Shown piece after piece: positions 1 through 64,000 of a DNA stretch of 64,000 nt. Numbering within the stretch: the stretch's first letter is position 1; each line of letters begins with the position of its first letter. The DNA comes from Verrucomicrobiota bacterium. GTDB lineage: Bacteria; Verrucomicrobiota; Verrucomicrobiia; Verrucomicrobiales; Akkermansiaceae. Position numbers and translations under genes: made by a program. The notes beneath the pieces are model-generated. The model had not been told where the DNA came from. It did not search any database and saw only the letters and a list, made by a program, of their open reading frames with translations. The DNA is taken from positions 4,724 through 68,723 of the forward strand of contig JBAXOF010000001.1 of NCBI GenBank assembly GCA_037133375.1, given 5' to 3'.

Positions 1-623
1 GGGCAACTCACCGGGATGAAGGGTTCGGCGGTGCGCGTGCTCAGATGGTGGATTTCGCGGGCGACGAAGGTTTTGCCAGTGCCGCTTTCACCAGTGAGCA
101 GCAAGGTGACGTCGAGTTGTGCCGCCTTTTGCATTTGCTCGAATAACTCGCGCATCCGCGGGCTGTGGTTTTTTTTCAGCAAGCCGCCGTGTTTGCGGGC
201 GGCAGTGGTGGCATCAAACACCTGTGCGTTTGAGTTCTGGCGACGCAAGCGACACGCCTTCAGGATCACGCCAAACAGCCGGTCCAATTCAAACGGCTTG
301 GTCAGGTAATCATCGGCCCCGGCACGCAGTGCCCGCACTGCGGTTTCCGCGTCATTGTGGCCGGTGAGCATGATCACCGCCACTTCCGGGCGCCGTTTGC
401 GCAATCTCTCCAGCACCTGGATGCCGTCGCCATCAGGCAGGCCGTGATCCAGCACCACCGCCTTGATCTCAGCGGTGAGGAGTTGGCAGCCTTCCGCGCC
501 AGAGCCGGCCGCAACCGGTTGCCAGCCCCTGCTGCGGGCCGCCATGCTCAACAAATTCCTGATGGATTCGTCGTCGTCGACGAGTAAAAGGTTAGGTGGG
601 ACTTGGGGACTGGACATGTGCAT
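1..623 (-). CDS. Sigma54-dependent (NtrC-family) response regulator, REC + start of AAA+ domain; 3' end runs off the window
   Basis: Manual translation of the minus strand from ATG at 623 (or 617): MHMSSPQVPPNLLLVDDDESIRNLL...VVLDHGLPDGDG...MLTG...YLTKPF (REC), then LDVTLLLTGESGTGKTFVAREIH (Walker A typical of bacterial enhancer-binding proteins). Absent from the ORF track because it has no stop in the window. Confidence 0.9.
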   Translation of the reverse strand, partial: MHMSSPQVPPNLLLVDDDESIRNLLSMAARSRGWQPVAAGSGAEGCQLLTAEIKAVVLDHGLPDGDGIQVLERLRKRRPEVAVIMLTGHNDAETAVRALRAGADDYLTKPFELDRLFGVILKACRLRRQNSNAQVFDATTAARKHGGLLKKNHSPRMRELFEQMQKAAQLDVTLLLTGESGTGKTFVAREIHHLSTRTAEPFIPVSC

Positions 624-760
624 CAAGCCGCTACTTCCAGTGACGGCACCGGAAATAAGTCCCATGCCACCGCATACGGCAACAAAAATCGTCTGAAAAA
701 ATGCGATCAAACCCCTGCTAACCCGCTGGAAATGGTGGTTATTATCCCTATTGCTGGGAT

Positions 761-1441
761 TTAACGCAGAATTTTGGCAAAGTCGCCACGCTGACGGCGC
801 GGACTCCTCTGACTGCTCGGATATTCAACCGGCACCCAACCGCGTTCCTTGAGGTTTTGTCTCCTCACTGAATACCACCATTGGGTTCGCACCGTCGCAA
901 ATTGCACCACCGCCACTGCCAACCCCATCAGCGCCACCCCCCACCAGATGGCTGGCAGCGCTCCTCGATCAATCAAGACGATGAGCGCAATGCCAGCCAA
1001 CCCGTGTATTAAGGCCGTGAAAACCCACACCTTCGTCGCCCACCTCCGACTCTTGCTGAGCAGGGTGAACTCGTAACTCAAGCCAACTACGACGCCAATG
1101 AGGCCACACCACCCTATCATCACCCGCAGGGAAAGGGACTCTGGGACTGATCCCATCACTTGCAGAAAAGTCGTCGAGTATCTCAGCCACGGCAGACCCA
1201 TGCAAATATCTAACAAGCTAACCATAAAGGGCCAGATGATGACAAACTTCTGCTTTGCGCGAAGCTGGAGCAGGGACATATCGTGGGGATCCATAACGGT
1301 GGCAAGGGATGTAACTGATATCCTATTGCAGACGCCGTGCCAGAGCGTTACGATTCGATATATCCCATATACTACAAGGGATTCTGCGGGTTGAAGCTGG
1401 GGTTGGAGCACACTTCCATCCTGCAATTCCTGCATCATCAT
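761..1441 (-). CDS. Hypothetical membrane protein (about 4 TM segments)
   Basis: 226-aa ORF with four hydrophobic stretches ([62 protein letters not shown]). Starts 19 nt after the kinase stop. Lower GC than neighbours (25/60 at 1201-1260). No family recognised; start uncertain. Confidence 0.5.
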
Positions 1442-1459
1442 TGCACGACTTGCGGGATC

Positions 1460-2584
1460 TCAGGGCATTGGGACACGCGGCAAAACGCACCAGAAGGTGC
1501 TGCCTTGGCCCGGTTCACTCGTCACACCGATGCTGCCGCCCTGCGCCTCGACCGCCAATTTGCAGAAGGCCAGGCCCAGGCCAGTGGACCCAAGCCGACT
1601 GGCCATCGGCTGATCGAATACTCCGAATTTTTCAAAAATCCGCGCATGATAGGGAGCTGGGATTCCGGGGCCATGGTCGCGGAGCCAGATGCGCACGCCA
1701 CCGGGGTCGGGAGCTGCGCCGAGTTCGATCTCACGCTCAGCCGGCGAATACTTGAACGCGTTGGCGAGCAGATTGGCGACGATGCGCACGCTCAACTCCA
1801 CATCACAGAACAGTTCCGGACAATCCCCGGCAAGTCGTTGGACAATGCGGCAGCCACTGGCCGGATCCAGCGTCTGGGCGCGGGCCGTGAGAAAGATTTC
1901 CGCAACCGGCACTGCCACCTGATGCAGTGGGATGTCCGTGGATTCCATGCGGCTGATATCCACCACTGTGGAAACCATCCGGCCGAGACGGCGCGCGTTC
2001 TGGATGGCGGTGAAGAGGCTGCTCTGGTCATCCGCATGCAGTGGGTCTCCGGCCGCATTGCCATGGATGAGTTCAAGGTGGCCGCAAATCACCTGCAAGG
2101 GGGTGCGCATGTCATGCACCAGCATGTGGGTGAGTCTGTCACGCTGGTGCGCGAGGAGTTGCAATCGCGCGTGCTCTTGTGCCAGTTTGATATAGGCCGC
2201 CCGCAACGCCAGATGGGTGCGGACGCGGGCTAACACCTCGACTTCACGGAAGGGTTTGACAATGTAGTCCACGCCGCCGCAGGCGAATCCCGCAGTGATG
2301 TCCGCCGCCGCGGAAAGGGCACTGATGAAAAGCACCGGAATTTGATAGAGGCGCTCATCCGCCTTGAGGCGGCGGCACACTTCATACCCATCCATGCCCG
2401 GCATGCGCACGTCCAACAGCACCAGCGCGGGCGGTTCGGCGCGGGCCGCAGCGAGCGCCAGCTCGCCGTGTGGAAAGGCCCGCACGGCCCAGCCGGCTTC
2501 GCTCAGCATCGCCCCGAGCACATTGAGGTTCTCAGGCTCGTCATCGACGATCATGAGGGTGGCTGGCTTGGCATCGAGGTTCAT
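1460..2584 (-). CDS. Hybrid response regulator/histidine kinase (REC-HisKA-HATPase)
   Basis: [10 protein letters not shown]...[11 protein letters not shown]...YIVKPF (REC); H-box LVHDMRTPL; N-box NLLANAFKY; G boxes DHGPGI and [14 protein letters not shown] overlap with the upstream gene at 2581-2584. Confidence 0.93.
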
Positions 2585-5500
2585 ACGCGGGCTCCTTTCG
2601 CCGCGTCCAGTAACCGGCGCAGGCTTGCATAATCGTAAATATCCAACAGCAGTCCCAAGCCGGTGGCCACTTCGCCATGGGCGGTGGCAAGCGCCGCGAA
2701 CAACTGGCGCAACTGCTGGGTGTCACCGCGCAGCAGTGCCTGATCGAACTGGCGCAACTGCTCCGTGGAAAGGCTGTTCAAGGTGGCGGCATCGAGCGGG
2801 GCCGACGGAATGACCGGGTGCGGTTCTGCGGCCTCATACGTGTAGCGGACTCCGGCGAGGCGGGCGATTTCTGCCAACAGTTGTTCCCGCCGCACGGGTT
2901 TGGCGATATAGCCATCCGCGCCGGCGGCGCGTGCCAAGTCACTTTCCTTGTGGAACCCGGAAGCCGACACCATCAGCACGGGAAGCTCGCTCCCACCCGG
3001 AAGCGCCCGCAAATGTGGGAGCGCCTCGTAACCGCTCATCTCCGGCATGTTCTTGTCAATGAGCACCAGCGTCACATCCTTGGCTTGGCGCAAGCGCTCC
3101 AAGGCCTGCGCCGCGCTGGCCACGGTTTCCACCGTGAATCCGACCTCCGTGAGCATGGCCTCGAGCATGGTGCGGTTTTCGATTTCATCATCCACCACCA
3201 ACAGCCGGCAGGCGGGCTGATCCGTGGCCAACCCCAGCACCTTGTTCTGGTCAAGCAACTCCAGCCAGGTGCCGCCGACGGGGTAGGTGTTGAAAGTGAA
3301 ACGGAAGCGACTGCCCCTGCCGAGACCACTGGTCACGGTGATTCCGCCGCCAAGGGCCTGGGCGTAGCGGCGGCTCAGCGGCAAGCCCAAGCCGGTGCCT
3401 GTGCCACTCTTGAGGCCATGTTCCGCCTGCTCGAAGGTCTGGAAGATACGCTCTAGATCGTCCTCGCCAATGCCACAACCGCTATCCTCGACATCCACCG
3501 CGAGGGGGAGGCCATCCGCCATGGAGCTTTCCAGCAGTGAGGCGGACACGCGCACCCCGCCCTGGGCCGTGAACTTGACCGCGTTGCCTATCAGGTTGAC
3601 AATGATTTGCTGCACCTTGGTGGGGTCGGCGTTGATGAATTGCGGGACGTCTGGATCCCAGGTCACCTCCAGCGTCGTGCCTTGTTTAATTATCAACTCG
3701 AGAAACATCAGCCGGATGTCCTCAAGCATCTGGTGAAAATTGAAATCCCGGGGTGACATCACGAGCGCCTGGCCTTCAGCACGTGCCATGTCCAAGAGGT
3801 CCGTGGAAAGCCTCAGGAGATGCTCGGCACTGCGGGTGATGGGCTTGAGCCGGTTGCGCGAGAGGCAGCCCTGGCATTCGCGTTCCATGATCTGGGCATA
3901 ACCCAGGACGGAATTGAGGGGGGTGCGGATTTCATGGGACATGTTCGCCAGAAACAGACCTTTGGCTTCGGCGGCAACCTGCGCCGTGTCGCGCGCCTTG
4001 AGCAAGCTGCCTTGCAGCTCGCTGGACTTGTGCTCCATGGTGCTGCGGGTATGAAAATTGGCATAGAGTTCGGCCAGCACGCGCAACAGGGCGATCTCCT
4101 CAGTCTGCCAGATGCGCAGCTGCCGCACGGCATTGAAGCCGACGTGGCCCAAACATCTCCCATTCTGCATGAGTGGCAGAGTGATGGTCGAGCGGACTTC
4201 CCGTGGGTCTAGCAACTGGCGCAGAGGATCGTCTTGCGGCAAGGCCTCCACGTCGGGGATGTCTACCACCTCGCCGCGCTGATGGGTGGCCACGCGGTCC
4301 TTAATGAGCGCAATGGGCAGTGCCTGTAGCTTGGCCATGCGTGAGGGGATGCCGGGACCGCACCACTCATGGGTGCTGGACATGAGCCCGGCCGCAAAGT
4401 CATACACCACCAGATAGGCCCGGTCCACCGCCACCAGCTGTCCTATCGTTGCTAGAGACTTGTTAATCGCGATATCCCGGAGGTTCAGCGGCACGTTGAT
4501 AAACTCGGTGGCCAGACTCAGCAGCGTGCTTTGAATCGCCGCCAGCCTTGCCATCTCGGTATCCATGCGATTCCGCTCGGTGATGTCCCAGTTGGTGCCA
4601 ATCATGTGCAAGGGCTTGCCGGAGGCATCACGCTCCACCACCGCAAACCCACGAATGTGGTGAATCGTCCCGTCCGGCCACACCACGCGGAATTCAGTGT
4701 CGAAATCCTTGGAGCTATGCAACGCCAACTGGATTTCCGCGTCACCGCGTTGGCGGTCGTCCGGGTGCAGCCCGGCCTGCCAAGCCTCGTAAGCCCCGCC
4801 GAATTGCGCCTGCGTGATGCCGTAGAGGCGGTACATTTGCTCATCCCAGGCCAACCGGTTATTGACCACGTCATAGTCCCAAATGCCCACGCCGCCAGCC
4901 CGCGCCGCCAGCGACAAGCGGTTGGAGGTCTCATTCAAATCCTTGGTCATGTGTCCCGCCAGCGTGCGGGCATTGCTGCGGGTGCTGACTAACGAGAGAA
5001 TCAAGCCCGCCAGCAGCAGGCTGATGCTGCCACCGGTGCCCATGGTCAACCAGACTCTGCTCTGCAACATGGCCTTTTCCGCGCCGTCAGCCTTGGCAAT
5101 ACTCAACAGCCATTGGTGCCCTCCGGAATAGATACTCACTTGTTGGGTCCGATGATGGGCCAGTGGGGAGGGATCGTTGCCGCTTTGCTCACTGTCATAA
5201 AGCAGGGTGGCCAGGGTGGCCGTCGCGCCATCATGGATTTGCAGGTGGAGGTGTTTCTGCCCCACCAAGCGGCCTTGTTCCAGAACGCCCGCCATCAGGT
5301 CGTTCATCCGATACGGACTGTAAACCCAGCCGATGAGGGCGGCGCGACGCTCGGCCAGCGTGGCGCGAGCGGACCCTATCTGATAGACAGGCGCATACAT
5401 CAAAGTGCCGGCCTGAACGTCTTGGCCGTTTTCCTGCACCAGCTTGACCTTGCCGGAAAGGGTGGCCTGATCCTCATCCCGAGCCGTTTCCATGGCCGCG

Positions 5501-6072
5501 CGGCGCACCGGTTCGGTGAACATGTCGTAGCCGAAGGCGCGCAGGTTTCTGCCGGCAAAGGGTTCGAGGAAGGCAATCGAGGTGTAACTTTCCCGCGCCC
5601 CCTCCGGCCACACCCGATACTCGGGAAAGCCCTCGGCACGCACTGCTCGCACATGTGCGGCCAGTTGCTGGCTGGGCACCCACATGGCAAAGCCGAGACC
5701 TTGGATGCCGGGTAGCTTCTGGTTGACCTTCTGGCGTTCGACGAATTCGTGCCACTCCACACGGCTGACGCCATCCGTGTCGGCGAAGAATGCCGCAGCG
5801 CTGCGCAGGATCTGCTCGTGGGCGCGGAGCCGCTCCTCTATCCTGGTTTGAATTCTCTGACAATCGGAATCAAACGCCAGTCTGGCGTCCGTCTCCCCGT
5901 CGAATTTAAACGTCTGCGCCAGCCAACCCGTAACAACCAGCCCCCCACCTAACATTAGCAAGATCAGCCACACCCAGCCCCCCCCACCGCGCAGGATACC
6001 GCTGCCATGCGGGTGCGGCCGGAGTTCTGCCGCCGCGCAATCCACGGCGTCTTGGGTTGAGGCAGAATTCAT
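2581..6072 (-). CDS. Membrane hybrid sensor histidine kinase (CHASE-PAS-GAF-HisKA-HATPase-REC)
   Basis: TM, then CHASE (IQGLGF...EPFAGRNLRAFGYDMFTEPVRRAAM), TM, PAS (GIWDYD...LHPDDR...GTNWDITERNR), GAF (THEWCG), H-box FLANMSHEIRTPLN, NLIGNAVKFT, DSGCGI, GTGLGL and C-terminal REC (LLVVDD, LIDKNMP, KPV). Confidence 0.95.
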   Translation of the reverse strand: MNSASTQDAVDCAAAELRPHPHGSGILRGGGGWVWLILLMLGGGLVVTGWLAQTFKFDGETDARLAFDSDCQRIQTRIEERLRAHEQILRSAAAFFADTDGVSRVEWHEFVERQKVNQKLPGIQGLGFAMWVPSQQLAAHVRAVRAEGFPEYRVWPEGARESYTSIAFLEPFAGRNLRAFGYDMFTEPVRRAAMETARDEDQATLSGKVKLVQENGQDVQAGTLMYAPVYQIGSARATLAERRAALIGWVYSPYRMNDLMAGVLEQGRLVGQKHLHLQIHDGATATLATLLYDSEQSGNDPSPLAHHRTQQVSIYSGGHQWLLSIAKADGAEKAMLQSRVWLTMGTGGSISLLLAGLILSLVSTRSNARTLAGHMTKDLNETSNRLSLAARAGGVGIWDYDVVNNRLAWDEQMYRLYGITQAQFGGAYEAWQAGLHPDDRQRGDAEIQLALHSSKDFDTEFRVVWPDGTIHHIRGFAVVERDASGKPLHMIGTNWDITERNRMDTEMARLAAIQSTLLSLATEFINVPLNLRDIAINKSLATIGQLVAVDRAYLVVYDFAAGLMSSTHEWCGPGIPSRMAKLQALPIALIKDRVATHQRGEVVDIPDVEALPQDDPLRQLLDPREVRSTITLPLMQNGRCLGHVGFNAVRQLRIWQTEEIALLRVLAELYANFHTRSTMEHKSSELQGSLLKARDTAQVAAEAKGLFLANMSHEIRTPLNSVLGYAQIMERECQGCLSRNRLKPITRSAEHLLRLSTDLLDMARAEGQALVMSPRDFNFHQMLEDIRLMFLELIIKQGTTLEVTWDPDVPQFINADPTKVQQIIVNLIGNAVKFTAQGGVRVSASLLESSMADGLPLAVDVEDSGCGIGEDDLERIFQTFEQAEHGLKSGTGTGLGLPLSRRYAQALGGGITVTSGLGRGSRFRFTFNTYPVGGTWLELLDQNKVLGLATDQPACRLLVVDDEIENRTMLEAMLTEVGFTVETVASAAQALERLRQAKDVTLVLIDKNMPEMSGYEALPHLRALPGGSELPVLMVSASGFHKESDLARAAGADGYIAKPVRREQLLAEIARLAGVRYTYEAAEPHPVIPSAPLDAATLNSLSTEQLRQFDQALLRGDTQQLRQLFAALATAHGEVATGLGLLLDIYDYASLRRLLDAAKGARV

Positions 6073-7241
6073 AGGTCAGGCCGCTCCGGCTGGCAATGGG
6101 ATGTTTCCATGGGAAAAGAGACGTTGATCACAAGCCCGCGCCGCACGCCGTTGCGCACCGTGACGCTGCCGTGGAAAAGCCGGATGATGCGGCTGGCCAA
6201 GGCCGCTCCCAAACCAAAATCGCCCGCTTCCTTGAGCAGCTCGCGTTGGCCGCCGATCTCAAAAAATGTCTCAAGCGCGGCGGTGGAGAGGGCGGCACCT
6301 TGGGTGATAATATCCACACTCGCCTGCCCGGCAGCGACCTGCGCCACCAGCGTGAGAGGTTCTCCCGCTGCCACACAATGGGTGGCCGTCAGCAGCAGCT
6401 CGGTGAAGGCGCGCACGAGCAATCCCGGCTCCCCGCTGATGATCAGCTCATCCGCCGCGTCGAGGGCGGCGTTGATTGTGTTAGAGCGAGTCTGGCTGGC
6501 CACCACGTCCAACGCGCTCTGGAGCACCTGTCTCAAGCGCACCGGTGTGCCTGTAAACCCCTCCTGCTCCACGTTGATGTGTGCAAGGGTCTGCGCGTCA
6601 TTCATCAGTTTCTCGATGCGCTGGCAGGACGCGTCGAAGTCCGGGCGCAACGCGTAATGCTCCGAGGCGGGCGGCAAGTCAGCGAACAAGAGCTCTGCGA
6701 TGCCGATGATGCCATTGAGCGGCGTGCGCATCTCGTGGGACAACACGTTGAGCCACTGGCTTTTGGCCTCATCCCAGATTTGCAGACGGCGGTGCGCCTC
6801 GGTCAGATCCAGCATGCGCTGCGCCACGAGTTCTTCCAGATGGAGTTGGAACCACCGTAAATGCAAATGGGTGTCGATGCGCGCCAATACCTCAGCCTCT
6901 GCAAAGGGCTTGGTCACATAATCCACGCCCCCGGCATCAAAGGCTCGCAGCTTGTCGGATGGCTCGGTAAAGGCACTCAGAAAAATGATGGGGATCCCGC
7001 GCAGTTGCTCGTCCGCCTTGAAACGGCGGCACGCCTCGTAGCCATCCATGCCCGGCATCTGGATATCCAGCAGCACCAGGTCAGGCAATTCAGCATGGGC
7101 GGCAGCCAGTGCCAGCGCACCGCCCGGCAGGGCCCGCACGCCCAATCCCGCCCCGCTCAACATCTCGCCCAGCACGTTGAGGTTGCCGGGTTCGTCATCG
7201 ACGATCATAATGGTGGCTCGTGGAGCGCCAGGAGTTTTCAT
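6069..7241 (-). CDS. REC-HisKA protein with degenerate HATPase domain
   Basis: REC intact (IMIVDDEPGN, LLDIQMPGMDG, YVTKPF) and H-box intact (LSHEMRTPLNG). N-box reads AFTELLLTATH and G1 reads DIITQGAAL. Start at 7241 gives an ATGA overlap with the upstream gene. Confidence 0.85.
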   Translation of the reverse strand: MKTPGAPRATIMIVDDEPGNLNVLGEMLSGAGLGVRALPGGALALAAAHAELPDLVLLDIQMPGMDGYEACRRFKADEQLRGIPIIFLSAFTEPSDKLRAFDAGGVDYVTKPFAEAEVLARIDTHLHLRWFQLHLEELVAQRMLDLTEAHRRLQIWDEAKSQWLNVLSHEMRTPLNGIIGIAELLFADLPPASEHYALRPDFDASCQRIEKLMNDAQTLAHINVEQEGFTGTPVRLRQVLQSALDVVASQTRSNTINAALDAADELIISGEPGLLVRAFTELLLTATHCVAAGEPLTLVAQVAAGQASVDIITQGAALSTAALETFFEIGGQRELLKEAGDFGLGAALASRIIRLFHGSVTVRNGVRRGLVINVSFPMETSHCQPERPDL

Positions 7242-9640
7242 AAGGTGGTTCTCGGGATTGACTCTAACATACAACGCAAGCGCTCATAATTGTAAGCATC
7301 CACCAGCATGCGCAGCCCGGCGGCCAGCCCGGCATGCTCGCTCTCAATCCCTGCTAGCAAGTCCCGCAATTGTTGGATATCGCCGCGGTGCAGCGCTTGC
7401 GCGAGAAGTTGGCACGTTGCGTCCGGCAGACAGGTCAAGGCTGCGGCATCCAGCAGGGGCGGCGGCGGAGGCGCGGCTTGGTCCGTATCGTGAACGTAAC
7501 GGACCCCGACGACGCGACCGATTTCCGCGAGCAACTGTTCGCGGCGCACGGGTTTGGAGATATAGCCATCCGCGCCGATGGCCAGCGCCTGGGCCTTCTC
7601 GTCGGCAACCCCGGAGGCGGTCACCACCAGCACCGGCAAATTGCGCCCGCCAGGCAGTTGGCGCAACAGGGTAATGGCTGCGTAACCATCCATCCCCGGC
7701 AGCCGCTTGTCCATGAGCACCAGATCCAGATCATTGGCCCGCTGCAACCGATCAAGGGCTTGCGCCGCGCTGTCCACGGCTTCGACGCTGAATCCGGCCG
7801 CCATGAGCATGACGCTGAGCATGTCGCGATTATCGGGTTCATCATCGACCACCAACACCCGGCACGCCCGCTCATCGGCCGCCAAGCGCAGCACGCCTCC
7901 CCAGTGGAGCGGGGCGACAACTCCGCCACTTGCCACGGCGGCATGGAACGTGAAACGGAAACGACTGCCCGTGCCGGGGTGACTGGTGACGGAGACCTCA
8001 CCGCCCAGGGCCCGTGCGTAACGCCGGCTCAAGGGCAGGCCCAAGCCGGTGCCCTTGTCACTCCGCGTGCCGTGTTGGGCTTGCTCGAAGATATCGAAAA
8101 TGCGCTCCAGTTCGTCGTTGTCGATGCCCCGCCCCGTATCCTCGACGTCCACGGTCAGCGTGAGATCTTTCTTCACAGAGCAAGGCACCATGGCGGCGGA
8201 CACCCGCACGCCGCCCTTGACGGTGAACTTGAAGGCATTACCGACGAGGTTGACGAGGATTTGTCGCACCTTGCCGGGATCGCTGTGAATGAATTGCGGA
8301 ACATCCGGGGCATGCGCCAGCTCCAGCGTTAACTCCTGCGCCTGCGCGTGCCGCACAAACATCAGCCGCACATCCTCCAGCACCTGATAGAAATCAAAGT
8401 CGCAGGGTGCCAGCGGGGGCACGCACGCGTCGCTGCGCACCAACTCCAGCAGATCGGTGAGCAATTCGAGCAGATGCTCGCCGCTGCGGCTGATCGCGCT
8501 GAGCCGCGTGCTGTTCGGGCACTCCCGGCACTCGCGTTGCATGATCTGCGCGTAGCCGAGCACGGCGTTGAGGGGCGTGCGGATTTCGTGCGACATGTTA
8601 GCCAGGAACAAGCTTTTGGCCATGGCTGCGGCTTGCGCCGCATCGCGGGCTTGAATCAAATTTTGCTGGAGGTTGCGGGCTTCGCACTCATTGACGCTGC
8701 GGGCTTCAAGGTTGGCGAACAATTCGGCCAGCACACGCAGCAAGGCCACCTCCTCGGTGCGCCACACCCGCTCCTCGCGCACCGCGTCAAAGCCCACAAA
8801 GCCAAGACATGCCTGCCCCTGCATTAGCGGCAGGGTGATGAGTGAGCGAATTCCCTGCGGTTCGAGTATTTGGCGCAGAACCCCCGTGCTCGGCAAGGCA
8901 GCGACGCTGGGGATATGCATGGCCTCGCCCTGGCGGTGCGCCGTCACCCAAGCCGGCAGCAGTGCGTTGGGAATGGCTTGCAGATTGTCGATCTCCGGGG
9001 CGATGTCCGGGCCACACCATTCGTGGGTGTTGTGCATGATATCGGCGGCGAAGTCGTAGGCGAACAGATAGGCTCGATCCGCTTCAATGAGCCGCCCCAT
9101 GGTGGCCAGCGACTCGTTAATCGCGGTGTCCTGGTGCTCCGTCGGCACGTTGATAAAATGGGTGGCCAGATGCATCAACTCGCGCTGAATCAGCGAGAGT
9201 CTGGCCAGTTCGGCCTCGGCACGCTTGCGCTTGGTGATGGCCTCCTTCTCCTCGGTCAGGTTTTTGCAGACCCCAAAGAGGCAGTTTGCCCCATTCCACT
9301 TGCCAAACCACACGCGGGTCTCAACCGGCACCAACTCCCCGTCCTTGCGCGCCAATGGCAGCGGGCAACTTTCCCGCTCGCCGCGCAACATCGCACCAAA
9401 AATCGCCTCAGCTTCCTGCCGCATGTCCGCCGGATGCACGTCGAGCAGGTGCATATCCCGGATTTCGTCGGACGTGTAGCCGAGGCTGCGGGTGACGGCG
9501 GCGTTGGCGAATAGCACCCGGCCCTCGGGCGTGCTCACCAAGAGCATGTCGGTAATAGTCTCGAAAAACGTGCGGAAATTCGCCTCACTCTCGCGCAGGG
9601 CCTCCTCGGTGTGACTGTTCAATGGGTTTTGACTGGTCAT
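7238..9640 (-). CDS. Cytoplasmic hybrid sensor histidine kinase (PAS-GAF-HisKA-HATPase-REC)
   Basis: From MTSQNPL (ATG 9640): PAS (ESEANFRTFFE...HPADMR), GAF (THEWCG), H-box FLANMSHEIRTPLN, NLVGNAFKFT, DTGRGI, GTGLGL, REC (VLVVDD, LMDKRLP, KPV). Paralogue of the C-terminal part of 2581-6072. Confidence 0.93.
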   Translation of the reverse strand: MTSQNPLNSHTEEALRESEANFRTFFETITDMLLVSTPEGRVLFANAAVTRSLGYTSDEIRDMHLLDVHPADMRQEAEAIFGAMLRGERESCPLPLARKDGELVPVETRVWFGKWNGANCLFGVCKNLTEEKEAITKRKRAEAELARLSLIQRELMHLATHFINVPTEHQDTAINESLATMGRLIEADRAYLFAYDFAADIMHNTHEWCGPDIAPEIDNLQAIPNALLPAWVTAHRQGEAMHIPSVAALPSTGVLRQILEPQGIRSLITLPLMQGQACLGFVGFDAVREERVWRTEEVALLRVLAELFANLEARSVNECEARNLQQNLIQARDAAQAAAMAKSLFLANMSHEIRTPLNAVLGYAQIMQRECRECPNSTRLSAISRSGEHLLELLTDLLELVRSDACVPPLAPCDFDFYQVLEDVRLMFVRHAQAQELTLELAHAPDVPQFIHSDPGKVRQILVNLVGNAFKFTVKGGVRVSAAMVPCSVKKDLTLTVDVEDTGRGIDNDELERIFDIFEQAQHGTRSDKGTGLGLPLSRRYARALGGEVSVTSHPGTGSRFRFTFHAAVASGGVVAPLHWGGVLRLAADERACRVLVVDDEPDNRDMLSVMLMAAGFSVEAVDSAAQALDRLQRANDLDLVLMDKRLPGMDGYAAITLLRQLPGGRNLPVLVVTASGVADEKAQALAIGADGYISKPVRREQLLAEIGRVVGVRYVHDTDQAAPPPPPLLDAAALTCLPDATCQLLAQALHRGDIQQLRDLLAGIESEHAGLAAGLRMLVDAYNYERLRCMLESIPRTTL

Positions 9641-9789
9641 AATCAGCTCGTCATTTGCCCTCTGGGCGTGCCGGCACTCTTGCCCGCATCCGTGTGCTGC
9701 GCAACACCTAATGCGGCATGGGCAAGTCCATGGGGCGTGATTCCAGTGCTTCCCATTTCCAAAACAGCGGCTAGAGTGGGCGCCCGCAC

Positions 9790-11145
9790 ATGACTGACAT
9801 GAACGCATCCCCGATCCGGCGCATCTCCGGACTCACGGCCACCTCCATCGTGGTGGCCAATATCATTGGCGTTGGTATTTTCACCAGCCTCGGGTTTCAG
9901 GTCGGCGGCTTGCCCAGCGGCTTTGCCATCCTGATGCTGTGGTTGGTCGGCGGCGTGTGCGCTATGTGCGGCGCGCTCTGTTATGCGGAATTGGCCACCG
10001 CCTTGCCAAGGTCGGGTGGCGAGTATCATTTCCTGGGCACTATCTATCATCCGTCACTGGGCTTCATGGCCGGCTGGATTTCCGCCACCGCGGGCTTTGC
10101 GGCACCGGTGGCCTTATACGCGATGGCCTTCGGCACCTACCTCCACGGCGTCGTGCCCGGCGTGCCGCCGCTGGCGGCCTCGCTGGCGGTAGTGTGGCTG
10201 GCCACGCTGCTGTTGTTAGGCGAGGTCAAGCTGGTTAGCGCGTTTCAAAACGCCTCAACGCTGCTGAAGGTGGCTTTAATAATCGGGTTGATTCTAGCGG
10301 GATGTTTCATGGGGGAGGTGCAACCGGTGTCGTTTTTGCCGCAAGCGGGTGATGGCGGGCGGATTGTCAGCGCGCCCTTTGCGGTGAGTCTGGTGTATGT
10401 GATGTTCGCCTATTCGGGGTGGAATGCTTCGACCTATATTGCGGGCGAAGTGCGCAATCCGTCACGCACGCTGCCGCTTTCGGTGGGACTCGGCACCTTG
10501 TTAGTGATGGTTTTGTATCTGGCGGTTAACGCGGTGTTCCTGCGCAGCACCCCGATGGCGGAGATGAAGGAAATGCCCGACAAGGTGGCGGTCGCCCTAA
10601 CTGTCGGACCGCATTTGTTCGGCGCGGCCGGGACCCGCATCATGGCGGGCCTGATTTGCGTGGGACTCATATCGACCATCAGTGCCTTGATGTGGATCGG
10701 CCCGCAGGTGACGGTGGTCATGGGGGAGGATCTGCGCGGCTTGCGCTGGTTTGCCGCCAGAAACCGGCGTGGCACCCCGGTGCGTGCCACCTTGGCCCAA
10801 TTCGGGTTGGTCAACTTGTTTTTGCTCACCTCGAGCTTTGATCAAGTGGTCAACAGCGCCATGTTCATCCTGCAACTGTGCTCGTTTCTAACGGTCATGG
10901 GGGTGTTCGTGCTGCGCTATAGGCGGCCGGACTTGAAGCGACCCTATCGGACCTGGGGCTACCCGGTCACGCCGCTGGTGTTTCTCGCAGTGTCGGTATG
11001 GATGCTCTGGCACCTGCTGTGCTCCAGACCCACCGAGTCGCTCATCGGTTTAGGCACCGCCGCCGTCGGCCTCATCCTCTACTTGCTTTCCGCGAGAAAT
11101 GCTCCAACATCCAGCCCAACCCCTACCCACCATGAGCCGAATTAA
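9790..11145 (+). CDS. APC-family amino acid permease
   Basis: About 12 TM; TM1 motif VANIIGVGIF, LCYAELATALPRSGGEY, TM6 FAYSGWNAS, C-terminal RRPDLKRPYRTWGYP. Confidence 0.93.
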   Translation: MTDMNASPIRRISGLTATSIVVANIIGVGIFTSLGFQVGGLPSGFAILMLWLVGGVCAMCGALCYAELATALPRSGGEYHFLGTIYHPSLGFMAGWISATAGFAAPVALYAMAFGTYLHGVVPGVPPLAASLAVVWLATLLLLGEVKLVSAFQNASTLLKVALIIGLILAGCFMGEVQPVSFLPQAGDGGRIVSAPFAVSLVYVMFAYSGWNASTYIAGEVRNPSRTLPLSVGLGTLLVMVLYLAVNAVFLRSTPMAEMKEMPDKVAVALTVGPHLFGAAGTRIMAGLICVGLISTISALMWIGPQVTVVMGEDLRGLRWFAARNRRGTPVRATLAQFGLVNLFLLTSSFDQVVNSAMFILQLCSFLTVMGVFVLRYRRPDLKRPYRTWGYPVTPLVFLAVSVWMLWHLLCSRPTESLIGLGTAAVGLILYLLSARNAPTSSPTPTHHEPN

Positions 11146-12367
11146 CCGATCCATTGCAGTGACAGGCGTCGCGTGCCTGTTAGCCGCCCACGTGCTGGCC
11201 CAAGATCCACAACCCGCACCAGTGGCCATCCCGGTGGCTGCCGCGCCAGTGGCCGCGGCTAATCCGCTCAACGACACCGCGCGCCTCTTGGCCGGCATGC
11301 CGCCGTCCGCCGACCCGATCATGGCGGAGTTGATCAAGGAAAGTTCGTGGCAACAACACGCGAAGTTTTTCGACACGGCGTGGGCGAACTTGGAAAAAAA
11401 TCAAATCTCTAAAGTGCGGGCCTGGGCCCGGACTAACATTCCTGACGCCTTCGCCGCCAAGGGCACCGCGTTCTATATGTTCAGCGGCCCGGATTTCCTC
11501 TACGCCGACACGTTTTTCCCCCAAGCCGACACTTATGTCCTGTGCGGCATCGAACCGATCGGGCCGTTGCCGGATGTGTCCAAGCTGCCGCCGCACGCGC
11601 TGGGCGGCGAGTTGCACGCGCTCCAGGCGTCGCTCAATTCCGTGCTCAACCTGAGCTTTTTCATCACCAAGAAGATGAAGGATGATTTCCAGAACCACAC
11701 CTTGAAAGGCACTCTGCCGGTTCTCTATATTTTCCTGGCACGCTCGGGCATGACCCTCACCGATGTGAGTTATGTGGGACTCGATGCGGACGGCGTGCTC
11801 ACTCCCCAACAAGACGCCACCCGCAGCGCCAAGGCCACCGCTCCCGGCGTGCGCATCCATTTCCTGGCCGCCGGGTCCACCACGCCGCGCACCCTGTATT
11901 ATTTCAGCACCGATATCTCGGACGGCGGCTTGAAGCAAAGCGGATTCCTCAAGTTCTGCAAAACCCTCGCTCCCGGCATTAGTTGCGTGAAGTCCGCCTC
12001 CTACCTCATGCATGAAAGTTATTTCTCCGCAATTCGCGCTTTCTTGTTAGAAAGCTCGACCACCCTGGTGCAGGATGACTCCGGCATCCCGGTTTCCTTC
12101 TTTGCGGCCGATACCTGGAAGATGGCGTATTTCGGCAGCTATCCCGGGCCGATCGCCTTGTTCAAGAACTGCTTCCAACCGAAACTGGCGGAGGCCTATC
12201 GCACGACCAAGCCGGAACCGCTCAACTTCGGCATCGGCTACCGCTTCCGCGCCGGCGAGTCCACCCTGATGGTCGCCACACGCAAGCCGGCAACCGGCAC
12301 CGCGCCGCTACCCAAGAGTGAACCTGACGCGCTCGCGCCGCGGGCAGTGGTGGTGCCGGCACCGTAA
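11132..12367 (+). CDS. Conserved hypothetical exported protein, possibly methyltransferase-like fold
   Basis: Signal peptide (MSRINRSIAVTGVACLLAAHVLA-Q). Start overlaps the permease 3' end by 14 nt. Motif-like segments FYMFSGPDFL, YVLCGIEP, VKSASYLMH, VQDDSG. Function is inference only. Confidence 0.7.
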   Translation: MSRINRSIAVTGVACLLAAHVLAQDPQPAPVAIPVAAAPVAAANPLNDTARLLAGMPPSADPIMAELIKESSWQQHAKFFDTAWANLEKNQISKVRAWARTNIPDAFAAKGTAFYMFSGPDFLYADTFFPQADTYVLCGIEPIGPLPDVSKLPPHALGGELHALQASLNSVLNLSFFITKKMKDDFQNHTLKGTLPVLYIFLARSGMTLTDVSYVGLDADGVLTPQQDATRSAKATAPGVRIHFLAAGSTTPRTLYYFSTDISDGGLKQSGFLKFCKTLAPGISCVKSASYLMHESYFSAIRAFLLESSTTLVQDDSGIPVSFFAADTWKMAYFGSYPGPIALFKNCFQPKLAEAYRTTKPEPLNFGIGYRFRAGESTLMVATRKPATGTAPLPKSEPDALAPRAVVVPAP

Positions 12368-12441
12368 GCTGCGGCCATTCTAACATGCCGGTGCCGGGAA
12401 GAGACTTGTGCGCCGGGCCGATCCATGCATGATCGCCGTCT

Positions 12442-13716
12442 ATGAGCGATTGGAATTTCATGACTGTGATCATTGTCCTCGGCGTGTTTGCGCTGTGGAA
12501 GCTGGACCTGGCCGCCACCCTGCTCAACCTCAAGACCTTCCCCGCCAGTGTCCCGCCGGACCTCGCCGACCTCATGAGCACCGAGAAGCTCGATAAGTCG
12601 CGCGACTATCTGCGCGTCAACGCACGCTTCGGCATCCTGCAATCGAGTTTCTCGCTGACCGTGTTGCTGTTGTTCTGGGGCCTGGGTGGCTTCGGTTGGC
12701 TCGACGGATTGGCGCGCGCATGGACCACCTCGGAATTGACCGCAGGGCTGGTTTTCCTTCCCTTGTTAGCCATCGGCCAAAGCCTGCTCGGTCTGCCATT
12801 TGAGGTGTATGACACCTTTGTCATCGAGCAGGGCTTCGGCTTCAACCGCGCCTCGCCGCGCACCTTTATCCTCGACCGCCTCAAAGGGTTGTTGCTGGCC
12901 GCGTTGCTGGGCCTGCCGCTGCTGGCCGCCGTGTTGTGGATTTTTAGCAACGTCGCCCATGCCTGGTTGTGGGCCTGGGCGGTGGTGACCACATTTCAAC
13001 TCATTCTCACCTACCTCGCGCCGTCGTGGATCTTGCCGCTGTTCAATAAGTTCACCCCAATGCCGGAGGGCGATCTCAAACAGGCGATCGAGGCCTTGGG
13101 CGAGCGCTGCCAGTTCCCTCTCTCAGGCGTGTTTGTCATGGACGGCTCGAAGCGCTCGACCAAGGCCAATGCCTTCTTCACCGGCCTGGGTAAACGTAAG
13201 AAAATCGCGCTCTTCGACACCCTGCTGGAAAAAAGCCGCACGGACGAGTTGCTCGGTGTGCTGGCCCATGAGATCGGTCATTTTCGCTGCGGCCACATCA
13301 AACAACGGCTCGCGGTGGGCATCTTGCAAAGCGCCGTCATCTTCTTTCTGCTAGGCCTGGCCACCGCCCCGCAGGGCGCCTTCGCCCGCGTCCTCTTCGA
13401 TGCCTTCGGCGTGCCCGCCATCTCGCCCCACGTCGGGCTTGTCCTCTTCATGATCCTGCTCGAACCCGTTAGTAAGTTGTTAGGTGTGCTCGCCAACGCC
13501 TGGTCGCGCAAGCACGAATTCGAGGCCGACGCCTATGCCGCCAAGGTCACCGGCAACGGTGGAGCCCTCGGCGAGGCGCTCAAAAAACTCTCCGTCGATC
13601 ACCTGTCGCATCCCGCTCCTGCCGCCTTGCGGGTGTGGCTGGATTATTCGCATCCGCCGCTGCTGCAACGCCTCGCTGCGCTGCGCAAACAGGCAAGCTG
13701 CCAGGCAAGCCCATAA
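12442..13716 (+). CDS. M48 family zinc metalloprotease (Ste24/CAAX prenyl protease 1-like)
   Basis: Multi-TM N-terminal domain; DGSKRSTKANAFFTG; zinc motif LAHEIGH; EFEADAYA; YSHPPLLQR. Confidence 0.93.
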   Translation: MSDWNFMTVIIVLGVFALWKLDLAATLLNLKTFPASVPPDLADLMSTEKLDKSRDYLRVNARFGILQSSFSLTVLLLFWGLGGFGWLDGLARAWTTSELTAGLVFLPLLAIGQSLLGLPFEVYDTFVIEQGFGFNRASPRTFILDRLKGLLLAALLGLPLLAAVLWIFSNVAHAWLWAWAVVTTFQLILTYLAPSWILPLFNKFTPMPEGDLKQAIEALGERCQFPLSGVFVMDGSKRSTKANAFFTGLGKRKKIALFDTLLEKSRTDELLGVLAHEIGHFRCGHIKQRLAVGILQSAVIFFLLGLATAPQGAFARVLFDAFGVPAISPHVGLVLFMILLEPVSKLLGVLANAWSRKHEFEADAYAAKVTGNGGALGEALKKLSVDHLSHPAPAALRVWLDYSHPPLLQRLAALRKQASCQASP

Positions 13717-13776
13717 ACTTGGCTGCGCTGCTTGCCTGCGAGAAAATTCCCACTAGTCTGCCAGACAGTTTCCGCC

Positions 13777-14598
13777 ATGCATCTGCTCCTCATCGGCCAC
13801 GGCTACTTGGGCCAAGCCATCACCCGCGAGTTCCGCCAGACCGGTTGGGACGTCACGCCTGTTTCGCTCGGCGGCGAGAATGGTGTGACCGCCTGTGATG
13901 TGGGTGCCGCGCACGCCGTGACGGCACTGCGCGGCGCGTGCGCGCCGGACCTCATCATCCATTGTGCCGCCTCCGGCCGTGGCGGTGCGGCAGCCTATCA
14001 ACATGTGTATGTCGATGGTTGCCGCCATCTGTTGAACACTTTTTCCGGCATTCCCCTGATCTTTACCTCCAGTTCCTCAGTCTATGCCCAAACCGACGGC
14101 TCGGTGGTCACGGAAGATAGTCCCACGCTGCCGACCCGCGACACCGGACATCTATTGTTAGAAGCCGAGGCCGTCACGCTTGCCGGCGGCGGGATTGTCA
14201 CCCGCCTTGCGGGCATTTACGGCCCAGGCCGCAGTGTGATCCTGAAGAAGTTTCTCGATGGAGAGGCCGTCATCGAAGACGATGGCGGGCGCTATCTGAA
14301 CCAAATCCACCGCGACGATGCCGTGAGCGCCATCCATCATCTCGCGACCCACACCGCGGCGTATCGTGGCGAGGTTTTTAATGTCAGTGACTCCGCCCCG
14401 CTGACCCAGCTCAGTTGCTACCAACACCTCAGCGCGCTATTCGGGCTGCCGCTGCCGCCAAGCGCCCCACGCGACGTCAACCGCAAGCGCGGCTGGACCC
14501 ACAAACAAGTCTCCAATGCCAAGTTGCAAGCCACCGGTTGGTGCCCGCAATTTTCCTCGTTTCTGACTGCGGCACCAGCCATCGCCCGCACTCTCTGA
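13777..14598 (+). CDS. NAD-dependent epimerase/dehydratase (atypical SDR, YeeZ-like)
   Basis: LLIGHGYLG Rossmann motif; FTSSSSVYA; RLAGIYGPGR; NQIHRDDA. Confidence 0.88.
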   Translation: MHLLLIGHGYLGQAITREFRQTGWDVTPVSLGGENGVTACDVGAAHAVTALRGACAPDLIIHCAASGRGGAAAYQHVYVDGCRHLLNTFSGIPLIFTSSSSVYAQTDGSVVTEDSPTLPTRDTGHLLLEAEAVTLAGGGIVTRLAGIYGPGRSVILKKFLDGEAVIEDDGGRYLNQIHRDDAVSAIHHLATHTAAYRGEVFNVSDSAPLTQLSCYQHLSALFGLPLPPSAPRDVNRKRGWTHKQVSNAKLQATGWCPQFSSFLTAAPAIARTL

Positions 14599-14608
14599 GC
14601 GCGGTGCC

Positions 14609-16411
14609 TCAGCCGGTGAAATATAGATACGCGCCGAGGATGCAGGCGAGGATCATCACCGATCCTAACACATCCATCCAATTCCAGCTCGCACGGGTGA
14701 GTGCCTTGTCCTCGGCGCTGGCTGTGGCAAAGGTCAGCCCTTGGATTTGCGGTTGATTGGGTTCTTCTGTTAGATAGCTGACCGTCACCATCACCACCGC
14801 CGACACCACGGTGATGAGGATGCTGAAATACTGGAAGTTGATATTGTTGATGATCCACAGGAACGAGCCATGGTCATATTCCTTGAACATGCCGAGCGTG
14901 ATGGGCGTGTCCACCGCCATGCGGAAGATGCCGACGATAAAACCGATGACCATCGCCCAAAAACAGCCGTGCTTGTTGAGGCGTTTCCAAAACACGCCGA
15001 AGAAAAACACCACGAAAATTGGCGGCGCGAGATAGCCCTGCACCGATTGCAGATATTCATAAAGGCCGTGCGCACCTTTGACCACGGGAATCCACAGCAG
15101 CGCGATGATCACCATTCCCACAGTGGCAAGCCGGCCCATTCTAACCAATTCAGACTGGCTCGCCAGGGGCCGGAGCTTTTCATAGATATCTACCGTAAAC
15201 AGGGTGGAGCAGGCATTGAACACGCCGGCGAGCGACCCCATCAGCGCGGAGAGCAAGCCGGCCACCACGATGCCGCGCAGCCCGGCCGGCAGCAGGTATT
15301 GCACCATCATGGGGAAGGCTCCTTGCGAACCTTTCTCGGCGAAGGCCGCGGTCATTTCCGGAATCACATCCTTCTTGACCAGCGCATAACAAATCAGCCC
15401 GGGAATGATGAACAAGTATACCGGAAATAACTTCAGAAAGGCGGCGAAGATGCTGCCCTCGCGGGCAACCTTTTGGTTAGGGGCACCGAGCGCGCGCTGG
15501 ACGATGTATTGGTCGGTGCACCAATACCACAGGCCGATGACCGGCGCGCAGATTGCCATGCCGAGCCACGGGAAGTTGTTGTTGAAATACCACGCCTGTT
15601 TGACAATGCCGCCGGCCGCGTTGAACTCCCTGACCGGTGCCCACGAGGCGGCCTGGCCTGCCGGCACCAGCGGTTTCCACAGGTTGAACATGTCCGTGCC
15701 GCAGATGTGCCGCAACTCGCCCCACCCACCGAGCTTGTGCAAGCCGTAAAAGGTCAGCACCGCGGAACCGCCGATCAACACCACCACCTGCACCGCATCG
15801 TTGTAGGCCACCGCGCGCATGCCGCCGAGCGCGGTGTAAAGTCCGGTTAGCACAATCACCGCGATCGAGCCTATCCAAAAGCTGTCGATCACCGTGTGGC
15901 CGATGGTGATTTGCATTTCCGGCAGCAAGGTGCCGAAGACGATGCCGCCGGCGAAAATCCCCACTGCGATTTTCGACAGGATGAAGGTGATGATGGAAAC
16001 GATCGAGAGCACGTAACGCGAGCCCACCGAGAAGCGCCGCTCCAGAAACTCCGGCATGGTGAACACCTGGGAACGCATGTAGAAGGGCACAAACACCCAC
16101 GCCAACACCAGCAGGCACCAAGCGTGGAGTTCGTAGTGGGCGAGGGCCATGCCGTCCTTGGCTCCAGAACCGGCGAGACCCACGATGTGCTCGGACCCAA
16201 TGTTGGAGGCAAAGATCGACGCCCCAATCACCCACCAGCCGAGATTGCGCCCGGCAAGGAAATAATCGGCCGCAGTATCCTTGTTTGTTCTAACAACCCA
16301 ACACGCCACGCCCAGCAGGATGGAGAAATAGATGGCGATCATCAGCCAGTCGATAGGGGCCATGTGGCTGGTCACGGCGGCCAGTGGCGCGTGCGGCAGG
16401 TGGAGTTGCAT
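14609..16411 (-). CDS. Sodium:solute symporter (SSS/SGLT-like sugar transporter)
   Basis: YFLAGRNLGWW, ASNIGSEH, YTALGGMRAVAYND, WYWCTDQYIVQRAL, LLSALMGSL...FNACSTLFTVDIY. Alternative start at 16363. Confidence 0.95.
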   Translation of the reverse strand: MQLHLPHAPLAAVTSHMAPIDWLMIAIYFSILLGVACWVVRTNKDTAADYFLAGRNLGWWVIGASIFASNIGSEHIVGLAGSGAKDGMALAHYELHAWCLLVLAWVFVPFYMRSQVFTMPEFLERRFSVGSRYVLSIVSIITFILSKIAVGIFAGGIVFGTLLPEMQITIGHTVIDSFWIGSIAVIVLTGLYTALGGMRAVAYNDAVQVVVLIGGSAVLTFYGLHKLGGWGELRHICGTDMFNLWKPLVPAGQAASWAPVREFNAAGGIVKQAWYFNNNFPWLGMAICAPVIGLWYWCTDQYIVQRALGAPNQKVAREGSIFAAFLKLFPVYLFIIPGLICYALVKKDVIPEMTAAFAEKGSQGAFPMMVQYLLPAGLRGIVVAGLLSALMGSLAGVFNACSTLFTVDIYEKLRPLASQSELVRMGRLATVGMVIIALLWIPVVKGAHGLYEYLQSVQGYLAPPIFVVFFFGVFWKRLNKHGCFWAMVIGFIVGIFRMAVDTPITLGMFKEYDHGSFLWIINNINFQYFSILITVVSAVVMVTVSYLTEEPNQPQIQGLTFATASAEDKALTRASWNWMDVLGSVMILACILGAYLYFTG

Positions 16412-16435
16412 GTTCGGGGTGTTGTATGTTAGATA

Positions 16436-17533
16436 TCAGCGCAGCACGCGGGCACCGCCGCCGGCGAGGAGTTTTTCCACCTCCATGCGGGTGGCCATGG
16501 AGGTGTCCCCGGGCGTGGTGGAGGCCAAGGCACCATGGGCGGCACCGTAAGCGACGGCCAGTTGCGGGTCATTGAACTCCATGAAGCCAAATTGCAGGCC
16601 GCTGGCAAAACTATCGCCGCCACCGACGCGGTCGAGGATTTCGAGTCCAGGGTATTGGCGGCTTTCGTAAAACTGTCCGGCATGCCAGAGGATGGCGGAC
16701 CAGTCGTTGTTAGTTGCGGTGATGACGCGGCGCAGGGTGGTGGCAGCCACCTTGAAGTTAGGGAAGTCCTTGACTGCGGTTTCAATCATCGCTTTGAACG
16801 CCCCGGTCTCGATGGCGGTCAGATGAGAGTCGCCGCCCGCAACCTCGAAGCCTAGCGAAGCGGTGAAATCCTCCTCATTGCCGAGCATCACGTCCACATA
16901 TCTGGCAATCTCACGGTTGACCTCCCGCGCCTTGGCCAGTCCGCCGATGGTCTTCCACAACGACGGGCGATAGTTGAGGTCGTAGGAAACCACGGTGCCG
17001 TGTTTGTTAGCCGCCTTGACCGCCTCCACGGTGAGCGCGGCGGTGCTCGCCGAGAGTGCGGCGAAGATCCCGCCGGTATGGAACCAGCGCACGCCAAGCT
17101 CACCGAAGAGGTGATCCCAATCGATGTCGCCGGGTCGGAGTTGTGAGGCTGCGGTGTTGCCGCGGTCGGGGTTGCCCACCGCGCCGCGGATGCCGAAGCC
17201 GCGCTCGGTGAAATTGAGGCCATTTCTAACTGTGCGACCGATGCCGTCATCGCCGCGCCACTGGATGAATTCGGTGGCCACGCCGCCCTGCATGATGAAA
17301 TCCTCGATGAGGTGGCCGATTTCATTATCAACCAGGGCCGTGCACACCGCCGTCTTGTAACCGAAGCATTTGCGCAATCCGCGCGACGTGTTGTATTCGC
17401 CGCCGCCCTCCCAAGCAGTGAAGGCGCGGGCGGTGCGGATGCGGCCCTCGCCCGGGTCGAGGCGGAGCATGATTTCACCCAGTGAGATTTGATCGAACGC
17501 GCAGGCGGAGGTGGGTTTGAGTGTCAGGGCCAT
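16436..17533 (-). CDS. kdgK: PfkB-family sugar kinase, 2-keto-3-deoxygluconate kinase-like
   Basis: LGEIMLRL, GGGEYN, YDLNYRPSLW, GNEEDF, PfkB signature DRVGGGDSFASG; closely resembles the KDG kinase subfamily. Confidence 0.85.
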   Translation of the reverse strand: MALTLKPTSACAFDQISLGEIMLRLDPGEGRIRTARAFTAWEGGGEYNTSRGLRKCFGYKTAVCTALVDNEIGHLIEDFIMQGGVATEFIQWRGDDGIGRTVRNGLNFTERGFGIRGAVGNPDRGNTAASQLRPGDIDWDHLFGELGVRWFHTGGIFAALSASTAALTVEAVKAANKHGTVVSYDLNYRPSLWKTIGGLAKAREVNREIARYVDVMLGNEEDFTASLGFEVAGGDSHLTAIETGAFKAMIETAVKDFPNFKVAATTLRRVITATNNDWSAILWHAGQFYESRQYPGLEILDRVGGGDSFASGLQFGFMEFNDPQLAVAYGAAHGALASTTPGDTSMATRMEVEKLLAGGGARVLR

Positions 17534-17629
17534 GGTTGGTGGTGGTGTGTTAGAATGGGTCTTGTAAAGTGCCATCCGGCGTGCTGGCCATGGTTGGGAT
17601 CACAGCCTCAGACTCAGCCGCCCGGTGTC

Positions 17630-19423
17630 TCACCTGCCGCCGCCACCGGGATTTCCGTATCGTTGCCAGGTCTGCCCCACCGGTTTGGGATTGATCCCGA
17701 AGGAGAGGAGCCATTTCTCATTATCGATGGCCTGTCTGGCGTCAGCGCGCAGGGAGTTGGCCAGATCGGGTTGCCCGCCCTGTTCGGCGGCGGCGGCACC
17801 GTCCCGGAGCTTGGCAAGATAGGCGACGCGGATCCGGTTCACATCGGCCAGGAACGCGGCGTCGATCTGCTCTTGTTTTTTGGCGGAAACCTCGGCTATG
17901 TTGGACATCTGACTGGACATCGAGAGGCCGCTTTCCCGCGGAATGGAGCTGGGGACGCGCGCGTTTCTAACAGTTGCCTTGAGTTTGGCAACGTGCGGCT
18001 GCCAGGCGGCCTGCTCGGATTTGAACTGACCGCGGAGCCACTCATCGAGCAGGCTGTTGAACGAGTTAATATTGACGGCAAGCTGCTCCGCGCGTTTTTT
18101 ATCCGCCGCTACCACCAGTTCCTTGGCGCGCATGGACAAGTTATCAATATCACTGTTAGGAGACGCGGTGCCTTGCGGGCGCGTCGGGGGGTATTGCGGG
18201 CGCGTCGGGGTGTATGGGGAGGGGGATGGCTTCTCCTTGGCAGGGGCGGGTGTCTTGTTAGGAATGGCGGGCGCGACCGGTTGGCGCGCCGGTCCGTTCT
18301 CTTGGGGCCGGGGTGTCTTTGCCGAGCCCTCCTGAAGGCGCTTATATTCCTCCAGAGTTTGAGCGTTTTTCTCGGCGATTATCGTCATTTCCTTGTCATG
18401 GGCCACTTTGACCTTCCAGAAGTATACGGACAGGCCGATGACCCCAACCAGGAAAAGGTATTGGAGGAACGTGGCAATCCCGGATCCCTGAGGCCGAGCC
18501 TGCACCTGGGTGGCGACATTGGCCGCCGGGGCTTTGGACTTGGCTGACGTCAGGGGTGGCAGCGGCACGCCCTTGGTTTGGGGTGCCGGGGCGGGCATGA
18601 CGGCCTTGCGCTTGACCGAGGAATCCTTGGAAACAAGCCATTCCGCAAGGGCCGTGCTGAATGCGTGGGCGTCCTGATAGCGGCAAGCCGGATCCTCATG
18701 GGTGGCACGGCGCCAGATGACATCAATGCCCGGCCCGCAGCCACAACGCGACGATGGCGGAGGGGCACCGGATTCCTGCCCGTGGCCGGTGACCAGTTCA
18801 TAGAGAATGACCCCGACGGCATACAGATCGGAGCGCCGGTCTGCAAAATGGGGGTGGTGGATGACTTCGGGTGCGGTGTATCCAGGCGTGCCCATCACCA
18901 GGCCGGAACCGTCGGATTCAACCAGCCGGGCCAACCCGAAATCGCCGATTTTCGGCTCGACCTTGGCGGTGAGTAAAATGTTAGCTGGCTTGATGTCGCG
19001 ATGGATGATGCCATTTTCATGGGCGTGGCCCAGCCCTGCACAGATGCCCTGAATCAATTGGGCCGCCTGCACCGGGTCCACCTGTCGCCCATAGGAGGAA
19101 TGATAGAGAGATTTGCCCGGCACATATTCCATGACAATGTAGAGCATGCCATCGACCGCCCCCGAGTCATACACGCCGATGAGATTCGGGTGGTTGAGTC
19201 TGGCCATGGCGCGGGCTTCGGTTTCGAAGGACTGACGGAACAGGGGATCCGAGCCGAATTCGCGCGGCAGAATCTTGATGGCGACATCGCGGGCCAGCGA
19301 GCGTTGTTTGGCCTTATAGACCGCGCCCATGCCACCTTTGGCCACGAGTCCCTCGATGTCGAATGCGGGCAACAAACGTCCAAGATCTTCGAGCGAAGGA
19401 TCGTTGAATGATGGATGGGACAT
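17630..19423 (-). CDS. Hanks-type Ser/Thr protein kinase with Pro-rich linker, one TM and C-terminal domain
   Basis: GGMGAVYKA, VAIKIL, HRDIKPANILL, DFGLAR, GTPGYTAPE, DLYAVG; TM FLQYLFLVGVIGLSVYFW. Confidence 0.93.
   Translation of the reverse strand: MSHPSFNDPSLEDLGRLLPAFDIEGLVAKGGMGAVYKAKQRSLARDVAIKILPREFGSDPLFRQSFETEARAMARLNHPNLIGVYDSGAVDGMLYIVMEYVPGKSLYHSSYGRQVDPVQAAQLIQGICAGLGHAHENGIIHRDIKPANILLTAKVEPKIGDFGLARLVESDGSGLVMGTPGYTAPEVIHHPHFADRRSDLYAVGVILYELVTGHGQESGAPPPSSRCGCGPGIDVIWRRATHEDPACRYQDAHAFSTALAEWLVSKDSSVKRKAVMPAPAPQTKGVPLPPLTSAKSKAPAANVATQVQARPQGSGIATFLQYLFLVGVIGLSVYFWKVKVAHDKEMTIIAEKNAQTLEEYKRLQEGSAKTPRPQENGPARQPVAPAIPNKTPAPAKEKPSPSPYTPTRPQYPPTRPQGTASPNSDIDNLSMRAKELVVAADKKRAEQLAVNINSFNSLLDEWLRGQFKSEQAAWQPHVAKLKATVRNARVPSSIPRESGLSMSSQMSNIAEVSAKKQEQIDAAFLADVNRIRVAYLAKLRDGAAAAEQGGQPDLANSLRADARQAIDNEKWLLSFGINPKPVGQTWQRYGNPGGGGR
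18173..18214. repeat. Two-copy 21-bp tandem repeat inside the kinase gene (YTPTRPQ/YPPTRPQ)
   Basis: ttgcgggcgcgtcggggggta followed by ttgcgggcgcgtcggggtgta (1 mismatch). Confidence 0.85.
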
Positions 19424-19443
19424 GCGAATGCGCAGGTGGGGCT

Positions 19444-19455
19444 GACGCAGCCTAG
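19444..19455 (-). promoter_or_regulatory. Putative -10/discriminator element CTAGGCTGCGTC upstream of the Ser/Thr kinase
   Basis: The same 12-mer lies just upstream of the NA37 gene (26927-26938). TAGGCT fits TAnnnT. Confidence 0.4.
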
Positions 19456-19613
19456 CATCCCACGCGGGACAACGAAACAAAATTTCACCGGCTTTTCAGG
19501 CGAATGTGCCGCTGCATTGTCTTGATTTATCATCCCCGTGAATTACCCTCAGCGCGACCGGACGGGTGGAACACCACGGGCGATGCCGCCCCCTCCCGCC
19601 CCGGATATCTTCC

Positions 19614-20534
19614 ATGCCCGATCCAACTGTCATTACCCTGCAAATTTGTTTCGCCAGCGCGCTGGGGATTTTTGTGCTGGTCTCAATCGTTAGGGCCCTC
19701 AGGGCGCGGCGGGTGGCACCCGATCTAACAGATTCGGAGCCTCCAGTAACGGATTCCTGTGCTAACCTGACAGTATCCGCCAGCATGCCCCCTCCGCTGC
19801 CGGTGGGACGGGTGGCCACCTGGCCCTACGTGGGCATCGACCTGCTGTGGGTGGGTTTCATCTTCCTGACGTTTTTTGCGCTCAGCGTCGGCACGGCCCG
19901 CATGGCGGCGACCCAAACGGAGATCGTCATCAGCGTGCAGGGCCTGATCCAATCCATCGGCTTCCAACTGGTGCTGGCCGGCCTGACCCTGGGGGTGATG
20001 GTGTGGCGGATCCGCCCGATTGCCTGGCTGGGTTTGCGCTGGAAGGGCTGGATCTGGGTGTTTTTGATGGCTCCTGCCGGGGTTGCCGCGATGTGGTTGC
20101 TGAGCGCAGGGCTGTATGCCGCAGGCTATATGCAATGGCTGGATTCGCTCGGCGTCGAACCCATGCAAGATAGCGTGAAACTGCTGCAAACCACCCGCGA
20201 TCCCCTCGCCTTGGGCCTGATGGCGGTCGCCGCCATGCTGGTGGCCCCGCTCTGTGAGGAACTCGTTTTCCGCGGCTACCTCTACCCCGCCGCTAAAAAA
20301 TTTGCCGGGCCCTGGGTGGCAGGCGCTTGCTCCGCGCTGGTCTTTGCCGCCGCCCACGGCAGTCTGGCACCGTTGGTTCCGCTGTTCTTTTTCGGCTGCT
20401 TACTGGTTTTGGCCTACGAGCGCAGCGGTTCGCTGTGGGCTCCCATTGCCATGCATTGTTGTTTCAACTCGACCACTGTCACCATTCAAGTCGTTGCCCG
20501 CCTCTGCCATTTTCCCCTCTCTCCAGACCTGTGA
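19614..20534 (+). CDS. CPBP-family (CAAX type II/Abi) intramembrane glutamic endopeptidase
   Basis: APLCEELVFRGYLY (EExxFR), FAAAH, IAMHCCFN; multi-TM. GTGA overlap with thiL. Confidence 0.9.
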   Translation: MPDPTVITLQICFASALGIFVLVSIVRALRARRVAPDLTDSEPPVTDSCANLTVSASMPPPLPVGRVATWPYVGIDLLWVGFIFLTFFALSVGTARMAATQTEIVISVQGLIQSIGFQLVLAGLTLGVMVWRIRPIAWLGLRWKGWIWVFLMAPAGVAAMWLLSAGLYAAGYMQWLDSLGVEPMQDSVKLLQTTRDPLALGLMAVAAMLVAPLCEELVFRGYLYPAAKKFAGPWVAGACSALVFAAAHGSLAPLVPLFFFGCLLVLAYERSGSLWAPIAMHCCFNSTTVTIQVVARLCHFPLSPDL

Positions 20535-21442
20535 TCCGTCTGTCCGATATTGGCGAAGACGCGCTCATCCAGCGCCTTATCCGCCTGCTGCCGCGCGATC
20601 CAAACCCTAGCGCCGGCCCCGGTGACGATTGCGCGGTGATCGATCTTGGCCCCAGTCATGACAGACTCCAATTGCTCAAAACCGACGCCCTCGTCGAACA
20701 TGTCCATTTTCTTCCCGCCGCCCCGCCGCGGGCGGTCGGCTGGAAAGCTGCGGCCCGGGTCGTCTCCGACTTCGCCGCCATGGGCGGGCATCCGGAACAC
20801 TTCCTCATCACCCTCGCCCTGCCACCGCATACCCCTGTAGCGTGGGCGGAAGACCTCTATCGCGGCATCGGCGATTGCCTTGAACGCTTCGGCGGCGTCC
20901 TCGCCGGCGGCGAAACCTCCAGCGTCCCACCTCACTCCGCAGCTGTCATCGCCGTCGCCGCCACCGGCTCGGTCCGCCGCACCCATCTCACCCTCCGGTC
21001 CACCGCCTGTCCCGGCCAGGCCCTCCTCGTCACCGGCGCCCTCGGCGGCGCCCACCTCGGCAAACATCTCACGTTCACCCCGCGCCAGAAAGAAACCGAT
21101 TGGTTGGTATCCAATTTCAAGCCGGCGGCGATGATGGATTTATCGGACGGGTTGGGGCGGGATTTGCCGCGCATGGCGGCGGCCAGTGGGTGCGGGTATG
21201 AGGTGGTGCGTGGGGAGTTGCCGGTGACGGCCGGGTGCACAGTGGAGCAGGCGCTGGGGGAGGGGGAGGATTTTGAGATTCTGCTGGCGCTGGAGGCGGC
21301 TGCGGTGCCGGGGTTGCTGGCGGCGTGGGGGCAAGCGTTTCCGGGTTTGGCGCTGACCCGGGTAGGGCAATTGGTGGCGGCGGGAGCGGGTGAGTCGCTG
21401 CACGGCGGGTGGGAGCATTTTTCCAAACCCAGGGCATGGTGA
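20531..21442 (+). CDS. thiL: Thiamine-monophosphate kinase
   Basis: IGEDALI, GPGDDCAV, KTDALVEHVHF, VSDFAAMGG, LAGGET, MMDLSDGL, GEDFEIL. Confidence 0.93.
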   Translation: MIRLSDIGEDALIQRLIRLLPRDPNPSAGPGDDCAVIDLGPSHDRLQLLKTDALVEHVHFLPAAPPRAVGWKAAARVVSDFAAMGGHPEHFLITLALPPHTPVAWAEDLYRGIGDCLERFGGVLAGGETSSVPPHSAAVIAVAATGSVRRTHLTLRSTACPGQALLVTGALGGAHLGKHLTFTPRQKETDWLVSNFKPAAMMDLSDGLGRDLPRMAAASGCGYEVVRGELPVTAGCTVEQALGEGEDFEILLALEAAAVPGLLAAWGQAFPGLALTRVGQLVAAGAGESLHGGWEHFSKPRAW

Positions 21443-22356
21443 AGAGTGCAAGCGATGGAGGTGGCGTGAGCGAGGCGGAGGAGCGCGCATTTTTGGACTT
21501 CCAAAGCACGGAAAAGAGTGCGTCGCAACGCACGCTGGTGAATTATCGGGAGTGCCTCGCGGCGTATCGAGCGTGGCGCGGCGCGAGCTTCAGCGGTTGG
21601 CGGGAGGCGAGCGCTGATGATTTCCGGGATTATCTTTTTGCGCTGCTGAAGCGCGGGTTGCAGCGCTCGACCATTCGCTTGCGTTTTGCCGCGCTGCGTT
21701 CGTTCTACAAATACCTGGTGTTGCGCCGCGGTCTGGCCCGCAGCCCGGTGGCGGAAGTTCTGCTGCCCAAACCGGCGCGCGGCCTGCCGGTGGTTCTGAG
21801 CATCGCCCAAATTGACGAACTGCTGACCCTGCCGCTGCGCTTGCCCTTGGATAAGAAGACGCCCGTGTGGCTGCCCCTGCGCGATGCGGCGATTCTTGAA
21901 CTTTTTTATTCCAGCGGGTTGCGGATTGCCGAGTTGTTAGCACTGGAGGTCAAGGACGTGGATTTTATCGGTGAAACTGTCCGCGTAATCGGCAAGGGCG
22001 CGAAGCAACGCATCGCGCCCGTCGGTGGCCCGGCGCTTGCGGCAATCCAGCGCTACCGGCAGGAGGCGCTGGTCACTTCCGGCCCGTTGTTTCTGAGCAA
22101 ACTGCGGCGGCGTATCACCCAGCAAGCCGTGGATCAATTGCTTAGAAAATACCTCAAACACAGCAGTATCCCGTTTGGGATCAGCCCGCACAAACTGCGC
22201 CACAGTTTTGCCACCCATCTGTTGGATGCCGGCGCGGACCTCCGCAGCGTGCAGTCCCTGCTCGGCCACGCCTCGCTCTCCACCACCCAGATCTACACCC
22301 ACGTGACCAAGGAACGGCTCAAGACCGCCTACGACCACGCCCACCCGCGGGCCTGA
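21436..22356 (+). CDS. xerC: XerC/XerD-type tyrosine recombinase
   Basis: N-terminal SAM-like domain; RDAAILELFYSSGLRIAEL; GKGAKQR; HKLRHSFATHLL; LGHASLSTTQIYTHV. The XerC versus XerD assignment is uncertain. Confidence 0.85.
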   Translation: MVKSASDGGGVSEAEERAFLDFQSTEKSASQRTLVNYRECLAAYRAWRGASFSGWREASADDFRDYLFALLKRGLQRSTIRLRFAALRSFYKYLVLRRGLARSPVAEVLLPKPARGLPVVLSIAQIDELLTLPLRLPLDKKTPVWLPLRDAAILELFYSSGLRIAELLALEVKDVDFIGETVRVIGKGAKQRIAPVGGPALAAIQRYRQEALVTSGPLFLSKLRRRITQQAVDQLLRKYLKHSSIPFGISPHKLRHSFATHLLDAGADLRSVQSLLGHASLSTTQIYTHVTKERLKTAYDHAHPRA

Positions 22357-22446
22357 GTGCCCTGCTGGATATGCCAAATTGCCGAGGTAAGCAGTTGCAT
22401 TGAAGACCTTTCCATCGTAGTTGTCCCCGCTCTGCCGCTCCTTGTC

Positions 22447-23082
22447 ATGAAATCGCCCCGCCACCTTATCACGCTTGCCGCCCCGGTGCTGGCGATACTG
22501 CTTGCCAGTTGTGCCACCAAGAAGCCCCCGCCCAGCGCCCCCGCCAAGTTCGTTAACCCTTATCCAGAGGGCACCTACCAACATTTCACAGCGGCACGCA
22601 ACTACCCGAAAACCTACACCATTTGGAAAAACCAGGAAATCCTCTCCCGCACCAACCCCGGCAACTCCCATGTCCGCATCGACCTCACCCAACAACGCGG
22701 GTTCCTCATGAATGGTGACCAGGTCGCCCTGGACTATCCGATTTGCTCCGGTCGCCCAGGCCATGAGACGCCCACCGGAAACTTCAGCATTCTCGAAATG
22801 CTGGTGGAAAAACAATCCAATGTGTATGGACGCATCTACGACGCCGAGGACGTCTGCGTCAATAAGGATGCCGACATCACCAAAGACCCGGTCCCCGAGG
22901 GGGGGCGTTTCGACGGTGCTCCCATGCGCTACTGGATGCGCCTGACCAACGACGGCGTGGGCCATCACATCGCGCTGGTCCGCCGCGCGCCCGCATCCCA
23001 CGCCTGCATCCGCGGCCCGGTCGGGGCCATTCCCATTGTCTATTCCAAAGTCAAACTTGGCACCAAGGTGACCGTGGAATAG
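22447..23082 (+). CDS. L,D-transpeptidase (YkuD) family lipoprotein
   Basis: Lipobox LLASC; TPTGNFSI; catalytic region GHHI...ASHACIR. Confidence 0.88.
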   Translation: MKSPRHLITLAAPVLAILLASCATKKPPPSAPAKFVNPYPEGTYQHFTAARNYPKTYTIWKNQEILSRTNPGNSHVRIDLTQQRGFLMNGDQVALDYPICSGRPGHETPTGNFSILEMLVEKQSNVYGRIYDAEDVCVNKDADITKDPVPEGGRFDGAPMRYWMRLTNDGVGHHIALVRRAPASHACIRGPVGAIPIVYSKVKLGTKVTVE

Positions 23083-23142
23083 GACGCGCCTCACCGCACC
23101 GCCATTGATTGTTAGACAGGGCGTTGGCAGGGCTGCCAAGCC

Positions 23143-24426
23143 GTGAAAATCCCCCTCGCGATGATGCCCCGCAACAAACCCGAAATCATGGCCCCGGCTG
23201 GCGACTGGACCAGCCTGCGTGCCGCGATCCATGCCGGTGCGGATGCCGTGTATTTCGGCCTGCGCGGCTTCAACATGCGCGACAATTCCAACAATTTCCG
23301 CGGGTCCGAGCTGGCACGGTTGGCCCGGACGTGCCAGCAGGCCGGGGTCCGCGCCTATCTCGCGCTCAACACCATCATTTACGAGAACGAAATTCCGCGC
23401 ATTCAACGTCTGCTTGATATGGCTGCTGCCGCCGGCATTGATGCGGTTATATGTTGGGATATGGCCGTGATTGAAGCGGCCACCGCGCGCGGTCTGCCGG
23501 TGTTTCTCTCCACCCAGATGTCATGCGCCAACTCCGCGAGCCTGGCCGCGTTCTATCGGACGTTTGGCATCCGGCGCTTTGTGCTCGCCCGCGAGTGCTC
23601 GCTGGCGCATATCCGCGCCATCCGCCGCACCCTCCCCCGCCTGCTCGGCGCGGACGCCGCCCACATTGAACTCGAGGTCTTCGCCCATGGCGCGATGTGC
23701 GTATCCATCAGCGGCCGCTGCTTCATGTCGGAGTCCACAGTGGGCAAATCCGCCAACCGCGGCCAATGCACCCAGCCGTGCCGCCGTGCCTATCAAATCA
23801 CCGGCAGCGATGACGACACGGCTTTCCGCCTGGGCGACGCTTATCTGCTTAGCCCGCAAGACCTGTGCACGCTCCCGTTCATCGAGCAATTGCTCGAGGC
23901 CGGCGTGAACAGCCTCAAGCTCGAAGGCCGCGGCCGCGCCCCGGAATACGTCAGCACCGTCACCTCCGCCTATCGCCGCGCCGTGGACTTTTATTGCGCC
24001 AACCGCCGCCGGCCCGGATTCCAACAGGATTTCCAACAACTCAAGGACTCCCTGATGGTGGAACTCGACGGCGTCTATCACCGCGGACGTGCGTCAGGGT
24101 TTTTCCTGGGTCGCCCGCTCGACCAGTGGACCGGCACCCCTAACAGCCAGGCCGTGGACAAAAAACTCCACGTCGGTGAGGTCGTCAAATTCTATCGCAA
24201 GGCCGGAGCCGTGGAGATCCGCGTTTGCGCCACGGAGTTTGCCCTGGGCGATGAGCTGCTCATCATGGGCCCCACCACCGGCGTCGTGCGCGTCCGCGTG
24301 ACCTCCATCCAAATCGAGCACCAGCCGCAGTCGGCAGCCCGCCGCGGCCAAGCCGTCGCAGTCCAACTCGAAGCCACAGTGCGCCCCGGCGACCGCGTCT
24401 ATCGGGTGACCCACCGGGAAAGATGA
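23143..24426 (+). CDS. Peptidase U32 family protein (TrhP/RlhA-like Fe-S RNA hydroxylase family)
   Basis: MAPAGD...GADAVYFG; Cys cluster [10 protein letters not shown]...[10 protein letters not shown]; LSPQDLC; SLKLEGR; C-terminal beta-barrel extension. Confidence 0.9.
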
Positions 24427-24484
24427 AGCATTATGTCGATTCTTCGGACTTGCCAAACCGGCGGCAGTGTGGCCAACTCTTGTG

Positions 24485-25297
24485 GTGAAAGCTTACCTTG
24501 ATTTGATGCGGGATGTGTTGGCCCATGGCGAGGCGCGCCCGGACCGGACAGGGACTGGCACGCTGGCCGTGTTCGGGCGCCAAGTGCGCTACGACCTGCG
24601 CGAGGGTTTTCCGTGCGTGACCACCAAGAAGTTGCACCTGCGCTCGATCATTCATGAGTTGTTGTGGATATTGCGCGGGGAAACCAATACCCGTTACCTC
24701 AACGACCACGGGGTGACCATCTGGGATGAATGGGCGGATGCGGACGGCGAACTCGGGCCAGTCTATGGCAGACAATGGCGGGCGTGGCCGACTCCGGATG
24801 GCCGGACTATCGATCAGATGCACCTGCTGGTGGATGAATTGTTAGGAGATCCATATTCGCGGCGGCATATTGTCTCGGCGTGGAATGTGGGGCAGATCCA
24901 TCAGATGGCGCTGCCGCCGTGTCACCTGTTATTCCAGTTTTTTGTGCACGCGCCGCGCGATGGCGGGCGGGCCGGGTTGTCGTGCCAACTTTACCAACGC
25001 AGCGCGGATTTATTTCTGGGGGTGCCCTTCAACATCGCCTCCTATGCCTTGCTCACGCAAATGGTGGCGCACGTCTGCGACTATGAGGCACGCGAGTTCA
25101 TCCATAGCTTCGGCGATGTCCACCTTTACGCCAACCATCTGGAGCAGGTCAATCTGCAGCTCTCCCGCGAGGTCAGGCCGTTGCCCACGCTGTGGCTCAA
25201 TCCGCTCGTCAAAGACCTCGATGCCTTCACCTTCGATGACATCCGCTTGGAAAACTACGACCCGCACCCGGCGATCAAGGCGCCGGTGTCCGTTTGA
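24485..25297 (+). CDS. thyA: Thymidylate synthase
   Basis: [38 protein letters not shown], catalytic [28 protein letters not shown]. Confidence 0.97.
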
Positions 25298-25304
25298 ACG
25301 GAGC

Positions 25305-25775
25305 ATGCAGCGGCACCTCACAGCGATAGTGGCGATGACGCCGGATCGGGTGATCGGGCGCGACGGGCAACTGCCATGGCACTTGCCGGAGGACCTGGCG
25401 TTTTTCAAGCGGACCACGCTCGGTCATCCGGTGGTGATGGGGCGCAAGACCTACGACTCGCTGGGCCGGCCGCTGCCCAAGCGCCGCAACATCGTGCTCA
25501 CCCGCGATCCGAATTGGTCGGCACCGGGCGTGGAGGTGATTCATGCTCCGGCGGAGTTGGCAGAATTGCCCGGGTTGGAACTGCGGGTGTTCGTCATCGG
25601 CGGGGCGGAGGTCTATCAGGCGTTTCTGCCGCTGCTGGATGATTTGTTAGTAAGCCACGTGTTTGGGAAACACGCGGGAGACACCCGCTTCCCGGAGTTC
25701 GCCGCCGCCTTCCCGAGGTGCGAGTTGCTGGAAATTCACCCGGACTTTGAAGTGCGCCGCTGGTGGCGGGGGTAG
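25305..25775 (+). CDS. folA: Dihydrofolate reductase
   Basis: IVAMTPDRVIGRDGQLPWHLPEDL, VMGRKTYDSLGRPLPKRRN, VIGGAEVY, GDTRFP; starts 8 nt after thyA. Confidence 0.96.
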   Translation: MQRHLTAIVAMTPDRVIGRDGQLPWHLPEDLAFFKRTTLGHPVVMGRKTYDSLGRPLPKRRNIVLTRDPNWSAPGVEVIHAPAELAELPGLELRVFVIGGAEVYQAFLPLLDDLLVSHVFGKHAGDTRFPEFAAAFPRCELLEIHPDFEVRRWWRG

Positions 25776-25844
25776 GAAATCACTGGCATCAACCACGTGC
25801 ATCTGCGGCGGCGTTTGCTTTCCCGGGTCCCTGCCCACCGCCGC

Positions 25845-26921
25845 CTACACCGTCACGTCCCGATTGAAGAACACCTTGATGAATTTCATGCCCTTGGTGT
25901 CGTCGTAGCCGCGCTCGATGACGGCATCGGGCTTGCCGGCCAATGCAGGCTTGAGATGAATTTCCACGCCGGTGTCGAGTTTGATGACGGCACTGACTTT
26001 CTTTTTTGCCTTGGTGACGTCTTTCTTGGAGATGTCGAACGAGTCGTCGAGTCGGTGGCCTTGTTCTTTCTCGATTTGCGCGCGGTGGGCGGCGAACCGA
26101 GCAGCTGCGGCCGGGGTCTTGAGCACCTGCTCCTCGAATTCCTGCAGGCTGAATTTTTCCTTGTCCTCAAAGTAGCCGAGCGCGTTGCGGGCGGCGGTGC
26201 AAGGTTCCCACGGCGGGGCGTCATCGTTGCGGGCTTGCGCCTTGGCTTCCTCCTCGACAAAGGCCACCGCCATGCTGGCATATTTGTTAGTGAGGAACGG
26301 ACTATCAGTGATGGGCACCACACCGAGGAAATCCCGCACCCAAAACCGTGAATCGGTGCCGGAGCGGTCGAAGATCAGAATATGATAGCCCTTTTGCGGC
26401 TGCTGGTTGAGAATGAGGCAACCCTTGTCAAGCTTGTCCGGATTGATCCCCTGCTCGGCTGACAACTGCAAATCGCCGTTACGGGTGGCAATGCTCAGGA
26501 ATGGCACCACGCTTTCGGATTTTAGGATGCACAGGCCTTGGGTGAGTTCGCCGTTGACCTCGATGTCGCGGATGAGGCAAATGCAGAGATCTCCGGACTT
26601 GATGTTAGGATGGTTGGACTTGGAATACAGGCGCTTGGCGATGGCGCAACCTCTTTCTAACAAGCAGTCGGGGTCGGCGAAGATTGCGGTGGCGCAGGTG
26701 TTCATTTCATGCTGCTCCAAGGACGCATGATGACTGAAGCGGTGGCCGCCGAGGTTTTTGAACGGCTTGAGGAACAAGGCGGAGAGGGCCTCCTGGTCCT
26801 CGTCGGTGATGGTGCAGATCTGTTTCGACGTTAGCAGGGGTTCATCGCGTTGCGGGTGACCTACCTTGGCGAGGACGAGACCGGTGGTGATGGCGGAGGA
26901 AAAACGAAGCTTCACAGACAT
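25845..26921 (-). CDS. Nucleoid-associated protein (NA37/YejK-NdpA-like family)
   Basis: From MSVKLRFS: KRLYSKSNHPNIKSGDL, ILKSES, GINPDKLDKGCLI, FWVRDFL, IKLDTGVEI and IERGYDD...FIKVFF, the pattern I recall for the 37-kDa nucleoid-associated family. Confidence 0.75.
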   Translation of the reverse strand: MSVKLRFSSAITTGLVLAKVGHPQRDEPLLTSKQICTITDEDQEALSALFLKPFKNLGGHRFSHHASLEQHEMNTCATAIFADPDCLLERGCAIAKRLYSKSNHPNIKSGDLCICLIRDIEVNGELTQGLCILKSESVVPFLSIATRNGDLQLSAEQGINPDKLDKGCLILNQQPQKGYHILIFDRSGTDSRFWVRDFLGVVPITDSPFLTNKYASMAVAFVEEEAKAQARNDDAPPWEPCTAARNALGYFEDKEKFSLQEFEEQVLKTPAAAARFAAHRAQIEKEQGHRLDDSFDISKKDVTKAKKKVSAVIKLDTGVEIHLKPALAGKPDAVIERGYDDTKGMKFIKVFFNRDVTV

Positions 26922-26926
26922 GGGGG

Positions 26927-26938
26927 GACGCAGCCTAG
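26927..26938 (-). promoter_or_regulatory. Putative -10/discriminator element CTAGGCTGCGTC upstream of the NA37 gene
   Basis: Identical to 19444-19455; ends 5 nt before the ATG at 26921, suggesting a near-leaderless transcript. Confidence 0.4.
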
Positions 26939-26991
26939 TCGCGACCTGCCAATGGGAAAGCCAAAACCCAAAAATTGACGGGGCGCGCCTG

Positions 26992-28215
26992 TTACAGGGT
27001 CGGCAGCAGCACCTCCACCCGTCCGAAGCAGGCGGGCGCGGCGGGATCGCAAGGTTCGGCGATGACCACCCGTTCCCACTCGGCGTCGAGATCGATGACC
27101 AATGGGGTGGTGGCGCTGAGCGGTAGCCAAGTTTGCAGATCAAGGGACTTGCGCGGGGTGTAGATGAGGGAGCTGTTTTTGCGCCGGAGATATTCGAAGT
27201 GTAGCACGGTCGTTGTTCCGCTGCGCTCAAACGCTATGAACGGCAGGCCCGTGGTACCGGTGCCAGGCGACAACACCGTCACGTCCGGGGCGGTGCCGTT
27301 CATGCAAAAGGCATATTTGAGCAGGTTCACGATGCCGTCATGCTGGGGGGCAGCAAGCGGATTGATGTCCAATGCGGTTAGGTTGGCGGCCGCGGCCCAT
27401 GCGGCGAGGGTGGTCGCGATCGGTGGTGGCGTGATGGCAGCGCCCTGGAGCACGTTCAATTCCGCCACGGCGCAATTCAGATCGCCGCTGACTTCCGTCA
27501 AGATCCGCAGCCTCACGTAACGCCCGCCCACCGAACCGAACAGCACTTCCTTCTCAGTCTTGGTATCGGCAAAACTGCCACTGGCCGCCGGCGCGCCCCA
27601 TTGGGTCCCGTCCATGCTCAGATAAAACTCGTATTGGCCGATATTGCCCACGCTATAGGCGTCTTGCCGCGGCAAATACCGGAACCCTCCGACCGGATAG
27701 ATAGCGCCGAGATCGATCTGGATTTCATGCGGTGGCTGGGTGGCGGCATTCAGGTAGTCGGTGGCCCATAATGTGTTAGGATTGCCGTCGAAGGCGTTGG
27801 TGGCGGCATAGCCGTTAACAGCCTGGCTATCCACATAGCGCAGCGACCATCCACTGCGGGGAATCACCGTCACCGAATCGGTTTGAGTCACCGGTATTTG
27901 ATAGAAAGCCTCGGCGGACGGCTGGCTCTGCAGACCAGCCAGATTGGTGGCAGTCACCACAAAATAGTAGGTGGTTCCCTCTATCAGGCCGGTCACAGTG
28001 GCGGTGGTGGTTGCGCCGGCATTGACAACGGTAGAATGCACTCCGGCGCTGGTGCCATAGCTCAATTGGTAACTGACTACGTCGGTCTCTGGATTCGGGT
28101 TCCATGCCAGCGTTATGGTGGCCGATCCCGAGGTTGCACCCAAACCCCGACTCGGGCTGAGCAACAGGGCTAGCCACAAGAAGGTAATTCCCGTTGCGCT
28201 GCGGGGGGTGATCAT
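26992..28215 (-). CDS. Secreted fibronectin type III + discoidin (F5/8 type C) protein with C-terminal tail domain
   Basis: Signal peptide MITPRSATGITFLWLALLLSPSRGLGA; FN3 (LAWNPNPETDVVSYQLSYG...TYYFVVTATNLAGLQS); F5/8C (AFDGNPNTLW, PHEIQIDLG, FRYLPRQD, YVRL, VAELNV); C-terminal HDGIVNLLKYAF...YLRRK...SLDLQTW...FGRVEV. Confidence 0.85.
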   Translation of the reverse strand: MITPRSATGITFLWLALLLSPSRGLGATSGSATITLAWNPNPETDVVSYQLSYGTSAGVHSTVVNAGATTTATVTGLIEGTTYYFVVTATNLAGLQSQPSAEAFYQIPVTQTDSVTVIPRSGWSLRYVDSQAVNGYAATNAFDGNPNTLWATDYLNAATQPPHEIQIDLGAIYPVGGFRYLPRQDAYSVGNIGQYEFYLSMDGTQWGAPAASGSFADTKTEKEVLFGSVGGRYVRLRILTEVSGDLNCAVAELNVLQGAAITPPPIATTLAAWAAAANLTALDINPLAAPQHDGIVNLLKYAFCMNGTAPDVTVLSPGTGTTGLPFIAFERSGTTTVLHFEYLRRKNSSLIYTPRKSLDLQTWLPLSATTPLVIDLDAEWERVVIAEPCDPAAPACFGRVEVLLPTL

Positions 28216-28406
28216 TCGTGATAACCGGCCGACGCGGCTGGCGATACGTACTAGGAATTGTTCTAAAGTCTTTGGCATGCCGCATCATGTGAGGACCAGA
28301 GACCGTCCGCGACTAGGGGGTTCCTTGGCGCCACTAGGAGGCCCCACAGGACGACAGCGCCGCCGATGGTGGCTATGGATGTGCGGGGAATGTCGTAAAA
28401 ATGCTA

Positions 28407-28436
28407 TTGACACTTCCCTGAGTTACCCTCCAGACT
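28407..28436 (+). promoter_or_regulatory. Possible sigma70 promoter for the beta-barrel gene
   Basis: Perfect TTGACA at 28407-28412; only a weak -10 (CAGACT, 18-nt spacer). Confidence 0.3.
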
Positions 28437-28463
28437 TTGAATAGTTCGTCCAAAATCCGTCTT

Positions 28464-29714
28464 ATGTGCCACTTCCTCCAGGTTTTCAGAAGCAGGACGC
28501 CGCTTGCCGTGATGATTGTCGTGCACGGTCTCTGTAATCCGTTAGGATGTTCCGCAGGTGCCCAGGTTTTTACAACCCAAGTCATCGGCACTCCGCCCCT
28601 GGGCCTGCGTGCGATTCTACCCGGCGTCGGCGGGTCGGAGTTTGCTCCGGAAGAAGTCTTCAAGGGCGGCTTTGGCTACGGTATCGGAGTGAGATCCACC
28701 TACGACTCGAACTTTTTCCTCACCAAGGACAATCCTGAAAACGAATTGACTACCAATGTCTTGCCTTGGATCAACTACCACAGCGACACAACTGGCGGTG
28801 CCCCGTTCTCTTTGAATGCGAGTTACCAACCGAATCTCCGGTTCTATCTGAATAATCCGAATATCAACGGGGTAGACCATTCCGGGGGTGTCAACATGCA
28901 GGTTGAAGGCGCGAAAACCTTGATCGCGGCCTATCTGAATTACAGTACGGTCTCCGGAACCGACATCTATAGCGGAACCTTCGTCAATGGCTCGCTGCTG
29001 GCAGGCGGCGTCAGGGGCACCTACCAGATCGCTTCCAGGACCTCCCTGTTCGCCAATTTCAAGGTTTCCATGTCGGACTACGGATCGGGCGCGCTGGTCG
29101 GATCTGACACCTACTCCGCCGAGGCGGGCGGTTTCTGGTCCGCATCGGAGCGGTTGAGTTTGGGTCCGTCAATCTGCTATATGAAGGAGACATCGGCCAA
29201 CACGGGTGACCGTAACTCGTGGACACTGAGCATGCAGGCTCAATACCTGATGGATGAAAAATTCAAATTCCTCGGCGCGCTCGGCCTGCAATACTCAAAC
29301 AACGCCAGCGATGCGGGCAACTCGTCGTTAGGACTCACCGGTCGCCTCGCCGCCAATTATGCCATCACCGAGAACCTGCAGTGGGAGACCTCGGCCCGCT
29401 ACGCCACCGCGCCATCGCCGACAGATCTGAATTATATGATGAACAACCTGACACTGTCGACCGCCCTGAGACGGCAACTCCTCAGGGCAACCGTCAGCCT
29501 GGGTGTGGAAATGAATTTCTCGGATTTTGTGGAAGTGGTGACAACCGGCACCAAGCTGGGCAACGAGAACAACCTGAGTATGCTCCTGTCCTATCAGAGG
29601 AAAGTGTTCTCGGAGCGTCTGGATTTCGATACCTCGATCCGCTACTCCTTGAACGGCGGCAGACAGGAATGGTCACAGGTGCAAGTCTCCGCAGGAATCA
29701 GTTTCCAATTCTGA
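28464..29714 (+). CDS. Outer-membrane beta-barrel protein associated with polysaccharide export
   Basis: N-terminal signal-like segment, alternating amphipathic strands rich in G/S/Y/N, C-terminal beta-signal ISFQF*. First gene of the glycan locus. Start uncertain (28437 TTG or 28464 ATG). Confidence 0.75.
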   Translation: MCHFLQVFRSRTPLAVMIVVHGLCNPLGCSAGAQVFTTQVIGTPPLGLRAILPGVGGSEFAPEEVFKGGFGYGIGVRSTYDSNFFLTKDNPENELTTNVLPWINYHSDTTGGAPFSLNASYQPNLRFYLNNPNINGVDHSGGVNMQVEGAKTLIAAYLNYSTVSGTDIYSGTFVNGSLLAGGVRGTYQIASRTSLFANFKVSMSDYGSGALVGSDTYSAEAGGFWSASERLSLGPSICYMKETSANTGDRNSWTLSMQAQYLMDEKFKFLGALGLQYSNNASDAGNSSLGLTGRLAANYAITENLQWETSARYATAPSPTDLNYMMNNLTLSTALRRQLLRATVSLGVEMNFSDFVEVVTTGTKLGNENNLSMLLSYQRKVFSERLDFDTSIRYSLNGGRQEWSQVQVSAGISFQF

Positions 29715-30460
29715 AAGCGCTTTAATCCACCCGCATCGGGAGCCTGTTCGAAGCCGATCACACCCGGCAAGCGGATGCCCCCGTCAGGCAGCGTCAGTCT
29801 ATCTATCAAACTGGTGCGCGTGCCGCATAGGCAGCGGTTCTAGCGACCGGACTGGCGGCCCGCAAGTGACCCACTGGATCGGCTCATGAGGTCCGCGCCA
29901 CAGGGACATGGTCCCGGCCATTTTTAGCTGGCACCGCGCGCGAAGATTTAGACAAACGAATATACCAAAGCACACCTTACGATTGGATATATCGGTTCTT
30001 AGAGTGCCATCGCTTGCAGAAACCATAGCTTTCCAGCCTTTAGATGAAAATCAACCTCAGTCGAGAAATTAGCGGCCAATGCCAGGCAGTGATTGCGGGC
30101 CTTGGTGGCGTAGGCTGTGGCTGGTGGTCCACGCGGCAAGCAGGCACCAAGCATCCTTTCCCCTTTGATTCATTCTTATCTATCCGTATTTAGAAACATT
30201 CCGACATTCGCAATCATCCTTGAGAATTTTGTCAATCGTCCGTGCAGGCGCTTACGCGTGGTGTGCAGCCCCTTGAGAGGGGACGCACATTGCGGAAGAA
30301 TTTCGCAATGGGTAAGGCGAGTATTCCAATCTAGCAAGATGCCCGAAAGTGGTTTTAGTGTCTATCAGCACTAAACGACCAAGGGCGGCAGCGTATCGAC
30401 TGTGGGTTGATAGCTTCACAGTTCGAAGAGTCAGACAGCAAGAAACCGGAAGCCAGCCGC

Positions 30461-31363
30461 ATGCATCATACAGATCAGGTCTCATGCGCTGCCCATACCC
30501 ATCACACCATGGTCAACGCCATTCATACAAAAATCGCGGAAAGGGAATGCATTATCCACCCGCGCGCGGACCGTGCCGCTAAGGCCGAAGGGTGTCTTCG
30601 CTGGGATAACACCCGGCTTATTAAGATGGCCTCATCCGGCGCGCGTGAGCGCGCCTTCGACACGCGCAACGCCACGACGGCGGGCCGTAGCCAAGAGTTG
30701 CCGGCAGCCAAGACCGCCGGTTGGAAGCGCTGTCTGGACATTTGCTGCATCGTGATCAGTCTGCCGCTGGTCCTGCCGCTGATGGTGCTCATCGTGCTCT
30801 GGATCAAGCTTTGCTCCCGAGGACCTGCGCTTTTGCGCCAACGCCGCATCGGCCGGAATGGCAGGCTGTTCACACTCTACAAGTTCCGCAGCATGAAAAT
30901 CAACTCCGGCACTGACCGGCAGGAGGCCCATGTCAGAGACCTGATCAAATTGGACCGACCAATGATCAAGCTCGACTTTCTATGCGACTCGCGGTTGATC
31001 CTGGGCAGTTGCCTGCTAAGAGCGGCCGGACTGGATGAATTGCCCCAATTATTGAATGTGCTGCGCGGCGAAATGAGCCTCGTTGGGCCACGCCCCTGCC
31101 TGCCCGGCGAGTATGCATTTTTCTCTGCGAAGCAACGGGAGAGGTTCCATGCGTTGCCAGGACTCACCGGCATTTGGCAGGTCAATGGCAAGAACCAGTC
31201 CACCTTTCGCGAAATGACCGAGATGGACATCCACTATGTGCGTAACGTCTCGGTGCTGCTGGATTTGCGCATCATGCTGAGGACTCCCGCAGCGCTCCTG
31301 CTGCAGATGTATCTGGCATGCCAGCACATACACGCATCCCGGCGGGGATTAGTGTTAGACTAA
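30461..31363 (+). CDS. Priming sugar transferase, small PGT (Bac_transf domain, one TM)
   Basis: WKRCLDI, single TM, GRLFTLYKFRSM, GLDELPQLLNVLRGEMSLVGPRP, PGLTGIWQV, MDIHYV. Start uncertain (30461/30509/30626). Confidence 0.9.
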   Translation: MHHTDQVSCAAHTHHTMVNAIHTKIAERECIIHPRADRAAKAEGCLRWDNTRLIKMASSGARERAFDTRNATTAGRSQELPAAKTAGWKRCLDICCIVISLPLVLPLMVLIVLWIKLCSRGPALLRQRRIGRNGRLFTLYKFRSMKINSGTDRQEAHVRDLIKLDRPMIKLDFLCDSRLILGSCLLRAAGLDELPQLLNVLRGEMSLVGPRPCLPGEYAFFSAKQRERFHALPGLTGIWQVNGKNQSTFREMTEMDIHYVRNVSVLLDLRIMLRTPAALLLQMYLACQHIHASRRGLVLD

Positions 31364-31416
31364 AACTTCGGTGAGCCAGACCGGGGATAATTTCGCCCAA
31401 CCCACCACCAGTGGCT

Positions 31417-32490
31417 ATGAATACAACCATCAACGTGGGGATCGTCGGCTATGGATATTGGGGGCCTAATCTGGCACGGCACTTCAGTGCCCAGGCGGGC
31501 GCTTGCTTGAGTGCGGTGTGCGATCGTAATGCCGGACGCCTCGAGCACATGCGACAACTCTATCCAAATGCGTCCTCCCACATTGATTTCGGCAGGATGC
31601 TCGGCGAGGCGAAGATCGATGCCATGGTTATTGCCACACCGCTTAGATCTCACTACGCCATGGCGAAAGCCAGCTTGCTGGCCGGCAAGCACGTCCTGAT
31701 CGAGAAGCCGATGGCTAGTTCGAGTCGGGAATGCGAGGAACTCATCGCGCTGGCGCAGCGCCAGGGTCTGATTCTTATGGTGGATCACACCTATCTCTAC
31801 TCGGGGTCGGTTGCCATGATTGCGGAAATCATCCAGCGCGGAGACATCGGGGTGGTTCGTTACATCAATTGCCAGCGCCTTAACCTGGGGATTTTCCAAC
31901 AAGACATCAACGTGGCCTGGGATTTGGCGCCGCATGATCTTTCCATCATTCTCCAAGTGATGGGAGAGCCACCCGTAACGGTGAATTGTCAGGGCAATGC
32001 CCACCTCAATCCGGAAGTAGAGGATGTGACCAACCTGTCTCTGACATTTGACGGAAAGCGCTTTGCCACCATCCAGAGCAGTTGGTTGGAACCACGGAAA
32101 GTGCGGCAGATGACCTTCGTCGGAACGCGCAAGATGATTGTTTACGATGACCTCCAGCCGTTGGAGAAAATCCGGATTTACGACGTCAGGGTCGATTTTC
32201 CCGCCCATTACGACAGTTTTTCGGAGTTTTACTGCTCCTATCATTACGGGGATTGTTATATTCCCCGCATCGAGCAACGTGAGCCGCTCCTCACAATGTG
32301 CAATCACTTTCTTGACTGCATCAAAAACCGCCGGGAACCGGTTTCCTGCGGCCGCAAGGGGCTTGAGGTCGTGCGCATTCTCGAGGCGAGCGACGCATCG
32401 CTGCAAGCGCAAGGGGCGGCGGTATCCTTGGCAAGTCCCCACCACGCGCGGTTGGCGCCAGGCCGCGCGTCATTGTCAATGGCATGCTAG
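31417..32490 (+). CDS. Gfo/Idh/MocA oxidoreductase (WbpB/WlbA/GnnA-like sugar-nucleotide 3-dehydrogenase)
   Basis: VGIVGYGYWG, IATP, HVLIEKPM, WDLAPHDLS. Confidence 0.9.
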   Translation: MNTTINVGIVGYGYWGPNLARHFSAQAGACLSAVCDRNAGRLEHMRQLYPNASSHIDFGRMLGEAKIDAMVIATPLRSHYAMAKASLLAGKHVLIEKPMASSSRECEELIALAQRQGLILMVDHTYLYSGSVAMIAEIIQRGDIGVVRYINCQRLNLGIFQQDINVAWDLAPHDLSIILQVMGEPPVTVNCQGNAHLNPEVEDVTNLSLTFDGKRFATIQSSWLEPRKVRQMTFVGTRKMIVYDDLQPLEKIRIYDVRVDFPAHYDSFSEFYCSYHYGDCYIPRIEQREPLLTMCNHFLDCIKNRREPVSCGRKGLEVVRILEASDASLQAQGAAVSLASPHHARLAPGRASLSMAC

Positions 32491-33008
32491 TTAGAAATCA
32501 TCCAGGAAGGACGGCATGGAATTCGCAGGGTCTGCGGATCTCACCCGGCGTAAAACTGGGCAGTGGGGTCAAGCTCTTTGGCTTTGTGAACCTCTATGAC
32601 TGCGAGATCGGCGATGATACCAGGATCGGGTGCTTCGTGGAAATCCAATGCGGGGTGAAGGTTGGCGCACGCTGCAAGATATCGAGCCACACCTTAATCT
32701 GTGAAGGGGTGACCATCGAAGACGAGGTTTTCATCGGGCATGGTGTGATGTTTATCAACGACCGCTGGCCGAGGGCCACCGCAAGGGATGGCAAAATAGT
32801 GGCGAAAGGCGATTGGGAATGCCAGGCCACACTGGTGCAGCAGGGTGCGTCGATCGGGTCAGGTGTTACCATCCTGGGAGGACTCACCATCGGCGCCAAC
32901 GCCATGATCGGTGCCGGCAGTGTGGTCACTGCCGATGTTGCGCCTGGCACCACTGTGGCAGGGAATCCGGCCCGCCTGCTGCCTCATTCTAACTGGATAA
33001 CACCATGA
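32484..33008 (+). CDS. Hexapeptide-repeat N-acyltransferase (WbpD/WlbB-like)
   Basis: Left-handed beta-helix repeats; [16 protein letters not shown]; [10 protein letters not shown]; VAGNPAR. Confidence 0.9.
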
Positions 33009-34123
33009 GGGTTCCTTTTATCGACATCAAATTGCATCACGCGCTCCTGCGTAACGAGTTTTTGCAGGCCATTGGCGAAGTCATCGATGCAGGCGTCTTT
33101 GTTGACGGCCCTTTTGTCGAGCGCTTCGAGCAGGAATTCGCGGCCTATTGCGAGGCCGGATCAGCGGTAGGCGTTGGCAGTGGCACGGAAGCGCTGTGGT
33201 TGACCCTGCTGGCCATGGGCATCGGACATGGCGACGAGGTGGTGACCGTGCCAATGAGCTTTGCCGCCACCGTGGAGGCAATCTGCGTTGCAGGGGCTAA
33301 ACCGGTGTTCGTCGACATTGATGAGCGGACTTACACCATGAATCCGGCCGCCTTGGAGCGAGTGCTGACGCCGCGCACCAAAGCGATCATCCCCGTGCAT
33401 CTTTTCGGCCAAGCCGCTGACATGGACCCGATCCTTGAAATCAGCCGCAAGCACGGCCTGCGCGTCATCGAAGATGCCGCGCAAGCGCACGGTGCCCAAT
33501 ACCAAGGTCGGCGGGTCGGTGTCCTCGGCGACGCCGGTTGTTTCAGCTTCTATCCCGGCAAAAACCTTGGTGCATTCGGCGAGGGCGGAGCGGTTGTCAC
33601 TGCCGACGAAAACTTGGCGCGAACCCTGCGCGCGCTCAGAAATCACGGACAAGCCGGCAAGAACCGGCATTCCATGATTGGTTGGAACAGCCGTCTGGAC
33701 GGGATCCAAGCCGCAGTCCTCGCAATCAAACTGCGCCATCTTGACGTGAGGAACCGGCAACGCCGGCAGCTCGCACGGCGTTATAACCGCGGACTTGCGG
33801 ATTTGCCGGAGGTGATCCTGCCGGTTGTGGCGGATGGCAGACAGCACGTTTTCCATATCTATGCGGTTAGAGTGGGTGACAGGCGACATGTGATGGCGGC
33901 GCTTGAGGAAAAGGGAATTGCCTGCGGTGTTCACTATCCGCTACCGATTCACCTTCAGACCGCCTACCGAAGCCTGGGCTACAAACGCGGGGATTTTCCG
34001 ATGGCGGAACAATGCGCGAAAGGGTTCATTTCCCTGCCGATGTTTCCAGAGATGACTGCGCACCAAGTTGCCTATGTCATCGACGCGGTGAGAGAAGCAT
34101 GCGGCATGTGCGCCACCGCGTGA
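33005..34123 (+). CDS. DegT/DnrJ/EryC1/StrS PLP aminotransferase (WbpE/WlbC-like)
   Basis: [41 protein letters not shown] (PLP Lys), [15 protein letters not shown]. Confidence 0.94.
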
Positions 34124-34193
34124 AGCTCCGGAGAAAGTGCCGCACCGCCAGGCGTGTGCGCCACGTTATACCCCCTCAAACGCACTCAAGCTC

Positions 34194-36494
34194 ATGCAAA
34201 AATCCCAGACCAATGTTCCCAAGGGAGGCTTCAGCATGCAGGATATGCTGTTTGTGTTGTTCAAGCATAAGTGGAAGATCATTATTTTTTCGCTACTTGG
34301 ATTCGCCGCTGCGGCGGTGGTCTTTATCAAGCAGGAACCCATCTATCGATCGAAGGCGAAGTTGTTAGTTCGCTACGTCCGAGAAACCGGCACGGTCGAT
34401 ACGTTTGAAGATACGAAAAGGCCCGGCAGCGGGGGCAAAGCCGGGGATCCCGTGATCAGCACGGAGATTGAAATTTTCAACAGTCTGGATCTCGCGCAGC
34501 AAGTTGCCGAGGCCATAGGGGTCGAACGCTTGCTACCTGGCTCCGACAGCCAGGACGTCACCTCCTTGTCGAGTGCCGCGAGTGCCGTATTGAAAGGCCT
34601 TGAGGTGATACCCGGCCAAAGCAGCAACGTGCTCTACGTCACCTATGGCAACAAGGATCGGGAGCTGGCACAGACGGTTTTGAAACGACTCGTCGAACTC
34701 TATTTTGAGAAACACCTCGAGATCCACCGGTCTGCGGCCGCGTTTGACGTCGTGGCCAAACAAACCGAGGAAGTGCGCCAGCGCTTGAAACAAACCGACC
34801 AGCAACTCAACAAGCTCAGGACTGACTCAGGCATCCTGTCACTAGCGGACGCGACCAACGCGTTGACCTCCCAGCGGACCAAGACTCAGGAAGATTTGAT
34901 CAAGGCCCGCGCCGATTTTGCCGAGGTGCAGGCGAGTATCGACGCCCGCGGCAAGGAGCCTGGCGCGCAAGAGGAAACCTCCCGCCGTGCCGGCCAGGGC
35001 GATGACAAATTCGCCAAAGGCGGGAAAGCCGCCAAGGGTCTCGGTGAGATCGCGCCGCCGCAAGTCATGACCGAATACCGGACGGTCATGGAACTGCTCG
35101 CGTTCCTGCAAAAGCGGGATGTAGAGCTGCGGCTCAAGTTCAAAGCCGGCACCCGCTTGCTGGTGCTCAACCAACAGCAATTCGACACCTATGACGCGAA
35201 GCGGCGCGTCTTGGTGGCGAAATACCCGGATCTGACCACCGTGGCGGAGGAGTTGGGAAAAAATCCGGATGCGGATAACTTCAAGTGGAATTTGCTCAGC
35301 GGCAAGGCGCGACTCGCGGCCATCAGTGCCAAGATCGAGGTGTTCGAAGCGCATCTGAAGGAAATTGCCGACCAATTCAGCAGGCAGTATGCGATTGGGG
35401 CCGAGATTGATGAAGTGGATCGTCGCAAACAGATGGAGGACGCCGAATACCGCTCGCTCGAAGCCAACCTCAAGAACGCTAAAATCAATCAGACCCTCGA
35501 CCCATCTCGGATGCCCAATATCACTTTGGTCCAGCAACCGTCAGCGCCGGTGAAGACCTTCGATGAGATGACCAAAAAAATTATTCTCGGCTTGGCGGGT
35601 GGCGGCATCGGTCTTGGCATTGGCCTGGCGTTCATCATCGAATTCATCCTGGTGCGCAACGTCGGCAGGCCGATCGAGATTCAGGCACGGCTGCAACTGC
35701 CCCTATTGTTGTCCATCCCTTACATGCGCAAGAAGGAACGGGGAGGCTTGATGTTAGGTCTGCATCAGGACCAGCCCCAGCTCGGCTTGAGTGAGAGTTT
35801 GACCGTCCCGCATGACGATTCCATGGCAGGGAATTTTGGAGCTGTGACGCGAAGGGCGAACCATTTCATCCTGCCTTATGCGGAGGCCATTCGTGACCGT
35901 ATTGTGTTCAACTTTGAAGTCAATAACGTGACTCACAAGCCGAAACTGGTGGCCGTGACCGGCCTCACGGAGGGGGCGGGTGCCTCAACGATTGCAGCGG
36001 GCCTGGCCAAATCGTTTGCAGAAATGCCCGGGTTGAAGGTGCTACTAGTGGACTTGAGTTCCAGGCATCCCGGGGATAACCCGTTGTTTGGCGAAATCCC
36101 GCGGCATTCGCTCAATGGCGCCTTGCGCTTGGCGCGTCACTCGCAGTTCCGTGAGAATCCGCAGCGCCTCTTCTATGCGAGCGCCTCTGCCAGAAGGGAT
36201 GACCACGGATTGACGACGTTCTCGCCGATGCATTTAAACGAACTCATGCCCAACTTGCTGGCCAGCGAATACGATTACATCATCTTCGACATGCCATCTA
36301 TCGACCAGATCAGCAGGACCCTGACAATGGCGGGAATGATGGACGAAGTGCTGCTGGTGCTGGACGCAGAGAACACCAACCGCGACAAGCTGGTGTGGGG
36401 GTATTCTGAATTAATCAAGGGCAAGGCCGATGTGTCATGCGTCTTCAACAAAACCCGCACGCACGCACCCGGTTGGCTGATCGGCAAGAACTAA
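34194..36494 (+). CDS. Polysaccharide co-polymerase (Wzc/GumC-like) with degenerate tyrosine-kinase domain
   Basis: TM1 (WKIIIFSLL), periplasmic coiled coils, QPSAP + TM2, then a P-loop-like domain with Walker A reading GLTEGAGAST, Walker A' VDLS, Walker B YIIFDMP, and no Tyr cluster at the C-terminus. Confidence 0.85.
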   Translation: MQKSQTNVPKGGFSMQDMLFVLFKHKWKIIIFSLLGFAAAAVVFIKQEPIYRSKAKLLVRYVRETGTVDTFEDTKRPGSGGKAGDPVISTEIEIFNSLDLAQQVAEAIGVERLLPGSDSQDVTSLSSAASAVLKGLEVIPGQSSNVLYVTYGNKDRELAQTVLKRLVELYFEKHLEIHRSAAAFDVVAKQTEEVRQRLKQTDQQLNKLRTDSGILSLADATNALTSQRTKTQEDLIKARADFAEVQASIDARGKEPGAQEETSRRAGQGDDKFAKGGKAAKGLGEIAPPQVMTEYRTVMELLAFLQKRDVELRLKFKAGTRLLVLNQQQFDTYDAKRRVLVAKYPDLTTVAEELGKNPDADNFKWNLLSGKARLAAISAKIEVFEAHLKEIADQFSRQYAIGAEIDEVDRRKQMEDAEYRSLEANLKNAKINQTLDPSRMPNITLVQQPSAPVKTFDEMTKKIILGLAGGGIGLGIGLAFIIEFILVRNVGRPIEIQARLQLPLLLSIPYMRKKERGGLMLGLHQDQPQLGLSESLTVPHDDSMAGNFGAVTRRANHFILPYAEAIRDRIVFNFEVNNVTHKPKLVAVTGLTEGAGASTIAAGLAKSFAEMPGLKVLLVDLSSRHPGDNPLFGEIPRHSLNGALRLARHSQFRENPQRLFYASASARRDDHGLTTFSPMHLNELMPNLLASEYDYIIFDMPSIDQISRTLTMAGMMDEVLLVLDAENTNRDKLVWGYSELIKGKADVSCVFNKTRTHAPGWLIGKN

Positions 36495-36513
36495 CATTAT
36501 ATTTCCACCATTT

Positions 36514-37956
36514 ATGATCAGACTCCGCCACAAGTTGTTAATCCACATGTTCCAACTGGTTGATCAGTTGGTCCTGCTGGGTGCGGCCGTGGGTATGATC
36601 TATTTCCAACCGGGAATTGTGCCGCAGGGTGACGGCCAGCTCCTTGATGCGACTTTCCGCCTTGAAGACGCAATTCTCATGGCTATTGTCGCGCTCGGGT
36701 GGATCCTTATCTTCGATTTCTTCATCCACTACAAAGCCGACCGCCTGGTGGCCCTCCACACCCAGTTGAGGTGCTTGGTGAAAGCGACCGGATTGGCCTC
36801 GATTTGGCTACTGATTATCTGTGCCCTGTTTGCAGTGAAGAACTTCAATATCTTCAACGTCCTGATCTTTTTTGGAGTGGTGACCGTGGCCGGCATCGCG
36901 AGCCGGTTGTTTGTCCGCTTGCTGCTGTTGAGTGCCAGACGCTCGGGGTATAACTTCCGTTATCTGCTGATGGTTGGCGCCAGCGAGCGGGCCCACCAGA
37001 TTGCTGAAAGACTCGATGAAAAACCCGAACTAGGATACAAAATCGTCGGCTTTGTGGCGGAAACTCCCGAGGCCATGGAAGCGTGGCAACAGCGCAAGCA
37101 CAACAACTGGAAGGTTCTCGGCCTGCTCACCAACCTGCGCCACATCCTGACCGGCGAACGGGTGGACGAAATCATGGTGTGCCTGCCATTGGACACACAA
37201 TTCAGTGACATTGCCATGATCGTGCAGCACGCCCGCGACCTGGGGATAGTGGTCCGTTTCATGCCTAACATCGCAGGCGGCACCCTGCTGAAGAATCTGC
37301 ATGTGGAGGAATTCGAGGACGAGTATGTGGTGACCCTGTTCCGGGAGCAGATGCTGGTGCAGTTGCTGGTGAAGCGGTTCATTGACGCGTCACTCTCCTT
37401 GATCGTTCTCATCCTGTTGTGCCCCATGTTGGTGGTGGTGGCTCTACTTATCAAGCTGACCAGTCCCGGACCGGTGTTGTTCGTGCAGAACCGCGTGGGC
37501 ATGAACCAGCGGCAGTTCAAGCTCTACAAGTTCCGCTCGATGGTCGCCGATGCCGAGTCCCGCAAGGATGCCATCGCCCACCTCAACGAACGGGATGGAC
37601 CGGTCTTCAAGATCGAGAATGATCCGCGCACCACCTGGATCGGCAGGATTCTGCGCAAAACGAGCATTGATGAGTTGCCCCAGTTGTTCAACGTCCTGAG
37701 CGGGGAAATGAGCTTGGTGGGCCCACGGCCGCCGCTGCCCGAGGAAGTCAAGCGCTACGCCTGGCATTTCCGTAAGCGCTTGTCGGTCAAGCCCGGTGTC
37801 ACCTGCATCTGGCAGATCAGTGGCCGCAATAATGTCTCGTTCGACCGCTGGATGGAGATGGATCATGAATACATCGACAATTGGTCGCTGTGGCTGGATC
37901 TGAAGATTCTGCTCATCACCATCCCGGTGGTGTTGTTCACCCGGGGAGCTTCGTAG
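36514..37956 (+). CDS. Undecaprenyl-phosphate glycosylphosphotransferase, full-length WcaJ/WbaP type
   Basis: Four N-terminal TMs, CoA-binding-like domain (LLMVGAS), KRFID, FKLYKFRSM, SIDELPQLFNVLSGEMSLVGPRP, KPGVTCIWQI. Confidence 0.93.
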   Translation: MIRLRHKLLIHMFQLVDQLVLLGAAVGMIYFQPGIVPQGDGQLLDATFRLEDAILMAIVALGWILIFDFFIHYKADRLVALHTQLRCLVKATGLASIWLLIICALFAVKNFNIFNVLIFFGVVTVAGIASRLFVRLLLLSARRSGYNFRYLLMVGASERAHQIAERLDEKPELGYKIVGFVAETPEAMEAWQQRKHNNWKVLGLLTNLRHILTGERVDEIMVCLPLDTQFSDIAMIVQHARDLGIVVRFMPNIAGGTLLKNLHVEEFEDEYVVTLFREQMLVQLLVKRFIDASLSLIVLILLCPMLVVVALLIKLTSPGPVLFVQNRVGMNQRQFKLYKFRSMVADAESRKDAIAHLNERDGPVFKIENDPRTTWIGRILRKTSIDELPQLFNVLSGEMSLVGPRPPLPEEVKRYAWHFRKRLSVKPGVTCIWQISGRNNVSFDRWMEMDHEYIDNWSLWLDLKILLITIPVVLFTRGAS

Positions 37957-38079
37957 CGCGCGATTTTGAGCGGCGACAGGAGCATCCTGTCGCAAGTCCT
38001 TCTTGACGGGCCCATGCGGATTGCGCCGCCGGGCGTTCCAACTCGACCCAGCCTGAATGTAATTTATCTAGCACGCTCT

Positions 38080-38775
38080 ATGAACACGCACAAATTAACA
38101 AACTACGACAATCCAAATTCCTTTGGTTCCAAAATGAGGGCGAGACGGATGGCGCCGTTGCTCGGACTGATCTCAAGAGTTCACGCGCAAAAGGGCAAGG
38201 TGAGCATCATCGACGTAGGCGGACGCGGAGTTTATTGGAAGGCGTTCTCGTCCGACTTTCTCGAACAGCACGGCGTGAAAATCACCATCTTGAATCTTCC
38301 TTGTGACCTCGTCGGTGAAGAAAGCAGTATCTTCTCCTATGTGTCTGGAGATGCTTGCGACATGGCGCAGTATCCAGATCATTCGTTCGACATCGTCCAT
38401 TCAAATTCTGTGATTGAGCACGTCGGGAACTGGGACAAGATCAAATCTTTTGCGAAGGAGGTCAGGCGACTCGCTCCCATTCTGTTTGTGCAGACCCCGT
38501 ATTTCTGGTTTCCGGTAGAGCCCCACTTTGTCAAGCTGACGCATCATTGGTTGCCGAAGCCGCTTAGGGCATCCTTGTGGATGCGGTTCCAGATGGGTTA
38601 CAGGGGACGGGCGAAGGATATCGACGAGGCGATGCGCAAGGTGGATGATGAACCATATTTGTTGGATATGAGGATGTTCCGTTTTTTGTTTCCGGATTGT
38701 CGCATCATCAAGGAGCACTTTTTTCTCCTCACGAAGTCGATGATGGCATTCAGAGATGGCAACGACCAAGTGTGA
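38080..38775 (+). CDS. Class I SAM-dependent methyltransferase
   Basis: IIDVGGRG, GDACDM, FDIVHSNSVIEHVG, VQTPYFWFPVEPH. Confidence 0.88.
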   Translation: MNTHKLTNYDNPNSFGSKMRARRMAPLLGLISRVHAQKGKVSIIDVGGRGVYWKAFSSDFLEQHGVKITILNLPCDLVGEESSIFSYVSGDACDMAQYPDHSFDIVHSNSVIEHVGNWDKIKSFAKEVRRLAPILFVQTPYFWFPVEPHFVKLTHHWLPKPLRASLWMRFQMGYRGRAKDIDEAMRKVDDEPYLLDMRMFRFLFPDCRIIKEHFFLLTKSMMAFRDGNDQV

Positions 38776-39031
38776 TTAGCGGACGTATAAACATCTCGTT
38801 CGCACGCCGGATAGAGATGGGCCACGAGCACACCGACCGCTTCTCGCTATTGCTCGCTCTGAGGATCCTGCTACTAACAATCCCCGTCGTGCCGCGCGGA
38901 CTGAGAGTTCCTTGATTTGCGCCAGCAAAAGCGCCAGCATCACCGCAAACAGGATATTTCGCTCGATCAGCCGCTGGTGTGCTGGTGTTCGCGGCATGCC
39001 GGAAAGGCGAAAATCCAATCATAGGACTTTT

Positions 39032-39994
39032 ATGAGAAAACTAATCCTAAGACTTCTTCCAGCAGTAGATTTTTTGTTAATTCCATTTGTCTATGGCTCC
39101 GCGTGGTTAATGCACAACTTACGGAGGGCGGGCTTTAATAAGCTGCCTAGCTGCAAACACGCGCTGTTGAAAGTGGGAGTGTTCCCGATTTGCGATCATT
39201 ACTACGAGCCACAATTCAATTATCTGGGCCTTAAACAACCGCTCTCGCAAGAACGAATTCTACCTGGAATAGACTGGAATATCACTGAACAGATCGAAAT
39301 TCTCGCCAAATTGTCGTTTTCGCGAGAACTTATCGATGTTCCGAAAAACAAGTCTGACAAAGTTGAGTTTTATCTGGATAACAGTTTATTCGAATCGGGC
39401 GACGCTGAATACTGGTACCAACTAATACGATGGTTAAAACCCAAACGAATATTTGAGGTGGGTAGCGGGAATTCCACTTTAATGGCAATAAGGGCGATCC
39501 GCAAAAATCACGAGCTTGACGCTAATTATCACTGTAAGCATGTTTGTATTGAACCTTACGAAATGCCATGGCTTGAAGAAACAGGGGTTACTGTCGTCAG
39601 AAAAAAGATCGAAGATGTCGAGCTGGACTTTTTCACCGAATTGGAAATAAACGATGTGCTATTTATAGACTCTTCCCACATCATCAGGCCCCAGGGCGAC
39701 GTCCTCTTTGAATATCTTGAACTCCTGCCCACTCTCAGCCCAGGTGTGGTTGTCCATGTGCATGACATATTCTCACCGAGGAATTACCCTAAGAATTGGC
39801 TGGCAGACAAGGTGCTGTTTTGGAATGAGCAGTACTTACTTGAAGCATTTCTGTCAGATAACAGAAAGTGGAAGATCATCGGCTCGCTCAATTTCTTACA
39901 TCACAACTATCATGAGGAACTAAGAGCCGTGGCGCAGTTTTTAACTACGGACAAGGAGCCAGGGTCATTTTATATCCAAAGAAGAGACGCCTAA
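39032..39994 (+). CDS. Class I SAM-dependent methyltransferase (Methyltransf_24-like), low GC
   Basis: IFEVGSGNST, CIEPY, LFIDSSH, VHVHDIF, WNEQYLLEAFL; 25/60 GC in the sampled line 39241-39300. Confidence 0.88.
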   Translation: MRKLILRLLPAVDFLLIPFVYGSAWLMHNLRRAGFNKLPSCKHALLKVGVFPICDHYYEPQFNYLGLKQPLSQERILPGIDWNITEQIEILAKLSFSRELIDVPKNKSDKVEFYLDNSLFESGDAEYWYQLIRWLKPKRIFEVGSGNSTLMAIRAIRKNHELDANYHCKHVCIEPYEMPWLEETGVTVVRKKIEDVELDFFTELEINDVLFIDSSHIIRPQGDVLFEYLELLPTLSPGVVVHVHDIFSPRNYPKNWLADKVLFWNEQYLLEAFLSDNRKWKIIGSLNFLHHNYHEELRAVAQFLTTDKEPGSFYIQRRDA

Positions 39995-40081
39995 TACAGG
40001 TTGTTCACGGCGATATGTTATTATGTTCTGTAACACCCGCTGCTAACAACGCTTAACCAAGTCGCTGCCACCGAGATCAAC

Positions 40082-40996
40082 ATGGAATCGTACTCGAATA
40101 CCACGACCGGGGGGCTCGCTTCACTTCGGGAAGCATGGTGCCTGTATCATCGGCAGACTTCAGGGACTGTGGAGCGAGTTGACGGTTATTTACGAAGACT
40201 CGAATACTTTAGACAGCAAGTCCGGAATCTGTTCGACTATGAGATCCGCGACCGGAATGTGTTGGACATCGGTCCAGGGCAGTTTCTGATCCAGATGTAC
40301 TACTTTTCCCAGTGTAACCGGGTCGTTGGGATCGATTGTGACGTTATTGCGCAGGGGTTCGATGTTCGCTCATATGCAACCATGCTCAAGACCAATGGGC
40401 TGCGCAGAACAGCCAAGACGATTATCCGAAAGATGCTTGGCGTCGACAGGTGCCACCGCCTGGAATTGACACGCCGACTCGGCGTATTGACTCTACCCCG
40501 CTTGCCGGTTCTGCAGATGGACGCCTGTCAGATGGATTTTCCAGATGAATCTTTTGATGTGATTTATTGTAACTCCGTATTTCATCACCTTCCCCAACCT
40601 GAGACTGCATTGAATGCTATTTCGCGCACGCTCAAACCAGGTGGGGTCGCTTACATATCCCTTCACTTGTATACGAGTGAGAACGGAAATCTCGATCCGA
40701 GGGTGTTTGATCCCACACAGTATTTGCCATCCTGGGCACATCTGCGACATGACCTTGCGCTGGGGATTCAATCGAACGCCTTCCTAAACAAGATGTGTTT
40801 GCACGAGTGGAGGGAGATCTTTCTCCGGGCATTGCCGGAGTCGCACCTGATGCTTATTCCCAGCCGGAAGCCGGGCATTTCAGAATTGGCCAGGGAACTT
40901 CAAGCAAACGGCGTGCTGGCAGGCTATTCATTGGAGGAGTTGACCACGCATGAACTAGTCGTGTTTTGGCAAAAGCCACTTTTGGCAAGTCGATGA
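40082..40996 (+). CDS. Class I SAM-dependent methyltransferase
   Basis: VLDIGPG, VGIDC, QMDACQMDFPDESFDVIYCNSVFHHL, LKPGG. Confidence 0.88.
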   Translation: MESYSNTTTGGLASLREAWCLYHRQTSGTVERVDGYLRRLEYFRQQVRNLFDYEIRDRNVLDIGPGQFLIQMYYFSQCNRVVGIDCDVIAQGFDVRSYATMLKTNGLRRTAKTIIRKMLGVDRCHRLELTRRLGVLTLPRLPVLQMDACQMDFPDESFDVIYCNSVFHHLPQPETALNAISRTLKPGGVAYISLHLYTSENGNLDPRVFDPTQYLPSWAHLRHDLALGIQSNAFLNKMCLHEWREIFLRALPESHLMLIPSRKPGISELARELQANGVLAGYSLEELTTHELVVFWQKPLLASR

Positions 40997-41055
40997 ACAG
41001 TGGCACTGTGACCCGTAATTTGCAAATTTCTTTCACCTCTCGCGACGCAACCCTC

Positions 41056-42171
41056 ATGGCCAGAAAATTAATTCACCTGATCGCCGGGGCCCGTCCGAAT
41101 TTCATGAAAATCGCGCCGCTGGTCCGGGCCATCCAGGCTCACGGTGGGTTCTATTTCCGGATCGTGCACACCGGGCAGCATTATGATCGTTCCATGAGTG
41201 CTGTGTTTTTCGAGGAACTTGGCATCCCGCAGCCCGACCATCATCTCGGTTGCGGCGGAGGCAGCCATGCCCAACAGACCGCCAAAATCATGGTGGCCTA
41301 TGAGAATCTCTGCAACGACGAGCGCCCGGATGTGGTGGTGGTGGTGGGCGACGTGAACTCAACCCTCGCCTGCTCCATCGTCGCAAAGAAGTTCCACATT
41401 CCAGTGGCGCATGTGGAAGCCGGCTTGCGGAGCGGTGACCGGACCATGCCGGAGGAGATTAACCGGTTGGTGACCGATGCGATTGCCGATCTGTTCTTCG
41501 TTACCGAGCCCAGTGGTGTGGAGCACCTTCGCTGCGAGGGCCAACCCGCAAAGTCCATCCACTACGTGGGACATGTGATGGTGGACAACGTTATCTATCA
41601 GAAACGCCTGCTTGATGCCGTGCCTTTGACCGCAGGTGTCTCCGTGGAGTTCAAGAGGCGTCACGGCGAATATGGCGTGGTCACCATGCACCGTCCTTCC
41701 AACGTGGATGATCCGGCAACCTTGAACCGGTTGACAGATGCCCTGCGGCGGCTCTCCATGGTGCTGCCGCTGGCATTTCCGGTCCACCCGCGGACCCGCG
41801 CAAACCTGGCAAAATTCGGCATTGATCCGGGGCCCCGCATCCTCCTGTTGGAACCGATGGCCTACATGGATTTCCTCAATCTGTGGAAGGGCGCGAAGAT
41901 GGTCCTCACTGACAGCGGTGGCTTGCAGGAAGAAACCACCGCGCTGGGCGTTCCATGCATCACCTTGCGCGAGAATACGGAGCGGCCGATTACGATTAAT
42001 GAAGGCACAAACGTGCTGGCGGGGACCGACCCGGAGGTGATTCTAAGTGAGGCACATCGGGTGTTAGATGGAAAGGCGAAAGCCGGCGCGCGTCCCATGT
42101 TGTGGGACGGCGCGGCGGCGGAGCGCATCGTCGCCGTGCTTGCGGAGTCTTTCCCTGCGGCCATTGCCTGA
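41056..42171 (+). CDS. wecB: UDP-N-acetylglucosamine 2-epimerase (non-hydrolysing)
   Basis: GARPNFMKIAP, HTGQHYD, VVGDVNSTL, AHVEAGLRS, MPEEINR, TMHRPSN, TDSGGLQEE, RENTERP. Confidence 0.96.
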   Translation: MARKLIHLIAGARPNFMKIAPLVRAIQAHGGFYFRIVHTGQHYDRSMSAVFFEELGIPQPDHHLGCGGGSHAQQTAKIMVAYENLCNDERPDVVVVVGDVNSTLACSIVAKKFHIPVAHVEAGLRSGDRTMPEEINRLVTDAIADLFFVTEPSGVEHLRCEGQPAKSIHYVGHVMVDNVIYQKRLLDAVPLTAGVSVEFKRRHGEYGVVTMHRPSNVDDPATLNRLTDALRRLSMVLPLAFPVHPRTRANLAKFGIDPGPRILLLEPMAYMDFLNLWKGAKMVLTDSGGLQEETTALGVPCITLRENTERPITINEGTNVLAGTDPEVILSEAHRVLDGKAKAGARPMLWDGAAAERIVAVLAESFPAAIA

Positions 42172-42221
42172 TGCGGTCCATGCCGGTAGATCCCACTGTC
42201 CCTAACTAGTCCCCACTGCCG

Positions 42222-43328
42222 ATGCTGGTCACACTGTTTACGCTTGACTACGAATTGCACGGGAATGGAGACGGCCACCCGCAAGCATTGATGGTCGAAC
42301 CGACCGCACGGCTGCTCGATCAGTTCGACCGGCACGGTGCCAAGCTGACCATCATGGCGGACGTTGCCGAGATCCTGCGGTTCCGGCAACTTTACCTTCA
42401 GACCGGGTGCGATGATTACAGTTACGAGCGAATCGCAGCGCAGTTGAGAGACGCGATTGCGCGGGGGCACGACGTTCAGCTTCACCTCCATGCATCCTGG
42501 TTTGGGGCGCGCCACGAGAATGGTAGGTGGCATCAAGACTGGGGTCAGTACAGCTTTGCGGACCTTCCGCTGCAGACCCTCACGGAGTATTTGCAGTTAG
42601 GGAAGAGTTGGCTGGAAGGGCTTCTGCAACCAGTGGATGCCGCGTATCGATGCAATATCTTTCGTGCGGCAAACTGGTCAATGCAACCATCTGAGAATGC
42701 CATTCGCGCGCTGAAGGCACTCGGCTTCAGGGCGGAAACATCGGTGTTCAAGTGGGGTCGGCGGGAGGGCTTGGTCAACTTCGACTATTCGAACGCGCCT
42801 CACCCGCTTCTCCCATGGCGGGCTGCGCAGAGCGACATCTGCACCATCGATGAGCAGAGTCCGTTGTGGGAGATTCCCATTTATGCAGAGCACAGGCGCG
42901 TCTGGGCATTCTGCTGCGCCAACCGCCTGTATCGAGCATGGCTTAGTCGCAGGCACCGCTTGCCAAGGAATGCACTAACCGACCGAGAACCCACCACCAC
43001 CAGCAAATACAGTCTCAGACAGCACATGCGATGGTTTGTTGAGAAGCACGCGTGGAAAGCAGACTTCAACCAATGCACTGGGCGGCAACTGGTGGGCGCG
43101 TTGCAGCGTGCCGAACGGCTCGCGCCATCCGTGACGCAAGGCATCGAACGCTACCCATTCGTGTTAATCGGGCACTCCAAACTATTCACGTCCGCAAACC
43201 AGCGCAGCCTCGAAGGGTTCCTCCGATACGTCGCCAAGAGTCCCTCGCGCTTCGCGTTCGGTCGCTTCGCCGATGCCTTTCCCATCCGGCTTGAACCTGC
43301 ACTTACCGCAGTCGCAGCGGGTTCTTAA
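42222..43328 (+). CDS. Polysaccharide deacetylase family protein (NodB/CE4-like)
   Basis: FTLDYELHG (motif 1 D-x-E), GHDVQLHLH, FRAANW, VLIGHSK. Confidence 0.75.
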   Translation: MLVTLFTLDYELHGNGDGHPQALMVEPTARLLDQFDRHGAKLTIMADVAEILRFRQLYLQTGCDDYSYERIAAQLRDAIARGHDVQLHLHASWFGARHENGRWHQDWGQYSFADLPLQTLTEYLQLGKSWLEGLLQPVDAAYRCNIFRAANWSMQPSENAIRALKALGFRAETSVFKWGRREGLVNFDYSNAPHPLLPWRAAQSDICTIDEQSPLWEIPIYAEHRRVWAFCCANRLYRAWLSRRHRLPRNALTDREPTTTSKYSLRQHMRWFVEKHAWKADFNQCTGRQLVGALQRAERLAPSVTQGIERYPFVLIGHSKLFTSANQRSLEGFLRYVAKSPSRFAFGRFADAFPIRLEPALTAVAAGS

Positions 43329-43421
43329 GATTTTATGCTGTCACTGGCTGCCCCAAGCGGCCTGCCGCGCATGCGATTTCAAAGCCGCAGCCGTTTCATC
43401 CGGATTCTAATTCCAACTACC

Positions 43422-44180
43422 ATGACCCCCAACCGCACCACTCTCCTTGGCTGTCCCGTGGATCTAATGACGAGTCATGATTTTCTCCACCATGTCGTGA
43501 ATCTAATCGAGAGGCATGCACCGGCACGCGTCATCCAGTTTGTGAATGCCAACAAAATCGCCCGAATTTCCGAGGATCCCGCGTTCGGCCGCCTGATGTG
43601 GCGGGCGGATTACGTATTTGCCGACGGTCAACCCATGCTGCCGCTGGCGCGAGCGCTGGCCATCCGCATACCCGAGCGCATCGACGGTATCGGCTTGATG
43701 GAAAAGTTGCTCCGCCTGGCGGACACGCACGGGTATCGGGTTTTTTTCTGGGGGGCGAAGCAGGCGATCCTTGAAGCCTGTGTCGAGAAGATTCGCCGCG
43801 AGTTGCCCGGTGTGGAGGTCGCCGGTTACAGAAATGGCTACTTTCAGCCGCAGGAGTTGCCTGAGATCGTCGCTGGCATCTGCGCTACGCGTCCTGACAT
43901 CGTCTTTCTGGGGATGGGTTCGCCAATGAAAGAAGAACTTGCCGATCGCTACAGGGATGCGCTCGGAGCGAGTATCGTGCAGGGGGTTGGCGGCAGCTTC
44001 GATGTCATGGCCGGCTTGGTCCCGCGGGCACCCATATGGATGCAGAAGCTCGGGATGGAATGGCTGTTTCGCGTCATTCAAGAACCGCGGCGCATGTTCT
44101 GGCGCTACACCGTCACCAACGCGGTTTGTCTGCGGGTGTTCGCCGCAGCATTGCTTAGACGCACCTTCCGTTTGCCCTAA
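43422..44180 (+). CDS. WecB/TagA/CpsF (GT26) glycosyltransferase
   Basis: FVNANK, FADGQP, ERIDGIGL, FFWGAK, YRNGYF, GMGSPMKE, GVGGSFD, EWLFRVIQEPRRM. Confidence 0.93.
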   Translation: MTPNRTTLLGCPVDLMTSHDFLHHVVNLIERHAPARVIQFVNANKIARISEDPAFGRLMWRADYVFADGQPMLPLARALAIRIPERIDGIGLMEKLLRLADTHGYRVFFWGAKQAILEACVEKIRRELPGVEVAGYRNGYFQPQELPEIVAGICATRPDIVFLGMGSPMKEELADRYRDALGASIVQGVGGSFDVMAGLVPRAPIWMQKLGMEWLFRVIQEPRRMFWRYTVTNAVCLRVFAAALLRRTFRLP

Positions 44181-44227
44181 CCGAATTGATCAACCTTACC
44201 CTGGCAGCTTCAACGACCGGAATTCCC

Positions 44228-45133
44228 ATGCCTGACACCATGAGTTGTTACATACTAATCACGCCCGTTCGCGACGAAGAGGCATTGCTGCCAAGGACCA
44301 TTGCTTCGGTAGTGGCCCAGACCGTTCTCCCGGCCGAATGGATTATTGTCAGCGACGGGTCGACCGACGGGACTGACGAGATCGTTCGCGAGGCGTCGGC
44401 GCGACACCCGTGGATCCGTCTGCTGGCGCTCGCCCCTCGTCCCGCACGAAGCTTCGCAGCCGTGGTGCGCAATACCGAGACCGCAATCCGCAACCTCAAT
44501 GTAAAACAACCCGCTTTCCTAGGGCTGTTAGATGCGGATATCGAGTTCCAGTCGGACTACTTTGAGCAATTGATGGCGCGGTTCGAAGTGGAACCCGGGT
44601 TGGGCCTCGCCGGAGGAGTGGTGATCGATGTGGGGCGAGCGCGTGACAGGTTTCCGCGCAACCGCCGCGACGTGCCGGGTGCGGTGCAGTTTTTTCGCAG
44701 GGAATGCTTTGAACGGATTGGAGGGCTAACCCCGATGCCCGAGGGTGGCTGGGACATGATCACCTGCGCCACGGCGCGCATGCATGGCTTCACGACCCGG
44801 TTGTTCACGGATCTGGTGGTGGATCACCTCAAGCCGAGGAACATTGCCGAAGGGGGGGCTGTTCGCCGCAAGTGGCAGTTGGGTATCCGGGACTACGCCG
44901 CGGGATATCATCCGCTCTTTGAGGTGGTGAAGTGCATCAGCCGTTGGAAGGATCCGCCATTCGTGATCGGGGCAGTCGCTTGGTGGGTCGGCTATTGTAC
45001 GGCTGTTTTCCAACGGCGTCAGCGCATGGTTGATGCTTCCTTGGTGACGCATGTGCGCCACGAACAATTGAGCCGCCTCGGGCGCTTGCTCGTCCCGTGG
45101 CCAAGCCAGCGTTCGGCGCTGAATCCGAAATAA
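44228..45133 (+). CDS. GT2 family glycosyltransferase
   Basis: YILITPVRDEE, IVSDGSTDGT, LLDADIEF, GAVQFFRR, GGWD. Confidence 0.9.
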   Translation: MPDTMSCYILITPVRDEEALLPRTIASVVAQTVLPAEWIIVSDGSTDGTDEIVREASARHPWIRLLALAPRPARSFAAVVRNTETAIRNLNVKQPAFLGLLDADIEFQSDYFEQLMARFEVEPGLGLAGGVVIDVGRARDRFPRNRRDVPGAVQFFRRECFERIGGLTPMPEGGWDMITCATARMHGFTTRLFTDLVVDHLKPRNIAEGGAVRRKWQLGIRDYAAGYHPLFEVVKCISRWKDPPFVIGAVAWWVGYCTAVFQRRQRMVDASLVTHVRHEQLSRLGRLLVPWPSQRSALNPK

Positions 45134-45143
45134 CCTCTTCGCC

Positions 45144-46145
45144 ATGACCCTCTCAATTCTCATCGTCAATTGGAATTCGCAGTCTTACTTGCGGCAATGC
45201 CTCGGGTCGATCCGGCGGACCTGTGCGGGTCTCGCCCCCCAGGTGGTGGTGGTGGACGGCGGGTCGTATGACGGGTGCGCGGAAATGCTCGCCCTGGAGT
45301 TTCCCGAAGTGGTCTTTGTTCAAAGCCCCGAGAATATCGGCTTTGGCCGCGCCAACAATGTGGGCTTTGTCAAGGCGACGGGTGAAGCCTTGTTGCTGTT
45401 GAATCCTGACACGGAAGTGCAGCCCGGCGCGGTGGAATGCTTGTTAGACAAGCTTTCGCAGCTCCCCGAGGCCGGCATGGTGGGTGCACGCTTGCTGAAT
45501 GCCGATGCCAGCCTACAGCTCACCAGCGTCCATCACCTGCCCACGGCATGGAATGCCGCCGTCGATAGCGAATGGGTCCGGCGGCGCTGGTGGCGGAGAA
45601 AAGGGCCGACTCCAGATGCAACGGCACAAGAAGTGGAAGCCGTCTCTGGGGCCTGTATGATGCTGCGTGCGGAGACGTTCCGGGGGCTTAGTGGCTTCGA
45701 TCCGCGGTATTTTATGTATGCCGAGGACATGGACTTGTGTTTCAAGATTCGTCGTGCCGGATGGAAGATATACCATGTGCCGCGGGCGCAAGTCATCCAT
45801 TATGGCGGCGGCAGTTCACGCACGCAATTTAGCAAGTTTTCGGTGGTGATGCTTCATGAAGCGCTTCGTGTCTATATTCTCTCGAATTACGGTCGCTTCC
45901 ACGCCTTGCTGTATCGCCTGCTTATGGCAATTTCAGCGGCACTTCGGATCCTTATATTGTTCATGAGCCGGTTTTTAACCACCGGTGATTCCCGTGTGAC
46001 CAGGTGGGCATCCATTACAAAGTGGTGGACAGTGCTCAGTTGGAGTATGGGCATGGAAACATGGACGAGGCGATGGTATGGCTACCACAACGCCCCGCTG
46101 GCAATCACGGCTCTAAAGGGTGGGCAGAAAACTCACGTGAGGTAG
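45144..46145 (+). CDS. GT2 family glycosyltransferase (WbbL/rhamnosyltransferase-like)
   Basis: SILIVNWNS, VVDGGSYDG, NIGFGRANN, LLNPDT, SGACMM, FDPRYFMYAEDMDLC. Confidence 0.9.
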   Translation: MTLSILIVNWNSQSYLRQCLGSIRRTCAGLAPQVVVVDGGSYDGCAEMLALEFPEVVFVQSPENIGFGRANNVGFVKATGEALLLLNPDTEVQPGAVECLLDKLSQLPEAGMVGARLLNADASLQLTSVHHLPTAWNAAVDSEWVRRRWWRRKGPTPDATAQEVEAVSGACMMLRAETFRGLSGFDPRYFMYAEDMDLCFKIRRAGWKIYHVPRAQVIHYGGGSSRTQFSKFSVVMLHEALRVYILSNYGRFHALLYRLLMAISAALRILILFMSRFLTTGDSRVTRWASITKWWTVLSWSMGMETWTRRWYGYHNAPLAITALKGGQKTHVR

Positions 46146-46146
46146 G

Positions 46147-46174
46147 TTGACTTAATCCGTTTTCCTCTTATGCT
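46147..46174 (+). promoter_or_regulatory. Putative internal sigma70 promoter
   Basis: TTGACT-N16-TATGCT about 100 nt upstream of the ATG at 46277. Confidence 0.5.
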
Positions 46175-46276
46175 GAGAAACCCATATAAGACATCCTGAT
46201 GCAGCTCACTTCGCATCACTGCCGATTGGATCAGCTGTTCGGGTTCTGTGGGAATAGTTCCAACCATCAAACTCCT

Positions 46277-47938
46277 ATGAAATACTCCCAACTCTTCAAA
46301 ATCGCACCGGGGGCGATCACTGCAGCGATGGCCTGGTTATTTGCCGCGACTGTGCTCATGCCCTGCATGATCGAACGCGCTACAGCCGCCACTTCGGTGT
46401 CCCAGTTCGGCTTCACGTGGACGTTCTCCGCGGACAGAACTGTCGGACAATATGCCAACGGCGATTGGTGGGTCGTGGGTCCGGTAACCATCACCAGCAT
46501 ATCCCCCGCGAGCACCACAGACTCTACAGGATGGACCCGAAACGGCACACAACTGAACCCTGATCCTTACACGATCAACGGCGGAGAAGGGTTTGACAGT
46601 TCACTCAAAAACATGTGGAGTTCAGGCCTAAATGTCGCCCCGAGTTTCACGGGTTCTCCACTGGTCGTAATTACGGGTTCAGTGGTTTCAACGATTTCAG
46701 TGGGACAACCGAATGTAAATACTTCGTTACCACAAATAACGGACGCTGCCATATTGACAGTGGTGGCTAGCGCGCCTGCGTCCGGGTCATTTCGCCCACC
46801 TCCCACAGGGTCGAATAAGACTTCAGTCTGGAACAAAAGTACTCTCGATTATAGTATTCTAAAGCAATACGCCCCCGTACCTAATACTCCAGATCTTGCA
46901 ACCGTCGAAGGGTATTTCGAACGACCTTGGCTTTGCCTAAGAGAAGGGCAATCTATTCAAGCTTTGACACCGACCAACAACATGCCGAATTATGGACGGG
47001 ATATAGCGCAACGGATATCTCTAGGCATGCTCTCCCTTCATCTAAATTATACGGCTGCACAGAAGAGTTTACTATACATGCGTTTGGTGCAAGTTGGCAT
47101 TGATGTGTATGGATCGACAAAAGCAGGAATGGTTTGGAAAGGCGCTGGAGGAGAAAATGCAGGACGCAAAGCGCCTATGGTGCTGGCAGGCTTGGCTCTT
47201 CATGATCCAAGTATTTTGGAATGGTCAAATGCTGCTCTGCATTTCGTCTTCCAAGAAGATCAACAGACTTGGTTTGTGACCCAATCTGATGTGGGACGTG
47301 TGATGTATACGGCAGATGGCCGACCACGTGACACCTATACACAAAGCATGGTGGGTCTGCCGGAATGGGGAAGCTACCATCTACAATATCCAAACAATGA
47401 CGCTAGCAACTGGGCTACCGCATACTACCGATGGATTGGTGGCGCATGGCTAGGCAATATCTTGGCGATAAAACTCATTCCAGGAGGAGAAACGGCATGG
47501 AATTGGGCTCCTGTATTCGCGTACGCGAACCGCTACTGGAGCATCGAAGGTGCGAATGGGCAAACGAACCAATCATGGGGCCCCCCAAACAACATCAGTC
47601 CGTTTGTGTATGAAATGTGGGCGGCCTATGCGGGCGCTCCGCCATCACCAATCAGTACTCCCCGGGTCGTGACCTTTGCCATCGGCGACAGGATCGCAAC
47701 GCTGGGCGTCACGAACGTCCGGGCCACGGGAGCGCTTTCGGGTACGTTGTTGGGCACGCAGCCACAGGGGGGCCTTGGGACAATTGTCAGCGGTCCTGTG
47801 CTCGCGGACAATTTCACCTGGTGGCAGGTGGACTACGACACTGGCGTGGATGGTTGGAGTGGGGGCGACAATTTCATTAAGTCGACCACACCGCCTGTGG
47901 CGCCATCTGCACCACAAGGTCTAAAGGTGGTCAAATAA
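46277..47938 (+). CDS. Secreted protein of unknown function with C-terminal SH3-like domain
   Basis: Signal peptide MKYSQLFK...ATA; unrecognised aromatic-rich core; C-terminal FAIGDRI...NVRATGALSGTLLGTQ...WWQVDYDTGVDGWS (bacterial SH3-like), then tail PVAPSAPQGLKVVK. Confidence 0.75.
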   Translation: MKYSQLFKIAPGAITAAMAWLFAATVLMPCMIERATAATSVSQFGFTWTFSADRTVGQYANGDWWVVGPVTITSISPASTTDSTGWTRNGTQLNPDPYTINGGEGFDSSLKNMWSSGLNVAPSFTGSPLVVITGSVVSTISVGQPNVNTSLPQITDAAILTVVASAPASGSFRPPPTGSNKTSVWNKSTLDYSILKQYAPVPNTPDLATVEGYFERPWLCLREGQSIQALTPTNNMPNYGRDIAQRISLGMLSLHLNYTAAQKSLLYMRLVQVGIDVYGSTKAGMVWKGAGGENAGRKAPMVLAGLALHDPSILEWSNAALHFVFQEDQQTWFVTQSDVGRVMYTADGRPRDTYTQSMVGLPEWGSYHLQYPNNDASNWATAYYRWIGGAWLGNILAIKLIPGGETAWNWAPVFAYANRYWSIEGANGQTNQSWGPPNNISPFVYEMWAAYAGAPPSPISTPRVVTFAIGDRIATLGVTNVRATGALSGTLLGTQPQGGLGTIVSGPVLADNFTWWQVDYDTGVDGWSGGDNFIKSTTPPVAPSAPQGLKVVK

Positions 47939-48104
47939 TCGTTGTACGCTTCCACTTGCAGGATGGTAGTAGCGGCGGGGTTCACTCAAATCAAGCAGCA
48001 GCCATTTGCATGACACCGTGGCAGCAAAATAACGAAACGAATACCCAGGTGATGTTAGCATCACCAGCTGCTTCATATAGGACCAGATATGGTTGGTAGG
48101 TAAA

Positions 48105-49433
48105 ATGACTCCTTACACCATTATTTTTCTGGTAATCAATGCCGCGATATTACTTGTGTTGCCGCGTCAGTTGGCACCTTTGCCGCTGCTAGTGGGTTGC
48201 TGTTATATGACGATCAGTCAATGCTTCAATCTAGGACCGGTCCATTGCACCGTAATCCGCGTTCTGATTGCGGTCGCTATTATCAGGATTCTGATGCGCG
48301 GCGAGAGAATGATCGGCGCCCTGAACGGCATGGACAAGCTGATGATCGCGTGGATAGCTTGGTTCGTTCTCAGCAGCCCACTCTTTCCCGGGGAGGAGTC
48401 GTCCTTGATTTTTAATCTTGGCCAAGCCTATAATATTGGAGGTATCTATTTTCTCCTCCGCGTGTTCTGTGGAACACTTGAAGAAATACAGGGTATCGTA
48501 CGGCTTATGGCCTGGCTACTGGTGCCCATTGCTATTGAGATGGTGATGGAACGCCTGACCCAAGCAAATCTCTTCTCCGTATTTGGAGGATTTGTAGCCG
48601 AGCGTGACGGCAAGTTCCGAGCACAGGGACCCTTTGCACATGCGATTCTGGCCGGCAGCGTGGGTGCCGCATGCTTCCCGTTGATGGCAGGCATCTGGAA
48701 CAGGCACCGCACTGCGGCACTGATCGGAATGACAGCCAGCATTGTGATGGTGGGTGCGAGTAATTCCAGCGGACCCATCATGAGCTTGCTATTTGGTGCC
48801 GCCGCACTTGGAATGTGGCGCTACCGCGATCTGACTCGGTATGCTGGCAGGCTCTTTGTAGTAGCGTATTTGCTGTTAGACCTGGTCATGAAGCAGCCTG
48901 CCTATTACATCCTCAGTAGAATCGATCTCACTGGCAGCAGCACTGGATGGCACCGCGCGCGCCTGATCGAGTCCAGCATCGAACATTTGAGCGAGTGGTG
49001 GCTAGCGGGAACCAACTACACGCGTCACTGGATGGCTAGTGGTGTATCATATACTCCGAATCACGCGGACATCACCAATTACTATATACTCATGGGAGTC
49101 TGGGCGGGGTTGCCGCTAATGCTGCTATTCATGGTAATGATCTGGAAAGGATTCCGCTATGTGGGGCAGATTGTGCAACAAGACCCGCCGCTGACAGGGC
49201 TACAGCCCTTTCCGGTGTGGTGCCTCGGAGCGTCACTCTTCGCACACATGGCCACCTGTATCTCGGTCGCTTATTTTGACCAATCCTATATCTTTATGTT
49301 CTTGTGTCTGGCTGCCGCAAGTTCCCTCAATTCGGTTGCACTGCGGGGTTTGGAGTCCGCAGAGGAATCATTATATGAAACCGCGGGCCCGCAAGTGCAG
49401 GAGTCGCCGCTGCCAGCCTTCTCTCGTCTTTAA
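48105..49433 (+). CDS. O-antigen ligase / Wzy polymerase family membrane protein
   Basis: About 11-12 TM; RAQGPFAHAILAG, SNSSGP, periplasmic loop GSSTGWHR...WWLAG, HADITNYY. Confidence 0.82.
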   Translation: MTPYTIIFLVINAAILLVLPRQLAPLPLLVGCCYMTISQCFNLGPVHCTVIRVLIAVAIIRILMRGERMIGALNGMDKLMIAWIAWFVLSSPLFPGEESSLIFNLGQAYNIGGIYFLLRVFCGTLEEIQGIVRLMAWLLVPIAIEMVMERLTQANLFSVFGGFVAERDGKFRAQGPFAHAILAGSVGAACFPLMAGIWNRHRTAALIGMTASIVMVGASNSSGPIMSLLFGAAALGMWRYRDLTRYAGRLFVVAYLLLDLVMKQPAYYILSRIDLTGSSTGWHRARLIESSIEHLSEWWLAGTNYTRHWMASGVSYTPNHADITNYYILMGVWAGLPLMLLFMVMIWKGFRYVGQIVQQDPPLTGLQPFPVWCLGASLFAHMATCISVAYFDQSYIFMFLCLAAASSLNSVALRGLESAEESLYETAGPQVQESPLPAFSRL

Positions 49434-49446
49434 TTGCCAGTCTTGC

Positions 49447-50946
49447 ATGTCCATGCAATCCACATCACAGGTGTTGATGCCGGCCGCAGTCGCCAGTGTG
49501 TCTTTGGATCCCAAGGGGGCGATGAAAACGGGTGGCAGTGGTGAATCATCTAACGCTAATTGGCAGGTGAGTCCATCCGCAAAGGTCGACATGGTGCCGG
49601 CGGTTCCGCGTGGGAGGTGGATTGCACTGCTGGGAATTCCGGTGAGCTCCCGCAATCAGGGCGTTCAAGCGCTTGGAGCGACGCTGGTGGACCTTTGCAT
49701 GAAAGCATCGGCTGGCGTCAGAATCCGTGTGCTGGTTGGCAACTCGCAACCGCAGGTGATTGGCTACCGGGTAGGCGGATCGGATCACATGGTGCCGGTG
49801 GTGAATTTTCGTCTATCGCCCAGAGCGTTGCTACATGAGCACCTGGCATGGATTGTTCTGATGGCGTTGTGCTACAAGGCTTTGCCGTTTGCCATGCCGC
49901 GCAGGCTGATTGCACGCAGCACGCCGTGGATCGAAGCGTTGGAACGGTCTGCCTTCGCCGGCGACATCCGGGGTGGCGACAGTTTCAGTGACATCTATGG
50001 AATGAGGCGCTTTGTGATCGGATTTCTCGCGGCGTGGTCCGTGCTATTGGTGAAGGGCTCGATCGTGCAATTTCCACAAACCTACGGCCCCTTCAAGAGC
50101 CGCGTGGCACGCGCGATGGCACGCTTTCTATTGCGCCGTTCTTCTGTGATTATGGCCCGTGATAAGTCAAGCCTCCGGGTGGCGCAGGAACTCGTCGGAG
50201 CCGCGCGGGAGATTTTGCTCAGTCCCGATGTGGCATTTGCCTTGGAAGCAACCTGCCCGGAGCATTTGATAGTGGATCCTAGCCTAACAGGAGGCATGCC
50301 GGCGGGCATCGTGGGTGTCAATGTCAACGGTTTGATGTATCATGGGGGTTACAGTCGCAACAACATGTTCGGGTTGAAGATGGATTATCCCGGATTTCTG
50401 CGGAGCTTGTTGCTTGCGCTGCTGGCGGAGCAGGCGCAGGAAGTCTGGCTGGTGCCTCATGTCTATGCGCCTGCTGGCGACGTGGAAAGCGATCCCGATG
50501 CCTCCCATCACCTTCGAGACTCTCTGCCGTTGGAATTGCAGAAGCGGGTGCGGATTGTTGCGGGAGAATATGACACGCATCAGATCAAGGGCGTGATCGG
50601 GATGAGCGACTTCTTCATCGGATCACGAATGCATTCCTGCATCGCGGCTCTGTCCCAAGGGGTTCCGTGTGTGGGCGTGGCCTACAGCATGAAGTTCCGG
50701 GGGGTCTTCGAGTCGGTCGGACTGGAGAGTTGGGTAGTCGATGGCAGGGAAGTCAATGCTGACGAAGCGGTTGTGCAGGTCATGGACCTGTATCGGCACC
50801 GTGAGGACGAGAGGTCGGCGTTGCGAAAGAGCGCTGCCTGTGCCAGACAGCGGTTGGTGGAAGTGTTTAAGGACATGATGGAAAAGCTCGGCTTCCAAAC
50901 AGGGGAATGGACTACGGGCGGGCAACCGCGCCAGGACAACGCGTAA
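49447..50946 (+). CDS. Polysaccharide pyruvyl transferase family protein (WcaK-like)
   Basis: NQGVQAL, GGDSFSDIYG, PQTYGPF, ARD, SPDVAF, GSRMHSCIAALSQGVP, YSMKF. Confidence 0.85.
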   Translation: MSMQSTSQVLMPAAVASVSLDPKGAMKTGGSGESSNANWQVSPSAKVDMVPAVPRGRWIALLGIPVSSRNQGVQALGATLVDLCMKASAGVRIRVLVGNSQPQVIGYRVGGSDHMVPVVNFRLSPRALLHEHLAWIVLMALCYKALPFAMPRRLIARSTPWIEALERSAFAGDIRGGDSFSDIYGMRRFVIGFLAAWSVLLVKGSIVQFPQTYGPFKSRVARAMARFLLRRSSVIMARDKSSLRVAQELVGAAREILLSPDVAFALEATCPEHLIVDPSLTGGMPAGIVGVNVNGLMYHGGYSRNNMFGLKMDYPGFLRSLLLALLAEQAQEVWLVPHVYAPAGDVESDPDASHHLRDSLPLELQKRVRIVAGEYDTHQIKGVIGMSDFFIGSRMHSCIAALSQGVPCVGVAYSMKFRGVFESVGLESWVVDGREVNADEAVVQVMDLYRHREDERSALRKSAACARQRLVEVFKDMMEKLGFQTGEWTTGGQPRQDNA

Positions 50947-50970
50947 TGCAAATCGGTTTGCGAACATTGT

Positions 50971-52242
50971 ATGATGCGGGTGACAAAGTTGGAAGATGTA
51001 GTCAAGTGGCGCCTCTGCCTCGGCTGCGGTGCGTGTGCCTATATTTCCGATGGGGCGATTGGAATGGTGGATGACGCCCGGCAGGGATATCGGCCTGTAT
51101 TGAACGGGCAACGGGATGAGACGATGTTGGAGGAGTGCCTGAAGGTTTGTCCGGCAACCGGAGCCGATTCACCTGGCAGCGGCCGGGAAGGAGTCATGCT
51201 TGAGGGCATAGCCGCAGGATTGGGTCCGGTCTTGGAAGTATGGGAAGGCCATGCGCTCGATCCGGAGACGCGTCACCTCGGGTCCTCTGGAGGTGCTCTA
51301 ACTGCATTGGCACGCTATGCCATTGAACGGGGAGGCATGCACGGCGTGCTCCATGTGGCCGCTGACCCGGACAATCCCGTGCGTAACCGGACCGTGATGA
51401 GTCATACGAGGGAGGAGTTGCTGGCAAACACGGGTTCGCGTTACTCCCCCGCATCGGTATGTGACGGACTGAAGCAGATCGAGGTGGCGACGGCACCGTG
51501 TGTGTTCATCGGGCAGCCCTCCGAGGTGGCGGCCCTTCGCAAGGCGCAGGGAATCCGGCCCGCGTTGGATCGAAATATCGGTGTGGCGCTGTCATTTTTC
51601 TGTGCCGGGTCGCCATCTAGTCAAGGAACCCTCGATCTGTTGAAATCCAAGGGCGTTGAAGCATCTCGTGTCGCGCGAGTCCGTTATCGGGGACGCGGTT
51701 GGCCCGGTATGTTCGCGGTTTGGCTCAAAGGAGAATCAGAACCCGTGCTGGAAATGACCTACGCGGAGTCATGGGGATTTGTTCAGACCTACCGGCCATG
51801 GGGGGTTCAGTTATGGCCGGATGGTTTGGGCGAGCAGGCGGACATTGCCTGTGGCGACCCTTGGCATCGGGAGAACGAGTCCGATAATCCAGGTTCGTCA
51901 TTGGTGGTGGTTCGCACCGAAGCCGGTAGACGATTGGTTAGGGATGCGATGGCAGCCGGGTATCTCGAATTGACGCGGACCACAGTGGAAAAGGTTGTCG
52001 CATCCCAGCGGAATCTGTTGCTCAAGAGGGGTGCGGTCTGGGGACGGCTCATGTCCATGCGTGTCCTTGGATTGCCCACGCCGACCCATGCCGGATCCGG
52101 CTTGTTCGGGAGCTGGCTGCAATTGTCCCTCCGTGAAAAGGTCCGGTCCACGCTGGGAACCGTGAGACGCATTCTAGCACATAGATATCACAAGCCGAAC
52201 TCCTCGGCCTTGCCTCTGGTCCGGGGTGATCAACACGGATAA
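50971..52242 (+). CDS. Coenzyme F420 hydrogenase beta-subunit (FrhB/FdhB) family Fe-S protein
   Basis: Ferredoxin motifs CLGCGAC...CLKVCP; GSSGGALTAL; GSRY; FIGQPSEV; FCAG; YRGRGWPG; ADIACGDPW. Confidence 0.88.
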   Translation: MMRVTKLEDVVKWRLCLGCGACAYISDGAIGMVDDARQGYRPVLNGQRDETMLEECLKVCPATGADSPGSGREGVMLEGIAAGLGPVLEVWEGHALDPETRHLGSSGGALTALARYAIERGGMHGVLHVAADPDNPVRNRTVMSHTREELLANTGSRYSPASVCDGLKQIEVATAPCVFIGQPSEVAALRKAQGIRPALDRNIGVALSFFCAGSPSSQGTLDLLKSKGVEASRVARVRYRGRGWPGMFAVWLKGESEPVLEMTYAESWGFVQTYRPWGVQLWPDGLGEQADIACGDPWHRENESDNPGSSLVVVRTEAGRRLVRDAMAAGYLELTRTTVEKVVASQRNLLLKRGAVWGRLMSMRVLGLPTPTHAGSGLFGSWLQLSLREKVRSTLGTVRRILAHRYHKPNSSALPLVRGDQHG

Positions 52243-52248
52243 TGCATC

Positions 52249-53811
52249 ATGAAACATTTCCTTCCAATTCAGAATCGTAAGGCGTCTGTTGCACTCATGG
52301 AACCTGGGAATACCATCCCCCAGGCACGTCCAAAGGAACCGGTTGAAGCCAGCGGATGCCACGCTGCTAGGCGGTTAAAGGAGCTCCAGCATGGCCACAA
52401 CAAGGTACTGGTGGCGATTGCCAATCATGGGACGAAGAACCAACGATTTCTGGACCGGTTGCTTGCGGAATATCGGTCGATGAAGCGGTATGAGGTGCAC
52501 ATCGTCGTGCTTTCTGACATTCCGAAGGATCTGGGTCCGGACGTGCAGGTCAGGGTCGGGCTTCCGATTGAGGACCCGTGGTCATTGCCATTCGGCCACA
52601 AGGAATTGTTTGCCTCGCACATGGATGAGTATGACCTTTTCATCTATACCGAAGACGATACGCTTGTCACGGAAACCAACATCGAGGCATTCGTGGAGGA
52701 AACCCGGATTCTGCCGGAGCAGTTCATCGCCGGATTCATGCGCTACGAGATAGCGCCCGACGGACGGAAGTATTATTCAAGCATGCATTCCCACTATCAC
52801 TGGGATCCGCGTTCGGTTTTGCGGCTTGGCAAATCGCTGTTCGCATACCACACCAACGAGCATGCCGCCTGCTTTATCCTGACGCGCGAACAGTTGCGCA
52901 AGGGGATTGATTCGGGCGGGTTTCTGTTGCCGCCAAGGAAAGAGCGTTATGACATGCTGGTTACCGCGGCCACCGATCCCTACACGCGCTGCGGAATGAC
53001 AAAGTTGGTTTGCATCTCGCGTTTTGACGATTTCTGCCTGCATCACCTGCCCAATGTCTATTGTGGCAAACTCGGACTGGAAGCCGACATCGGGAAGCGG
53101 GAAATCGAGCGCTTGGCTTCAATTGCGGAGCACGCGGATGTCGGGGTGACGCGACCCCTCTTCGATCCGTTCCCGTTGAGAGATGAGGACCGTTGGAACA
53201 AGAAATACTACGAAGGCCGGCGTGATGATGTCCTGCAATGTGTACCCCGGGATGCACGCAGGGTTCTATCGGTGGGATGTGGTTGTGGAACCACGGAGGC
53301 GGAGTTGGCCAGACGCGGGATGGAAGTGGTTGGGATTCCGTTGGATTCGATCATCTGCACCACGGCCGAGAACAGCGGAATCACCGTTCTTCCGCCGGAC
53401 TTTGATCTGGCGGAGAAGCGACTCGCCGGGCAACGGTTTGATTGTATCCTGATCCTGGATATTCTCCAGCAATTGCCAGGCCCGGCTACTATCATCAAGC
53501 GGTTCTTCAGATTCCTTCGCACCGACGGGACAATGCTCATCAGCGTTCCGAATTGGAACTATCATGGGACCATCAGGCTACGTCTGACGCCGCGCGGACG
53601 GAAAACCCTGGAGCACCGGGCAACGGCCCGCAATACGGGCGTTCATCGCACCACCAAAGGCTGCATGGCCCGGTGGTTGCGTCAGAGCGGCTGTCGCCAA
53701 ATCAGGTATTGCTGGGTTACCGGGGCACGACTGCAGAAAATCAGCAAATGGACCTGCGGACTGGCGGACGAATTTCTGTGCCGCAACCTGCTGGTTGTGG
53801 CGCGGCCATAG
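52249..53811 (+). CDS. Fusion of a GT-A-like glycosyltransferase domain and a class I SAM methyltransferase
   Basis: N-half: YDLFIYTEDDTL (DxD-like), NEHAACFILTR. C-half: RVLSVGCGCG, FDCILILDILQQL, LISVPNW. Confidence 0.75.
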   Translation: MKHFLPIQNRKASVALMEPGNTIPQARPKEPVEASGCHAARRLKELQHGHNKVLVAIANHGTKNQRFLDRLLAEYRSMKRYEVHIVVLSDIPKDLGPDVQVRVGLPIEDPWSLPFGHKELFASHMDEYDLFIYTEDDTLVTETNIEAFVEETRILPEQFIAGFMRYEIAPDGRKYYSSMHSHYHWDPRSVLRLGKSLFAYHTNEHAACFILTREQLRKGIDSGGFLLPPRKERYDMLVTAATDPYTRCGMTKLVCISRFDDFCLHHLPNVYCGKLGLEADIGKREIERLASIAEHADVGVTRPLFDPFPLRDEDRWNKKYYEGRRDDVLQCVPRDARRVLSVGCGCGTTEAELARRGMEVVGIPLDSIICTTAENSGITVLPPDFDLAEKRLAGQRFDCILILDILQQLPGPATIIKRFFRFLRTDGTMLISVPNWNYHGTIRLRLTPRGRKTLEHRATARNTGVHRTTKGCMARWLRQSGCRQIRYCWVTGARLQKISKWTCGLADEFLCRNLLVVARP

Positions 53812-53885
53812 GGCACATTCTCAGGCTGCCAATTTTCGGCAGGCGATGAGCCACGCGGGAACTTGGGCAGATAGATACATCACTT

Positions 53886-54701
53886 ATGAATGAAATAGTC
53901 ATTGAGGCTGGGAGTGTCGAACGCCAGTATTGGCGTGACTTGTGGCGTTACAGGGAATTGTTCTATTTCCTGGCGTGGCGCGACATTCTGGTGCGCTACA
54001 AGCAGACGGTCATCGGTATCACATGGGCGGTGATTCGTCCGCTGCTCACGATGCTGGTTTTGACCTTCATCTTCAGCAAACTGGCAAAGATGGATGCCGG
54101 AGGCGTGCCCTATCCGGTGCTGGTGTTTTGTGGCATGCTGCCCTGGCAGTTTTTCTCCACGGCATTTGCTGAGAGCGGCAACAGTCTGGTGAACAACGCG
54201 GGGATGATCTCCAAGGTGTATTTCCCGCGCATGGTGGTGCCGGTGAGCAGCGTGATTACCAGTTTTGTGGATTTTCTCATTTCGGCGGTCCTGATGGTGT
54301 TGATCATGATCTATTACGGCTATTCGCCCGGGCCGTCGGTCACACTGCTTCCAATCTTTGTGATCCTGGCCTTTGCCACGGCGTTCGGAGCCGGGTTGTG
54401 GGTGTCCGCGCTCATGGTTCGCTATCGCGACTTCCGCTTCATCGTGCCTTTCATCGTACAGTTCGGTCTGTATATCTCACCGGTCGGCTTCAGCAGCAAT
54501 GTGGTGCCACAACAATGGCGGATGCTTTATTCAATGAATCCGATGGTCGGCGTGATCGACGGCTTCCGTTGGGCAATTCTGGGCGAGCAGAGCCTGTATT
54601 GGCCCGGATTTTACTTTTCGGTCGCGGGCGTGTTGCTGCTCATCGTCACCGGCACCATCTATTTCCGCCACACCGAACGGACGTTCGCTGACATCATATG
54701 A
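53886..54701 (+). CDS. wzm: ABC-2 polysaccharide exporter permease
   Basis: LWRYRELFYFLAWRDILVRYKQT..G..W, ISKVYFPR, YRDF, PVGFS, NPMVGVIDGFR. Confidence 0.95.
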   Translation: MNEIVIEAGSVERQYWRDLWRYRELFYFLAWRDILVRYKQTVIGITWAVIRPLLTMLVLTFIFSKLAKMDAGGVPYPVLVFCGMLPWQFFSTAFAESGNSLVNNAGMISKVYFPRMVVPVSSVITSFVDFLISAVLMVLIMIYYGYSPGPSVTLLPIFVILAFATAFGAGLWVSALMVRYRDFRFIVPFIVQFGLYISPVGFSSNVVPQQWRMLYSMNPMVGVIDGFRWAILGEQSLYWPGFYFSVAGVLLLIVTGTIYFRHTERTFADII

Positions 54702-56047
54702 ACAATCCCATTATTTCTGTCGAAAATCTGTCGAAGCGCTACATGATCGGCCGGCGGATGGCGAAAGGTGACGGTCTGCGGCATTTGTTGGAAAGTGCAA
54801 TCCGCGCGCCATTCGACATGCTGCGGGCTGAATCGCGGGCGAAGCGGGCCACGACCGAGGAGTTCTGGGCGGTCCGCGACCTGAATTTGGAAATCCAACA
54901 GGGTGAGATGTTGGGGGTCATCGGCCGCAATGGAGCCGGCAAATCGACGTTGCTCAAGTTGTTGAGTCGCATCACCGAGCCCACGTCAGGCATCATTCGG
55001 CTGCGTGGCCGCGTGGCCAGCCTGCTGGAAGTGGGAACCGGCTTCCATCCCGAACTTACCGGACGTGAGAACATCTTTCTCAATGGCGCGATTCTCGGAA
55101 TGGGCAGGGTGGAGATCAAACACAAGTTCGACGAGATTGTCGCCTTCGCCGAGATCGACAAATTTCTCGACACCCCGGTGAAGCGCTACAGCAGCGGGAT
55201 GTATGTGCGGCTGGCGTTCGCCGTGGCGGCCCACCTTGAGCCTGAGATTTTGATCGTGGATGAGGTGCTCGCCGTGGGTGACGCGGAGTTCCAGAAGAAG
55301 TGCCTTGGCAAGATGGAGGATGTTTCCACCAAAGAAGGCCGCACCGTCATTCTCGTCAGTCACCAGATGACCGCCATTCAGAATCTTTGCACGCGCTGCA
55401 TCCTGATGGACCATGGGCAATTGATCCGCGAGGGTATGACCGACGAGGTCGTCAATGTCTATATGAGGAATGGAATCCAACTGGCCACGGGTGACCTGAC
55501 AAAGCGCACGGATCGAGCGGGCAAAGGAGATGTCAGGATCATATCCATCGATCTTCGCGATGAATGCGGCAATATCATCAAGGAAGCCATCTCAGGCAGC
55601 ACGGTGGTTTTGAGTCTGGCCTATTCGGTAAAGGACAACGTCGTCGTCAATGACTGTGTCCTTTGCGTGGCAATCGAAAAGGACCTGAAGGAGTATTTCT
55701 CCATGTCAACGGCTCTGGTCGATCGAATGAAGATCAGGCTCTCGGGCTGTGGCCGCATCGATTTCCTGATCCCGGATTGGCCATTGATGGGGGGCAGGTA
55801 TCATGTCAGCTCGTATATCGGCTCCAATCAGGGGATTATGCAGGATAATGTGGAGGACGCGGCGGTGATTGAGGTGATCGACGGGGATTTCTACGGCACG
55901 GGCAAGCTGCATCACGAAGGCTGGGAGGGAACGGCCGTGCTGGTTCGCCATTCATGGAGTCACCATCAAGGCGGACCATTGAACGGGTCGAGCAAAATAG
56001 CACTGGACGACTGCCCAACGATTCTAGCGCAGAAGCAATTCGCATGA
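54698..56047 (+). CDS. wzt: ABC polysaccharide exporter ATPase with C-terminal Wzt-C domain
   Basis: Walker A GRNGAGKST, GTGFHPELTGREN, signature YSSGM, Walker B ILIVDE, H-loop VSH, plus a C-terminal beta-sandwich extension. ATGA overlap with wzm. Confidence 0.95.
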   Translation: MNNPIISVENLSKRYMIGRRMAKGDGLRHLLESAIRAPFDMLRAESRAKRATTEEFWAVRDLNLEIQQGEMLGVIGRNGAGKSTLLKLLSRITEPTSGIIRLRGRVASLLEVGTGFHPELTGRENIFLNGAILGMGRVEIKHKFDEIVAFAEIDKFLDTPVKRYSSGMYVRLAFAVAAHLEPEILIVDEVLAVGDAEFQKKCLGKMEDVSTKEGRTVILVSHQMTAIQNLCTRCILMDHGQLIREGMTDEVVNVYMRNGIQLATGDLTKRTDRAGKGDVRIISIDLRDECGNIIKEAISGSTVVLSLAYSVKDNVVVNDCVLCVAIEKDLKEYFSMSTALVDRMKIRLSGCGRIDFLIPDWPLMGGRYHVSSYIGSNQGIMQDNVEDAAVIEVIDGDFYGTGKLHHEGWEGTAVLVRHSWSHHQGGPLNGSSKIALDDCPTILAQKQFA

Positions 56048-57267
56048 AGATTCTGATGATGCACAGGGGCGACGGCAACATGGGTGGCGGCCAGGTCCAG
56101 ATGAACCGCCTCTATTCTGGACTCAGAGCGCACGGCGTCGATGCGCGAATCATCTGCCGGGATAGAACCCAGTCGGAATCGGTGCAGATGCCAGCGCGTC
56201 CCTGGGTCGAGAAACCGTTGCGCAGGCTGACCCGCAGGATGGGGTTGAACGAGTTGCACTTGGTCAGTTCATTCGCGGCAAGGAAACTCCAAGAGTTCCT
56301 GGATGCCGATCTCATCGATTTCCACTGCCTCCACTGCGAAACGTTGAGTTATCTGGCCCTGCCCGGCCTCACTCGCGGCAAGCCCGCGGTTTTCACTTTT
56401 CATGACATGTGGCCGCTCACCGGCCACTGTCACGCCAGCCTCGAATGCGACCGCTGGAAAACCGGCTGCGGCCAATGCCCCCACCTGGATGTGGAACCGC
56501 GAGCACTTCGTGATGCCACGGCCCTCGAATGGCGACTCAAGCGGATGGCCTACAATCATTCCAAGTTCACCATTGTCACTCCCAGCAAGTGGCTTCATGA
56601 CAGAACCAAGGAAAGCATGTTGGGCGAATTTCCGGTGCATCACATTCCTCACGGTATTGAAACGGATATCTACCAACCTTTGGACAAAGACCACTGCCGT
56701 TCATTGCTAGGAATACCCGAAGGAAATAATGTTATTTTGTGTGCGATGGAAAGCATGAAGAGGCCACTGAAAGGGGCCGCGTTGCTGGTCGCGGCGCTCC
56801 AAGGTCTGCCCGATTCCGTGTGCATGGAGAGCGTTTTGCTCCTCTTCGGTCAATCCAATGGGGAGATTCTGAAGCAGATTCAGATGCCGGTGGTGAACCT
56901 CGGGTTTCTGCACAATCAGCGACTCAAGGCGATGGCGTTTTCCGCGGCAGATGTGTTCATCAATCCGACGCGAGCCGAAAATTTCCCGCTCGTCGTGTTG
57001 GAAAGCATGGCATGCGGGACGCCGGTGGTTTCCTTCGGTGTGGGCGGCGTGCCGGAAATGGTGCGCCCGGGAATGACCGGTTATTTGGCGCAACCGGATC
57101 AACCGGATGACCTGTGTGAAGGAGTTGTCAGGCTTTTGGGCGACAAGGCCGGGTTACAGGCCATGGGCCGCCAGTGTCGGGAGGTGGTTTTGTCCGAGTA
57201 TGCCTTGGAGCTTCAAGTCCAACGGTATATCGATTTGTATCAACAGGTGATTGATGGAAGGGCGTGA
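56044..57267 (+). CDS. GT4 family glycosyltransferase (WcaC-like)
   Basis: FTFHDMWPLTGHCH...CDRWKTGCGQCP; ENFPLVVLESMACGTP; VGGVPEM. Confidence 0.92.
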   Translation: MKILMMHRGDGNMGGGQVQMNRLYSGLRAHGVDARIICRDRTQSESVQMPARPWVEKPLRRLTRRMGLNELHLVSSFAARKLQEFLDADLIDFHCLHCETLSYLALPGLTRGKPAVFTFHDMWPLTGHCHASLECDRWKTGCGQCPHLDVEPRALRDATALEWRLKRMAYNHSKFTIVTPSKWLHDRTKESMLGEFPVHHIPHGIETDIYQPLDKDHCRSLLGIPEGNNVILCAMESMKRPLKGAALLVAALQGLPDSVCMESVLLLFGQSNGEILKQIQMPVVNLGFLHNQRLKAMAFSAADVFINPTRAENFPLVVLESMACGTPVVSFGVGGVPEMVRPGMTGYLAQPDQPDDLCEGVVRLLGDKAGLQAMGRQCREVVLSEYALELQVQRYIDLYQQVIDGRA

Positions 57268-57268
57268 T

Positions 57269-58246
57269 ATGATCGACTTGGGATATCAGTTTGCCGGCAG
57301 GGCGCTGCATCGTGCTGCCAGAGTCATCCGGAGGATCGGAAGAATGGCGGGTGTCGCCGTGCCTCCAGGCGGGATGCCGCACCGGGATTTCTACTCGATT
57401 GCGATTTATACGGGATGCTCGCCGTTTGATCTGGCATCGGCCAATGCGACAAGCAATCCGGTGCTGTCGGGCAAGGATGTCACCGATGTCGCGGCGGTGT
57501 ATGTGGCCGACCCGTTCATGATCCGGGTGGACGACTGCTGGCACATGTTTTTTGAAATCCTCCGGAAGGATGTTGTCAAGGGCGTTATCGGTCTGGCCAC
57601 CAGCCGCGATGGCAGGGCATGGGAGTATCAACAGGTGGTTCTGGAAGAGCCGTTCCATCTATCATACCCATGTGTCTTTGAATCCGATGGCGACTACTTC
57701 ATGATTCCTGAATCCAACCAGGCGGGTGCGGTGCGCCTCTATAAGGCCGTGCATTTCCCCACGCGCTGGTCATGGATGGGCAATCTTATCGAACATGTTG
57801 AATACGTTGACTGCACGCCCTTCCAGTTCAATGGCAAGTGGTGGCTGTTTGCAGGGTGCGGGGCACCGCCATTGTTGGCCGATACGCTGCGCTTGTTTCA
57901 CTCTGAGAGGTTGACAGGGCCCTGGATAGAGCATCCGGCTAGCCCTGTCATTTCCAACAATCCACACCTCGCCAGGCCGGGAGGACGGGTGGTGATCTGG
58001 CAGAACCGGTTGTTGCGATTTGTGCAGGATTGTTCACCCCATTATGGCCAGAAGGTTCACGCCGTTGAGATCATCGAGTTAACTGAGACACGCTATCGCG
58101 AGCGATTGGCGACACCCGAACCGATTCTCAAGGCTTCTCGGCAGCGCTGGAACTCATCCGGAATGCATCATCTGGACCCGCATCCCGCTGAAGGTGGCGG
58201 CTGCATCGCCTGTGTTGACGGTTGGTATTGGGGGCCGGTTGATTGA
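57269..58246 (+). CDS. Five-bladed beta-propeller protein (glucosamine-inositolphosphorylceramide transferase N-terminal-like / GH43-clan-like)
   Basis: YVADPF, MFFE, EEPFHLSYP, YFMIPES, VDCTPF, EHPASP, ARPGG, HHLD. Confidence 0.75.
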   Translation: MIDLGYQFAGRALHRAARVIRRIGRMAGVAVPPGGMPHRDFYSIAIYTGCSPFDLASANATSNPVLSGKDVTDVAAVYVADPFMIRVDDCWHMFFEILRKDVVKGVIGLATSRDGRAWEYQQVVLEEPFHLSYPCVFESDGDYFMIPESNQAGAVRLYKAVHFPTRWSWMGNLIEHVEYVDCTPFQFNGKWWLFAGCGAPPLLADTLRLFHSERLTGPWIEHPASPVISNNPHLARPGGRVVIWQNRLLRFVQDCSPHYGQKVHAVEIIELTETRYRERLATPEPILKASRQRWNSSGMHHLDPHPAEGGGCIACVDGWYWGPVD

Positions 58247-58254
58247 TGAATGTC

Positions 58255-58356
58255 CTGATAGCCAAGTGCGATTGAAAAATCCGTGGCATCACCGGTGCGC
58301 CGGTCGAAATTTCCGGGCACGCCGTTGCGACAACTGAAAATGCGTTTGGCTATCAG
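58255..58356. repeat. 11-bp perfect inverted repeat enclosing the intergenic region before the MBOAT gene
   Basis: CTGATAGCCAA (58255-58265) and TTGGCTATCAG (58346-58356); extends to 16 bp with G-U pairs; internal hairpins ACCGG-TGCG-CCGGT and GTTG-CGA-CAAC. Confidence 0.8.
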
Positions 58357-58359
58357 ATC

Positions 58360-59898
58360 ATGCTGTTCACTTCCTGGGCATTCATCTTGTGTTATCTGCC
58401 ACTCACGGCGGGCGTTTTCTTTGTGTTGCCCGCACGCTGGCGGACGGCGCGCAAGATCTGGCTCGCTTTGGCATCGTTGTTCTTTTACGGTTGGTGGAAG
58501 GTGGAATTTGTTCCCCTCCTGTTGACGTCGATCGGAGTGAATTATTCGCTAGCGGAATGGATTTCCCGCCGGGGCGGCATGCCCAACGGTCGCTGGTTAG
58601 TCGTCACCGCCGTGGCTCTCAACCTTGGTACCCTCGGTTTCTATAAATACACCAACTTTCTGCTCCAAAGTTGGGGTTGGCTCACTTGCCATGAGACACC
58701 GGGCTTGCACATCGTTCTGCCCTTGGCGATTTCCTTCTACACCTTCACCCAGATCGGCTACGTGGTGGATGTGGCCCGCGACCCTCGCCTACATTATCGC
58801 TTTCTCGATTATGCCCTGTTTGTGTTGTTATTTCCGCACCTCATTGCAGGCCCGATCGTGCGGCATTGGGAAATCATCCCGCAGTATGTTGAAAGACACC
58901 TGCGCGTCACACGGGCAGACCTCGGCGCCGGATTGGCCTTGTTCTTGTTGGGGCTTTACAAAAAGACGCTGCTTGCCGATCCGGTCGCGGTCTATGCGGA
59001 TGCTATTTACGGACAGGCGGCCGCGGGCCACCCGCTAACATGGTTTGCCGCATGGGTCGGCACCTTGGCTTATGCCCTGCAAATCTACTTCGACTTCTCC
59101 GGTTACTCTGACATGGCGATCGGGCTGGCGCGGATGTTCACGATTCGGTTTCCCGCCAACTTCGATTCGCCCTATCAGGCGGTTAACATCGCCGAGTTCT
59201 GGCGCCGCTGGCACATGAGTCTGACCCGGTTCCTGCGTGAGTATGTGTATTACCCGATGGGCGGCAACCGCCGCGGGTTCGCAATCCAAATGCGGAATGT
59301 GCTCATCACCTTCCTGCTCAGCGGCATCTGGCACGGGGCGGGATGGACGTTCGTTATTTGGGGTGCCATGCATGGTTGCTACCTCGCCGTATTTGTAGTC
59401 TGGGAGCGCATCAAGCAGCGTGTGGGATGGACTTTGCAAGCGCGGCCGTGGCGGTTGGCTGGCATAGCGTTGACGTTCTTCGCGGTGATGCTCACCTGGG
59501 TTTTCTTCCGCTCGCCCACGGTGGAGGTGGCTTTCCGAACTGTCTCAACCATGCTCGGTGCGCAGGGCTTTACGGTTCCCGAAAATGTCCTGCAAATGGC
59601 TGGTGACATGCCATGGCTGCGCCATTTCTTCCATGGCATTATCGCCCCAAAGGTGGTGGATACCTGGAGTCTCACGCTGCTGCACCTCTGCATCCTGCTA
59701 GGCGCGGTCTGGTGGCTTCCCAACACCCAGCAATTGTTGTCCGACTACGAGATGGTGCTGGATGGTACCCGATGTCCATCACGCTTGAAACTGCGCCTGG
59801 GCGCTGCCGTTGGGTTTGTTTTGGGGGCCTTGCTGATGCTCTTCGTGTATACGCGCTACAATGCCGGAGTTAGTCCGTTTATTTATTTTAACTTTTGA
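58360..59898 (+). CDS. MBOAT O-acyltransferase (AlgI/DltB/PatA-like)
   Basis: LPLAISFYTF, FPHLIAGPI, QIYFDFSGYSDMAIG, EFWRRWHMSL, GIWHGA (catalytic His), PFIYFNF. Confidence 0.95.
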   Translation: MLFTSWAFILCYLPLTAGVFFVLPARWRTARKIWLALASLFFYGWWKVEFVPLLLTSIGVNYSLAEWISRRGGMPNGRWLVVTAVALNLGTLGFYKYTNFLLQSWGWLTCHETPGLHIVLPLAISFYTFTQIGYVVDVARDPRLHYRFLDYALFVLLFPHLIAGPIVRHWEIIPQYVERHLRVTRADLGAGLALFLLGLYKKTLLADPVAVYADAIYGQAAAGHPLTWFAAWVGTLAYALQIYFDFSGYSDMAIGLARMFTIRFPANFDSPYQAVNIAEFWRRWHMSLTRFLREYVYYPMGGNRRGFAIQMRNVLITFLLSGIWHGAGWTFVIWGAMHGCYLAVFVVWERIKQRVGWTLQARPWRLAGIALTFFAVMLTWVFFRSPTVEVAFRTVSTMLGAQGFTVPENVLQMAGDMPWLRHFFHGIIAPKVVDTWSLTLLHLCILLGAVWWLPNTQQLLSDYEMVLDGTRCPSRLKLRLGAAVGFVLGALLMLFVYTRYNAGVSPFIYFNF

Positions 59899-59904
59899 GC
59901 CACC

Positions 59905-60924
59905 ATGCATTGCACCCGGAGATTTTTCATTGCGCTGCCGCTGGGTTTTCTGGTGATGCTGGGTTTGTATATGTTCGCTGTCCGCCTGCAACTGGGGTCT
60001 CCCACCGCCATGTCCCATTGGTGCTCCGAAATCAACCGCAAGAAGCTGGATGCAGCCACCCAGATATCCTCACCAAAAATTGTTCTGTTAGGAGGGTCAG
60101 CCACATTGTTTGGCATCAAGGCTTCGCTGCTCGAACAGGAACTCGGCGTGCCCACCCTCAATGCCGCCACCCATGCCGCCCTGGGCATGGCCTATCTGCT
60201 CGAGAACGGGAAGCATGCCCTCCGGCCCGGCGACACCGTCATCCTCGTACCCGAGTTTGAAATCCTGGATTACGGCGAGGCCAAGCGCAGTGTCTGGGCC
60301 AGTTCCATGTATGTGGATTATATCCTGGCTCGCGATCCCGACTACTATCGGAAGCTCTCCCTCAGCGATCAGATCGAAATCGCTTTGATGATGCCTCTCA
60401 AACGGTTGGTCACAGGGCTGGCCGGCAGAGACAAGCCCGAACCGACGATCCGCTATGCAGCCTATGATGCCTACGATCCGGCCAGGGTGGATGCGCACGG
60501 GGACATGACCGGTCACACCGCACAGCGGCGGCCTGCGGCCTGCCCACCACGCGATGAGCGCGTGTGCGAGCCGCTGGTTTCCGGGTTGCCAGCTAACGCG
60601 TCAGGCCTGCCGCTGCTGGTCGGGTTCTGCCGGTGGGCGACAGAGAACCGGATCCGGGTTTTGGCAGGCTTTCCTAACACGGCCGACCAACCATGCTACG
60701 ACACGCCATGCGCGATTGCGCTGGAAACGCGGTTGCGCGAGTTCTTTGCCGCGCAGGGAGTTCCGCTCATCGGCAGTCTCCATGATGCGTTGATGCCACC
60801 GGCCGAATTCTTTGATAGCAACTATCACCCTACCGAGGAGGCTTCCGTGCAGCGAACCATCCGGTTAGCGGCACAACTCAAGCCATGGTTCGCGGCCAGC
60901 GGCAAGTCGTCACCACCAAGATGA
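59905..60924 (+). CDS. SGNH-like periplasmic partner of MBOAT (AlgJ/PatB/DltD-like)
   Basis: N-terminal anchor; LGGSAT (GxS); FDSNYHPT (DxxH); starts 7 nt after the MBOAT gene. Confidence 0.75.
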   Translation: MHCTRRFFIALPLGFLVMLGLYMFAVRLQLGSPTAMSHWCSEINRKKLDAATQISSPKIVLLGGSATLFGIKASLLEQELGVPTLNAATHAALGMAYLLENGKHALRPGDTVILVPEFEILDYGEAKRSVWASSMYVDYILARDPDYYRKLSLSDQIEIALMMPLKRLVTGLAGRDKPEPTIRYAAYDAYDPARVDAHGDMTGHTAQRRPAACPPRDERVCEPLVSGLPANASGLPLLVGFCRWATENRIRVLAGFPNTADQPCYDTPCAIALETRLREFFAAQGVPLIGSLHDALMPPAEFFDSNYHPTEEASVQRTIRLAAQLKPWFAASGKSSPPR

Positions 60925-60986
60925 ATCCTTGGGCTTTTGCCGTGGTTTAGGACACGCCTCACAACCCTTTGAACTACCCTGCACCA

Positions 60987-61760
60987 ATGAAACCCGTTGA
61001 ACTTCTGCCAATGCCGGCGAGAAAGGCATATCGTAGGATCCGCCGCTTCTTGCGTGCCCGCATTCCCTGGTTGATGCAGCCGCCTCCGCCTGGCTATGCG
61101 AGATTCCACCCGTGGCGATCGGTTCATCCGATCCGCCGCAACTTTGGCTGGGACACCGGTGGCCAATGTGTGGATCGGTATTATATCGAAGGCTTTTTGG
61201 ACCGGAACAGGGATGTGATCCGCGGGCGCGTGCTTGAGGTCGCAGAAAACTCCTACACAAGGCGCTTCGGCGGCAGCCAAGTCACCCACTCCGACATCCT
61301 TCATGTCGTCGAGGGGACCCCGAATGCCACGATCATCGGCGATCTCGCCACAGGTGCCGGCCTGCCGGACGATTCCTTTGACTGCATCATCCTCACCCAA
61401 GTGCTGTTTTGCATATATGATCTGCGCGCGGTGGTCAACACGCTGCGCCGGATTCTCATGCCCGGCGGCGTCGTCCTGATTACCGAACCGGGAATTTCCC
61501 AAATTGCCCGCTATGACATGGAGCAATGGGGCGACTGCTGGCGCTTCACCTCGTGCTCGGCGACGAAGCTGTTCACGGAGGTGTTCCCCCAAGACCACGT
61601 CGAGGTGGAAACCCGCGGCAACATTCTTTCATCTGTCGCCTTCCTTCACGGGTTGCTTGCGACGGAACTTTCCCCTGCGGAACTCGACCATCAGGATCCC
61701 GATTACCAGATGTGTGTTTTCATCAAGGCGAGGAAACCCTTGTTCCGTCAGGATTCGTGA
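60987..61760 (+). CDS. Class I SAM-dependent methyltransferase
   Basis: FGWDTGGQCVDRYYIEGFL, GRVLEVAE, SFDCIILTQVL, LMPGGVVLITEPG. Confidence 0.88.
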   Translation: MKPVELLPMPARKAYRRIRRFLRARIPWLMQPPPPGYARFHPWRSVHPIRRNFGWDTGGQCVDRYYIEGFLDRNRDVIRGRVLEVAENSYTRRFGGSQVTHSDILHVVEGTPNATIIGDLATGAGLPDDSFDCIILTQVLFCIYDLRAVVNTLRRILMPGGVVLITEPGISQIARYDMEQWGDCWRFTSCSATKLFTEVFPQDHVEVETRGNILSSVAFLHGLLATELSPAELDHQDPDYQMCVFIKARKPLFRQDS

Positions 61761-61866
61761 ATTTCCTCTGAGTATATGTTAGTAAGGATTTGATTCCGCG
61801 TATCGGCAGTTATTTGGCACCTGTTGAGTGACGACGGATGGCGGTCCAACCTGATTCTTATGTCTT

Positions 61867-64000
61867 ATGAACACTCTAAATCATATCCGGAAACTATTGC
61901 TAGCAGGGATTGCGGCATGGGGTGGTTCCGCGGCTTGCAATGCGCAGGTTATACCACCGGTGCGAATCATGCCGTTAGGTGACTCGATCACTGCGGGATT
62001 TGTCAACGACGCCAACACCATTGAAGGCGGCTACAGAAGGAACCTGTACTCCATATTGTTTACACATGGATTCAACGTCGATTTCGTGGGCACTCTCGCG
62101 GATGTCAAGCCGCAGATTCCTGATCCGGACCACGAGGGGCACGGCGGTTATCTCATCGAGGACATGCTGGCCGGTATCGACTCCTGGCTGGGTCAAATCG
62201 ACGACCCGGATGTGATTCTGGTTCACGCGGGAACAACCAATTTCTGGGTTGGCGAAAGTCTTTCGGTGACGCAGAATCATCTGAAAGATCTTCTCGCCGA
62301 GCTTGCGACGCGGCGACCCTTTGCGAAAATCATAGTTGCCAGCCTGATCTTGCGGACCGATTTCTATGAGAGCATTCAATTGTTATATAATGCATCTCTT
62401 CCCGGGATTGTCAGCGATCAAGTGGCGATGGGCCGGCAGGTTTACTTTGTGGATATGCACAGTGTGTTGGTGGCTTCGGATCTCGCCGATGGCGTTCACC
62501 CGACACTTGGCGGCTATGACAAGATGGGGGCCCGGTGGGTGACCGCCGTCAACAGCGTGATCACCCCGCTGGGAACCACCGATTCTCCTGCAATTGCTGC
62601 TGTTGATGCCACGCAGGACTTGAATCATGTCACGGTGAAATTCAGCAAGCCGATCAGGGAACAGGACGTGGTTCCTGGCAACTTCTCGTTGAGTGGCGGT
62701 TTGGCGGTGTTGGATATGTCTCTGGACTCGTTGTCCAAGCGAATCGTCACGATTCATACGAGCCCGCAAGCGCTTGGCACCGTTTATACATTGTCGGTGA
62801 CGGGAGTCCGTGACAGGACCCCGGCCGCGACGGCAATCATGCCTGGATCGACGATTGCCTTTACCTCGCTCGGGCCCCTTGTCAATGGCGGCTTCGAGGC
62901 GGGCACTCCGGCCGATTACGGGACGTTGGACGGGTGGACGCTAACAGGCACCTCCCAGCCTGTTGGATTCACCAGCACGCCTGCCGGTTTCACCCCGGTG
63001 TTCACGCCGCATGAAGGGCACCGCATGGCGGTCTTCAGCAGCGGCAGCAATGATTTCAGCGGAAGCATGTCGCAAAAGTTCTCCACCACGCCGGGACGGG
63101 TTTACGTGCTGTCGTTGGATCTGGGGATTGTCGCTGGCGTGAGCGGGAAAAGGCAACGCCTGCAGGTATCGGTTGCGGCCGGCACCACCCTGGTGTCCCA
63201 GCGGGAGGAGATCACCGCCGCCGGCGCATTCAGTTCCTGGGTCCCGAAGAGTTATACCTTTGTTGCCGACAGCACGGCGACGACGCTGACGCTGAGCGAT
63301 GCATCGGCGTCCCTGTCGCTATCCCAGTCGCGTGACACCGACATGTTGCTGGATCACGTGCAGGTGACGGAAGAAGTTTCGCTTGCGGTCAATTCGTCGC
63401 CATCAGCCGGAGTGAATGTGACGGTGAGCCCGGTGGATGCGACCGGCAACAGCAACGGCACCACCGGATTCACCCGCTATTACAATCCCGGCCAGCAGGT
63501 GACTCTAACGGCTCCCGCGAGTGCGGGCACCCTGCCGTTTGCCGCATGGAAAGAAAACGGGGTGACTTATGCGAGCAGCGCTACCACCACGGTGACGCTC
63601 AACACCAGTCGCACGCTCACGGCGGTGTATGCGGCAAGCACCCTGCCGGTGGCCATTGCCGATGCCTACACCACCACTCAGAACGTTCCCTTGGTGGTGC
63701 CGCCACCCGGAGTGCTCGCCAATGACACCGATCCCAAGAGTCTTCCTCTGACTGCGGTTCTCAATGCCGCACCGACCTCCGGTGTCCTCGGCTTGAGTGC
63801 AAATGGCAGCTTCACCTACACCCCGGTCACCGGCTTCAGCGGGACGGATTCGTTCACCTATCACGCCAGCAATGGCACCGACTCATCCGGCGTGGTCACG
63901 GTTTCAATCACGGTCCATCCGGTCGGTGGCCTCGCCAATGGCGGCTTCGAGTCGGGGGTTCCGGCCGATTACGGGACGTTGGACGGGTGGACGCTAACAG
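61867..64000 (+). CDS. Large secreted modular protein: SGNH (CE3-like) esterase + Ig-like + DUF642/CBM-like + beta-repeat + cadherin-like, then a repeated CBM-like module; runs off the window
   Basis: Manual translation from ATG 61867: signal MNTLNHIRKLLLAGIAAWGGSAACNA-Q; IMPLGDSIT; HEGHGGY; DGVHP; Ig-like VTVKFSKP; LVNGGFE...DHVQV; GVLANDTD...NGSFTYTP; LANGGFE again at about 63930. No in-frame stop seen. Confidence 0.88.
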   Translation, partial: MNTLNHIRKLLLAGIAAWGGSAACNAQVIPPVRIMPLGDSITAGFVNDANTIEGGYRRNLYSILFTHGFNVDFVGTLADVKPQIPDPDHEGHGGYLIEDMLAGIDSWLGQIDDPDVILVHAGTTNFWVGESLSVTQNHLKDLLAELATRRPFAKIIVASLILRTDFYESIQLLYNASLPGIVSDQVAMGRQVYFVDMHSVLVASDLADGVHPTLGGYDKMGARWVTAVNSVITPLGTTDSPAIAAVDATQDLNHVTVKFSKPIREQDVVPGNFSLSGGLAVLDMSLDSLSKRIVTIHTSPQALGTVYTLSVTGVRDRTPAATAIMPGSTIAFTSLGPLVNGGFEAGTPADYGTLDGWTLTGTSQPVGFTSTPAGFTPVFTPHEGHRMAVFSSGSNDFSGSMSQKFSTTPGRVYVLSLDLGIVAGVSGKRQRLQVSVAAGTTLVSQREEITAAGAFSSWVPKSYTFVADSTATTLTLSDASASLSLSQSRDTDMLLDHVQVTEEVSLAVNSSPSAGVNVTVSPVDATGNSNGTTGFTRYYNPGQQVTLTAPASAGTLPFAAWKENGVTYASSATTTVTLNTSRTLTAVYAASTLPVAIADAYTTTQNVPLVVPPPGVLANDTDPKSLPLTAVLNAAPTSGVLGLSANGSFTYTPVTGFSGTDSFTYHASNGTDSSGVVTVSITVHPVGGLANGGFESGVPADYGTLDGWTLT
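62883..64000 (+). repeat. Intragenic direct repeat with 1053-nt (351-codon) offset
   Basis: 62907-62947 is identical to 63960-64000 (41 nt); caatggcggcttcgag at 62883-62898 and 63936-63951. Confidence 0.9.

Follow-up and report, generated by a model that had tools for sequence, protein, structure and literature searches.

What can a protein still do when it is built like a histidine kinase and keeps the phospho-accepting histidine, but has lost the residues used for handling ATP? This question is raised by gene B, which lies in an operon within a window of 64,000 nucleotides (the whole stretch of DNA that was analysed, to which all coordinates refer). An earlier note, made from the letters of the same DNA, had described the product as a ChpT-like phosphotransferase in an Hpt-less relay or, alternatively, as a dedicated phosphatase. 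Our own reading, to which we assign a probability of roughly 40%, is that B serves as a histidine station in a relay, works without ATP and is gated by the receiver it carries.

Gene content of the operon

The following features were identified in the window.

1..710, minus strand: gene F, 5′ part, NtrC-type sigma-54 activator that runs past the window start, its reading frame covering 3..710 (Pfam)
761..1441, minus strand: gene E, predicted hydrophobic protein of 226 aa, start codon uncertain (open reading frame; no Pfam family above cut-off)
1460..2584, minus strand: gene D, paralogue of B, a Rec-controlled histidine kinase of canonical form in which every box is preserved (Pfam, alignment)
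2581..6072, minus strand: gene C, CHASE-PAS-GAF-HisKA-HATPase_c-REC hybrid kinase whose tail is of the same type as that of A (Pfam)
6069..7241, minus strand: gene B, REC-alphaS-DHp-pseudoCA protein of 390 aa, ATG at 7241, stop codon 6069-6071 (open reading frame and translation)
6102..6566, minus strand: CA-like (Bergerat-fold) domain of B without ATP/Mg residues, aa 226-380 (HATPase_c and EnvZ mapping)
6567..6875, minus strand: alphaS linker and DHp of B, aa 123-225, His169 codon at 6735-6737
6876..7214, minus strand: receiver domain of B, aa 10-122, phospho-acceptor Asp59 (Pfam and orthologue conservation)
7238..9808, minus strand: gene A, PAS-GAF-HisKA-HATPase_c-REC hybrid kinase with a C-terminal helical tail of about 90 aa (7241-7516) (Pfam)

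Genes A, B, C and D are linked by ATGA stop/start overlaps, which join the stop of A to the start of B, the stop of B to the start of C and the stop of C to the start of D. Read from the contig (L164:3982-5433), the full gene F encodes 484 aa with REC, Sigma54_activat, AAA lid and HTH domains. The five proteins that had been counted earlier do not make up the whole system, as a third paralogue, G, is encoded immediately beyond the window, beside the sigma-54 activator. G was found only in the source genome and its nearest relative. It has lost the His, with Arg at this position in one genome and Gln in the other; its N box and G1 Asp are kept and its G2 box is degenerate.

B has the architecture of a receiver-controlled histidine kinase

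Pfam recognised a Response_reg domain (residues 11-122, 94.3 bits), a HisKA domain (residues 159-222, 43.7 bits) and a marginal HATPase_c domain (residues 273-379, 27.6 bits against a cut-off of 26.4) in B; the HATPase_c domain of D scored 76.4 bits. No curated NCBIfam family matched B above its cut-off. In the AF2 model (mean pLDDT 87.4), a continuous helix at 115-187 is followed by a helix at 194-224, which gives a helical hairpin, and residues 320-344 form a loop with short helices. The alphaS of B carries an 11-residue insertion relative to D and G.

In a Foldseek search, the closest structural matches of the model were six LvrB chains (8vc9), with E values from 4e-16 to 8e-15, and DivL (4q20) and RetS (6dk7) were also among the matches. 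A VIA-align search with the whole model was uninformative on the kinase part, since all 50 matches fell on the receiver.

Pfam, AF2 and Foldseek thus place in B the domain order of Rec-HKs, namely a receiver, a coiled-coil alphaS helix, a DHp and a CA. The same order is found in LvrB of Leptospira and in other Rec-HKs (PhcR, CheS3). LvrB resembles B further in that its gene stands directly behind that of a hybrid kinase, lvrA, in one operon, and in the receiver, where B carries the Asp as well as the Ser/Tyr switch residues. Phosphorylation of its receiver makes LvrB autophosphorylate, and LvrB binds ATP (PMC13269768). B and 35 relatives, in contrast, have lost the two N-box Asn, the Asp of G1 and the first Gly of G2.

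The residues for ATP and Mg are lost, those for phosphotransfer are kept

The motifs on which the earlier note had relied are all present in B: LSHEMRTPLN (aa 167-176), TELLLTAT (280-287), DIITQG (310-315) and GDFGLGA (340-346). We aligned B with D and E. coli EnvZ. In the N box, EnvZ N343 and N347, the latter of which we take to be a Mg ligand, correspond to E281 and T285, which bears out the claimed loss of both Asn. The G1 box D373-x-G375-x-G377 corresponds to T313-x-G315-x-A317. Here the Asp is truly lost, as had been claimed, but the string quoted for it, DIITQG, was three residues out of register. The altered G2 box was read correctly, and it is the first Gly (EnvZ G401) that became D341. 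Thus, of the boxes that Rec-HKs require for an ATP-binding CA, positions N343/N347/D373/G377/G401 read E/T/T/A/D in B. The boxes of D are intact (NLLANA, DHGPGI, GSTGLGL), in agreement with the earlier description of this paralogue. The spacing between the F box and G2 is equal in B and D.

Among 7998 scored proteins, 1089 homologues of B were found at E<=1e-10, paralogues included; residue conservation was counted over 66 orthologues. In the receiver, D15, D16, D59 and K111 were present in 66/66 and S89 in 65/66, and Y108 was nearly invariant. B therefore has the phospho-accepting Asp, the metal-binding acids, the Lys and both the Ser and Tyr switch residues. At the DHp site, H169 was kept in 65/66, E170 in 64/66 and T173 in 62/66. 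The motif that Willett and Kirby reportedly described in 2012 as marking phosphatase-competent HisKA proteins is a His with Glu/Asp at position +1 and Thr/Asn at position +4. B carries it (H169-E170-M-R-T173), but the motif does not discriminate, since A, C and D carry it as well.

The replacements in the former pocket are just as regular. The position of N343 was Asp in 60 of the 66 orthologues and that of the Mg-binding Asn was Thr in 62; the G1 Asp was replaced by Thr or Phe in 63, and the first Gly of G2 was Asp (D341) in all of them. The Lys/Tyr pair of the N box became Cys/His-Cys, with C289 in 65/66. The FF motif was present in 66/66, and the GxGLG core of G2 is kept (G343 66/66). Two surface motifs of the CA-like domain, FFEVGGQR and GGGDFGLG, were strongly conserved, with a mean pairwise identity of 51% over the domain. 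Of 120 homologues listed, 50 had no precomputed HATPase_c match.

For the CA-like domain we obtained 35 distinct cluster representatives. In a quick tree search, the 35 proteins that lost the Asn fell on one side of a single branch (SH-aLRT 95), with long branches of about 1 change per site, and the His was kept in 35/35.

Since the same substitutions recur in 66 orthologues, the pattern in B is more than chance. The receiver Asp, the His and the replacement residues themselves are conserved, which excludes the random decay that the earlier note had left as an outcome of comparing the H-box with the degenerate CA domain across orthologues. These results point to the loss of the ATP and Mg residues being a selected state. 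B is predicted from its residues not to bind ATP. As far as its sequence can tell, it is a protein built like a receiver-controlled histidine kinase that kept the phospho-accepting His and lost the residues for using ATP. A full-text search, outside of which most subscription journals lie, gave no described family member in print, and the cluster names gave none either.

A hybrid kinase always precedes B

In 13 of 14 other loci, the gene directly upstream of B encodes an orthologue of hybrid kinase A; the remaining locus is cut at the contig start. Among canonical Rec-HK loci from the same scans, a hybrid kinase takes this place in 12 of 54. It is the sole neighbour of B conserved across loci. 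B is a member of a conserved, unstudied and deeply diverged family whose genes always come right after that of a hybrid sensor kinase.

In 4 other loci, B is followed by a D-type Rec-HK that has its His. D was absent from the available downstream sequence of L010 (10 kb), L086 (2 kb) and L087 (5.7 kb), and gene E was not found adjoining B orthologues. The hybrid kinase-B pair has no terminal response regulator as a conserved neighbour. The NtrC-type activator, which the earlier note had named as the acceptor, can be retained as a candidate in the source genome only, since its gene is not a conserved neighbour. Matches to sigma-54 promoters with one mismatch numbered 9 in the window against 7.9 expected, and nothing can be claimed from them.

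Identity among B, D and G amounts to 64-75% in the receiver, but to 12-47% in the DHp and CA domains. Between B and D, identity falls from 66% in REC to 24% in the DHp and 21% in the CA; the DHp domains of B and G share 12%.

Contact between the hybrid kinase and B

Complex prediction of the hybrid kinase REC and tail with a B dimer scored 0.47 (runs 0.45, 0.49 and 0.47), and the best of 3 controls scored 0.00. The runs shared at least 51% of contacts, with a partner pLDDT of at least 75. Of 157 solved complexes, 116 reached the mark used, as did 2 of 215 mismatches; scores of 0.60 or less at that mark came from 18 of the 157 solved complexes and from both mismatches. The prediction lends weak support to binding of the B dimer by the C-terminal part of the hybrid kinase, and the pass may reflect likeness only, as kinase-receiver complexes have already been solved. 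It gives no interface, so it does not show the receiver Asp facing His169.

The first DHp helix of B is conserved across loci. Its specificity stretch (H+7 to H+21) is identical to that of the hybrid kinase at 2.7 of 15 positions (13 loci) and to that of D at 2.3 of 15 (3 loci), with 3.7 between the hybrid kinase and D. With these values, we rejected the idea that helix 1 of B resembles that of the hybrid kinase.

A proposed relay station gated by its own receiver

In the mechanism that we tentatively favour, B would be a Rec-controlled histidine kinase that permanently gave up ATP. What is left would be a dimeric DHp hairpin with a reactive His, placed under receiver control through the long signalling helix, and a CA-like domain that would bind no nucleotide and would clasp the DHp. 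We infer the phosphotransfer steps, their direction and their gating as follows. The hybrid kinase encoded directly upstream would autophosphorylate and pass the phosphoryl group to its own receiver. This receiver would dock on the DHp of B and transfer the group to His169, which would make B the second-histidine (H2) station of the relay. From His169 the group would move to a terminal receiver, for which NtrC-type F and the receivers of D and G are the candidates in the source genome. This hybrid kinase probably also phosphorylates the receiver of B, as LvrA does with LvrB, and the receiver of B would control how accessible the His is through release of the CA-like clamp. As the transfers would be reversible, the station could also take phosphoryl groups back from the terminal receiver whenever the hybrid kinase is inactive.

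The earlier note held that hybrid kinases need a His-phosphotransfer step to reach a terminal regulator. Such a need is not strict. His218 of LvrA phosphorylates Asp56 of LvrB directly (PMC5863495). CheA3 can likewise phosphorylate the CheS3 receiver directly from its His. A relay therefore does not logically need an H2, because the His of a hybrid kinase can phosphorylate the receiver of a Rec-HK without one.

In favour of a relay station we counted the loss of the ATP residues beside a conserved His and receiver, the single tree group, the LvrB-like fold, the hybrid kinase directly upstream, the ATGA overlaps, the lack of an Hpt in the operon, the conserved first DHp helix and the weak contact prediction. 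Kinase-derived His phosphotransferases, that is ChpT, PhyT and Spo0B, were counted as precedents. Other observations were counted on the other side, besides the direct phosphorylation of Rec-HK receivers. B has a complete receiver with its Ser/Tyr switch residues, and a simple shuttle needs none. It keeps a loop of ATP-lid length with a strongly conserved G2-like motif. There is no conserved adjoining terminal regulator, and the specificity stretch of B is no closer to that of the hybrid kinase than to that of D. We know of no phosphotransferase derived from a histidine kinase that has a receiver.

ChpT of Caulobacter combines a DHp hairpin that carries a phospho-His with a Bergerat-fold domain not expected to bind ATP; B has such a hairpin, and its own Bergerat-fold domain is predicted from its residues not to bind ATP either. 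ChpT serves an Hpt-less hybrid kinase, as B would too. No sequence relationship between them was shown. ChpT has no receiver, and additional helix turns stand in place of its ATP lid and occupy the pocket (PMC3433190). B, in contrast, has a full receiver (11-122) of the allosteric type and a lid-length loop with the conserved G2-like motif, and for this reason it is not a member of the ChpT family; the ChpT-like build proposed earlier gives way to what is exactly the architecture of LvrB.

PhyT (PhyP of Sphingomonas melonis) and Spo0B have degenerated catalytic domains, carry phosphate between receivers and can be net negative regulators (PMC5898713). PhyT is membrane-anchored, with a HisKA_2/HWE-type HRxxN DHp and no receiver, whereas B is soluble, of the HisKA type and receiver-controlled.

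A bolder form of the proposal, which we consider unlikely, is that B belongs to an undescribed kind of phosphorelay. It would be made up of hybrid kinases whose helical tail is Hpt-like but His-less, together with the Rec-DHp-pseudoCA protein behind them. The H2 station would be a regulated, dimeric, enzyme-like module instead of a passive Hpt bundle, and its own receiver would open or close the relay. The former ATP pocket, with its conserved Asp/Glu281, Cys/His288, Cys289 and Asp341, could take in a further signal by binding a metal or small ligand, and His-less G might be a further specialised member of this toolkit.

Alternative roles of B

The strongest alternative, doubtful but to be taken seriously, is a receiver-gated dedicated phosphatase. 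A and C would phosphorylate the near-identical receivers of B and D, and D would autophosphorylate and phosphorylate the output regulator (F in this operon). B, unable to make phosphate, would use its His-Glu-x-x-Thr site solely to dephosphorylate this regulator or to take the group back by reverse transfer. Its receiver would switch the activity, so that a bifunctional kinase would be split into kinase and phosphatase paralogues. Receivers so much more alike than the DHp and CA domains suggest a shared input and separate outputs, and the 4 loci in which a D-type Rec-HK follows B, as well as the conserved H169, E170 and T173, fit such a division. The unphosphorylated, symmetric state of LvrB was proposed as its phosphatase form (PMC13269768). 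On the other hand, a DHp 24% identical to that of D, with 2.3 of 15 specificity positions in common, is unexpected if both enzymes act on the same regulator. Downstream of B, D is missing in the three loci named above, whereas the hybrid kinase is always there. One would also expect the gene of a phosphatase to stay with that of its substrate, yet no regulator is conserved nearby.

The Thr of B at the position of EnvZ N347 also speaks for a phosphatase. Going by the title of their 1996 work, Dutta and Inouye are said to have described EnvZ N347D as kinase-minus/phosphatase-plus, with reverse phosphotransfer from OmpR. This mutant loses the Asn that is aligned with Thr285. Its pocket is intact apart from this one engineered residue, whereas B has at least five pocket changes fixed by evolution. 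We rejected B as a natural copy of the mutant: the family has Asp at N343 and Thr at N347, and the analogy extends only to the loss of that Asn.

Less probable still is a non-catalytic pseudokinase. B would then be the terminal response regulator of the hybrid kinase, with a DHp/CA-like module that acts by binding alone, perhaps holding the hybrid kinase or D in a clamp and letting it go, and a His kept for structure or docking. DivL and RetS, the models for such action on CckA and GacS, have a kinase fold without autokinase output and act on other kinases; in DivL, a Tyr stands in place of the His. Their presence among the structural matches of B is in line with this role, as are the predicted contact with the hybrid kinase and the conservation of FFEVGGQR, GGGDFGLG and C289, which have no role in ATP use. 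Also, the conservation of His-less G in the nearest relative implies that this protein family can work without the His. However, B differs from DivL and RetS in its near-invariant His, Glu and Thr. The His is retained throughout the orthologues and the wider clade together with the adjacent catalytic Glu and the Thr, and G, with its Arg or Gln, shows how readily the His is lost where it is not needed.

It is very unlikely that B is still a kinase, with an altered pocket that binds ATP or another phosphodonor in an unusual way, Asp/Glu281 and Asp341 replacing the Asn as metal ligands, and that it autophosphorylates. The normal length of the lid loop, the GxGLG core and the acidic residues at two former pocket positions would agree with this. 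The adenine-binding Asp of G1, the Mg-binding Asn and the Lys/Tyr pair are nevertheless replaced nearly throughout the family, and the domain is barely recognised by Pfam in B and without a listed match in many homologues.

Least probable of all is a split kinase, in which B supplies the His and G or D the ATP-binding domain in a heterodimer, B being phosphorylated in trans: the operon does hold complementary forms (B with a His and no ATP site, G with no His and an N box and G1 Asp, D with both), but the DHp of B, its dimerisation surface, is too little like those of G (12%) and D (24%), the G2 box of G is degenerate, G is confined to two genomes and D is missing from several loci.

Significance of the family

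Hybrids are about a fifth of histidine kinases (PMC6969517), and for many of those without an Hpt the route of the phosphate is obscure. Spo0B, ChpT and PhyT are isolated cases of kinase-derived phosphotransferases, whereas the B family is well populated and deeply diverged. It joins this idea to the architecture of Rec-controlled kinases, of which the LvrB mechanism came to be solved as late as 2026. Should B prove to be a relay station or a phosphatase under receiver gating, it would show how a bifunctional kinase splits into specialised paralogues with one input, and it would offer a concrete candidate partner for the whole class of Hpt-less hybrid kinases. The proteins concerned are small and soluble.

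Hpt domains and the tails of the hybrid kinases

As the earlier note had stated, no Hpt domain is recognisable in the operon: Pfam gave no match to one in its six proteins, and the tails of A and C matched no Pfam family at E<=10. In the assembly, which is 92% complete, Hpt occurred only inside three large open reading frames. We treat the tail as a conserved four-helix domain and not as a working Hpt. A cryptic Hpt, suggested by an Hpt-like motif (ALRRGDxxxLR...H), was rejected, given the lack of a Pfam match and a His that is not conserved. This sole frequent His was present in 35 of 50 tails and in 13 of the 16 that adjoin B orthologues.

The predicted tail fold has four helices (pLDDT 75.4). 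Its best Foldseek match was HptB (7c1i) at E 1.2, with none at E<=0.001. In VIA-align it reached Z 6.3 with the YojN HPt (rmsd 4.1, 65 aligned) and Z 5.2 with CheA P1, values within the noise for helical bundles. Against Hpt domains of distant hybrids, hhalign gave a probability of 56% and an E value of 1e-4, with the aligned part lying before the His helix. Atlas ranked Hpt 25th for the tail (0.77, not significant). All four comparisons leaned weakly towards Hpt, none of them significantly.

Gene B and its operon

Gene B belongs to a row of seven genes, A to G, which all lie on one strand:

7238-9808, minus strand: A, a PAS-GAF-HisKA-HATPase_c-REC hybrid kinase (Pfam)
6069..7241, minus strand: B, the ORF under study, with an ATG at 7241 and 390 residues
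2581-6072, minus strand: C, a CHASE-PAS-GAF-HisKA-HATPase_c-REC hybrid kinase (Pfam)
1460-2584, minus strand: D, a REC-HisKA-HATPase_c protein with complete boxes (Pfam, alignment)
761-1441, minus strand: E, a hydrophobic protein without a Pfam family
extending past the window start, minus strand: F, an NtrC-type activator
L164:2856-3968 (same contig, just outside the window start), minus strand: G, a 370-aa REC-kinase-like paralogue downstream of F

ATGA stop/start overlaps join A to B (7238-7241), B to C (6069-6072) and C to D (2581-2584), which suggests translational coupling and a fixed stoichiometry. An alternative TTG start of B at 7274 adds 11 residues and is not common to the orthologues.

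Pfam recognized a receiver in B (residues 11-122, 94.3 bits), HisKA (159-222, 43.7 bits) and HATPase_c (273-379), the last with 27.6 bits, one bit above the cut-off of 26.4, as opposed to 76.4 bits in D. Box residues were placed by alignment to D and to E. coli EnvZ (from NC_000913.3). In the N box, EnvZ N343 corresponds to Glu281 of B and N347, which we take to be the Mg ligand, to Thr285. The G1 box, D373-x-G375-x-G377 in EnvZ, reads Thr313-x-Gly315-x-Ala317, and the first glycine of G2 (G401) is Asp341. The G1 Asp contacts adenine. At the level of sequence, the absence from B of the residues for ATP and Mg is established.

These results confirm the earlier note's observation of an intact REC and His beside a degenerate CA (the ATP-binding domain), and only partly support its interpretation. 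All the motif strings that it quoted occur in the translation, and the REC-HisKA-HATPase_c of D is intact, with all boxes, as claimed. The loss of the G1 Asp is also real, but the string DIITQG, named as G1, is offset by three residues.

B, D and G share 64-75% identity in their receivers, as against 12-30% in their DHp (the His-bearing hairpin) and 19-47% in their CA domains. G has an intact receiver, Arg at the phospho-His position, a retained N box and G1 Asp, and a degenerate G2; Pfam gives it 42 bits for HATPase_c and no HisKA match. Of the relatives, an Akkermansiaceae MAG is the nearest that has the system. It carries A and B on one contig (L005) and, on another (L012), F (83%) and G (78% identity, with Gln replacing the phospho-His) together with the same ParA gene, in the same NtrC-G-ParA order. 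G is a His-less Rec-pseudokinase, apparently maintained beside the sigma-54 activator.

The annotated 5′ part of ORF E contains a one-mismatch match to the sigma-54 promoter consensus at 1328-1342 (minus strand), with an internal Met codon some 35-50 bases downstream of it. Such matches were not above chance in the window (9 vs 7.9 expected), and this one is only a lead for possible E-F-G autoregulation.

Conservation of the B family

When 5.8 billion clusters were searched, 7998 proteins were scored, of which 1089 are B homologues at E<=1e-10. The 120 matches listed are 52-100% identical to B and nearly all 360-400 aa long. Their MAGs bear the labels Verrucomicrobiota, Myxococcales, Acidobacteriota and Phycisphaerae; by table count, 50 of these 120 lack a precomputed HATPase_c match. 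B was aligned with 65 of the other 119, chosen blind to motifs, with mostly short or redundant entries omitted.

Residues of B in the 66-row alignment
Receiver D15, D16, D59, K111: 66/66
Receiver S89: 65/66
H169: 65/66, one Arg
E170: 64/66
T173: 62/66
N-box Asn 1: Asp in 60/66; Glu in 2 (window B included), Asn in 2
N-box Asn 2: Thr in 62/66
C289: 65/66
G1 Asp: Thr in 46/66, Phe in 17/66
F326, F327: 66/66
V-G-G-Q-R: 60-65/66
D341, G343: 66/66

Pairwise identity averages 73% over the receiver, 62% over the DHp and 51% over the CA-like domain. Together, these counts and identities indicate a family that has retained the His and lost the ATP residues, with selection acting on the replacements too. 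Judged by the alignment, strong selection on the His, the adjacent Glu and Thr, and the receiver is established. The comparison of H-box and CA degeneration across orthologues, suggested in the earlier note, therefore does not show decay.

With the CA-like domain alone as a query, 1.84 billion representatives yielded 1763 matches at E<=0.001, of which 35 reached E<=1e-10 and 2 reached E<=1e-30. The full-length proteins among the more distant matches, about 380-400 aa long, have the same receiver-DHp-CA-like order, keep the His and show Thr for Asn 2 and a GGD(F/L)GL motif. A quick maximum-likelihood tree took in 41 rows: B with 12 orthologues, D with 2 orthologues, G, and 24 representatives of 340-470 aa. 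The sample is biased in that the representatives were picked by likeness to the CA-like domain of B. In this tree the 35 rows that lack the Mg-Asn together make up one side of a branch (SH-aLRT 95), with the His in 35/35, Thr at Asn 2 in 30/35 and Asp at the first G2 Gly in 33/35. No curated NCBIfam model scored above its cut-off for B, and cluster members of the family bear generic names only.

The former ATP pocket contains a conserved Cys or His-Cys pair (His288-Cys289, codons at 6375-6380) as well as Asp/Glu281 and the invariant Asp341 (6219-6221). Position 288 is Cys in 29 rows and His in 22. These residues could bind a metal or a ligand. The Cys pair occurs only in the close B subfamily, and distant relatives have Lys-Phe instead.

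B has the build of a Rec-controlled histidine kinase

An AlphaFold2 model of B from the 66-row alignment (mean pLDDT 87.4) comprises the receiver, an unbroken helix 115-187 (linker and DHp helix 1), a second DHp helix (194-224) and, at 232-378, an alpha/beta domain whose loop at about 331-340 is of lower confidence. The six best Foldseek rows in the PDB were chains of 8vc9, Leptospira LvrB with a phosphorylated receiver (E 4.1e-16 to 7.7e-15), followed by kinase cores of DivL, CpxA, CusS, KdpD, ZraS, GacS and RetS. The TM score to 8vc9 is just 0.32-0.35 and the rmsd about 24 Å, so the match concerns the architecture and not the domain arrangement.

LvrB is described as the prototype of Rec-controlled kinases (Rec-HKs): the upstream hybrid kinase LvrA phosphorylates its receiver, the linker zips to a coiled coil and the CA is freed from a DHp clasp; the authors suggest that the clasp holds LvrB in its phosphatase form (PMC13269768). 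The Rec-HK build of B is established, but B is without an ATP-binding CA, one defining Rec-HK feature. In its receiver-DHp signalling helix B carries 11 residues more than D and G (aa 130-140, window ~6777-6809). This insertion equals one hendecad, which would make the lever longer and leave its coiled-coil register unchanged.

The earlier note likened B to ChpT, which is reported not to autophosphorylate, to hold no ATP or ADP in its crystals and to have its lid replaced by helix turns (PMC3433190). B does not belong to that family: it has a receiver, keeps its lid loop and shows no sequence link. PhyT and Spo0B are cited as other kinase-derived proteins that exchange phosphate with receivers (PMC5898713). 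B is best described as a kinase-dead Rec-HK branch that would work like kinase-derived phosphotransferases or phosphatases. A full-text literature search, with most subscription journals outside its scope, found no description of a B-like protein.

Loci elsewhere

Scans that took one genome per species, together with JGI metagenomes, yielded 14 orthologous B loci (43-75% identity; L005-L010, L084-L091). In 13 of them an A/C-type hybrid kinase ends at, or a few bases from, the start of B; in the 14th (L085) the contig start cuts off the upstream side, and a C-type hybrid lies downstream. It is thus established that B travels with a hybrid kinase wherever the upstream side is visible. Among the other 78 Rec-HK-like ORFs from the same scans, which served as a control, 77 retain the Mg-Asn. 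A hybrid kinase lies directly upstream in 12 of the 54 control ORFs with at least 1.5 kb visible, and these 12 are mostly from one cyanobacterial group, hence not independent.

A D-type Rec-HK with the His follows B in L006, L008, L084 and L085. L010, L086 and L087 offer 10, 2 and 5.7 kb of sequence past B, respectively, and none of it holds a D-type gene; the remaining seven contigs stop less than 1 kb from B. Near the B loci no response regulator is conserved, and the neighbours are unrelated housekeeping or carbohydrate genes.

The system is scattered over Verrucomicrobiota MAGs and MAGs of other phyla. None of 60 sampled Akkermansiaceae genomes (5 of the same genus) had a match at E<=1e-40 among the candidates scored (some genomes had more), which indicates a patchy distribution. 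An IS200-like transposase gene (L006:8051-8446) adjoins one B locus and a phage terminase gene (L089:3-905) another. Patchiness and such neighbours hint at horizontal spread.

Hpt domains and the hybrid-kinase tails

As the earlier note held, the operon has no recognizable Hpt: there is no Pfam match, even with the hybrid-kinase tails tested to E<=10. The assembly (92% complete) has three Hpt matches above the cut-off, inside ORFs of 752, 1686 and 884 codons (one near the N terminus, two C-terminal), and one sub-threshold match. No free-standing Hpt was seen in it, though small divergent ones can escape detection.

After their receivers, A and C continue for about 90 residues in four helices:

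7241-7516, minus strand: tail of A
2584-2859, minus strand: tail of C

The tails share the motif ALRRGDIxxLR ... YDYDxL and belong to no Pfam family. Across 50 homologues the Gly-Asp of ALRRGD is found in 50/50 and the two Tyr of YDYD in 49-50/50, which marks the tail as a conserved domain. One frequent His occurs in 35/50 homologues and in 13/16 tails adjoining B orthologues.

Comparison by hhalign with Hpt domains of distant hybrids gave a probability of 56% (E 1e-4), with the aligned region preceding the His helix. The AF2 model of the tail has four helices (pLDDT 75.4). Foldseek found nothing at E<=0.001, the best rows being HptB (E 1.2), AHP2, ZmHP2 and YojN HPt; VIA-align ranked YojN HPt second (Z 6.3, rmsd 4.1, 65 aligned), within the noise range of helical bundles. 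The leaning to Hpt folds is weak and not significant. We rejected the tail as a working Hpt: its His is not conserved, Pfam gives no match and the fold matches are not significant. The tail may be an Hpt remnant or a docking domain for B.

A possible role for B

A DHp that is not chargeable from ATP, as predicted for B, can only exchange phosphate with receivers or help in hydrolysis. We tentatively propose, with a probability of roughly 0.4, that B is the H2 (second-His) station for the receiver of the upstream hybrid kinase. Phosphate would pass from that receiver to B, whose own receiver would gate the station through an LvrB-type clamp; transfers would be reversible, so that the output could also be drained. 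We prefer this reading because it best fits the conserved DHp surface of B and its strict pairing with a hybrid kinase, not with a regulator. The earlier premise of an obligatory H2 step for hybrid kinases is not strict: LvrA His218 is reported to phosphorylate LvrB Asp56 (PMC5863495), and CheA3, whose own receiver is a sink, to phosphorylate the CheS3 receiver (PMC3868531).

The receiver and tail of A (residues 645-856) were predicted in complex with two B copies, alongside three controls. The median was 0.47 (runs 0.45, 0.49, 0.47) and the best control 0.00, for the score alone, without the interface; runs shared at least 51% of contacts and the partner pLDDT was at least 75. The mark for this score is reached by 116/157 solved complexes and 2/215 mismatches, and at 0.60 or below lie just 18 of those solved complexes and both mismatches. 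As kinase-receiver complexes are in the PDB, the prediction may pass by likeness. It lends weak support to binding of the B dimer by A.

In a close rival, only somewhat less probable, B would be a receiver-gated phosphatase that shares its input with D, its partner kinase. The near-identical receivers speak for it; the DHp specificity stretches of B and D are unlike (2.3/15 identical), and loci without D exist. A purely binding pseudokinase is less likely still, given the near-invariant His with its Glu and Thr. An unusual kinase is improbable, as the G1 Asp and the Mg-Asn are replaced and Pfam barely detects the HATPase_c, and a kinase split between B and G or D even more so, with such dissimilar DHp domains and a degenerate G2 in G.

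In two orthologous loci the hybrid kinase is preceded by a gene for a HisKA-REC protein without HATPase_c: PAS-PAS-HisKA-REC of 757 aa in L010 (293-2566) and HisKA-REC of 337 aa in L089 (962-1972). These are further CA-less DHp modules in B-type systems.

Follow-up and report, generated by a model that had tools for sequence, protein, structure and literature searches.

TGTTAG, a hyperabundant hexamer in one clade of freshwater Akkermansiaceae, and its possible likeness to DNA uptake sequences

The hexamer TGTTAG (CTAACA on the other strand) is strongly enriched, at the level of DNA and not of protein, in a single clade of freshwater Akkermansiaceae (Verrucomicrobiota), and the 64-kb stretch of DNA analysed here (the window) originates from a population of this group. 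The preferred reading of this word, an uptake-sequence-like recognition signal, is tentative, and we give it about three chances in ten.

Results

An exact count gives 55 copies in the window (34 TGTTAG and 21 CTAACA), where the original prediction had estimated about 54, and all 29 start positions that it listed between 10214 and 26662 proved exact, with no copy overlooked (Table 1). The 19 copies assigned to the glycan locus and the copy-free stretch at 50.3-59.0 kb were also recovered (19 copies past 28.3 kb; zero in 50290-59034), while the sensor-kinase region (1-9.8 kb) holds six copies, not four, and the GC content of the window is 58.4%, not 60-63%. The expected number of copies is 20.4 at order 0 and 10.3, 8.4, and 14.6 under Markov models of orders 1, 2, and 3, respectively, and TGTTAG ranks first among 2,080 hexamers at Markov orders 1 to 4. 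The codon-aware null that had been proposed as a check, namely 300 within-gene shuffles of synonymous codons in which the proteins, the codon usage of every gene, and the 8 copies between genes stayed fixed, gave a mean of 16.9 copies (sd 2.8, maximum 26; z = 13.4 for the observed number), and TGTTAG is also the top word among all hexamers under this shuffle. The sister words AGTTAG, CGTTAG, and GGTTAG, predicted to be rarer (8, 10, and 16 copies), number 9, 11, and 16, so the NGTTAG words are not equally frequent; the excess of the three is non-significant under the synonymous-codon shuffle (z 0.7-1.6).

Copies are enriched in all four open frame and orientation classes (6.2-, 2.8-, 8.0-, and 5.5-fold), in either orientation relative to transcription, and in intergenic gaps, which carry 8 copies in the window; the word is therefore a DNA-level signal, as had been proposed. 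Copies are also spread evenly along genes, with no within-gene position bias (KS p = 0.69). Of the 82 TTA codons, 24 in the window stand in the TG-TTA-G context. The claim that the word uses otherwise avoided codons holds for CTA, ACA, and AGA, which are rare, but not for AAC, which is the preferred Asn codon. The AT-enriched patch noticed around the copies is real but mostly generic, with little beyond what surrounds any AT-rich word (52-54% AT around TGTTAG and 49-51% around the sister words, vs. 40% in the background).

The word has a graded specificity. Its positions 1 and 3 are soft (pattern nG[T>A]TAG), and the enrichment is shared only by the position-1 variants (2.6-3.4-fold) and by A at position 3 (3.2-fold). 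No extended consensus around it was found. Spacing is random. Close pairs, whatever their kind, are scarce (only 3 gaps <50 bp), which leaves little room for inverted pairs of the terminator type and counts against the uptake reading. Certain lineages favour a variant, GGTTAG in L085 and TGATAG in L086 and L087, with dispersed, unique flanks, and these shifts are dialect-like. HIP1, uptake sequences, Chi, and a protein-binding or methylation site had been named as analogues; among these, Chi and polar signals in general are disfavoured, since 12 contigs together give a strand ratio of 98:84 without heterogeneity (chi2 = 9.1, df 10, p = 0.52), which reveals no strand polarity.

Comparison with related genomes, also proposed at the outset, points to one enriched clade. 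Its sample of about 200 kb (13 loci and the first 28.3 kb of the window) contains 201 copies in 203 kb, vs. 18 in 179 kb of the nearest non-enriched relatives (a sample of about 180 kb with GC and TA content equal to those of the clade), and is thus 9.5 times denser, at about one copy per kb (9-10 per 10 kb) in genes and gaps alike. The enriched loci are monophyletic and their sister lineage, L088, is at background, which therefore indicates a single origin. As a means of telling clade DNA apart the word is nevertheless poor, since viral loci of lower GC (37-50%) carry 5-8 copies per 10 kb, approximately the chance density at that GC and not far below the 9-10 of the clade; this, too, speaks against the uptake reading.

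The sites occupy different places in different lineages and therefore arose by point substitution. The proposed check of orthologous sites revealed retention above background at 8-15% divergence (relatives of 85-92% identity); by about 25% divergence, most sites have moved. Between species B and the window, 10/11 sites are kept vs. 0.43 expected (p = 0.0015). The thyA site at 24840 is common to L001 and L007, and the non-enriched relatives have TGCTGG or TGCTCG there. A word that served a function inside the cell would be expected to keep its individual sites just as well, and a HIP1-like methylation or nucleoid signal, as well as a repair bias, are rivals to the uptake reading.

The copies are unevenly distributed in the window: the part from 9.8 to 28.3 kb holds 30 of them and the longer part from 28.3 to 64 kb only 19 (binomial p = 1e-4). 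Measured against the synonymous-codon shuffle, the enrichment is about 10-fold in core genes, 6-fold in kinase genes, 2.6-fold in glycan genes, and about 1-fold in 46-60 kb, which bears out the predicted difference between core and accessory genes. The tetramer GTAC is purged from 1-27 kb and present in the glycan island (22 of the 24 sites in the window), and is therefore an independent mark of the foreignness of the island. This low-GC island is read as more recently acquired DNA. The suggestion that motif density tracks residence time fits these data, its basis being one island in one window.

Table 1. Regions of the window and all copies of TGTTAG (strand, that on which TGTTAG reads; A and B, species A and B)
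Feature	Position	Strand	Details
Hybrid sensor histidine kinase / response regulator genes	1..9808		6 copies, ~6x codon-aware expectation
Core gene block	9790..28278		30 copies, ~1.6 per kb; amino-acid permease, M48 protease, epimerase, Na/solute symporter, PfkB sugar kinase, Ser/Thr kinase, CPBP protease, ThiL, XerC/D-type recombinase, YkuD protein, U32 peptidase, ThyA, DHFR, NdpA-family protein, fn3/discoidin protein
Lower-GC surface-glycan locus	28437..64000		19 copies, ~2.6x expectation; 22/24 GTAC sites; Bac_transf, DegT, Wzz, ABC2/Wzt, GT4 glycosyltransferases, MBOAT, pyruvyl transferase
Motif-free stretch in glycan locus	50290..59034		no copy
TGTTAG	1210..1215	-	ORF 761-1441(-), TTG-TTA-GAT (LLD)
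TGTTAG	2230..2235	-	ORF 1460-2584(-), GTG-TTA-GCC (VLA)
TGTTAG	5949..5954	-	ORF 2581-6072(-), ATG-TTA-GGT (MLG)
TGTTAG	6479..6484	+	ORF 6069-7274(-), TCT-AAC-ACA (SNT)
TGTTAG	7264..7269	-	ORF 6069-7274(-), TAT-GTT-AGA (YVR)
TGTTAG	8596..8601	+	ORF 7238-9808(-), GCT-AAC-ATG (ANM)
TGTTAG	10214..10219	+	ORF 9790-11145(+), TTG-TTA-GGC (LLG)
TGTTAG	10499..10504	+	ORF 9790-11145(+), TTG-TTA-GTG (LLV)
TGTTAG	11178..11183	+	ORF 11099-12367(+), CTG-TTA-GCC (LLA)
TGTTAG	11433..11438	-	ORF 11099-12367(+), ACT-AAC-ATT (TNI)
TGTTAG	12045..12050	+	ORF 11099-12367(+), TTG-TTA-GAA (LLE)
TGTTAG	12380..12385	-	intergenic, 13 nt past stop of ORF 11099-12367
TGTTAG	12764..12769	+	ORF 12442-13716(+), TTG-TTA-GCC (LLA)
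TGTTAG	13478..13483	+	ORF 12442-13716(+), TTG-TTA-GGT (LLG)
TGTTAG	14156..14161	+	ORF 13732-14598(+), TTG-TTA-GAA (LLE); conserved in A, B
TGTTAG	14665..14670	-	ORF 14609-16411(-), GTG-TTA-GGA (VLG); B keeps, A CGAACA
TGTTAG	14768..14773	+	ORF 14609-16411(-), CTA-ACA (LT); window lineage only (A CGTTAG, B CGTCAG)
TGTTAG	16290..16295	-	ORF 14609-16411(-), GTT-GTT-AGA (VVR); conserved in A, B, L082, L084
TGTTAG	16427..16432	+	intergenic, PfkB/symporter gene gap; conserved in A, B
TGTTAG	16708..16713	+	ORF 16436-17575(-), ACT-AAC-AAC (TNN); window lineage only (A TGTGGG, B TGTTGG)
TGTTAG	17005..17010	+	ORF 16436-17575(-), GCT-AAC-AAA (ANK); conserved in A, B
TGTTAG	17548..17553	+	ORF 16436-17575(-), TCT-AAC-ACA (SNT); conserved in A, B
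TGTTAG	17967..17972	-	ORF 17630-19480(-), ACT-GTT-AGA (TVR); B keeps, A ATAACA
TGTTAG	18154..18159	+	ORF 17630-19480(-), CCT-AAC-AGT (PNS); conserved in A, B
TGTTAG	18256..18261	+	ORF 17630-19480(-), CCT-AAC-AAG (PNK); A keeps, B CGGGAG
TGTTAG	18979..18984	+	ORF 17630-19480(-), GCT-AAC-ATT (ANI); conserved in A, B
TGTTAG	19725..19730	-	ORF 19566-20534(+), CTA-ACA (LT); conserved in A, B
TGTTAG	21935..21940	+	ORF 21409-22356(+), TTG-TTA-GCA (LLA); A keeps, B TGCTGG
TGTTAG	23110..23115	+	intergenic gap preceding U32 peptidase gene
TGTTAG	24140..24145	-	ORF 23143-24426(+), CCT-AAC-AGC (PNS)
TGTTAG	24840..24845	+	thyA 24467-25297(+), TTG-TTA-GGA (LLG)
TGTTAG	25645..25650	+	DHFR gene 25314-25775(+), TTG-TTA-GTA (LLV)
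TGTTAG	26285..26290	+	ORF 25845-27230(-), ACT-AAC-AAA (TNK)
TGTTAG	26603..26608	+	ORF 25845-27230(-), CCT-AAC-ATC (PNI)
TGTTAG	26657..26662	-	ORF 25845-27230(-), TTG-TTA-GAA (LLE)
TGTTAG	27774..27779	+	ORF 26992-28278(-), CCT-AAC-ACA (PNT)
TGTTAG	31353..31358	+	ORF 30407-31363(+), GTG-TTA-GAC (VLD)
TGTTAG	34363..34368	+	ORF 34137-36494(+), TTG-TTA-GTT (LLV)
TGTTAG	35752..35757	+	ORF 34137-36494(+), ATG-TTA-GGT (MLG)
TGTTAG	36491..36496	-	overlap with TAA stop codon of ORF 34137-36494
TGTTAG	37265..37270	-	ORF 36514-37956(+), CCT-AAC-ATC (PNI)
TGTTAG	38874..38879	-	intergenic
TGTTAG	40043..40048	-	intergenic
TGTTAG	42062..42067	+	ORF 40966-42171(+), GTG-TTA-GAT (VLD)
TGTTAG	44526..44531	+	ORF 44186-45133(+), CTG-TTA-GAT (LLD)
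TGTTAG	45442..45447	+	ORF 45144-46145(+), TTG-TTA-GAC (LLD)
TGTTAG	48053..48058	+	intergenic
TGTTAG	48874..48879	+	ORF 48093-49433(+), CTG-TTA-GAC (LLD)
TGTTAG	50284..50289	-	ORF 49276-50946(+), CTA-ACA (LT)
TGTTAG	59035..59040	-	ORF 58360-59898(+), CTA-ACA (LT)
TGTTAG	60086..60091	+	ORF 59905-60924(+), CTG-TTA-GGA (LLG)
TGTTAG	60674..60679	-	ORF 59905-60924(+), CCT-AAC-ACG (PNT)
TGTTAG	61777..61782	+	intergenic
TGTTAG	62941..62946	-	ORF 61867-64000(+), CTA-ACA (LT)
TGTTAG	63994..63999	-	ORF 61867-64000(+), CTA-ACA (LT)

Discussion

We infer a protein that would read TGTTAG in double-stranded DNA without regard to strand, and that may have arisen or changed its specificity once, at the base of this freshwater clade. 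A weak genome-wide pressure would then convert near-matches to matches by point substitution where the encoded gene product allows it, mostly synonymously (CTG-CTG-G to TTG-TTA-G, NCC-AAC-A to NCT-AAC-A, CTG-ACC to CTA-ACA) and in some cases with an amino acid change. In long-resident DNA the density would have levelled off near one copy per kb, with recently acquired DNA lagging behind. The likeliest machine, by precedent, would be the DNA-uptake apparatus of natural transformation, in which the reader protein would have its putative place: word-bearing fragments would be preferentially imported and recombined, so that molecular drive would multiply the word in the way it does the USS in Pasteurellaceae and the DUS in Neisseriaceae.

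Published uptake sequences occur about once per kb and on both strands, with a minority to two-thirds of them in ORFs and one orientation in excess in reading frames; they are absent from genes without homologues and build up after transfer, and the pattern of TGTTAG matches theirs in these features (PMC2817400, PMC2346458). No bacterial motif of this sort turned up in full-text literature searches, in line with the original prediction, which knew of none for this lineage. Known uptake sequences comprise 9-12 conserved bases, and the longer ones show much larger excesses; TGTTAG is shorter (six bases, 12 bits, with no extended consensus) and its excess is modest (6-10-fold). To our knowledge, neither sequence-specific uptake nor natural competence has been reported in Verrucomicrobiota, and no competence genes were seen in the loci read. 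With its density in this clade, TGTTAG joins the few known hyperabundant words of bacteria: DNA uptake sequences, HIP1, and Chi.

Abundance and placement of TGTTAG in the window

A direct count of the hexamer TGTTAG and its reverse complement CTAACA revealed 55 copies in the 64,000-base window (34 and 21, respectively), and all 29 start positions that had been listed for the 10214-26662 region were correct, with no copy overlooked there. The sister words AGTTAG, CGTTAG, and GGTTAG are represented by 9, 11, and 16 copies. The GC content of the window is 58.4%, with 61-64% in most of its first 26 kb and 48-59% beyond 28 kb. Markov models built from the window itself predict 20.4 copies at order 0, and 10.3, 8.4, and 14.6 copies at orders 1, 2, and 3, respectively, and at orders 1 to 4 TGTTAG ranks first among the 2,080 strand-merged hexamers. 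We also used a codon-aware null model, in which synonymous codons were shuffled within each gene (300 shuffles), and in which proteins, the codon usage of each gene, and intergenic DNA were all preserved. It gave 16.9 +/- 2.8 copies (maximum 26) versus the 55 observed (z = 13.4), and TGTTAG was again the top word. Hence, the excess over a codon-usage-aware expectation, on which the original prediction depended, is present, and so is the distinction that it made between TGTTAG and its sister words, the numbers of which are unremarkable under the same shuffle. The overall enrichment of TGTTAG, as estimated from this shuffle and from the comparison of the enriched freshwater Akkermansiaceae lineages (hereafter, the clade) with their relatives, is 6-10-fold.

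To relate the copies to genes, we curated 50 ORFs in the window, supported by family matches and by gene calls on public contigs. Forty-seven copies are within these genes; the other 8 fall between genes, in short gaps, or overlap a stop codon. On the sense strand, there are 23 instances of TGTTAG read as nTG-TTA-Gnn and 3 read as nnT-GTT-AGn; for its complement, nCT-AAC-Ann accounts for 15 instances and CTA-ACA for 6. The remaining two frames of the word would bring stop codons. The TG-TTA-G context holds 24 of the 82 TTA codons of the window. The four open classes (24, 3, 6, and 15 copies in a per-gene recount) exceed the codon-aware null 6.2-, 2.8-, 8.0-, and 5.5-fold, respectively. Since all of them are enriched, the signal is independent of the transcribed strand and of any particular peptide, and acts on the DNA duplex. 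The copies are evenly spread along the genes of the window, with no position bias inside them.

The commonest form, nTG-TTA-Gnn, corresponds to the common tripeptides Leu-Leu-(Gly/Ala/Val/Asp/Glu), which could point to an artefact of protein composition, of codon or codon-pair usage, or of assembly. However, the z value of 13.4 persists when amino acids and codon usage are preserved, the reverse complement is enriched equally on the sense strand, and copies are present also in intergenic DNA. Moreover, the orthologues in non-enriched relatives spell the same peptides with CTG or CTC codons, and the word is found in independent ENA, JGI, and NCBI assemblies. We regard such an artefact as highly improbable: protein-level, codon-level, and assembly explanations were excluded by the codon-aware shuffle, the enrichment in all open frames, and the contrast between the clade and its relatives.

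The word is non-palindromic, with an A+T content of 67%. No consensus outside the six bases was apparent from position weight tables, whether these were built from 54 sites, from 182 sites, or from intergenic sites only, and the information in the flanks does not exceed 0.17 bit at any position. The AT-enriched patch noticed earlier around the word does exist, as its flanks are 52-54% AT versus 40% in the background, but it is hardly a property of this word, since the flanks of sister words are nearly as AT-rich (49-51%); the AT shoulders mostly mark the places where AT-rich words fit in a GC-rich genome. No RNA genes were found in the window by tRNA and Rfam scans. The dense block contains a gene encoding a protein with the NA37/NdpA (YejK-type) nucleoid-associated protein domain, which itself includes copies of the word (see the table). 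Occasional tandem or near-tandem copies in related loci, listed in the same table, are too few to form a pattern.

Distribution of the word among related bacteria

Judging by ThyA and the neighbouring genes, the window belongs to Akkermansiaceae (Verrucomicrobiota). The best genome match of its ThyA (87% identity) is in a lake MAG, and two contigs from a freshwater assembly in ENA contain sequence identical to that of the window. Public contigs extended the window by 6.9 kb, and several lake metagenomes contain populations related to it. A search with ThyA gave 80 loci, of which only the closest four (L001, L005, L004, and L007) are enriched, with, for instance, 16 copies in 12.4 kb of L001 and 23 copies in 20.8 kb of L005; the density in other Akkermansiaceae, in Luteolibacter loci, and in about 60 loci of unrelated phyla is at background. 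Among 80 metagenome loci found with the use of the Na/solute symporter, L082-L087 and L091 have 6-14 copies per 10 kb versus about 1 per 10 kb in the rest, including L088-L090, whose symporters show 82-84% protein identity. Two closer relatives, found via the PfkB kinase and designated species A and species B, have a density of 10-14 copies per 10 kb; over 8.6 kb, they are 92% and 85% identical to the window, respectively, at the nucleotide level.

The enriched loci group together as a single clade in a neighbour-joining tree based on the symporter, and the sister of this clade, L088, has 1 copy in 14 kb. As judged from these sequences, the enrichment of TGTTAG is of single evolutionary origin, with an on/off boundary to the sister lineage. 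Pooled loci of the clade contain 201 copies in 203 kb versus 18 in 179 kb of non-enriched relatives, while their GC content is 60.3% and 58.8%, respectively, and the frequency of the TA dinucleotide is identical. In most of the enriched loci that were examined, no hexamer outranks TGTTAG; in L085 and L086, it is surpassed only by GTTAGA, with which it overlaps. No convincing comparable word was found in sister lineages among the loci examined. In L095, a relative of 68% GC with a symporter 76% identical, CTACAA/TTGTAG is in excess (see the table), and the related words ACTACA and GACTAC are frequent too; this is probably a codon effect (C-TAC-AA).

The search with ThyA did not reveal any phage near the clade (at most 68% identity). 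In viral loci, the density of the word tracks GC content only, and AT-rich viral DNA has 5-8 copies per 10 kb by chance.

Gene order past the epimerase gene differs among close species: this gene is followed by genes of M48 protease and permease in the window, and by other sets of genes in species A and species B. A public contig with flanks 100% identical to those of the window (L081) contains 100 N in place of 679 bases, which include the end of a XerC/D-type recombinase gene and the start of a YkuD-domain gene; they represent masked data or an assembly gap.

Core block, glycan island and depletion of GTAC

Coordinates and TGTTAG content of the features discussed (blank cells, no value)
Feature	Sequence	Coordinates	TGTTAG copies	Fold over codon-aware null	Content
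Sensor-kinase genes	window	1-9808	6	~6
Core genes	window	9.8-28.3 kb (9790-28278)	30	~10
Glycan genes	window	28437-64000	19	2.6
46-60 kb stretch	window	46-60 kb		~1
NA37/NdpA-domain gene	window	25845-27230 (-)	3
Bases replaced by N in L081	window	22266-22944			679 bases
Run of N	L081	3123-3222			100 N
Indel in lake populations	window	19732-19777			44 bases to 11
Indel in lake populations	window	18173			21-base deletion in Ser/Thr kinase gene
Indel in lake populations	window	23085			10-base deletion before U32 gene
Start of first giant gene	window	61867
Continuation past window position 64000	L162	11963-20271			two giant genes, 1,378 and 1,341 aa
Past epimerase gene, species A	L164	6751-13978			HAD, OSBS, AMP-ligase genes
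Past epimerase gene, species B	L168	13839-16871			1,010-aa UvrD-family helicase, rhomboid protease, GluRS fragment
Tandem or near-tandem copies	L005	10813-10825			TGTTAGATGTTAGA
Tandem or near-tandem copies	L082	5910-5932	2		copies 17 bp apart
Tandem or near-tandem copies	L085	1703-1713			TGTTAGGTTAG
Contig with GGTTAG variant	L085	1-15791	12		GGTTAG, 16
Contig with TGATAG variant	L086	1-17265	14		TGATAG, 17
Contig with TGATAG variant	L087	1-9639	10		TGATAG, 14
CTACAA/TTGTAG excess	L095	1-21803			14 vs. 1.4 expected (order 2)

The anticipated difference in density between core and accessory genes is apparent in the comparison with the codon-aware null (see the table), and the difference in copies between the core block and the 28.3-64 kb region is significant (binomial p = 1e-4). 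In core DNA of the clade, the density is 0.9-1.6 copies per kb. Another word, GTAC, is rare in the window (24 sites vs. 72 expected), and its sites are at positions 4831 and 27254, and then 22 of them between 28248 and 62046, in the glycan locus, which leaves only one in the first 27 kb. This deficit looks like restriction avoidance. With its GTAC sites kept and its TGTTAG copies few, the island has neither purged the former nor gained the latter, which would fit a later acquisition of the glycan island; the GTAC pattern suggests a GTAC-specific restriction system in the lineage combined with such a later acquisition. Possibly, the density of TGTTAG and the depletion of GTAC, which tell resident from acquired DNA, could aid the binning and delimiting of the clade in metagenomes.

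In the window, the codon-aware shuffles also revealed an under-representation of GGCGCC and CAGCTG; in the pooled loci of the clade, GTCGAC and CAGCTG are under-represented. Beyond the glycan locus, the contig that continues the window (L162) contains two giant genes, both encoding GDSL-lipase and repeated cadherin/Big_9 domains.

Strand polarity and spacing

Over 12 contigs of the clade, the strand distribution of the word is 98:84 with no heterogeneity versus 50:50 (chi2 = 9.1, df 10, p = 0.52), while a Chi-like polarity of 75:25 would give a chi2 of about 55 on the same contigs. Most contigs are near 50:50 (e.g., 8:8 in L001, 12:11 in L005, and 6:6 in both L082 and L085). In the core block, the distribution is 22:8, whatever the gene direction, and this bias is inherited by species A and B; in L086, which shares the symporter gene, the bias is 11:3 and opposite to that of the window. 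We treat the core-block bias as a local, unexplained residual. In contigs with most genes on one strand, 55 of 98 copies of TGTTAG are on that strand, which is no more than the sense-strand preference explains, and replication-direction proxies, GC skew and gene strand, gave nothing consistent.

These data bear on the possibility that TGTTAG is a Chi-like word, which would switch a helicase-nuclease of RecBCD/AddAB type from degradation to recombination and would be selected in long-resident DNA. Chi sites (e.g., GCTGGTGG of Escherichia coli or AGCGG of Bacillus subtilis) are also short (5-8 nt), asymmetric, and rich in G and T, as are five of the six bases of TGTTAG; they are over-represented in core DNA, under-represented in foreign DNA, and different among lineages. 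To be the most over-represented word of core genes while scarce in an island is the signature used for the prediction of Chi sites, and 22 of the 30 copies in 9.8-28.3 kb are on the plus strand regardless of gene direction. However, Chi is oriented with respect to replication, while TGTTAG, counted by contig strand, has no consistent polarity across the 12 contigs; the balanced contigs, the opposite bias of L086, and the ordinary proportion on the main gene strand do not favour such a role either. TGTTAG contains TA, whereas the known Chi sequences are, to our knowledge, G-rich and without TA. The Chi of E. coli is about fourfold less dense than TGTTAG in the clade. We consider a Chi-like function unlikely. 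KOPS and other architecture-imparting skewed words, with a skew above 80% that flips at ori and dif, are likewise not matched by the 98:84 distribution, and a polar signal of either type, Chi or KOPS, is disfavoured.

The spacing of copies is random at short range (CV 1.07 vs. 1.00 +/- 0.07 for uniform placement, in contigs of at most 71 kb), with a mild deficit of gaps below 100 bp (9 vs. 15.8 +/- 3.7). Close pairs, counted irrespective of orientation, are few, and thus there is no sign of pairs of the terminator type.

Origin and persistence of the sites

When the thyA and symporter genes were aligned, the word was found at different codons in different lineages, and non-enriched relatives have ordinary codons (TGCTGG, TGCTCG, CCAACA, CTGACC) at the same places, which indicates that the copies were made by point substitution and not by insertion. 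Some of the substitutions changed amino acids, as in ATG-ACC to CTA-ACA and in GTG-GTG-G to GTG-TTA-G. New sites arise mostly via G-to-A and C-to-T changes, and several of them required two or more substitutions (TGCTGG to TGTTAG and CGGGAG to TGTTAG).

Once made, the sites tend to be kept. Of the 14 window copies in 13729-22362, 8 are shared with both species A and B. Species B retains 10 of the 14 (0.71) versus 0.43 for all hexamers and 0.34 for other hexamers containing TTA or TAA; conversely, the window retains 10 of the 11 copies of species B (p = 0.0015) and all 10 of species A (p = 0.013). The conservation of orthologous sites, which was proposed earlier as a check, is thus found, above the level of control hexamers, at 85-92% identity. 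At about 75% identity most site positions differ, so the sites outlast neutral sequence and yet turn over, and what is constant in the long term is the density of copies rather than their position.

In public runs, which were studied as Logan contigs, with sequence differences taken from the best 40 of about 1,500, related lake populations (about 85-95% identical; runs X3, X4, and X6) differ from the window by small indels (see the table). These contigs keep the hexamers at 14156 and 14768 intact, although several surrounding bases differ. Pile-ups of molecule ends were not seen in the Logan contigs.

A newly gained repair enzyme could account for the on/off pattern across the clade, and the word might be a neutral by-product, with no reader and no function, of context-specific mutation or of biased (Vsr-like) mismatch repair; the predominance of G-to-A and C-to-T changes and the equal enrichment on both strands would agree with it. 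A drive that acts on single mismatches needs, however, a depletion of one-off neighbours, and none of them is depleted (ratios of 0.7-2.1), including TGTTGG, TGCTAG, and TGTTAA as compared to relatives. This, together with the sites that needed at least two substitutions and with a retention better than that of comparable words, makes single-mismatch repair drive unlikely; the acceptance of amino acid changes also speaks against it. We find an explanation by mutation or repair improbable.

Specificity of the word and its variants

When the clade is compared to its relatives word by word, TGTTAG itself is 9.5-fold more frequent, changes at position 1 are 2.6-3.4-fold and A at position 3 is 3.2-fold more frequent, while for words altered at position 2, 4, 5, or 6 the ratio is 0.5-1.5. 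A halo produced by decay of sites would be symmetric across positions, and the asymmetry looks like graded recognition of the nG(T>A)TAG type. In some lineages variants match or outnumber the word itself: GGTTAG in L085, and TGATAG in L086 and L087, with one contig of 10-17 kb per lineage (see the table). In L085 and L086, which were inspected in this respect, variant copies are dispersed and have unique flanks. Such shifts are reminiscent of the dialects of DNA uptake sequences (DUS).

Possible nature of the word

TGTTAG belongs to a known kind of hyperabundant short genomic words, but it fails defining features of each named family among those that could be checked, namely, length and flanks (USS/DUS), palindromy and fold-excess (HIP1), polarity (Chi and KOPS), and avoidance (restriction targets). 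With artefacts excluded, single-mismatch repair unlikely, and polar signals disfavoured, what remains is a strand-indifferent recognition word, the predicted reader of which would have arisen a single time, at the base of the clade. Explanations of two kinds fit it: molecular drive of the uptake-sequence type and a cell-internal signal of the HIP1 type.

We tentatively rank the uptake-sequence-type drive first, by a narrow margin and with a probability of about 0.3, since among known hyperabundant unpolar words uptake sequences have a demonstrated mechanism and are also asymmetric, with graded positions. USS and DUS occur about once per kb on both strands and in several frames, with an excess of one orientation in reading frames, are absent from genes without homologues, and accumulate after transfer (PMC2817400, PMC2346458). 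In these systems, a receptor such as the minor pilin ComP lets competent cells favour DNA with the word in binding and uptake. TGTTAG matches the published properties nearly point for point, except for word length and fold enrichment. Like the USS of Pasteurellaceae and the DUS of Neisseriaceae, it is non-palindromic and without replication polarity, arises in coding DNA through point substitutions that sometimes change an amino acid, is denser between genes, accumulates in resident genes and is scarce in recently acquired ones, and is restricted to a single clade, with putative lineage variants. In contrast, USS and DUS have 9-12 conserved bases with an extended flank, while TGTTAG has only six, with generic flanks and no AT-tract; their excess is much larger, and they form inverted terminator pairs, which were not seen for TGTTAG. 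A hexamer is a poor discriminator, given its chance density in AT-rich viral DNA, and we know of no competence or uptake specificity in Verrucomicrobiota.

An internal signal of the HIP1 type comes next and is possible, though we would not expect it: TGTTAG might be a target of a clade-specific solitary DNA methyltransferase and/or of a sequence-specific nucleoid- or chromosome-organising protein, its density being kept by selection or by methylation-linked mismatch repair, as has been suggested for HIP1. The acquisition of a single enzyme or protein would be expected to give an on/off pattern of single origin, and the lack of polarity and the use of both strands and of all open frames agree with such a signal. 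Being an asymmetric hexamer in which G follows an A at position 5, TGTTAG is similar to the sites modified by adenine methyltransferases of the Type III, MmeI-family, and BREX systems (e.g., CAGCAG, TAGGAG, GGTAAG), which are likewise lineage-specific; we take this similarity as a lead only. Targets of restriction-modification and BREX systems are normally avoided or neutral in their host, as GTAC seems to be avoided here, and not tenfold enriched like TGTTAG; we know of no such target that is host-enriched. These systems are mobile and patchy, whereas TGTTAG is stably inherited by the whole clade. The graded position 3 (T 9.5-fold, A 3.2-fold) would be unusual for a methyltransferase, and no DNA methyltransferase gene was seen among the loci read.

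Like HIP1 (GCGATCGC) and the alternate HIPs of cyanobacteria, TGTTAG is hyperabundant, with about one copy per gene, inside and between ORFs, made by substitution, and lineage-restricted, with putative variants. The conservation of its sites above control words (10/14 from the window to species B and 10/11 in reverse) is of the kind used as an argument for selection on HIP1 (PMC5861425), and the variants of HIP accompany cognate methyltransferases (PMC4390886). HIP1 is, however, a palindromic GC-rich octamer of 15-300-fold excess, linked to cognate methyltransferases, while TGTTAG has six bases, is asymmetric and AT-rich despite the GC-rich genome around it, and has no known cognate methyltransferase; HIP1 also has a periodicity of 10-90 kb, whereas the TGTTAG contigs studied here are at most 71 kb long. 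The function of HIP1 is still unexplained after decades (PMC5861425, PMC4390886).

Finally, TGTTAG could be an undescribed chromosomal self-mark, the once-arisen reader of which would be outside the uptake machinery, RecBCD/AddAB, and any methyltransferase-repair pair, for instance a sequence-specific nucleoid-organising or self/non-self discriminating system. We rate this as rather doubtful and below the HIP1-type signal. The single origin and the clean boundary between the enriched clade and its sister lineage should make the responsible factor, including a reader of such a self-mark, findable by comparison of gene content.

Our literature search found no report of TGTTAG/CTAACA as a bacterial genomic word, nor of any uptake-type or over-represented word in Verrucomicrobia. 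Few hyperabundant short words are known in bacteria, chiefly USS, DUS, HIP1, and Chi, and each of them opened work on transformation, recombination, or chromosome structure. The word described here adds the phylum Verrucomicrobiota, with its abundant and mostly uncultured lake bacteria, and is among the shortest of its kind (6 bases vs. 9-12 in USS/DUS, the HIP1 octamer, and 5-8 nt in Chi). It is also an AT-rich word in a GC-rich genome, which pushes rare codons into ordinary housekeeping genes. If it were a true uptake signal, it would be the first known case of sequence-specific DNA uptake outside Proteobacteria and would imply frequent transformation in lake Verrucomicrobia.

Follow-up and report, generated by a model that had tools for sequence, protein, structure and literature searches.

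The window, a stretch of 64,000 nucleotides from a Luteolibacter-like bacterium, carries a co-oriented plus-strand gene cluster (28.4-62 kb) that combines a Wzc-like co-polymerase (PCP), two initiating enzymes (PGTs), a Wzy_C-superfamily membrane protein and a Wzm/Wzt exporter with a Wzt_C domain, and contains no Wzx flippase. The explanation that we favour, tentatively and at somewhat less than even confidence, is a single undecaprenyl-diphosphate-based surface polysaccharide or exopolysaccharide pathway in which Wzm/Wzt with Wzt_C would have displaced, in this Verrucomicrobiales lineage, the MOP (Wzx) flippase found in related clusters of other bacteria. The pseudokinase Wzc-like PCP, the WbaP/WcaJ-type PGT and the Wzy_C-superfamily enzyme form a chassis that is widespread and uncharacterised.

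Gene Content of the Cluster

The features of the cluster are as follows.

28437..29714, +, predicted outer-membrane beta-barrel protein, candidate outer-membrane exit component
30407..31363, +, small PGT of the Bac_transf family (174 bits), first of two initiating enzymes
31411-32490, +, GFO/IDH/MocA oxidoreductase (Pfam)
32484-33008, +, hexapeptide acetyltransferase (Pfam)
33005-34123, +, DegT aminotransferase (Pfam)
34137..36494 (ATG start 34194), +, Wzc-type PCP with predicted pseudokinase domain (Pfam Wzz)
36514..37956, +, large polyprenyl-phosphate hexose-1-phosphate transferase, WbaP/WcaJ type (Bac_transf 236 bits, CoA_binding_3)
37966-38775, 38912-39994 and 40082-40996, +, three SAM-dependent methyltransferases (Pfam)
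40966-42171, +, UDP-GlcNAc 2-epimerase (Pfam)
42222-43328, +, 368-aa protein without assignment, opening the first part of the variable cassette (42222..46145)
43335-44180, +, WecG/TagA-family transferase, variable cassette (Pfam)
44186-45133 and 45144-46145, +, two GT2 transferases, variable cassette (Pfam)
46277..47938, +, secreted protein with C-terminal SH3b-like domain and uncharacterised core, directly 5' of the Wzy_C-like gene
48105..49433, +, Wzy_C-superfamily polytopic membrane enzyme, candidate repeat-unit polymerase or ligase
49447-50946, +, polysaccharide pyruvyl transferase (Pfam; L001 gene calls)
50974-52242, +, FrhB/FdhB-like iron-sulfur flavoprotein (Pfam; L001 gene calls)
52249-53811, +, 520-aa protein with C-terminal MetW-like methyltransferase domain (Pfam; L001 gene calls)
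53886..54701, +, Wzm, ABC-2 permease (ABC2_membrane 68 bits)
54698..56047, +, Wzt, ABC ATPase (ABC_tran 82 bits) with Wzt_C (42 bits)
56044-57267, +, GT4 glycosyltransferase (Pfam; gene calls)
57254-58246, +, GINT1_N-domain protein (Pfam; gene calls)
58360-59898, +, MBOAT membrane O-acyltransferase (Pfam; gene calls)
59905-60924, +, probable extracytoplasmic partner of the MBOAT, no family (gene calls)
60987-61760, +, methyltransferase (Pfam; gene calls)
61867..64000, continuing past the window end, +, giant secreted GDSL/DUF642/Big_9/cadherin-like protein of 1378 aa, first of two (Pfam)

The Wzc-like, Wzy/ligase-like and Wzm/Wzt genes, the last with its Wzt C-terminal domain, had been placed at these coordinates by the initial annotation and were confirmed there on the plus strand. 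The product of 28437..29714 matched no Pfam family at E<=0.001 and gave faint matches, far under the cut-offs, to EpsL and the TIGR03016 outer-membrane protein (NCBIfam); its last residue is aromatic and its pattern beta-strand-like. This ORF has an alternative start at 28464. The small PGT matched TIGR03025 at 217 bits in its C-terminal part only, and the large PGT at 398.6 bits (cut-off 295.55). We take the trio at 31411..34123 to be a sugar-nucleotide modification set resembling the WbpB/WbpD/WbpE route, and the product of 59905-60924 is presumed to partner the MBOAT by analogy with AlgI/AlgJ and DltB/DltD. The block at 37966..42171 is low in G+C in part (0.48 at 38-40 kb) and mostly missing from the closest relative, L166, in which the GT4 and GINT1_N pair (56044..58246) is kept. 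The gene content of 42222..46145 varies from one related locus to another, and all three genes of 49447..53811 were found again in both ABC-type and MOP-type loci.

The initial annotation had described three secreted proteins as embedded in the locus. Those at 46277 and 61867 are plus-strand members, but 26992-28278 is encoded on the minus strand and does not belong to the co-oriented cluster. The 46277..47938 product matched no Pfam or NCBIfam family and has 883 homologues, many of them fusions with carbohydrate-binding modules; its AlphaFold model (pLDDT 86) found a PDB match for the SH3b part only. It probably acts on glycans, and its family was found in 22 of 85 surveyed sequences, the window counted. 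The giant protein at 61867, seen at full length in L001, the metagenome contig to which the window belongs, is a frame member 3' of Wzt.

In the Wzc-like protein Pfam detects a Wzz domain (34.8 bits, gathering cut-off 25.5), and the C-terminal part is a P-loop domain whose alignment to the Staphylococcus aureus CapA/CapB tyrosine kinase gives E 2e-7. The Walker A motif is GAGAST in place of the GAGKST of CapB, with alanine at the position of the lysine, and the C-terminal tyrosine cluster is absent. Because of these two changes the co-polymerase is predicted to be a pseudokinase, as the initial annotation had proposed. Each of the 27 C-terminal domains of the family that were aligned has a lysine-less G-x-G-A-G-[AVT]-S-[ST], with either translocase type. 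The kinase-dead Wzc is thus a family-wide trait that includes MOP-type loci and is not peculiar to the ABC variant.

The closest solved relative of the exporter is the full-length Aquifex WzmWzt (E 1.5e-69 for Wzt), and among solved structures Wzm matches those of mycobacterial Wzm, TarG and Aquifex Wzm. Wzt_C scored above its cut-off of 30.4 bits, and related Wzt proteins are all 419-481 aa long and therefore all have the C-terminal extension. Rescue of O-antigen flipping in an Escherichia coli wzx mutant has been reported for the ABC translocase Wzk, a homologue of PglK (PMC2841628). Unlike the Wzm/Wzt of the window, however, Wzk has the PglK-type ABC architecture.

Flippase Search and Survey of Related Loci

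The absence of a MOP-family flippase from the 64 kb window, claimed initially from the letters, held in a Pfam scan of every sizeable ORF, and scanning all six frames for hydrophobicity showed no polytopic ORF without an assignment. A wzx just downstream, named initially as the refutation, was not found in the 5.9 kb past the window end on contig L001, which encode only two giant GDSL/cadherin proteins.

A survey of the kind proposed initially covered 161 loci with relatives of the Wzy_C-like protein (±10 kb). Wzm/Wzt stood beside the Wzy_C-like gene in 22 loci and a MOP flippase in 50, and none had both. The genome loci (Wzm/Wzt 16, MOP 25, both 0) and, independently of them, 80 metagenome contigs (6, 25 and 0) gave the same picture. 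Among the 50 loci with at least 8.5 kb on either side, 13 were ABC-type, 19 MOP-type, none both and 18 neither; the exclusion is significant when loci are treated as unrelated (Fisher one-sided p=0.0006) and only suggestive when counted by independent ABC lineages, of which there are about four. The Wzm/Wzt arrangement recurs in the same gene order in 16 species-representative genomes and 6 metagenome contigs, and is thus not a chance juxtaposition. No ABC-type locus encoded any unassigned polytopic membrane protein. In many relatives the MOP gene lies 1.4-6 kb away from the Wzy_C-like gene. The 18 of 50 loci with neither translocase within 10 kb indicate that the chassis can use a flippase encoded elsewhere, which could hold for the window too.

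The Wzy_C-like Enzyme as Polymerase or Ligase

The 48105-49433 product alone matched Wzy_C below threshold (16 bits, E 0.011, cut-off 31.7). Wzy_C was matched by 15 of 18 members of its family, with a best E of 3e-8, so that the predicted assignment holds at the superfamily level only. The family has 1866 homologues and is 45-73% identical over Verrucomicrobiota, Nitrospirota, Methylobacter and others, and 87 columns are invariant when 18 sequences are aligned; Wzy polymerases are usually far less conserved. The classification against Wzy and ligase models suggested initially gave a partial answer, in that two of the 18 members weakly matched TIGR04370, a repeat-unit polymerase model, and none matched ligase models. 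The AlphaFold model (pLDDT 76) had as its best fold match the glycan polymerase RodA (6pl6), all matches being weak (TM 0.36-0.45), with no WaaL structure in the top 50; no solved structure was matched by sequence. Most MOP-type loci encode a single polytopic protein apart from the flippase, the Wzy_C-like one, and its gene often adjoins that of a PCP from this pseudokinase family. These loci are otherwise canonical Wzx/Wzy/PCP sets in which no protein but the Wzy_C-like one is a candidate for Wzy, and on this context a polymerase is favoured over a ligase.

A less likely alternative is an ABC-dependent chain that would be completed and end-capped in the cytoplasm, read at its cap by Wzt_C and exported by Wzm/Wzt, with the Wzy_C-like protein acting as a ligase or O-oligosaccharyltransferase onto lipid A-core, another glycan or a secreted protein, for which the giant GDSL/cadherin proteins are candidates. 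In known systems Wzt_C domains belong to exporters of finished, end-capped chains built in the cytoplasm, and the domain is kept in every related Wzt. Among the caps that end chains in known systems a methyl group is typical, and the five to six methyltransferases of the locus (Pfam) could supply it; the compact relative L049, however, has no methyltransferase genes, and hence a methyl cap is not general. Homologues of the giant secreted proteins follow Wzt here and in 10 related ABC-type loci, and no MOP-type locus has one. A ligase would be compatible with either export route and would account for the alternation of ABC and MOP, and so highly conserved an enzyme suits an acceptor that is itself conserved better than a repeat unit that varies. 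Yet its gene sits in the variable cassette and diverges along with the glycosyltransferases; known WaaL ligases tolerate different donors. Ligation also leaves the MOP-type relatives with a Wzc-like co-polymerase and no other polymerase candidate in the locus, and ligation to protein or lipid A needs neither co-polymerase nor outer-membrane barrel. The absence of ligase-model and WaaL matches likewise argues against it. The background given initially is sound, and the S-layer precedent in it is real: S-layer glycosylation clusters work by such ligation, and those of Geobacillus and Paenibacillus bring Wzm/Wzt together with a WbaP-type PGT, a methyl cap and an oligosaccharyltransferase that has a Wzy_C domain, beside the acceptor gene (PMC2943079).

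Frame, Cassette and the Number of Pathways

In Verrucomicrobiales PCP, PGT, Wzm, Wzt and the giant GDSL protein form a conserved frame, which surrounds a variable cassette made up of the glycosyltransferases and the Wzy_C-like gene. Identity of Verrucomicrobiales ABC-type relatives to the window is 74-86% for Wzm, 74-80% for Wzt, 71-76% for the large PGT and 46-71% for PCP, against 45-47% for the Wzy_C-like protein and 34-44% for its secreted partner; the glycosyltransferases are not the same. The carbohydrate-binding domain of Wzt is 63-70% identical between loci with differing cassettes. This layout is that of serotype-variable capsule loci, whose frame genes act on the cassette product.

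L049 has the order PCP, unknown, PGT, Alg14-like, Alg13-like, secreted protein, GT4, unknown, Wzy_C-like, GT2, Wzm, UDP-glucose dehydrogenase and Wzt. Its one PGT and some four glycosyltransferases from PCP to Wzt are too few genes for two polymers; L166 likewise has a single PGT, and the two have four to five transferases from PCP to the giant protein. These loci bear on a third explanation, which we consider improbable, namely two conventional pathways in one locus: a Wzy/PCP polymer with its Wzx encoded elsewhere and a separate ABC-dependent polymer from the genes flanking wzm/wzt. The two PGTs of the window (30407 and 36514) could represent two lipid-linked glycans, glycosyltransferases are encoded both 5' and 3' of wzm/wzt, and the relatives with neither translocase show that a distant flippase does occur. 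The Klebsiella K11 and K34 capsule loci, which lack wzx, are a precedent and are conventionally put down to a flippase encoded elsewhere (PMC5867348). Independent pathways would nevertheless be expected to overlap sometimes, and ABC and MOP genes never do; Wzm/Wzt is inherited with PCP and PGT as one frame, and the cluster genes are tightly packed in one orientation, with no terminator-like site found between them. The exclusion, the inherited frame and the compact L049 thus disfavour the interleaved pathways listed initially. The other two options, polymerisation of ABC-flipped units and ligation of an exported chain, both stand; the sole Wzy candidate of MOP-type relatives favours the former, and the latter is kept alive by the conserved Wzt_C and by a membrane enzyme conserved to an unusual degree.

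Wzm of the ABC lineages is 86-74%, 62%, 38% and 27% identical to that of the window, always beside the Wzy_C-like chassis. When relatives of the Wzy_C-like protein were placed in a neighbour-joining tree, 0 of 100 bootstrap replicates united the two main ABC groups without intervening MOP-type loci. The diversity of Wzm and the split of the ABC groups indicate that cassettes have moved between ABC and MOP frames.

Proposed Pathway

In the favoured single pathway, we infer that the ABC exporter and the Wzy_C-like enzyme act on one and the same glycan, and that the enzyme is its polymerase. On the cytoplasmic face, a lipid-linked unit or short block would be built by the PGT with some four to five single-domain glycosyltransferases, its modifications including pyruvate, methyl groups and N-acetamido sugars. 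The unit would be chosen by the Wzt binding domain, moved to the periplasmic face by Wzm/Wzt and joined into polymer by the Wzy_C-like enzyme together with the co-polymerase. The polymer may then be O-acylated by the MBOAT and its partner and exit via the outer-membrane barrel. Overall, the Wzy_C-like enzyme is the defining gene of a widespread conserved chassis, and this cluster appears to merge two textbook routes of assembly into a single pathway.

Gene organization of the cluster

From 28.4 kb to the window end, all credible genes lie on the + strand and are close-packed. The gene order was built from Pfam and NCBIfam scans together with the gene calls of L001, a metagenome contig that matches the window and runs beyond its end.

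Genes of the cluster (window positions, strand, product)
28437-29714, +, beta-barrel outer-membrane protein with only faint EpsL/TIGR03016-like NCBIfam matches
30407-31363, +, small phosphoglycosyl transferase (PGT), Bac_transf
31411-34123, +, WbpB/WbpD/WbpE-like sugar-modification trio
34137-36494, +, Wzc-like co-polymerase (PCP) with Wzz domain and P-loop domain
36514-37956, +, large WbaP/WcaJ-type PGT (TIGR03025 398.6 bits, cut-off 295.55)
37966-42171, +, three methyltransferases and UDP-GlcNAc 2-epimerase
42222-46145, +, unknown protein, WecG/TagA transferase and two GT2 enzymes
46277-47938, +, secreted protein of no known family
48105-49433, +, Wzy_C-like membrane protein
49447-53811, +, pyruvyl transferase, FrhB-like protein and MetW-type methyltransferase fusion
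53886-54701, +, Wzm permease (ABC2_membrane 68 bits)
54698-56047, +, Wzt ATPase with Wzt_C (ABC_tran 82 bits; Wzt_C 42 bits, cut-off 30.4)
56044-58246, +, GT4 and GINT1_N protein
58360-61760, +, MBOAT, partner and methyltransferase
61867 onward, +, giant GDSL/cadherin proteins

A PGT that starts synthesis on undecaprenyl phosphate is encoded at 36514-37956, where the TIGR03025 match exceeds its cut-off. The locus carries two PGTs, the small one adjoining the WbpB/D/E-like genes and the large one following the PCP; in related loci only the large PGT was seen within the fetched DNA. A Wza/OPX (Poly_export) domain had no Pfam match anywhere in the window, and the sole outer-membrane candidate is the beta-barrel protein at 28437-29714. 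Its gene is followed by a 693-bp gap (29715-30406) that lacks any credible ORF and could contain the promoter of the locus. Promoter and terminator scans found the window no richer than shuffled sequence, with all terminator-like sites intragenic, and did not inform operon structure. The G+C content falls to 0.48 at 38000-40000, over a Methyltransf_24 gene (38912-39994), against about 0.57 for the locus, and the methyltransferase/epimerase block (37966-42171) is mostly missing in L166, the closest relative, which together suggest a recent insertion into the variable cassette. Upstream of the cluster, 1-26 kb holds unrelated genes (four hybrid histidine kinases, permeases, thymidylate synthase and others). 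The four hybrid histidine-kinase/response-regulator genes stand in a row on the - strand (1460-9808); one of them carries a CHASE domain and two carry PAS and GAF domains, and a regulatory link to the polysaccharide locus is possible.

Translocase genes in the window and in related loci

The initial annotation had named a Wzc-like protein, a Wzy/O-ligase-like protein and Wzm/Wzt with Wzt_C in a window without a flippase, and all of these elements are real. The best PDB matches of the exporter are solved Wzm/Wzt, TarGH and a mycobacterial exporter, and the closest solved protein to Wzt is full-length Aquifex Wzt. Related Wzt proteins are all 419-481 aa long and so all have the C-terminal extension, with Wzt_C annotated in three related loci (L002, L165, L166). 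No sizeable ORF of the window matched the Pfam MOP-flippase families Polysacc_synt, MatE or MurJ, and a six-frame hydrophobicity scan of the window found no unassigned polytopic ORF. A wzx just downstream, the finding that the initial annotation had set against its own proposal, did not appear in the 5.9 kb beyond the window end (L001), which hold two giant GDSL/cadherin genes only.

The survey of related loci covered 80 loci from species-representative genomes and 80 from metagenomes, with at most 10 kb per side. Their ORFs were searched with the window proteins and with a profile for MOP flippases whose seeds were the Polysacc_synt genes annotated by Pfam in L003 and L004.

Translocase genes in surveyed loci
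Genome loci plus one NCBI locus (L004), n = 81: Wzm/Wzt only 16, MOP only 25, both 0, neither 40
Subset with at least 8.5 kb on both sides, n = 50: Wzm/Wzt only 13, MOP only 19, both 0, neither 18
Metagenome contigs, n = 80: Wzm/Wzt only 6, MOP only 25, both 0, neither 49

The combination seen in the window thus recurs widely, in 22 loci with Wzm/Wzt (ABC-type) beside 50 with a Wzx flippase (MOP-type), none having both within ±10 kb. For the full-flank subset the exclusion gives a one-sided Fisher p of 0.0006, a value uncorrected for relatedness that overstates independence; on a count of roughly four ABC lineages it is by itself no more than suggestive. The ABC-type loci contained, within ±10 kb, no unassigned polytopic protein that might be a missed flippase, and the Wzy_C-like gene is kept beside Wzm/Wzt in every ABC-type locus found. 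The pyruvyl transferase of the window is paired with an FrhB/FdhB-like iron-sulfur flavoprotein (49447-52242), and this pair is kept in ABC-type and MOP-type loci across phyla.

The Wzc-like co-polymerase

The P-loop domain of the PCP (34137-36494) can be aligned with CapB, a tyrosine kinase of S. aureus, with weak matches to PslE and Wzc structures. Direct alignment shows a Walker A of GAGAST against GAGKST in CapB, and the C-terminus of the window protein has no tyrosine cluster or tail. The Wzz domain and overall architecture are present; the two marks of the PCP-2a tyrosine autokinases, GxxxxGK[ST] and the tyrosine cluster, are not. A lysine-less G-x-G-A-G-[AVT]-S-[ST] was found in all 27 aligned C-terminal domains, drawn from ABC-type and MOP-type loci and from loci with neither translocase; these domains keep Walker A'- and B-like motifs and miss the tyrosine tail. 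The earlier description of a kinase-dead Wzc is therefore correct for the window protein, but the trait is family-wide and not tied to the ABC variant. Judged from these motifs, the family (window, L005-L084) looks like a conserved pseudokinase, or perhaps a nucleotide-binding regulatory domain only.

The Wzy_C-like enzyme

The protein at 48105-49433 matched Pfam Wzy_C (PF04932) with 16 bits (E 0.011), below the gathering cut-off of 31.7 bits. The same model matched 15 of 18 relatives (best E 3e-8), and several relatives have a precomputed PF04932 match, so that the window protein belongs to a divergent branch of the Wzy_C superfamily. A database search returned 1866 homologues, the best 120 of which are 50-73% identical; among these 120, the few with a source name are from Verrucomicrobiae or Nitrospirota. 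The genome scan added carriers in Methylobacter, delta- and betaproteobacteria and Acidobacteriota, and the nearest genome homologue (73% identical) is from a Luteolibacter metagenome-assembled genome, so that the window most probably derives from Verrucomicrobiales. An alignment of 18 family sequences has 87 invariant columns.

Sequence and fold do not separate polymerase from ligase, and the classification proposed in the initial annotation has reached the superfamily at family level only. The family profile had no match among PDB sequences even at E<=10. The AlphaFold model (pLDDT 76) matched only the SEDS glycan polymerase RodA, and weakly (probability 0.99, TM 0.36-0.45), with no WaaL among the top 50 fold matches. 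In NCBIfam, the repeat-unit polymerase model TIGR04370 was weakly matched by 2 of 18 members and the ligase models by none, the window protein itself having no match. The predicted fold and the NCBIfam results lean slightly to a polymerase, which does not decide the matter. In MOP-type relatives this protein is the sole Wzy candidate, and in most of those loci it is the only polytopic protein besides the flippase.

Conserved frame and variable cassette

Window proteins were compared with those of Verrucomicrobiales ABC-type loci, among which the glycosyltransferase genes vary.

Identity of window proteins to Verrucomicrobiales ABC-type loci
Wzm: 74-86%
Wzt: 74-80%
PGT: 71-76%
PCP: 46-71%
Wzy_C-like protein: 45-47%
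Secreted partner: 34-44%

The layout is, by analogy, that of serotype-variable capsule loci, in which conserved assembly and export genes (the frame) surround a cassette of transferases and polymerase. Downstream of Wzt, the window and 10 related ABC-type loci have a giant GDSL/cadherin gene, an arrangement seen in no MOP-type locus. Wzt_C is 63-70% identical between the window (55500-56047) and loci with different cassettes (L047-L080), and is swapped for an unalignable domain in five loci (L052, L065, L057, L069, L019). This pattern of conservation suggests that Wzt_C in most loci may read a feature specified by the frame, such as the first sugar, and not the variable repeat.

The Wzm lineages found beside the chassis of pseudokinase PCP, WbaP/WcaJ-type PGT and Wzy_C-like enzyme are 74-86%, 62% (L025), 38% (L057, L069) and 27% (L019) identical to that of the window. 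When the Wzy_C-like protein was placed in a neighbour-joining tree, 100 of 100 bootstraps gave a window clade made up of ABC-type loci only, and 96 of 100 gave the same for the large clade of Verrucomicrobiales; none (0 of 100) joined these two clades without intervening MOP-type loci. As clades with near-identical frames are split by MOP-type loci, the simplest reading is that Wzy_C cassettes have moved between ABC-type and MOP-type frames, in which case the enzyme would do the same job under either translocase.

Comparison with known assembly systems

Surface polysaccharides are taught as the products of three routes, namely Wzx/Wzy, ABC transporter and synthase. Like the Wzx/Wzy/Wzc pathways (E. 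coli group 1 capsule, P. aeruginosa Psl, M. xanthus EPS), the cluster has a Bac_transf PGT, single-domain glycosyltransferases, pyruvate/acyl decorations, a Wzy_C-superfamily enzyme and a Wzz-domain PCP with a cytoplasmic P-loop domain, and orthologous loci in other phyla do have a Wzx flippase. It differs in having no MOP flippase and no Wza/OPX, in a PCP that lacks the Walker-A lysine and the tyrosine tail, and in carrying Wzm/Wzt instead. With ABC-dependent O-polysaccharide export (E. coli O9a, Aquifex aeolicus WzmWzt) it shares Wzm, Wzt and Wzt_C, and several of its methyltransferases could supply a terminal cap. In that route polymerization is cytoplasmic, without a Wzy-type enzyme and usually WecA-started, whereas here WbaP/WcaJ-type PGTs start synthesis, a Wzy_C-like enzyme and a Wzc-like PCP stand in the same cluster, and Wzt_C keeps 63-70% identity between loci with differing glycosyltransferase sets. 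Pfam and NCBIfam found no WecA-type enzyme in the window.

S-layer clusters combine a WbaP-type PGT, Wzm/Wzt, a methyl cap and a Wzy_C-domain transferase (PMC2943079). Those of Geobacillus stearothermophilus and Paenibacillus alvei (WsaP/WsfP, Wzm/Wzt, WsaB/WsfB) resemble the cluster in this mix and in a large secreted-protein gene alongside. Their hosts are Gram-positive, they have no co-polymerase and no outer-membrane component, and their Wzy_C protein is a protein O-oligosaccharyltransferase, whereas Wzy_C-like orthologues of the present family occur in Wzx/PCP loci, for which one would expect a polymerase. That a Wzy-dependent O-antigen pathway can be fed by an ABC translocase is shown by experiment: Wzk of H. 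pylori restored O-antigen flipping to a wzx mutant of E. coli (PMC2841628). PglK and Wzk differ from Wzm/Wzt in being single-polypeptide half-transporters of another ABC architecture with no carbohydrate-binding domain. We know of no natural pairing of PglK/Wzk with a Wzy polymerase. In the dual-chain wall polysaccharide of Lactococcus and Enterococcus, an ABC-exported rhamnan and a Wzx/Wzy-made side polymer cooperate on one glycan; those loci hold an ABC exporter and a MOP flippase together, whereas here the two are mutually exclusive. The literature searched gave no description of a Wzy/PCP pathway served by Wzm/Wzt.

Possible modes of assembly

On comparative and contextual evidence, the cluster is tentatively best read as a single undecaprenyl-linked pathway in which Wzm/Wzt would have displaced Wzx and the Wzy_C-like enzyme would polymerize the exported units together with the PCP. 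A wider proposal, held a shade more loosely, is that Wzm/Wzt with its carbohydrate-binding domain is a natural translocase of the Wzy/PCP pathway, flipping units or short blocks for a periplasmic polymerase, and that the swap arose several times on this chassis. The initial annotation had left three options: polymerization of ABC-flipped units by Wzy, ligation of an ABC-exported capped chain, and two interleaved pathways. The first is now favoured over the second, and the third is disfavoured.

Ligation, the leading alternative, is rather unlikely. The Wzy_C-like enzyme would then be a ligase or oligosaccharyltransferase acting on a finished, capped chain in a single pathway, by analogy with the S-layer clusters. 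The Wzt_C domain, the many methyltransferases of the cluster and the unusual conservation of the Wzy_C-like enzyme are consistent with this, as are the giant secreted proteins conserved next door, to which transfer would be putative. Some relatives have no methyltransferase at all. A plain O-antigen ABC cluster with WaaL ranks lower again, because the PCP/PGT frame travels with Wzm/Wzt and the orthologues occur in Wzx/PCP loci without another polymerase candidate.

Capsule loci without wzx are usually explained by a flippase encoded elsewhere (PMC5867348). Applied here, it would make the cluster two conventional pathways with wzx at another place in the genome, which we consider improbable. 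The two PGTs of the window speak for it, as do the 18 of 50 full-flank relatives without a translocase within ±10 kb. Against it stands L049, a compact ABC-type locus of Luteolibacter. Its transferases are a single PGT, an Alg14/Alg13-like pair, a GT4 and a GT2, and the genes for the Wzy_C-like protein, Wzm, UDP-glucose dehydrogenase and Wzt are interspersed among them; so few genes leave no room for two separate polymers. A PEP-CTERM/exosortase EPS locus, considered for the faint EpsL and TIGR03007 matches, was rejected because the scores are far below cut-off (TIGR03007 56 bits against 279; TIGR03014 21 bits against 275) and no PEP-CTERM tail was found; the ligase-like model TIGR03097 matched 0 of 18 members of the Wzy_C-like family.

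Secreted proteins near the cluster

The secreted protein at 46277-47938 is modelled by AlphaFold with pLDDT 86, its core (residues 35-450 approximately) forming a beta-sandwich and a helical domain. A fold search found no PDB match for this core and matched only the C-terminal SH3b-like domain. Many of its 883 homologues are fused to malectin, CBM4_9, chitobiase-C or PKD modules. The protein probably represents a family of glycan-active enzymes that has not been described before. From 61867 to the window end, and continuing in L001 (13508-21539), two giant secreted proteins (1378 aa and about 1341 aa) are encoded one after the other. Both have GDSL/SGNH at the N-terminus as well as DUF642/CBM modules and Big_9/cadherin repeats, and could be glycan esterases, adhesins or glycosylation targets. 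The C-terminus of the fn3/F5-F8 protein at 26992-28278 on the - strand (...FGRVEVLLPTL) resembles that of a giant GDSL protein (L001 13508-17641, ...FARLRVAVSMP), a likeness that may represent a lineage-specific sorting signal; it is not the PEP-CTERM motif.

Implications

Annotation and serotype prediction rely on the split into three routes. The chassis takes Wzx or Wzm/Wzt and never both, in at least 22 ABC-type and 50 MOP-type loci, which suggests that the translocation step is a swappable module. If Wzm/Wzt does serve Wzy/PCP polymerization, a fourth route, hybrid in nature, would join the three of the textbooks. The cluster also offers a natural system for asking what the Wzt carbohydrate-binding domain recognizes when a Wzy-type enzyme acts downstream, and whether ABC exporters can move short lipid-linked units. 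Three large uncharacterized families emerge, namely the Wzy_C-like enzyme (1866 matches), the lysine-less co-polymerase and the secreted protein whose core lacks a solved-fold match. All of them occur commonly among Verrucomicrobiota, Nitrospirota and methanotrophs, bacteria whose biofilms and aggregates are shaped by exopolysaccharides.
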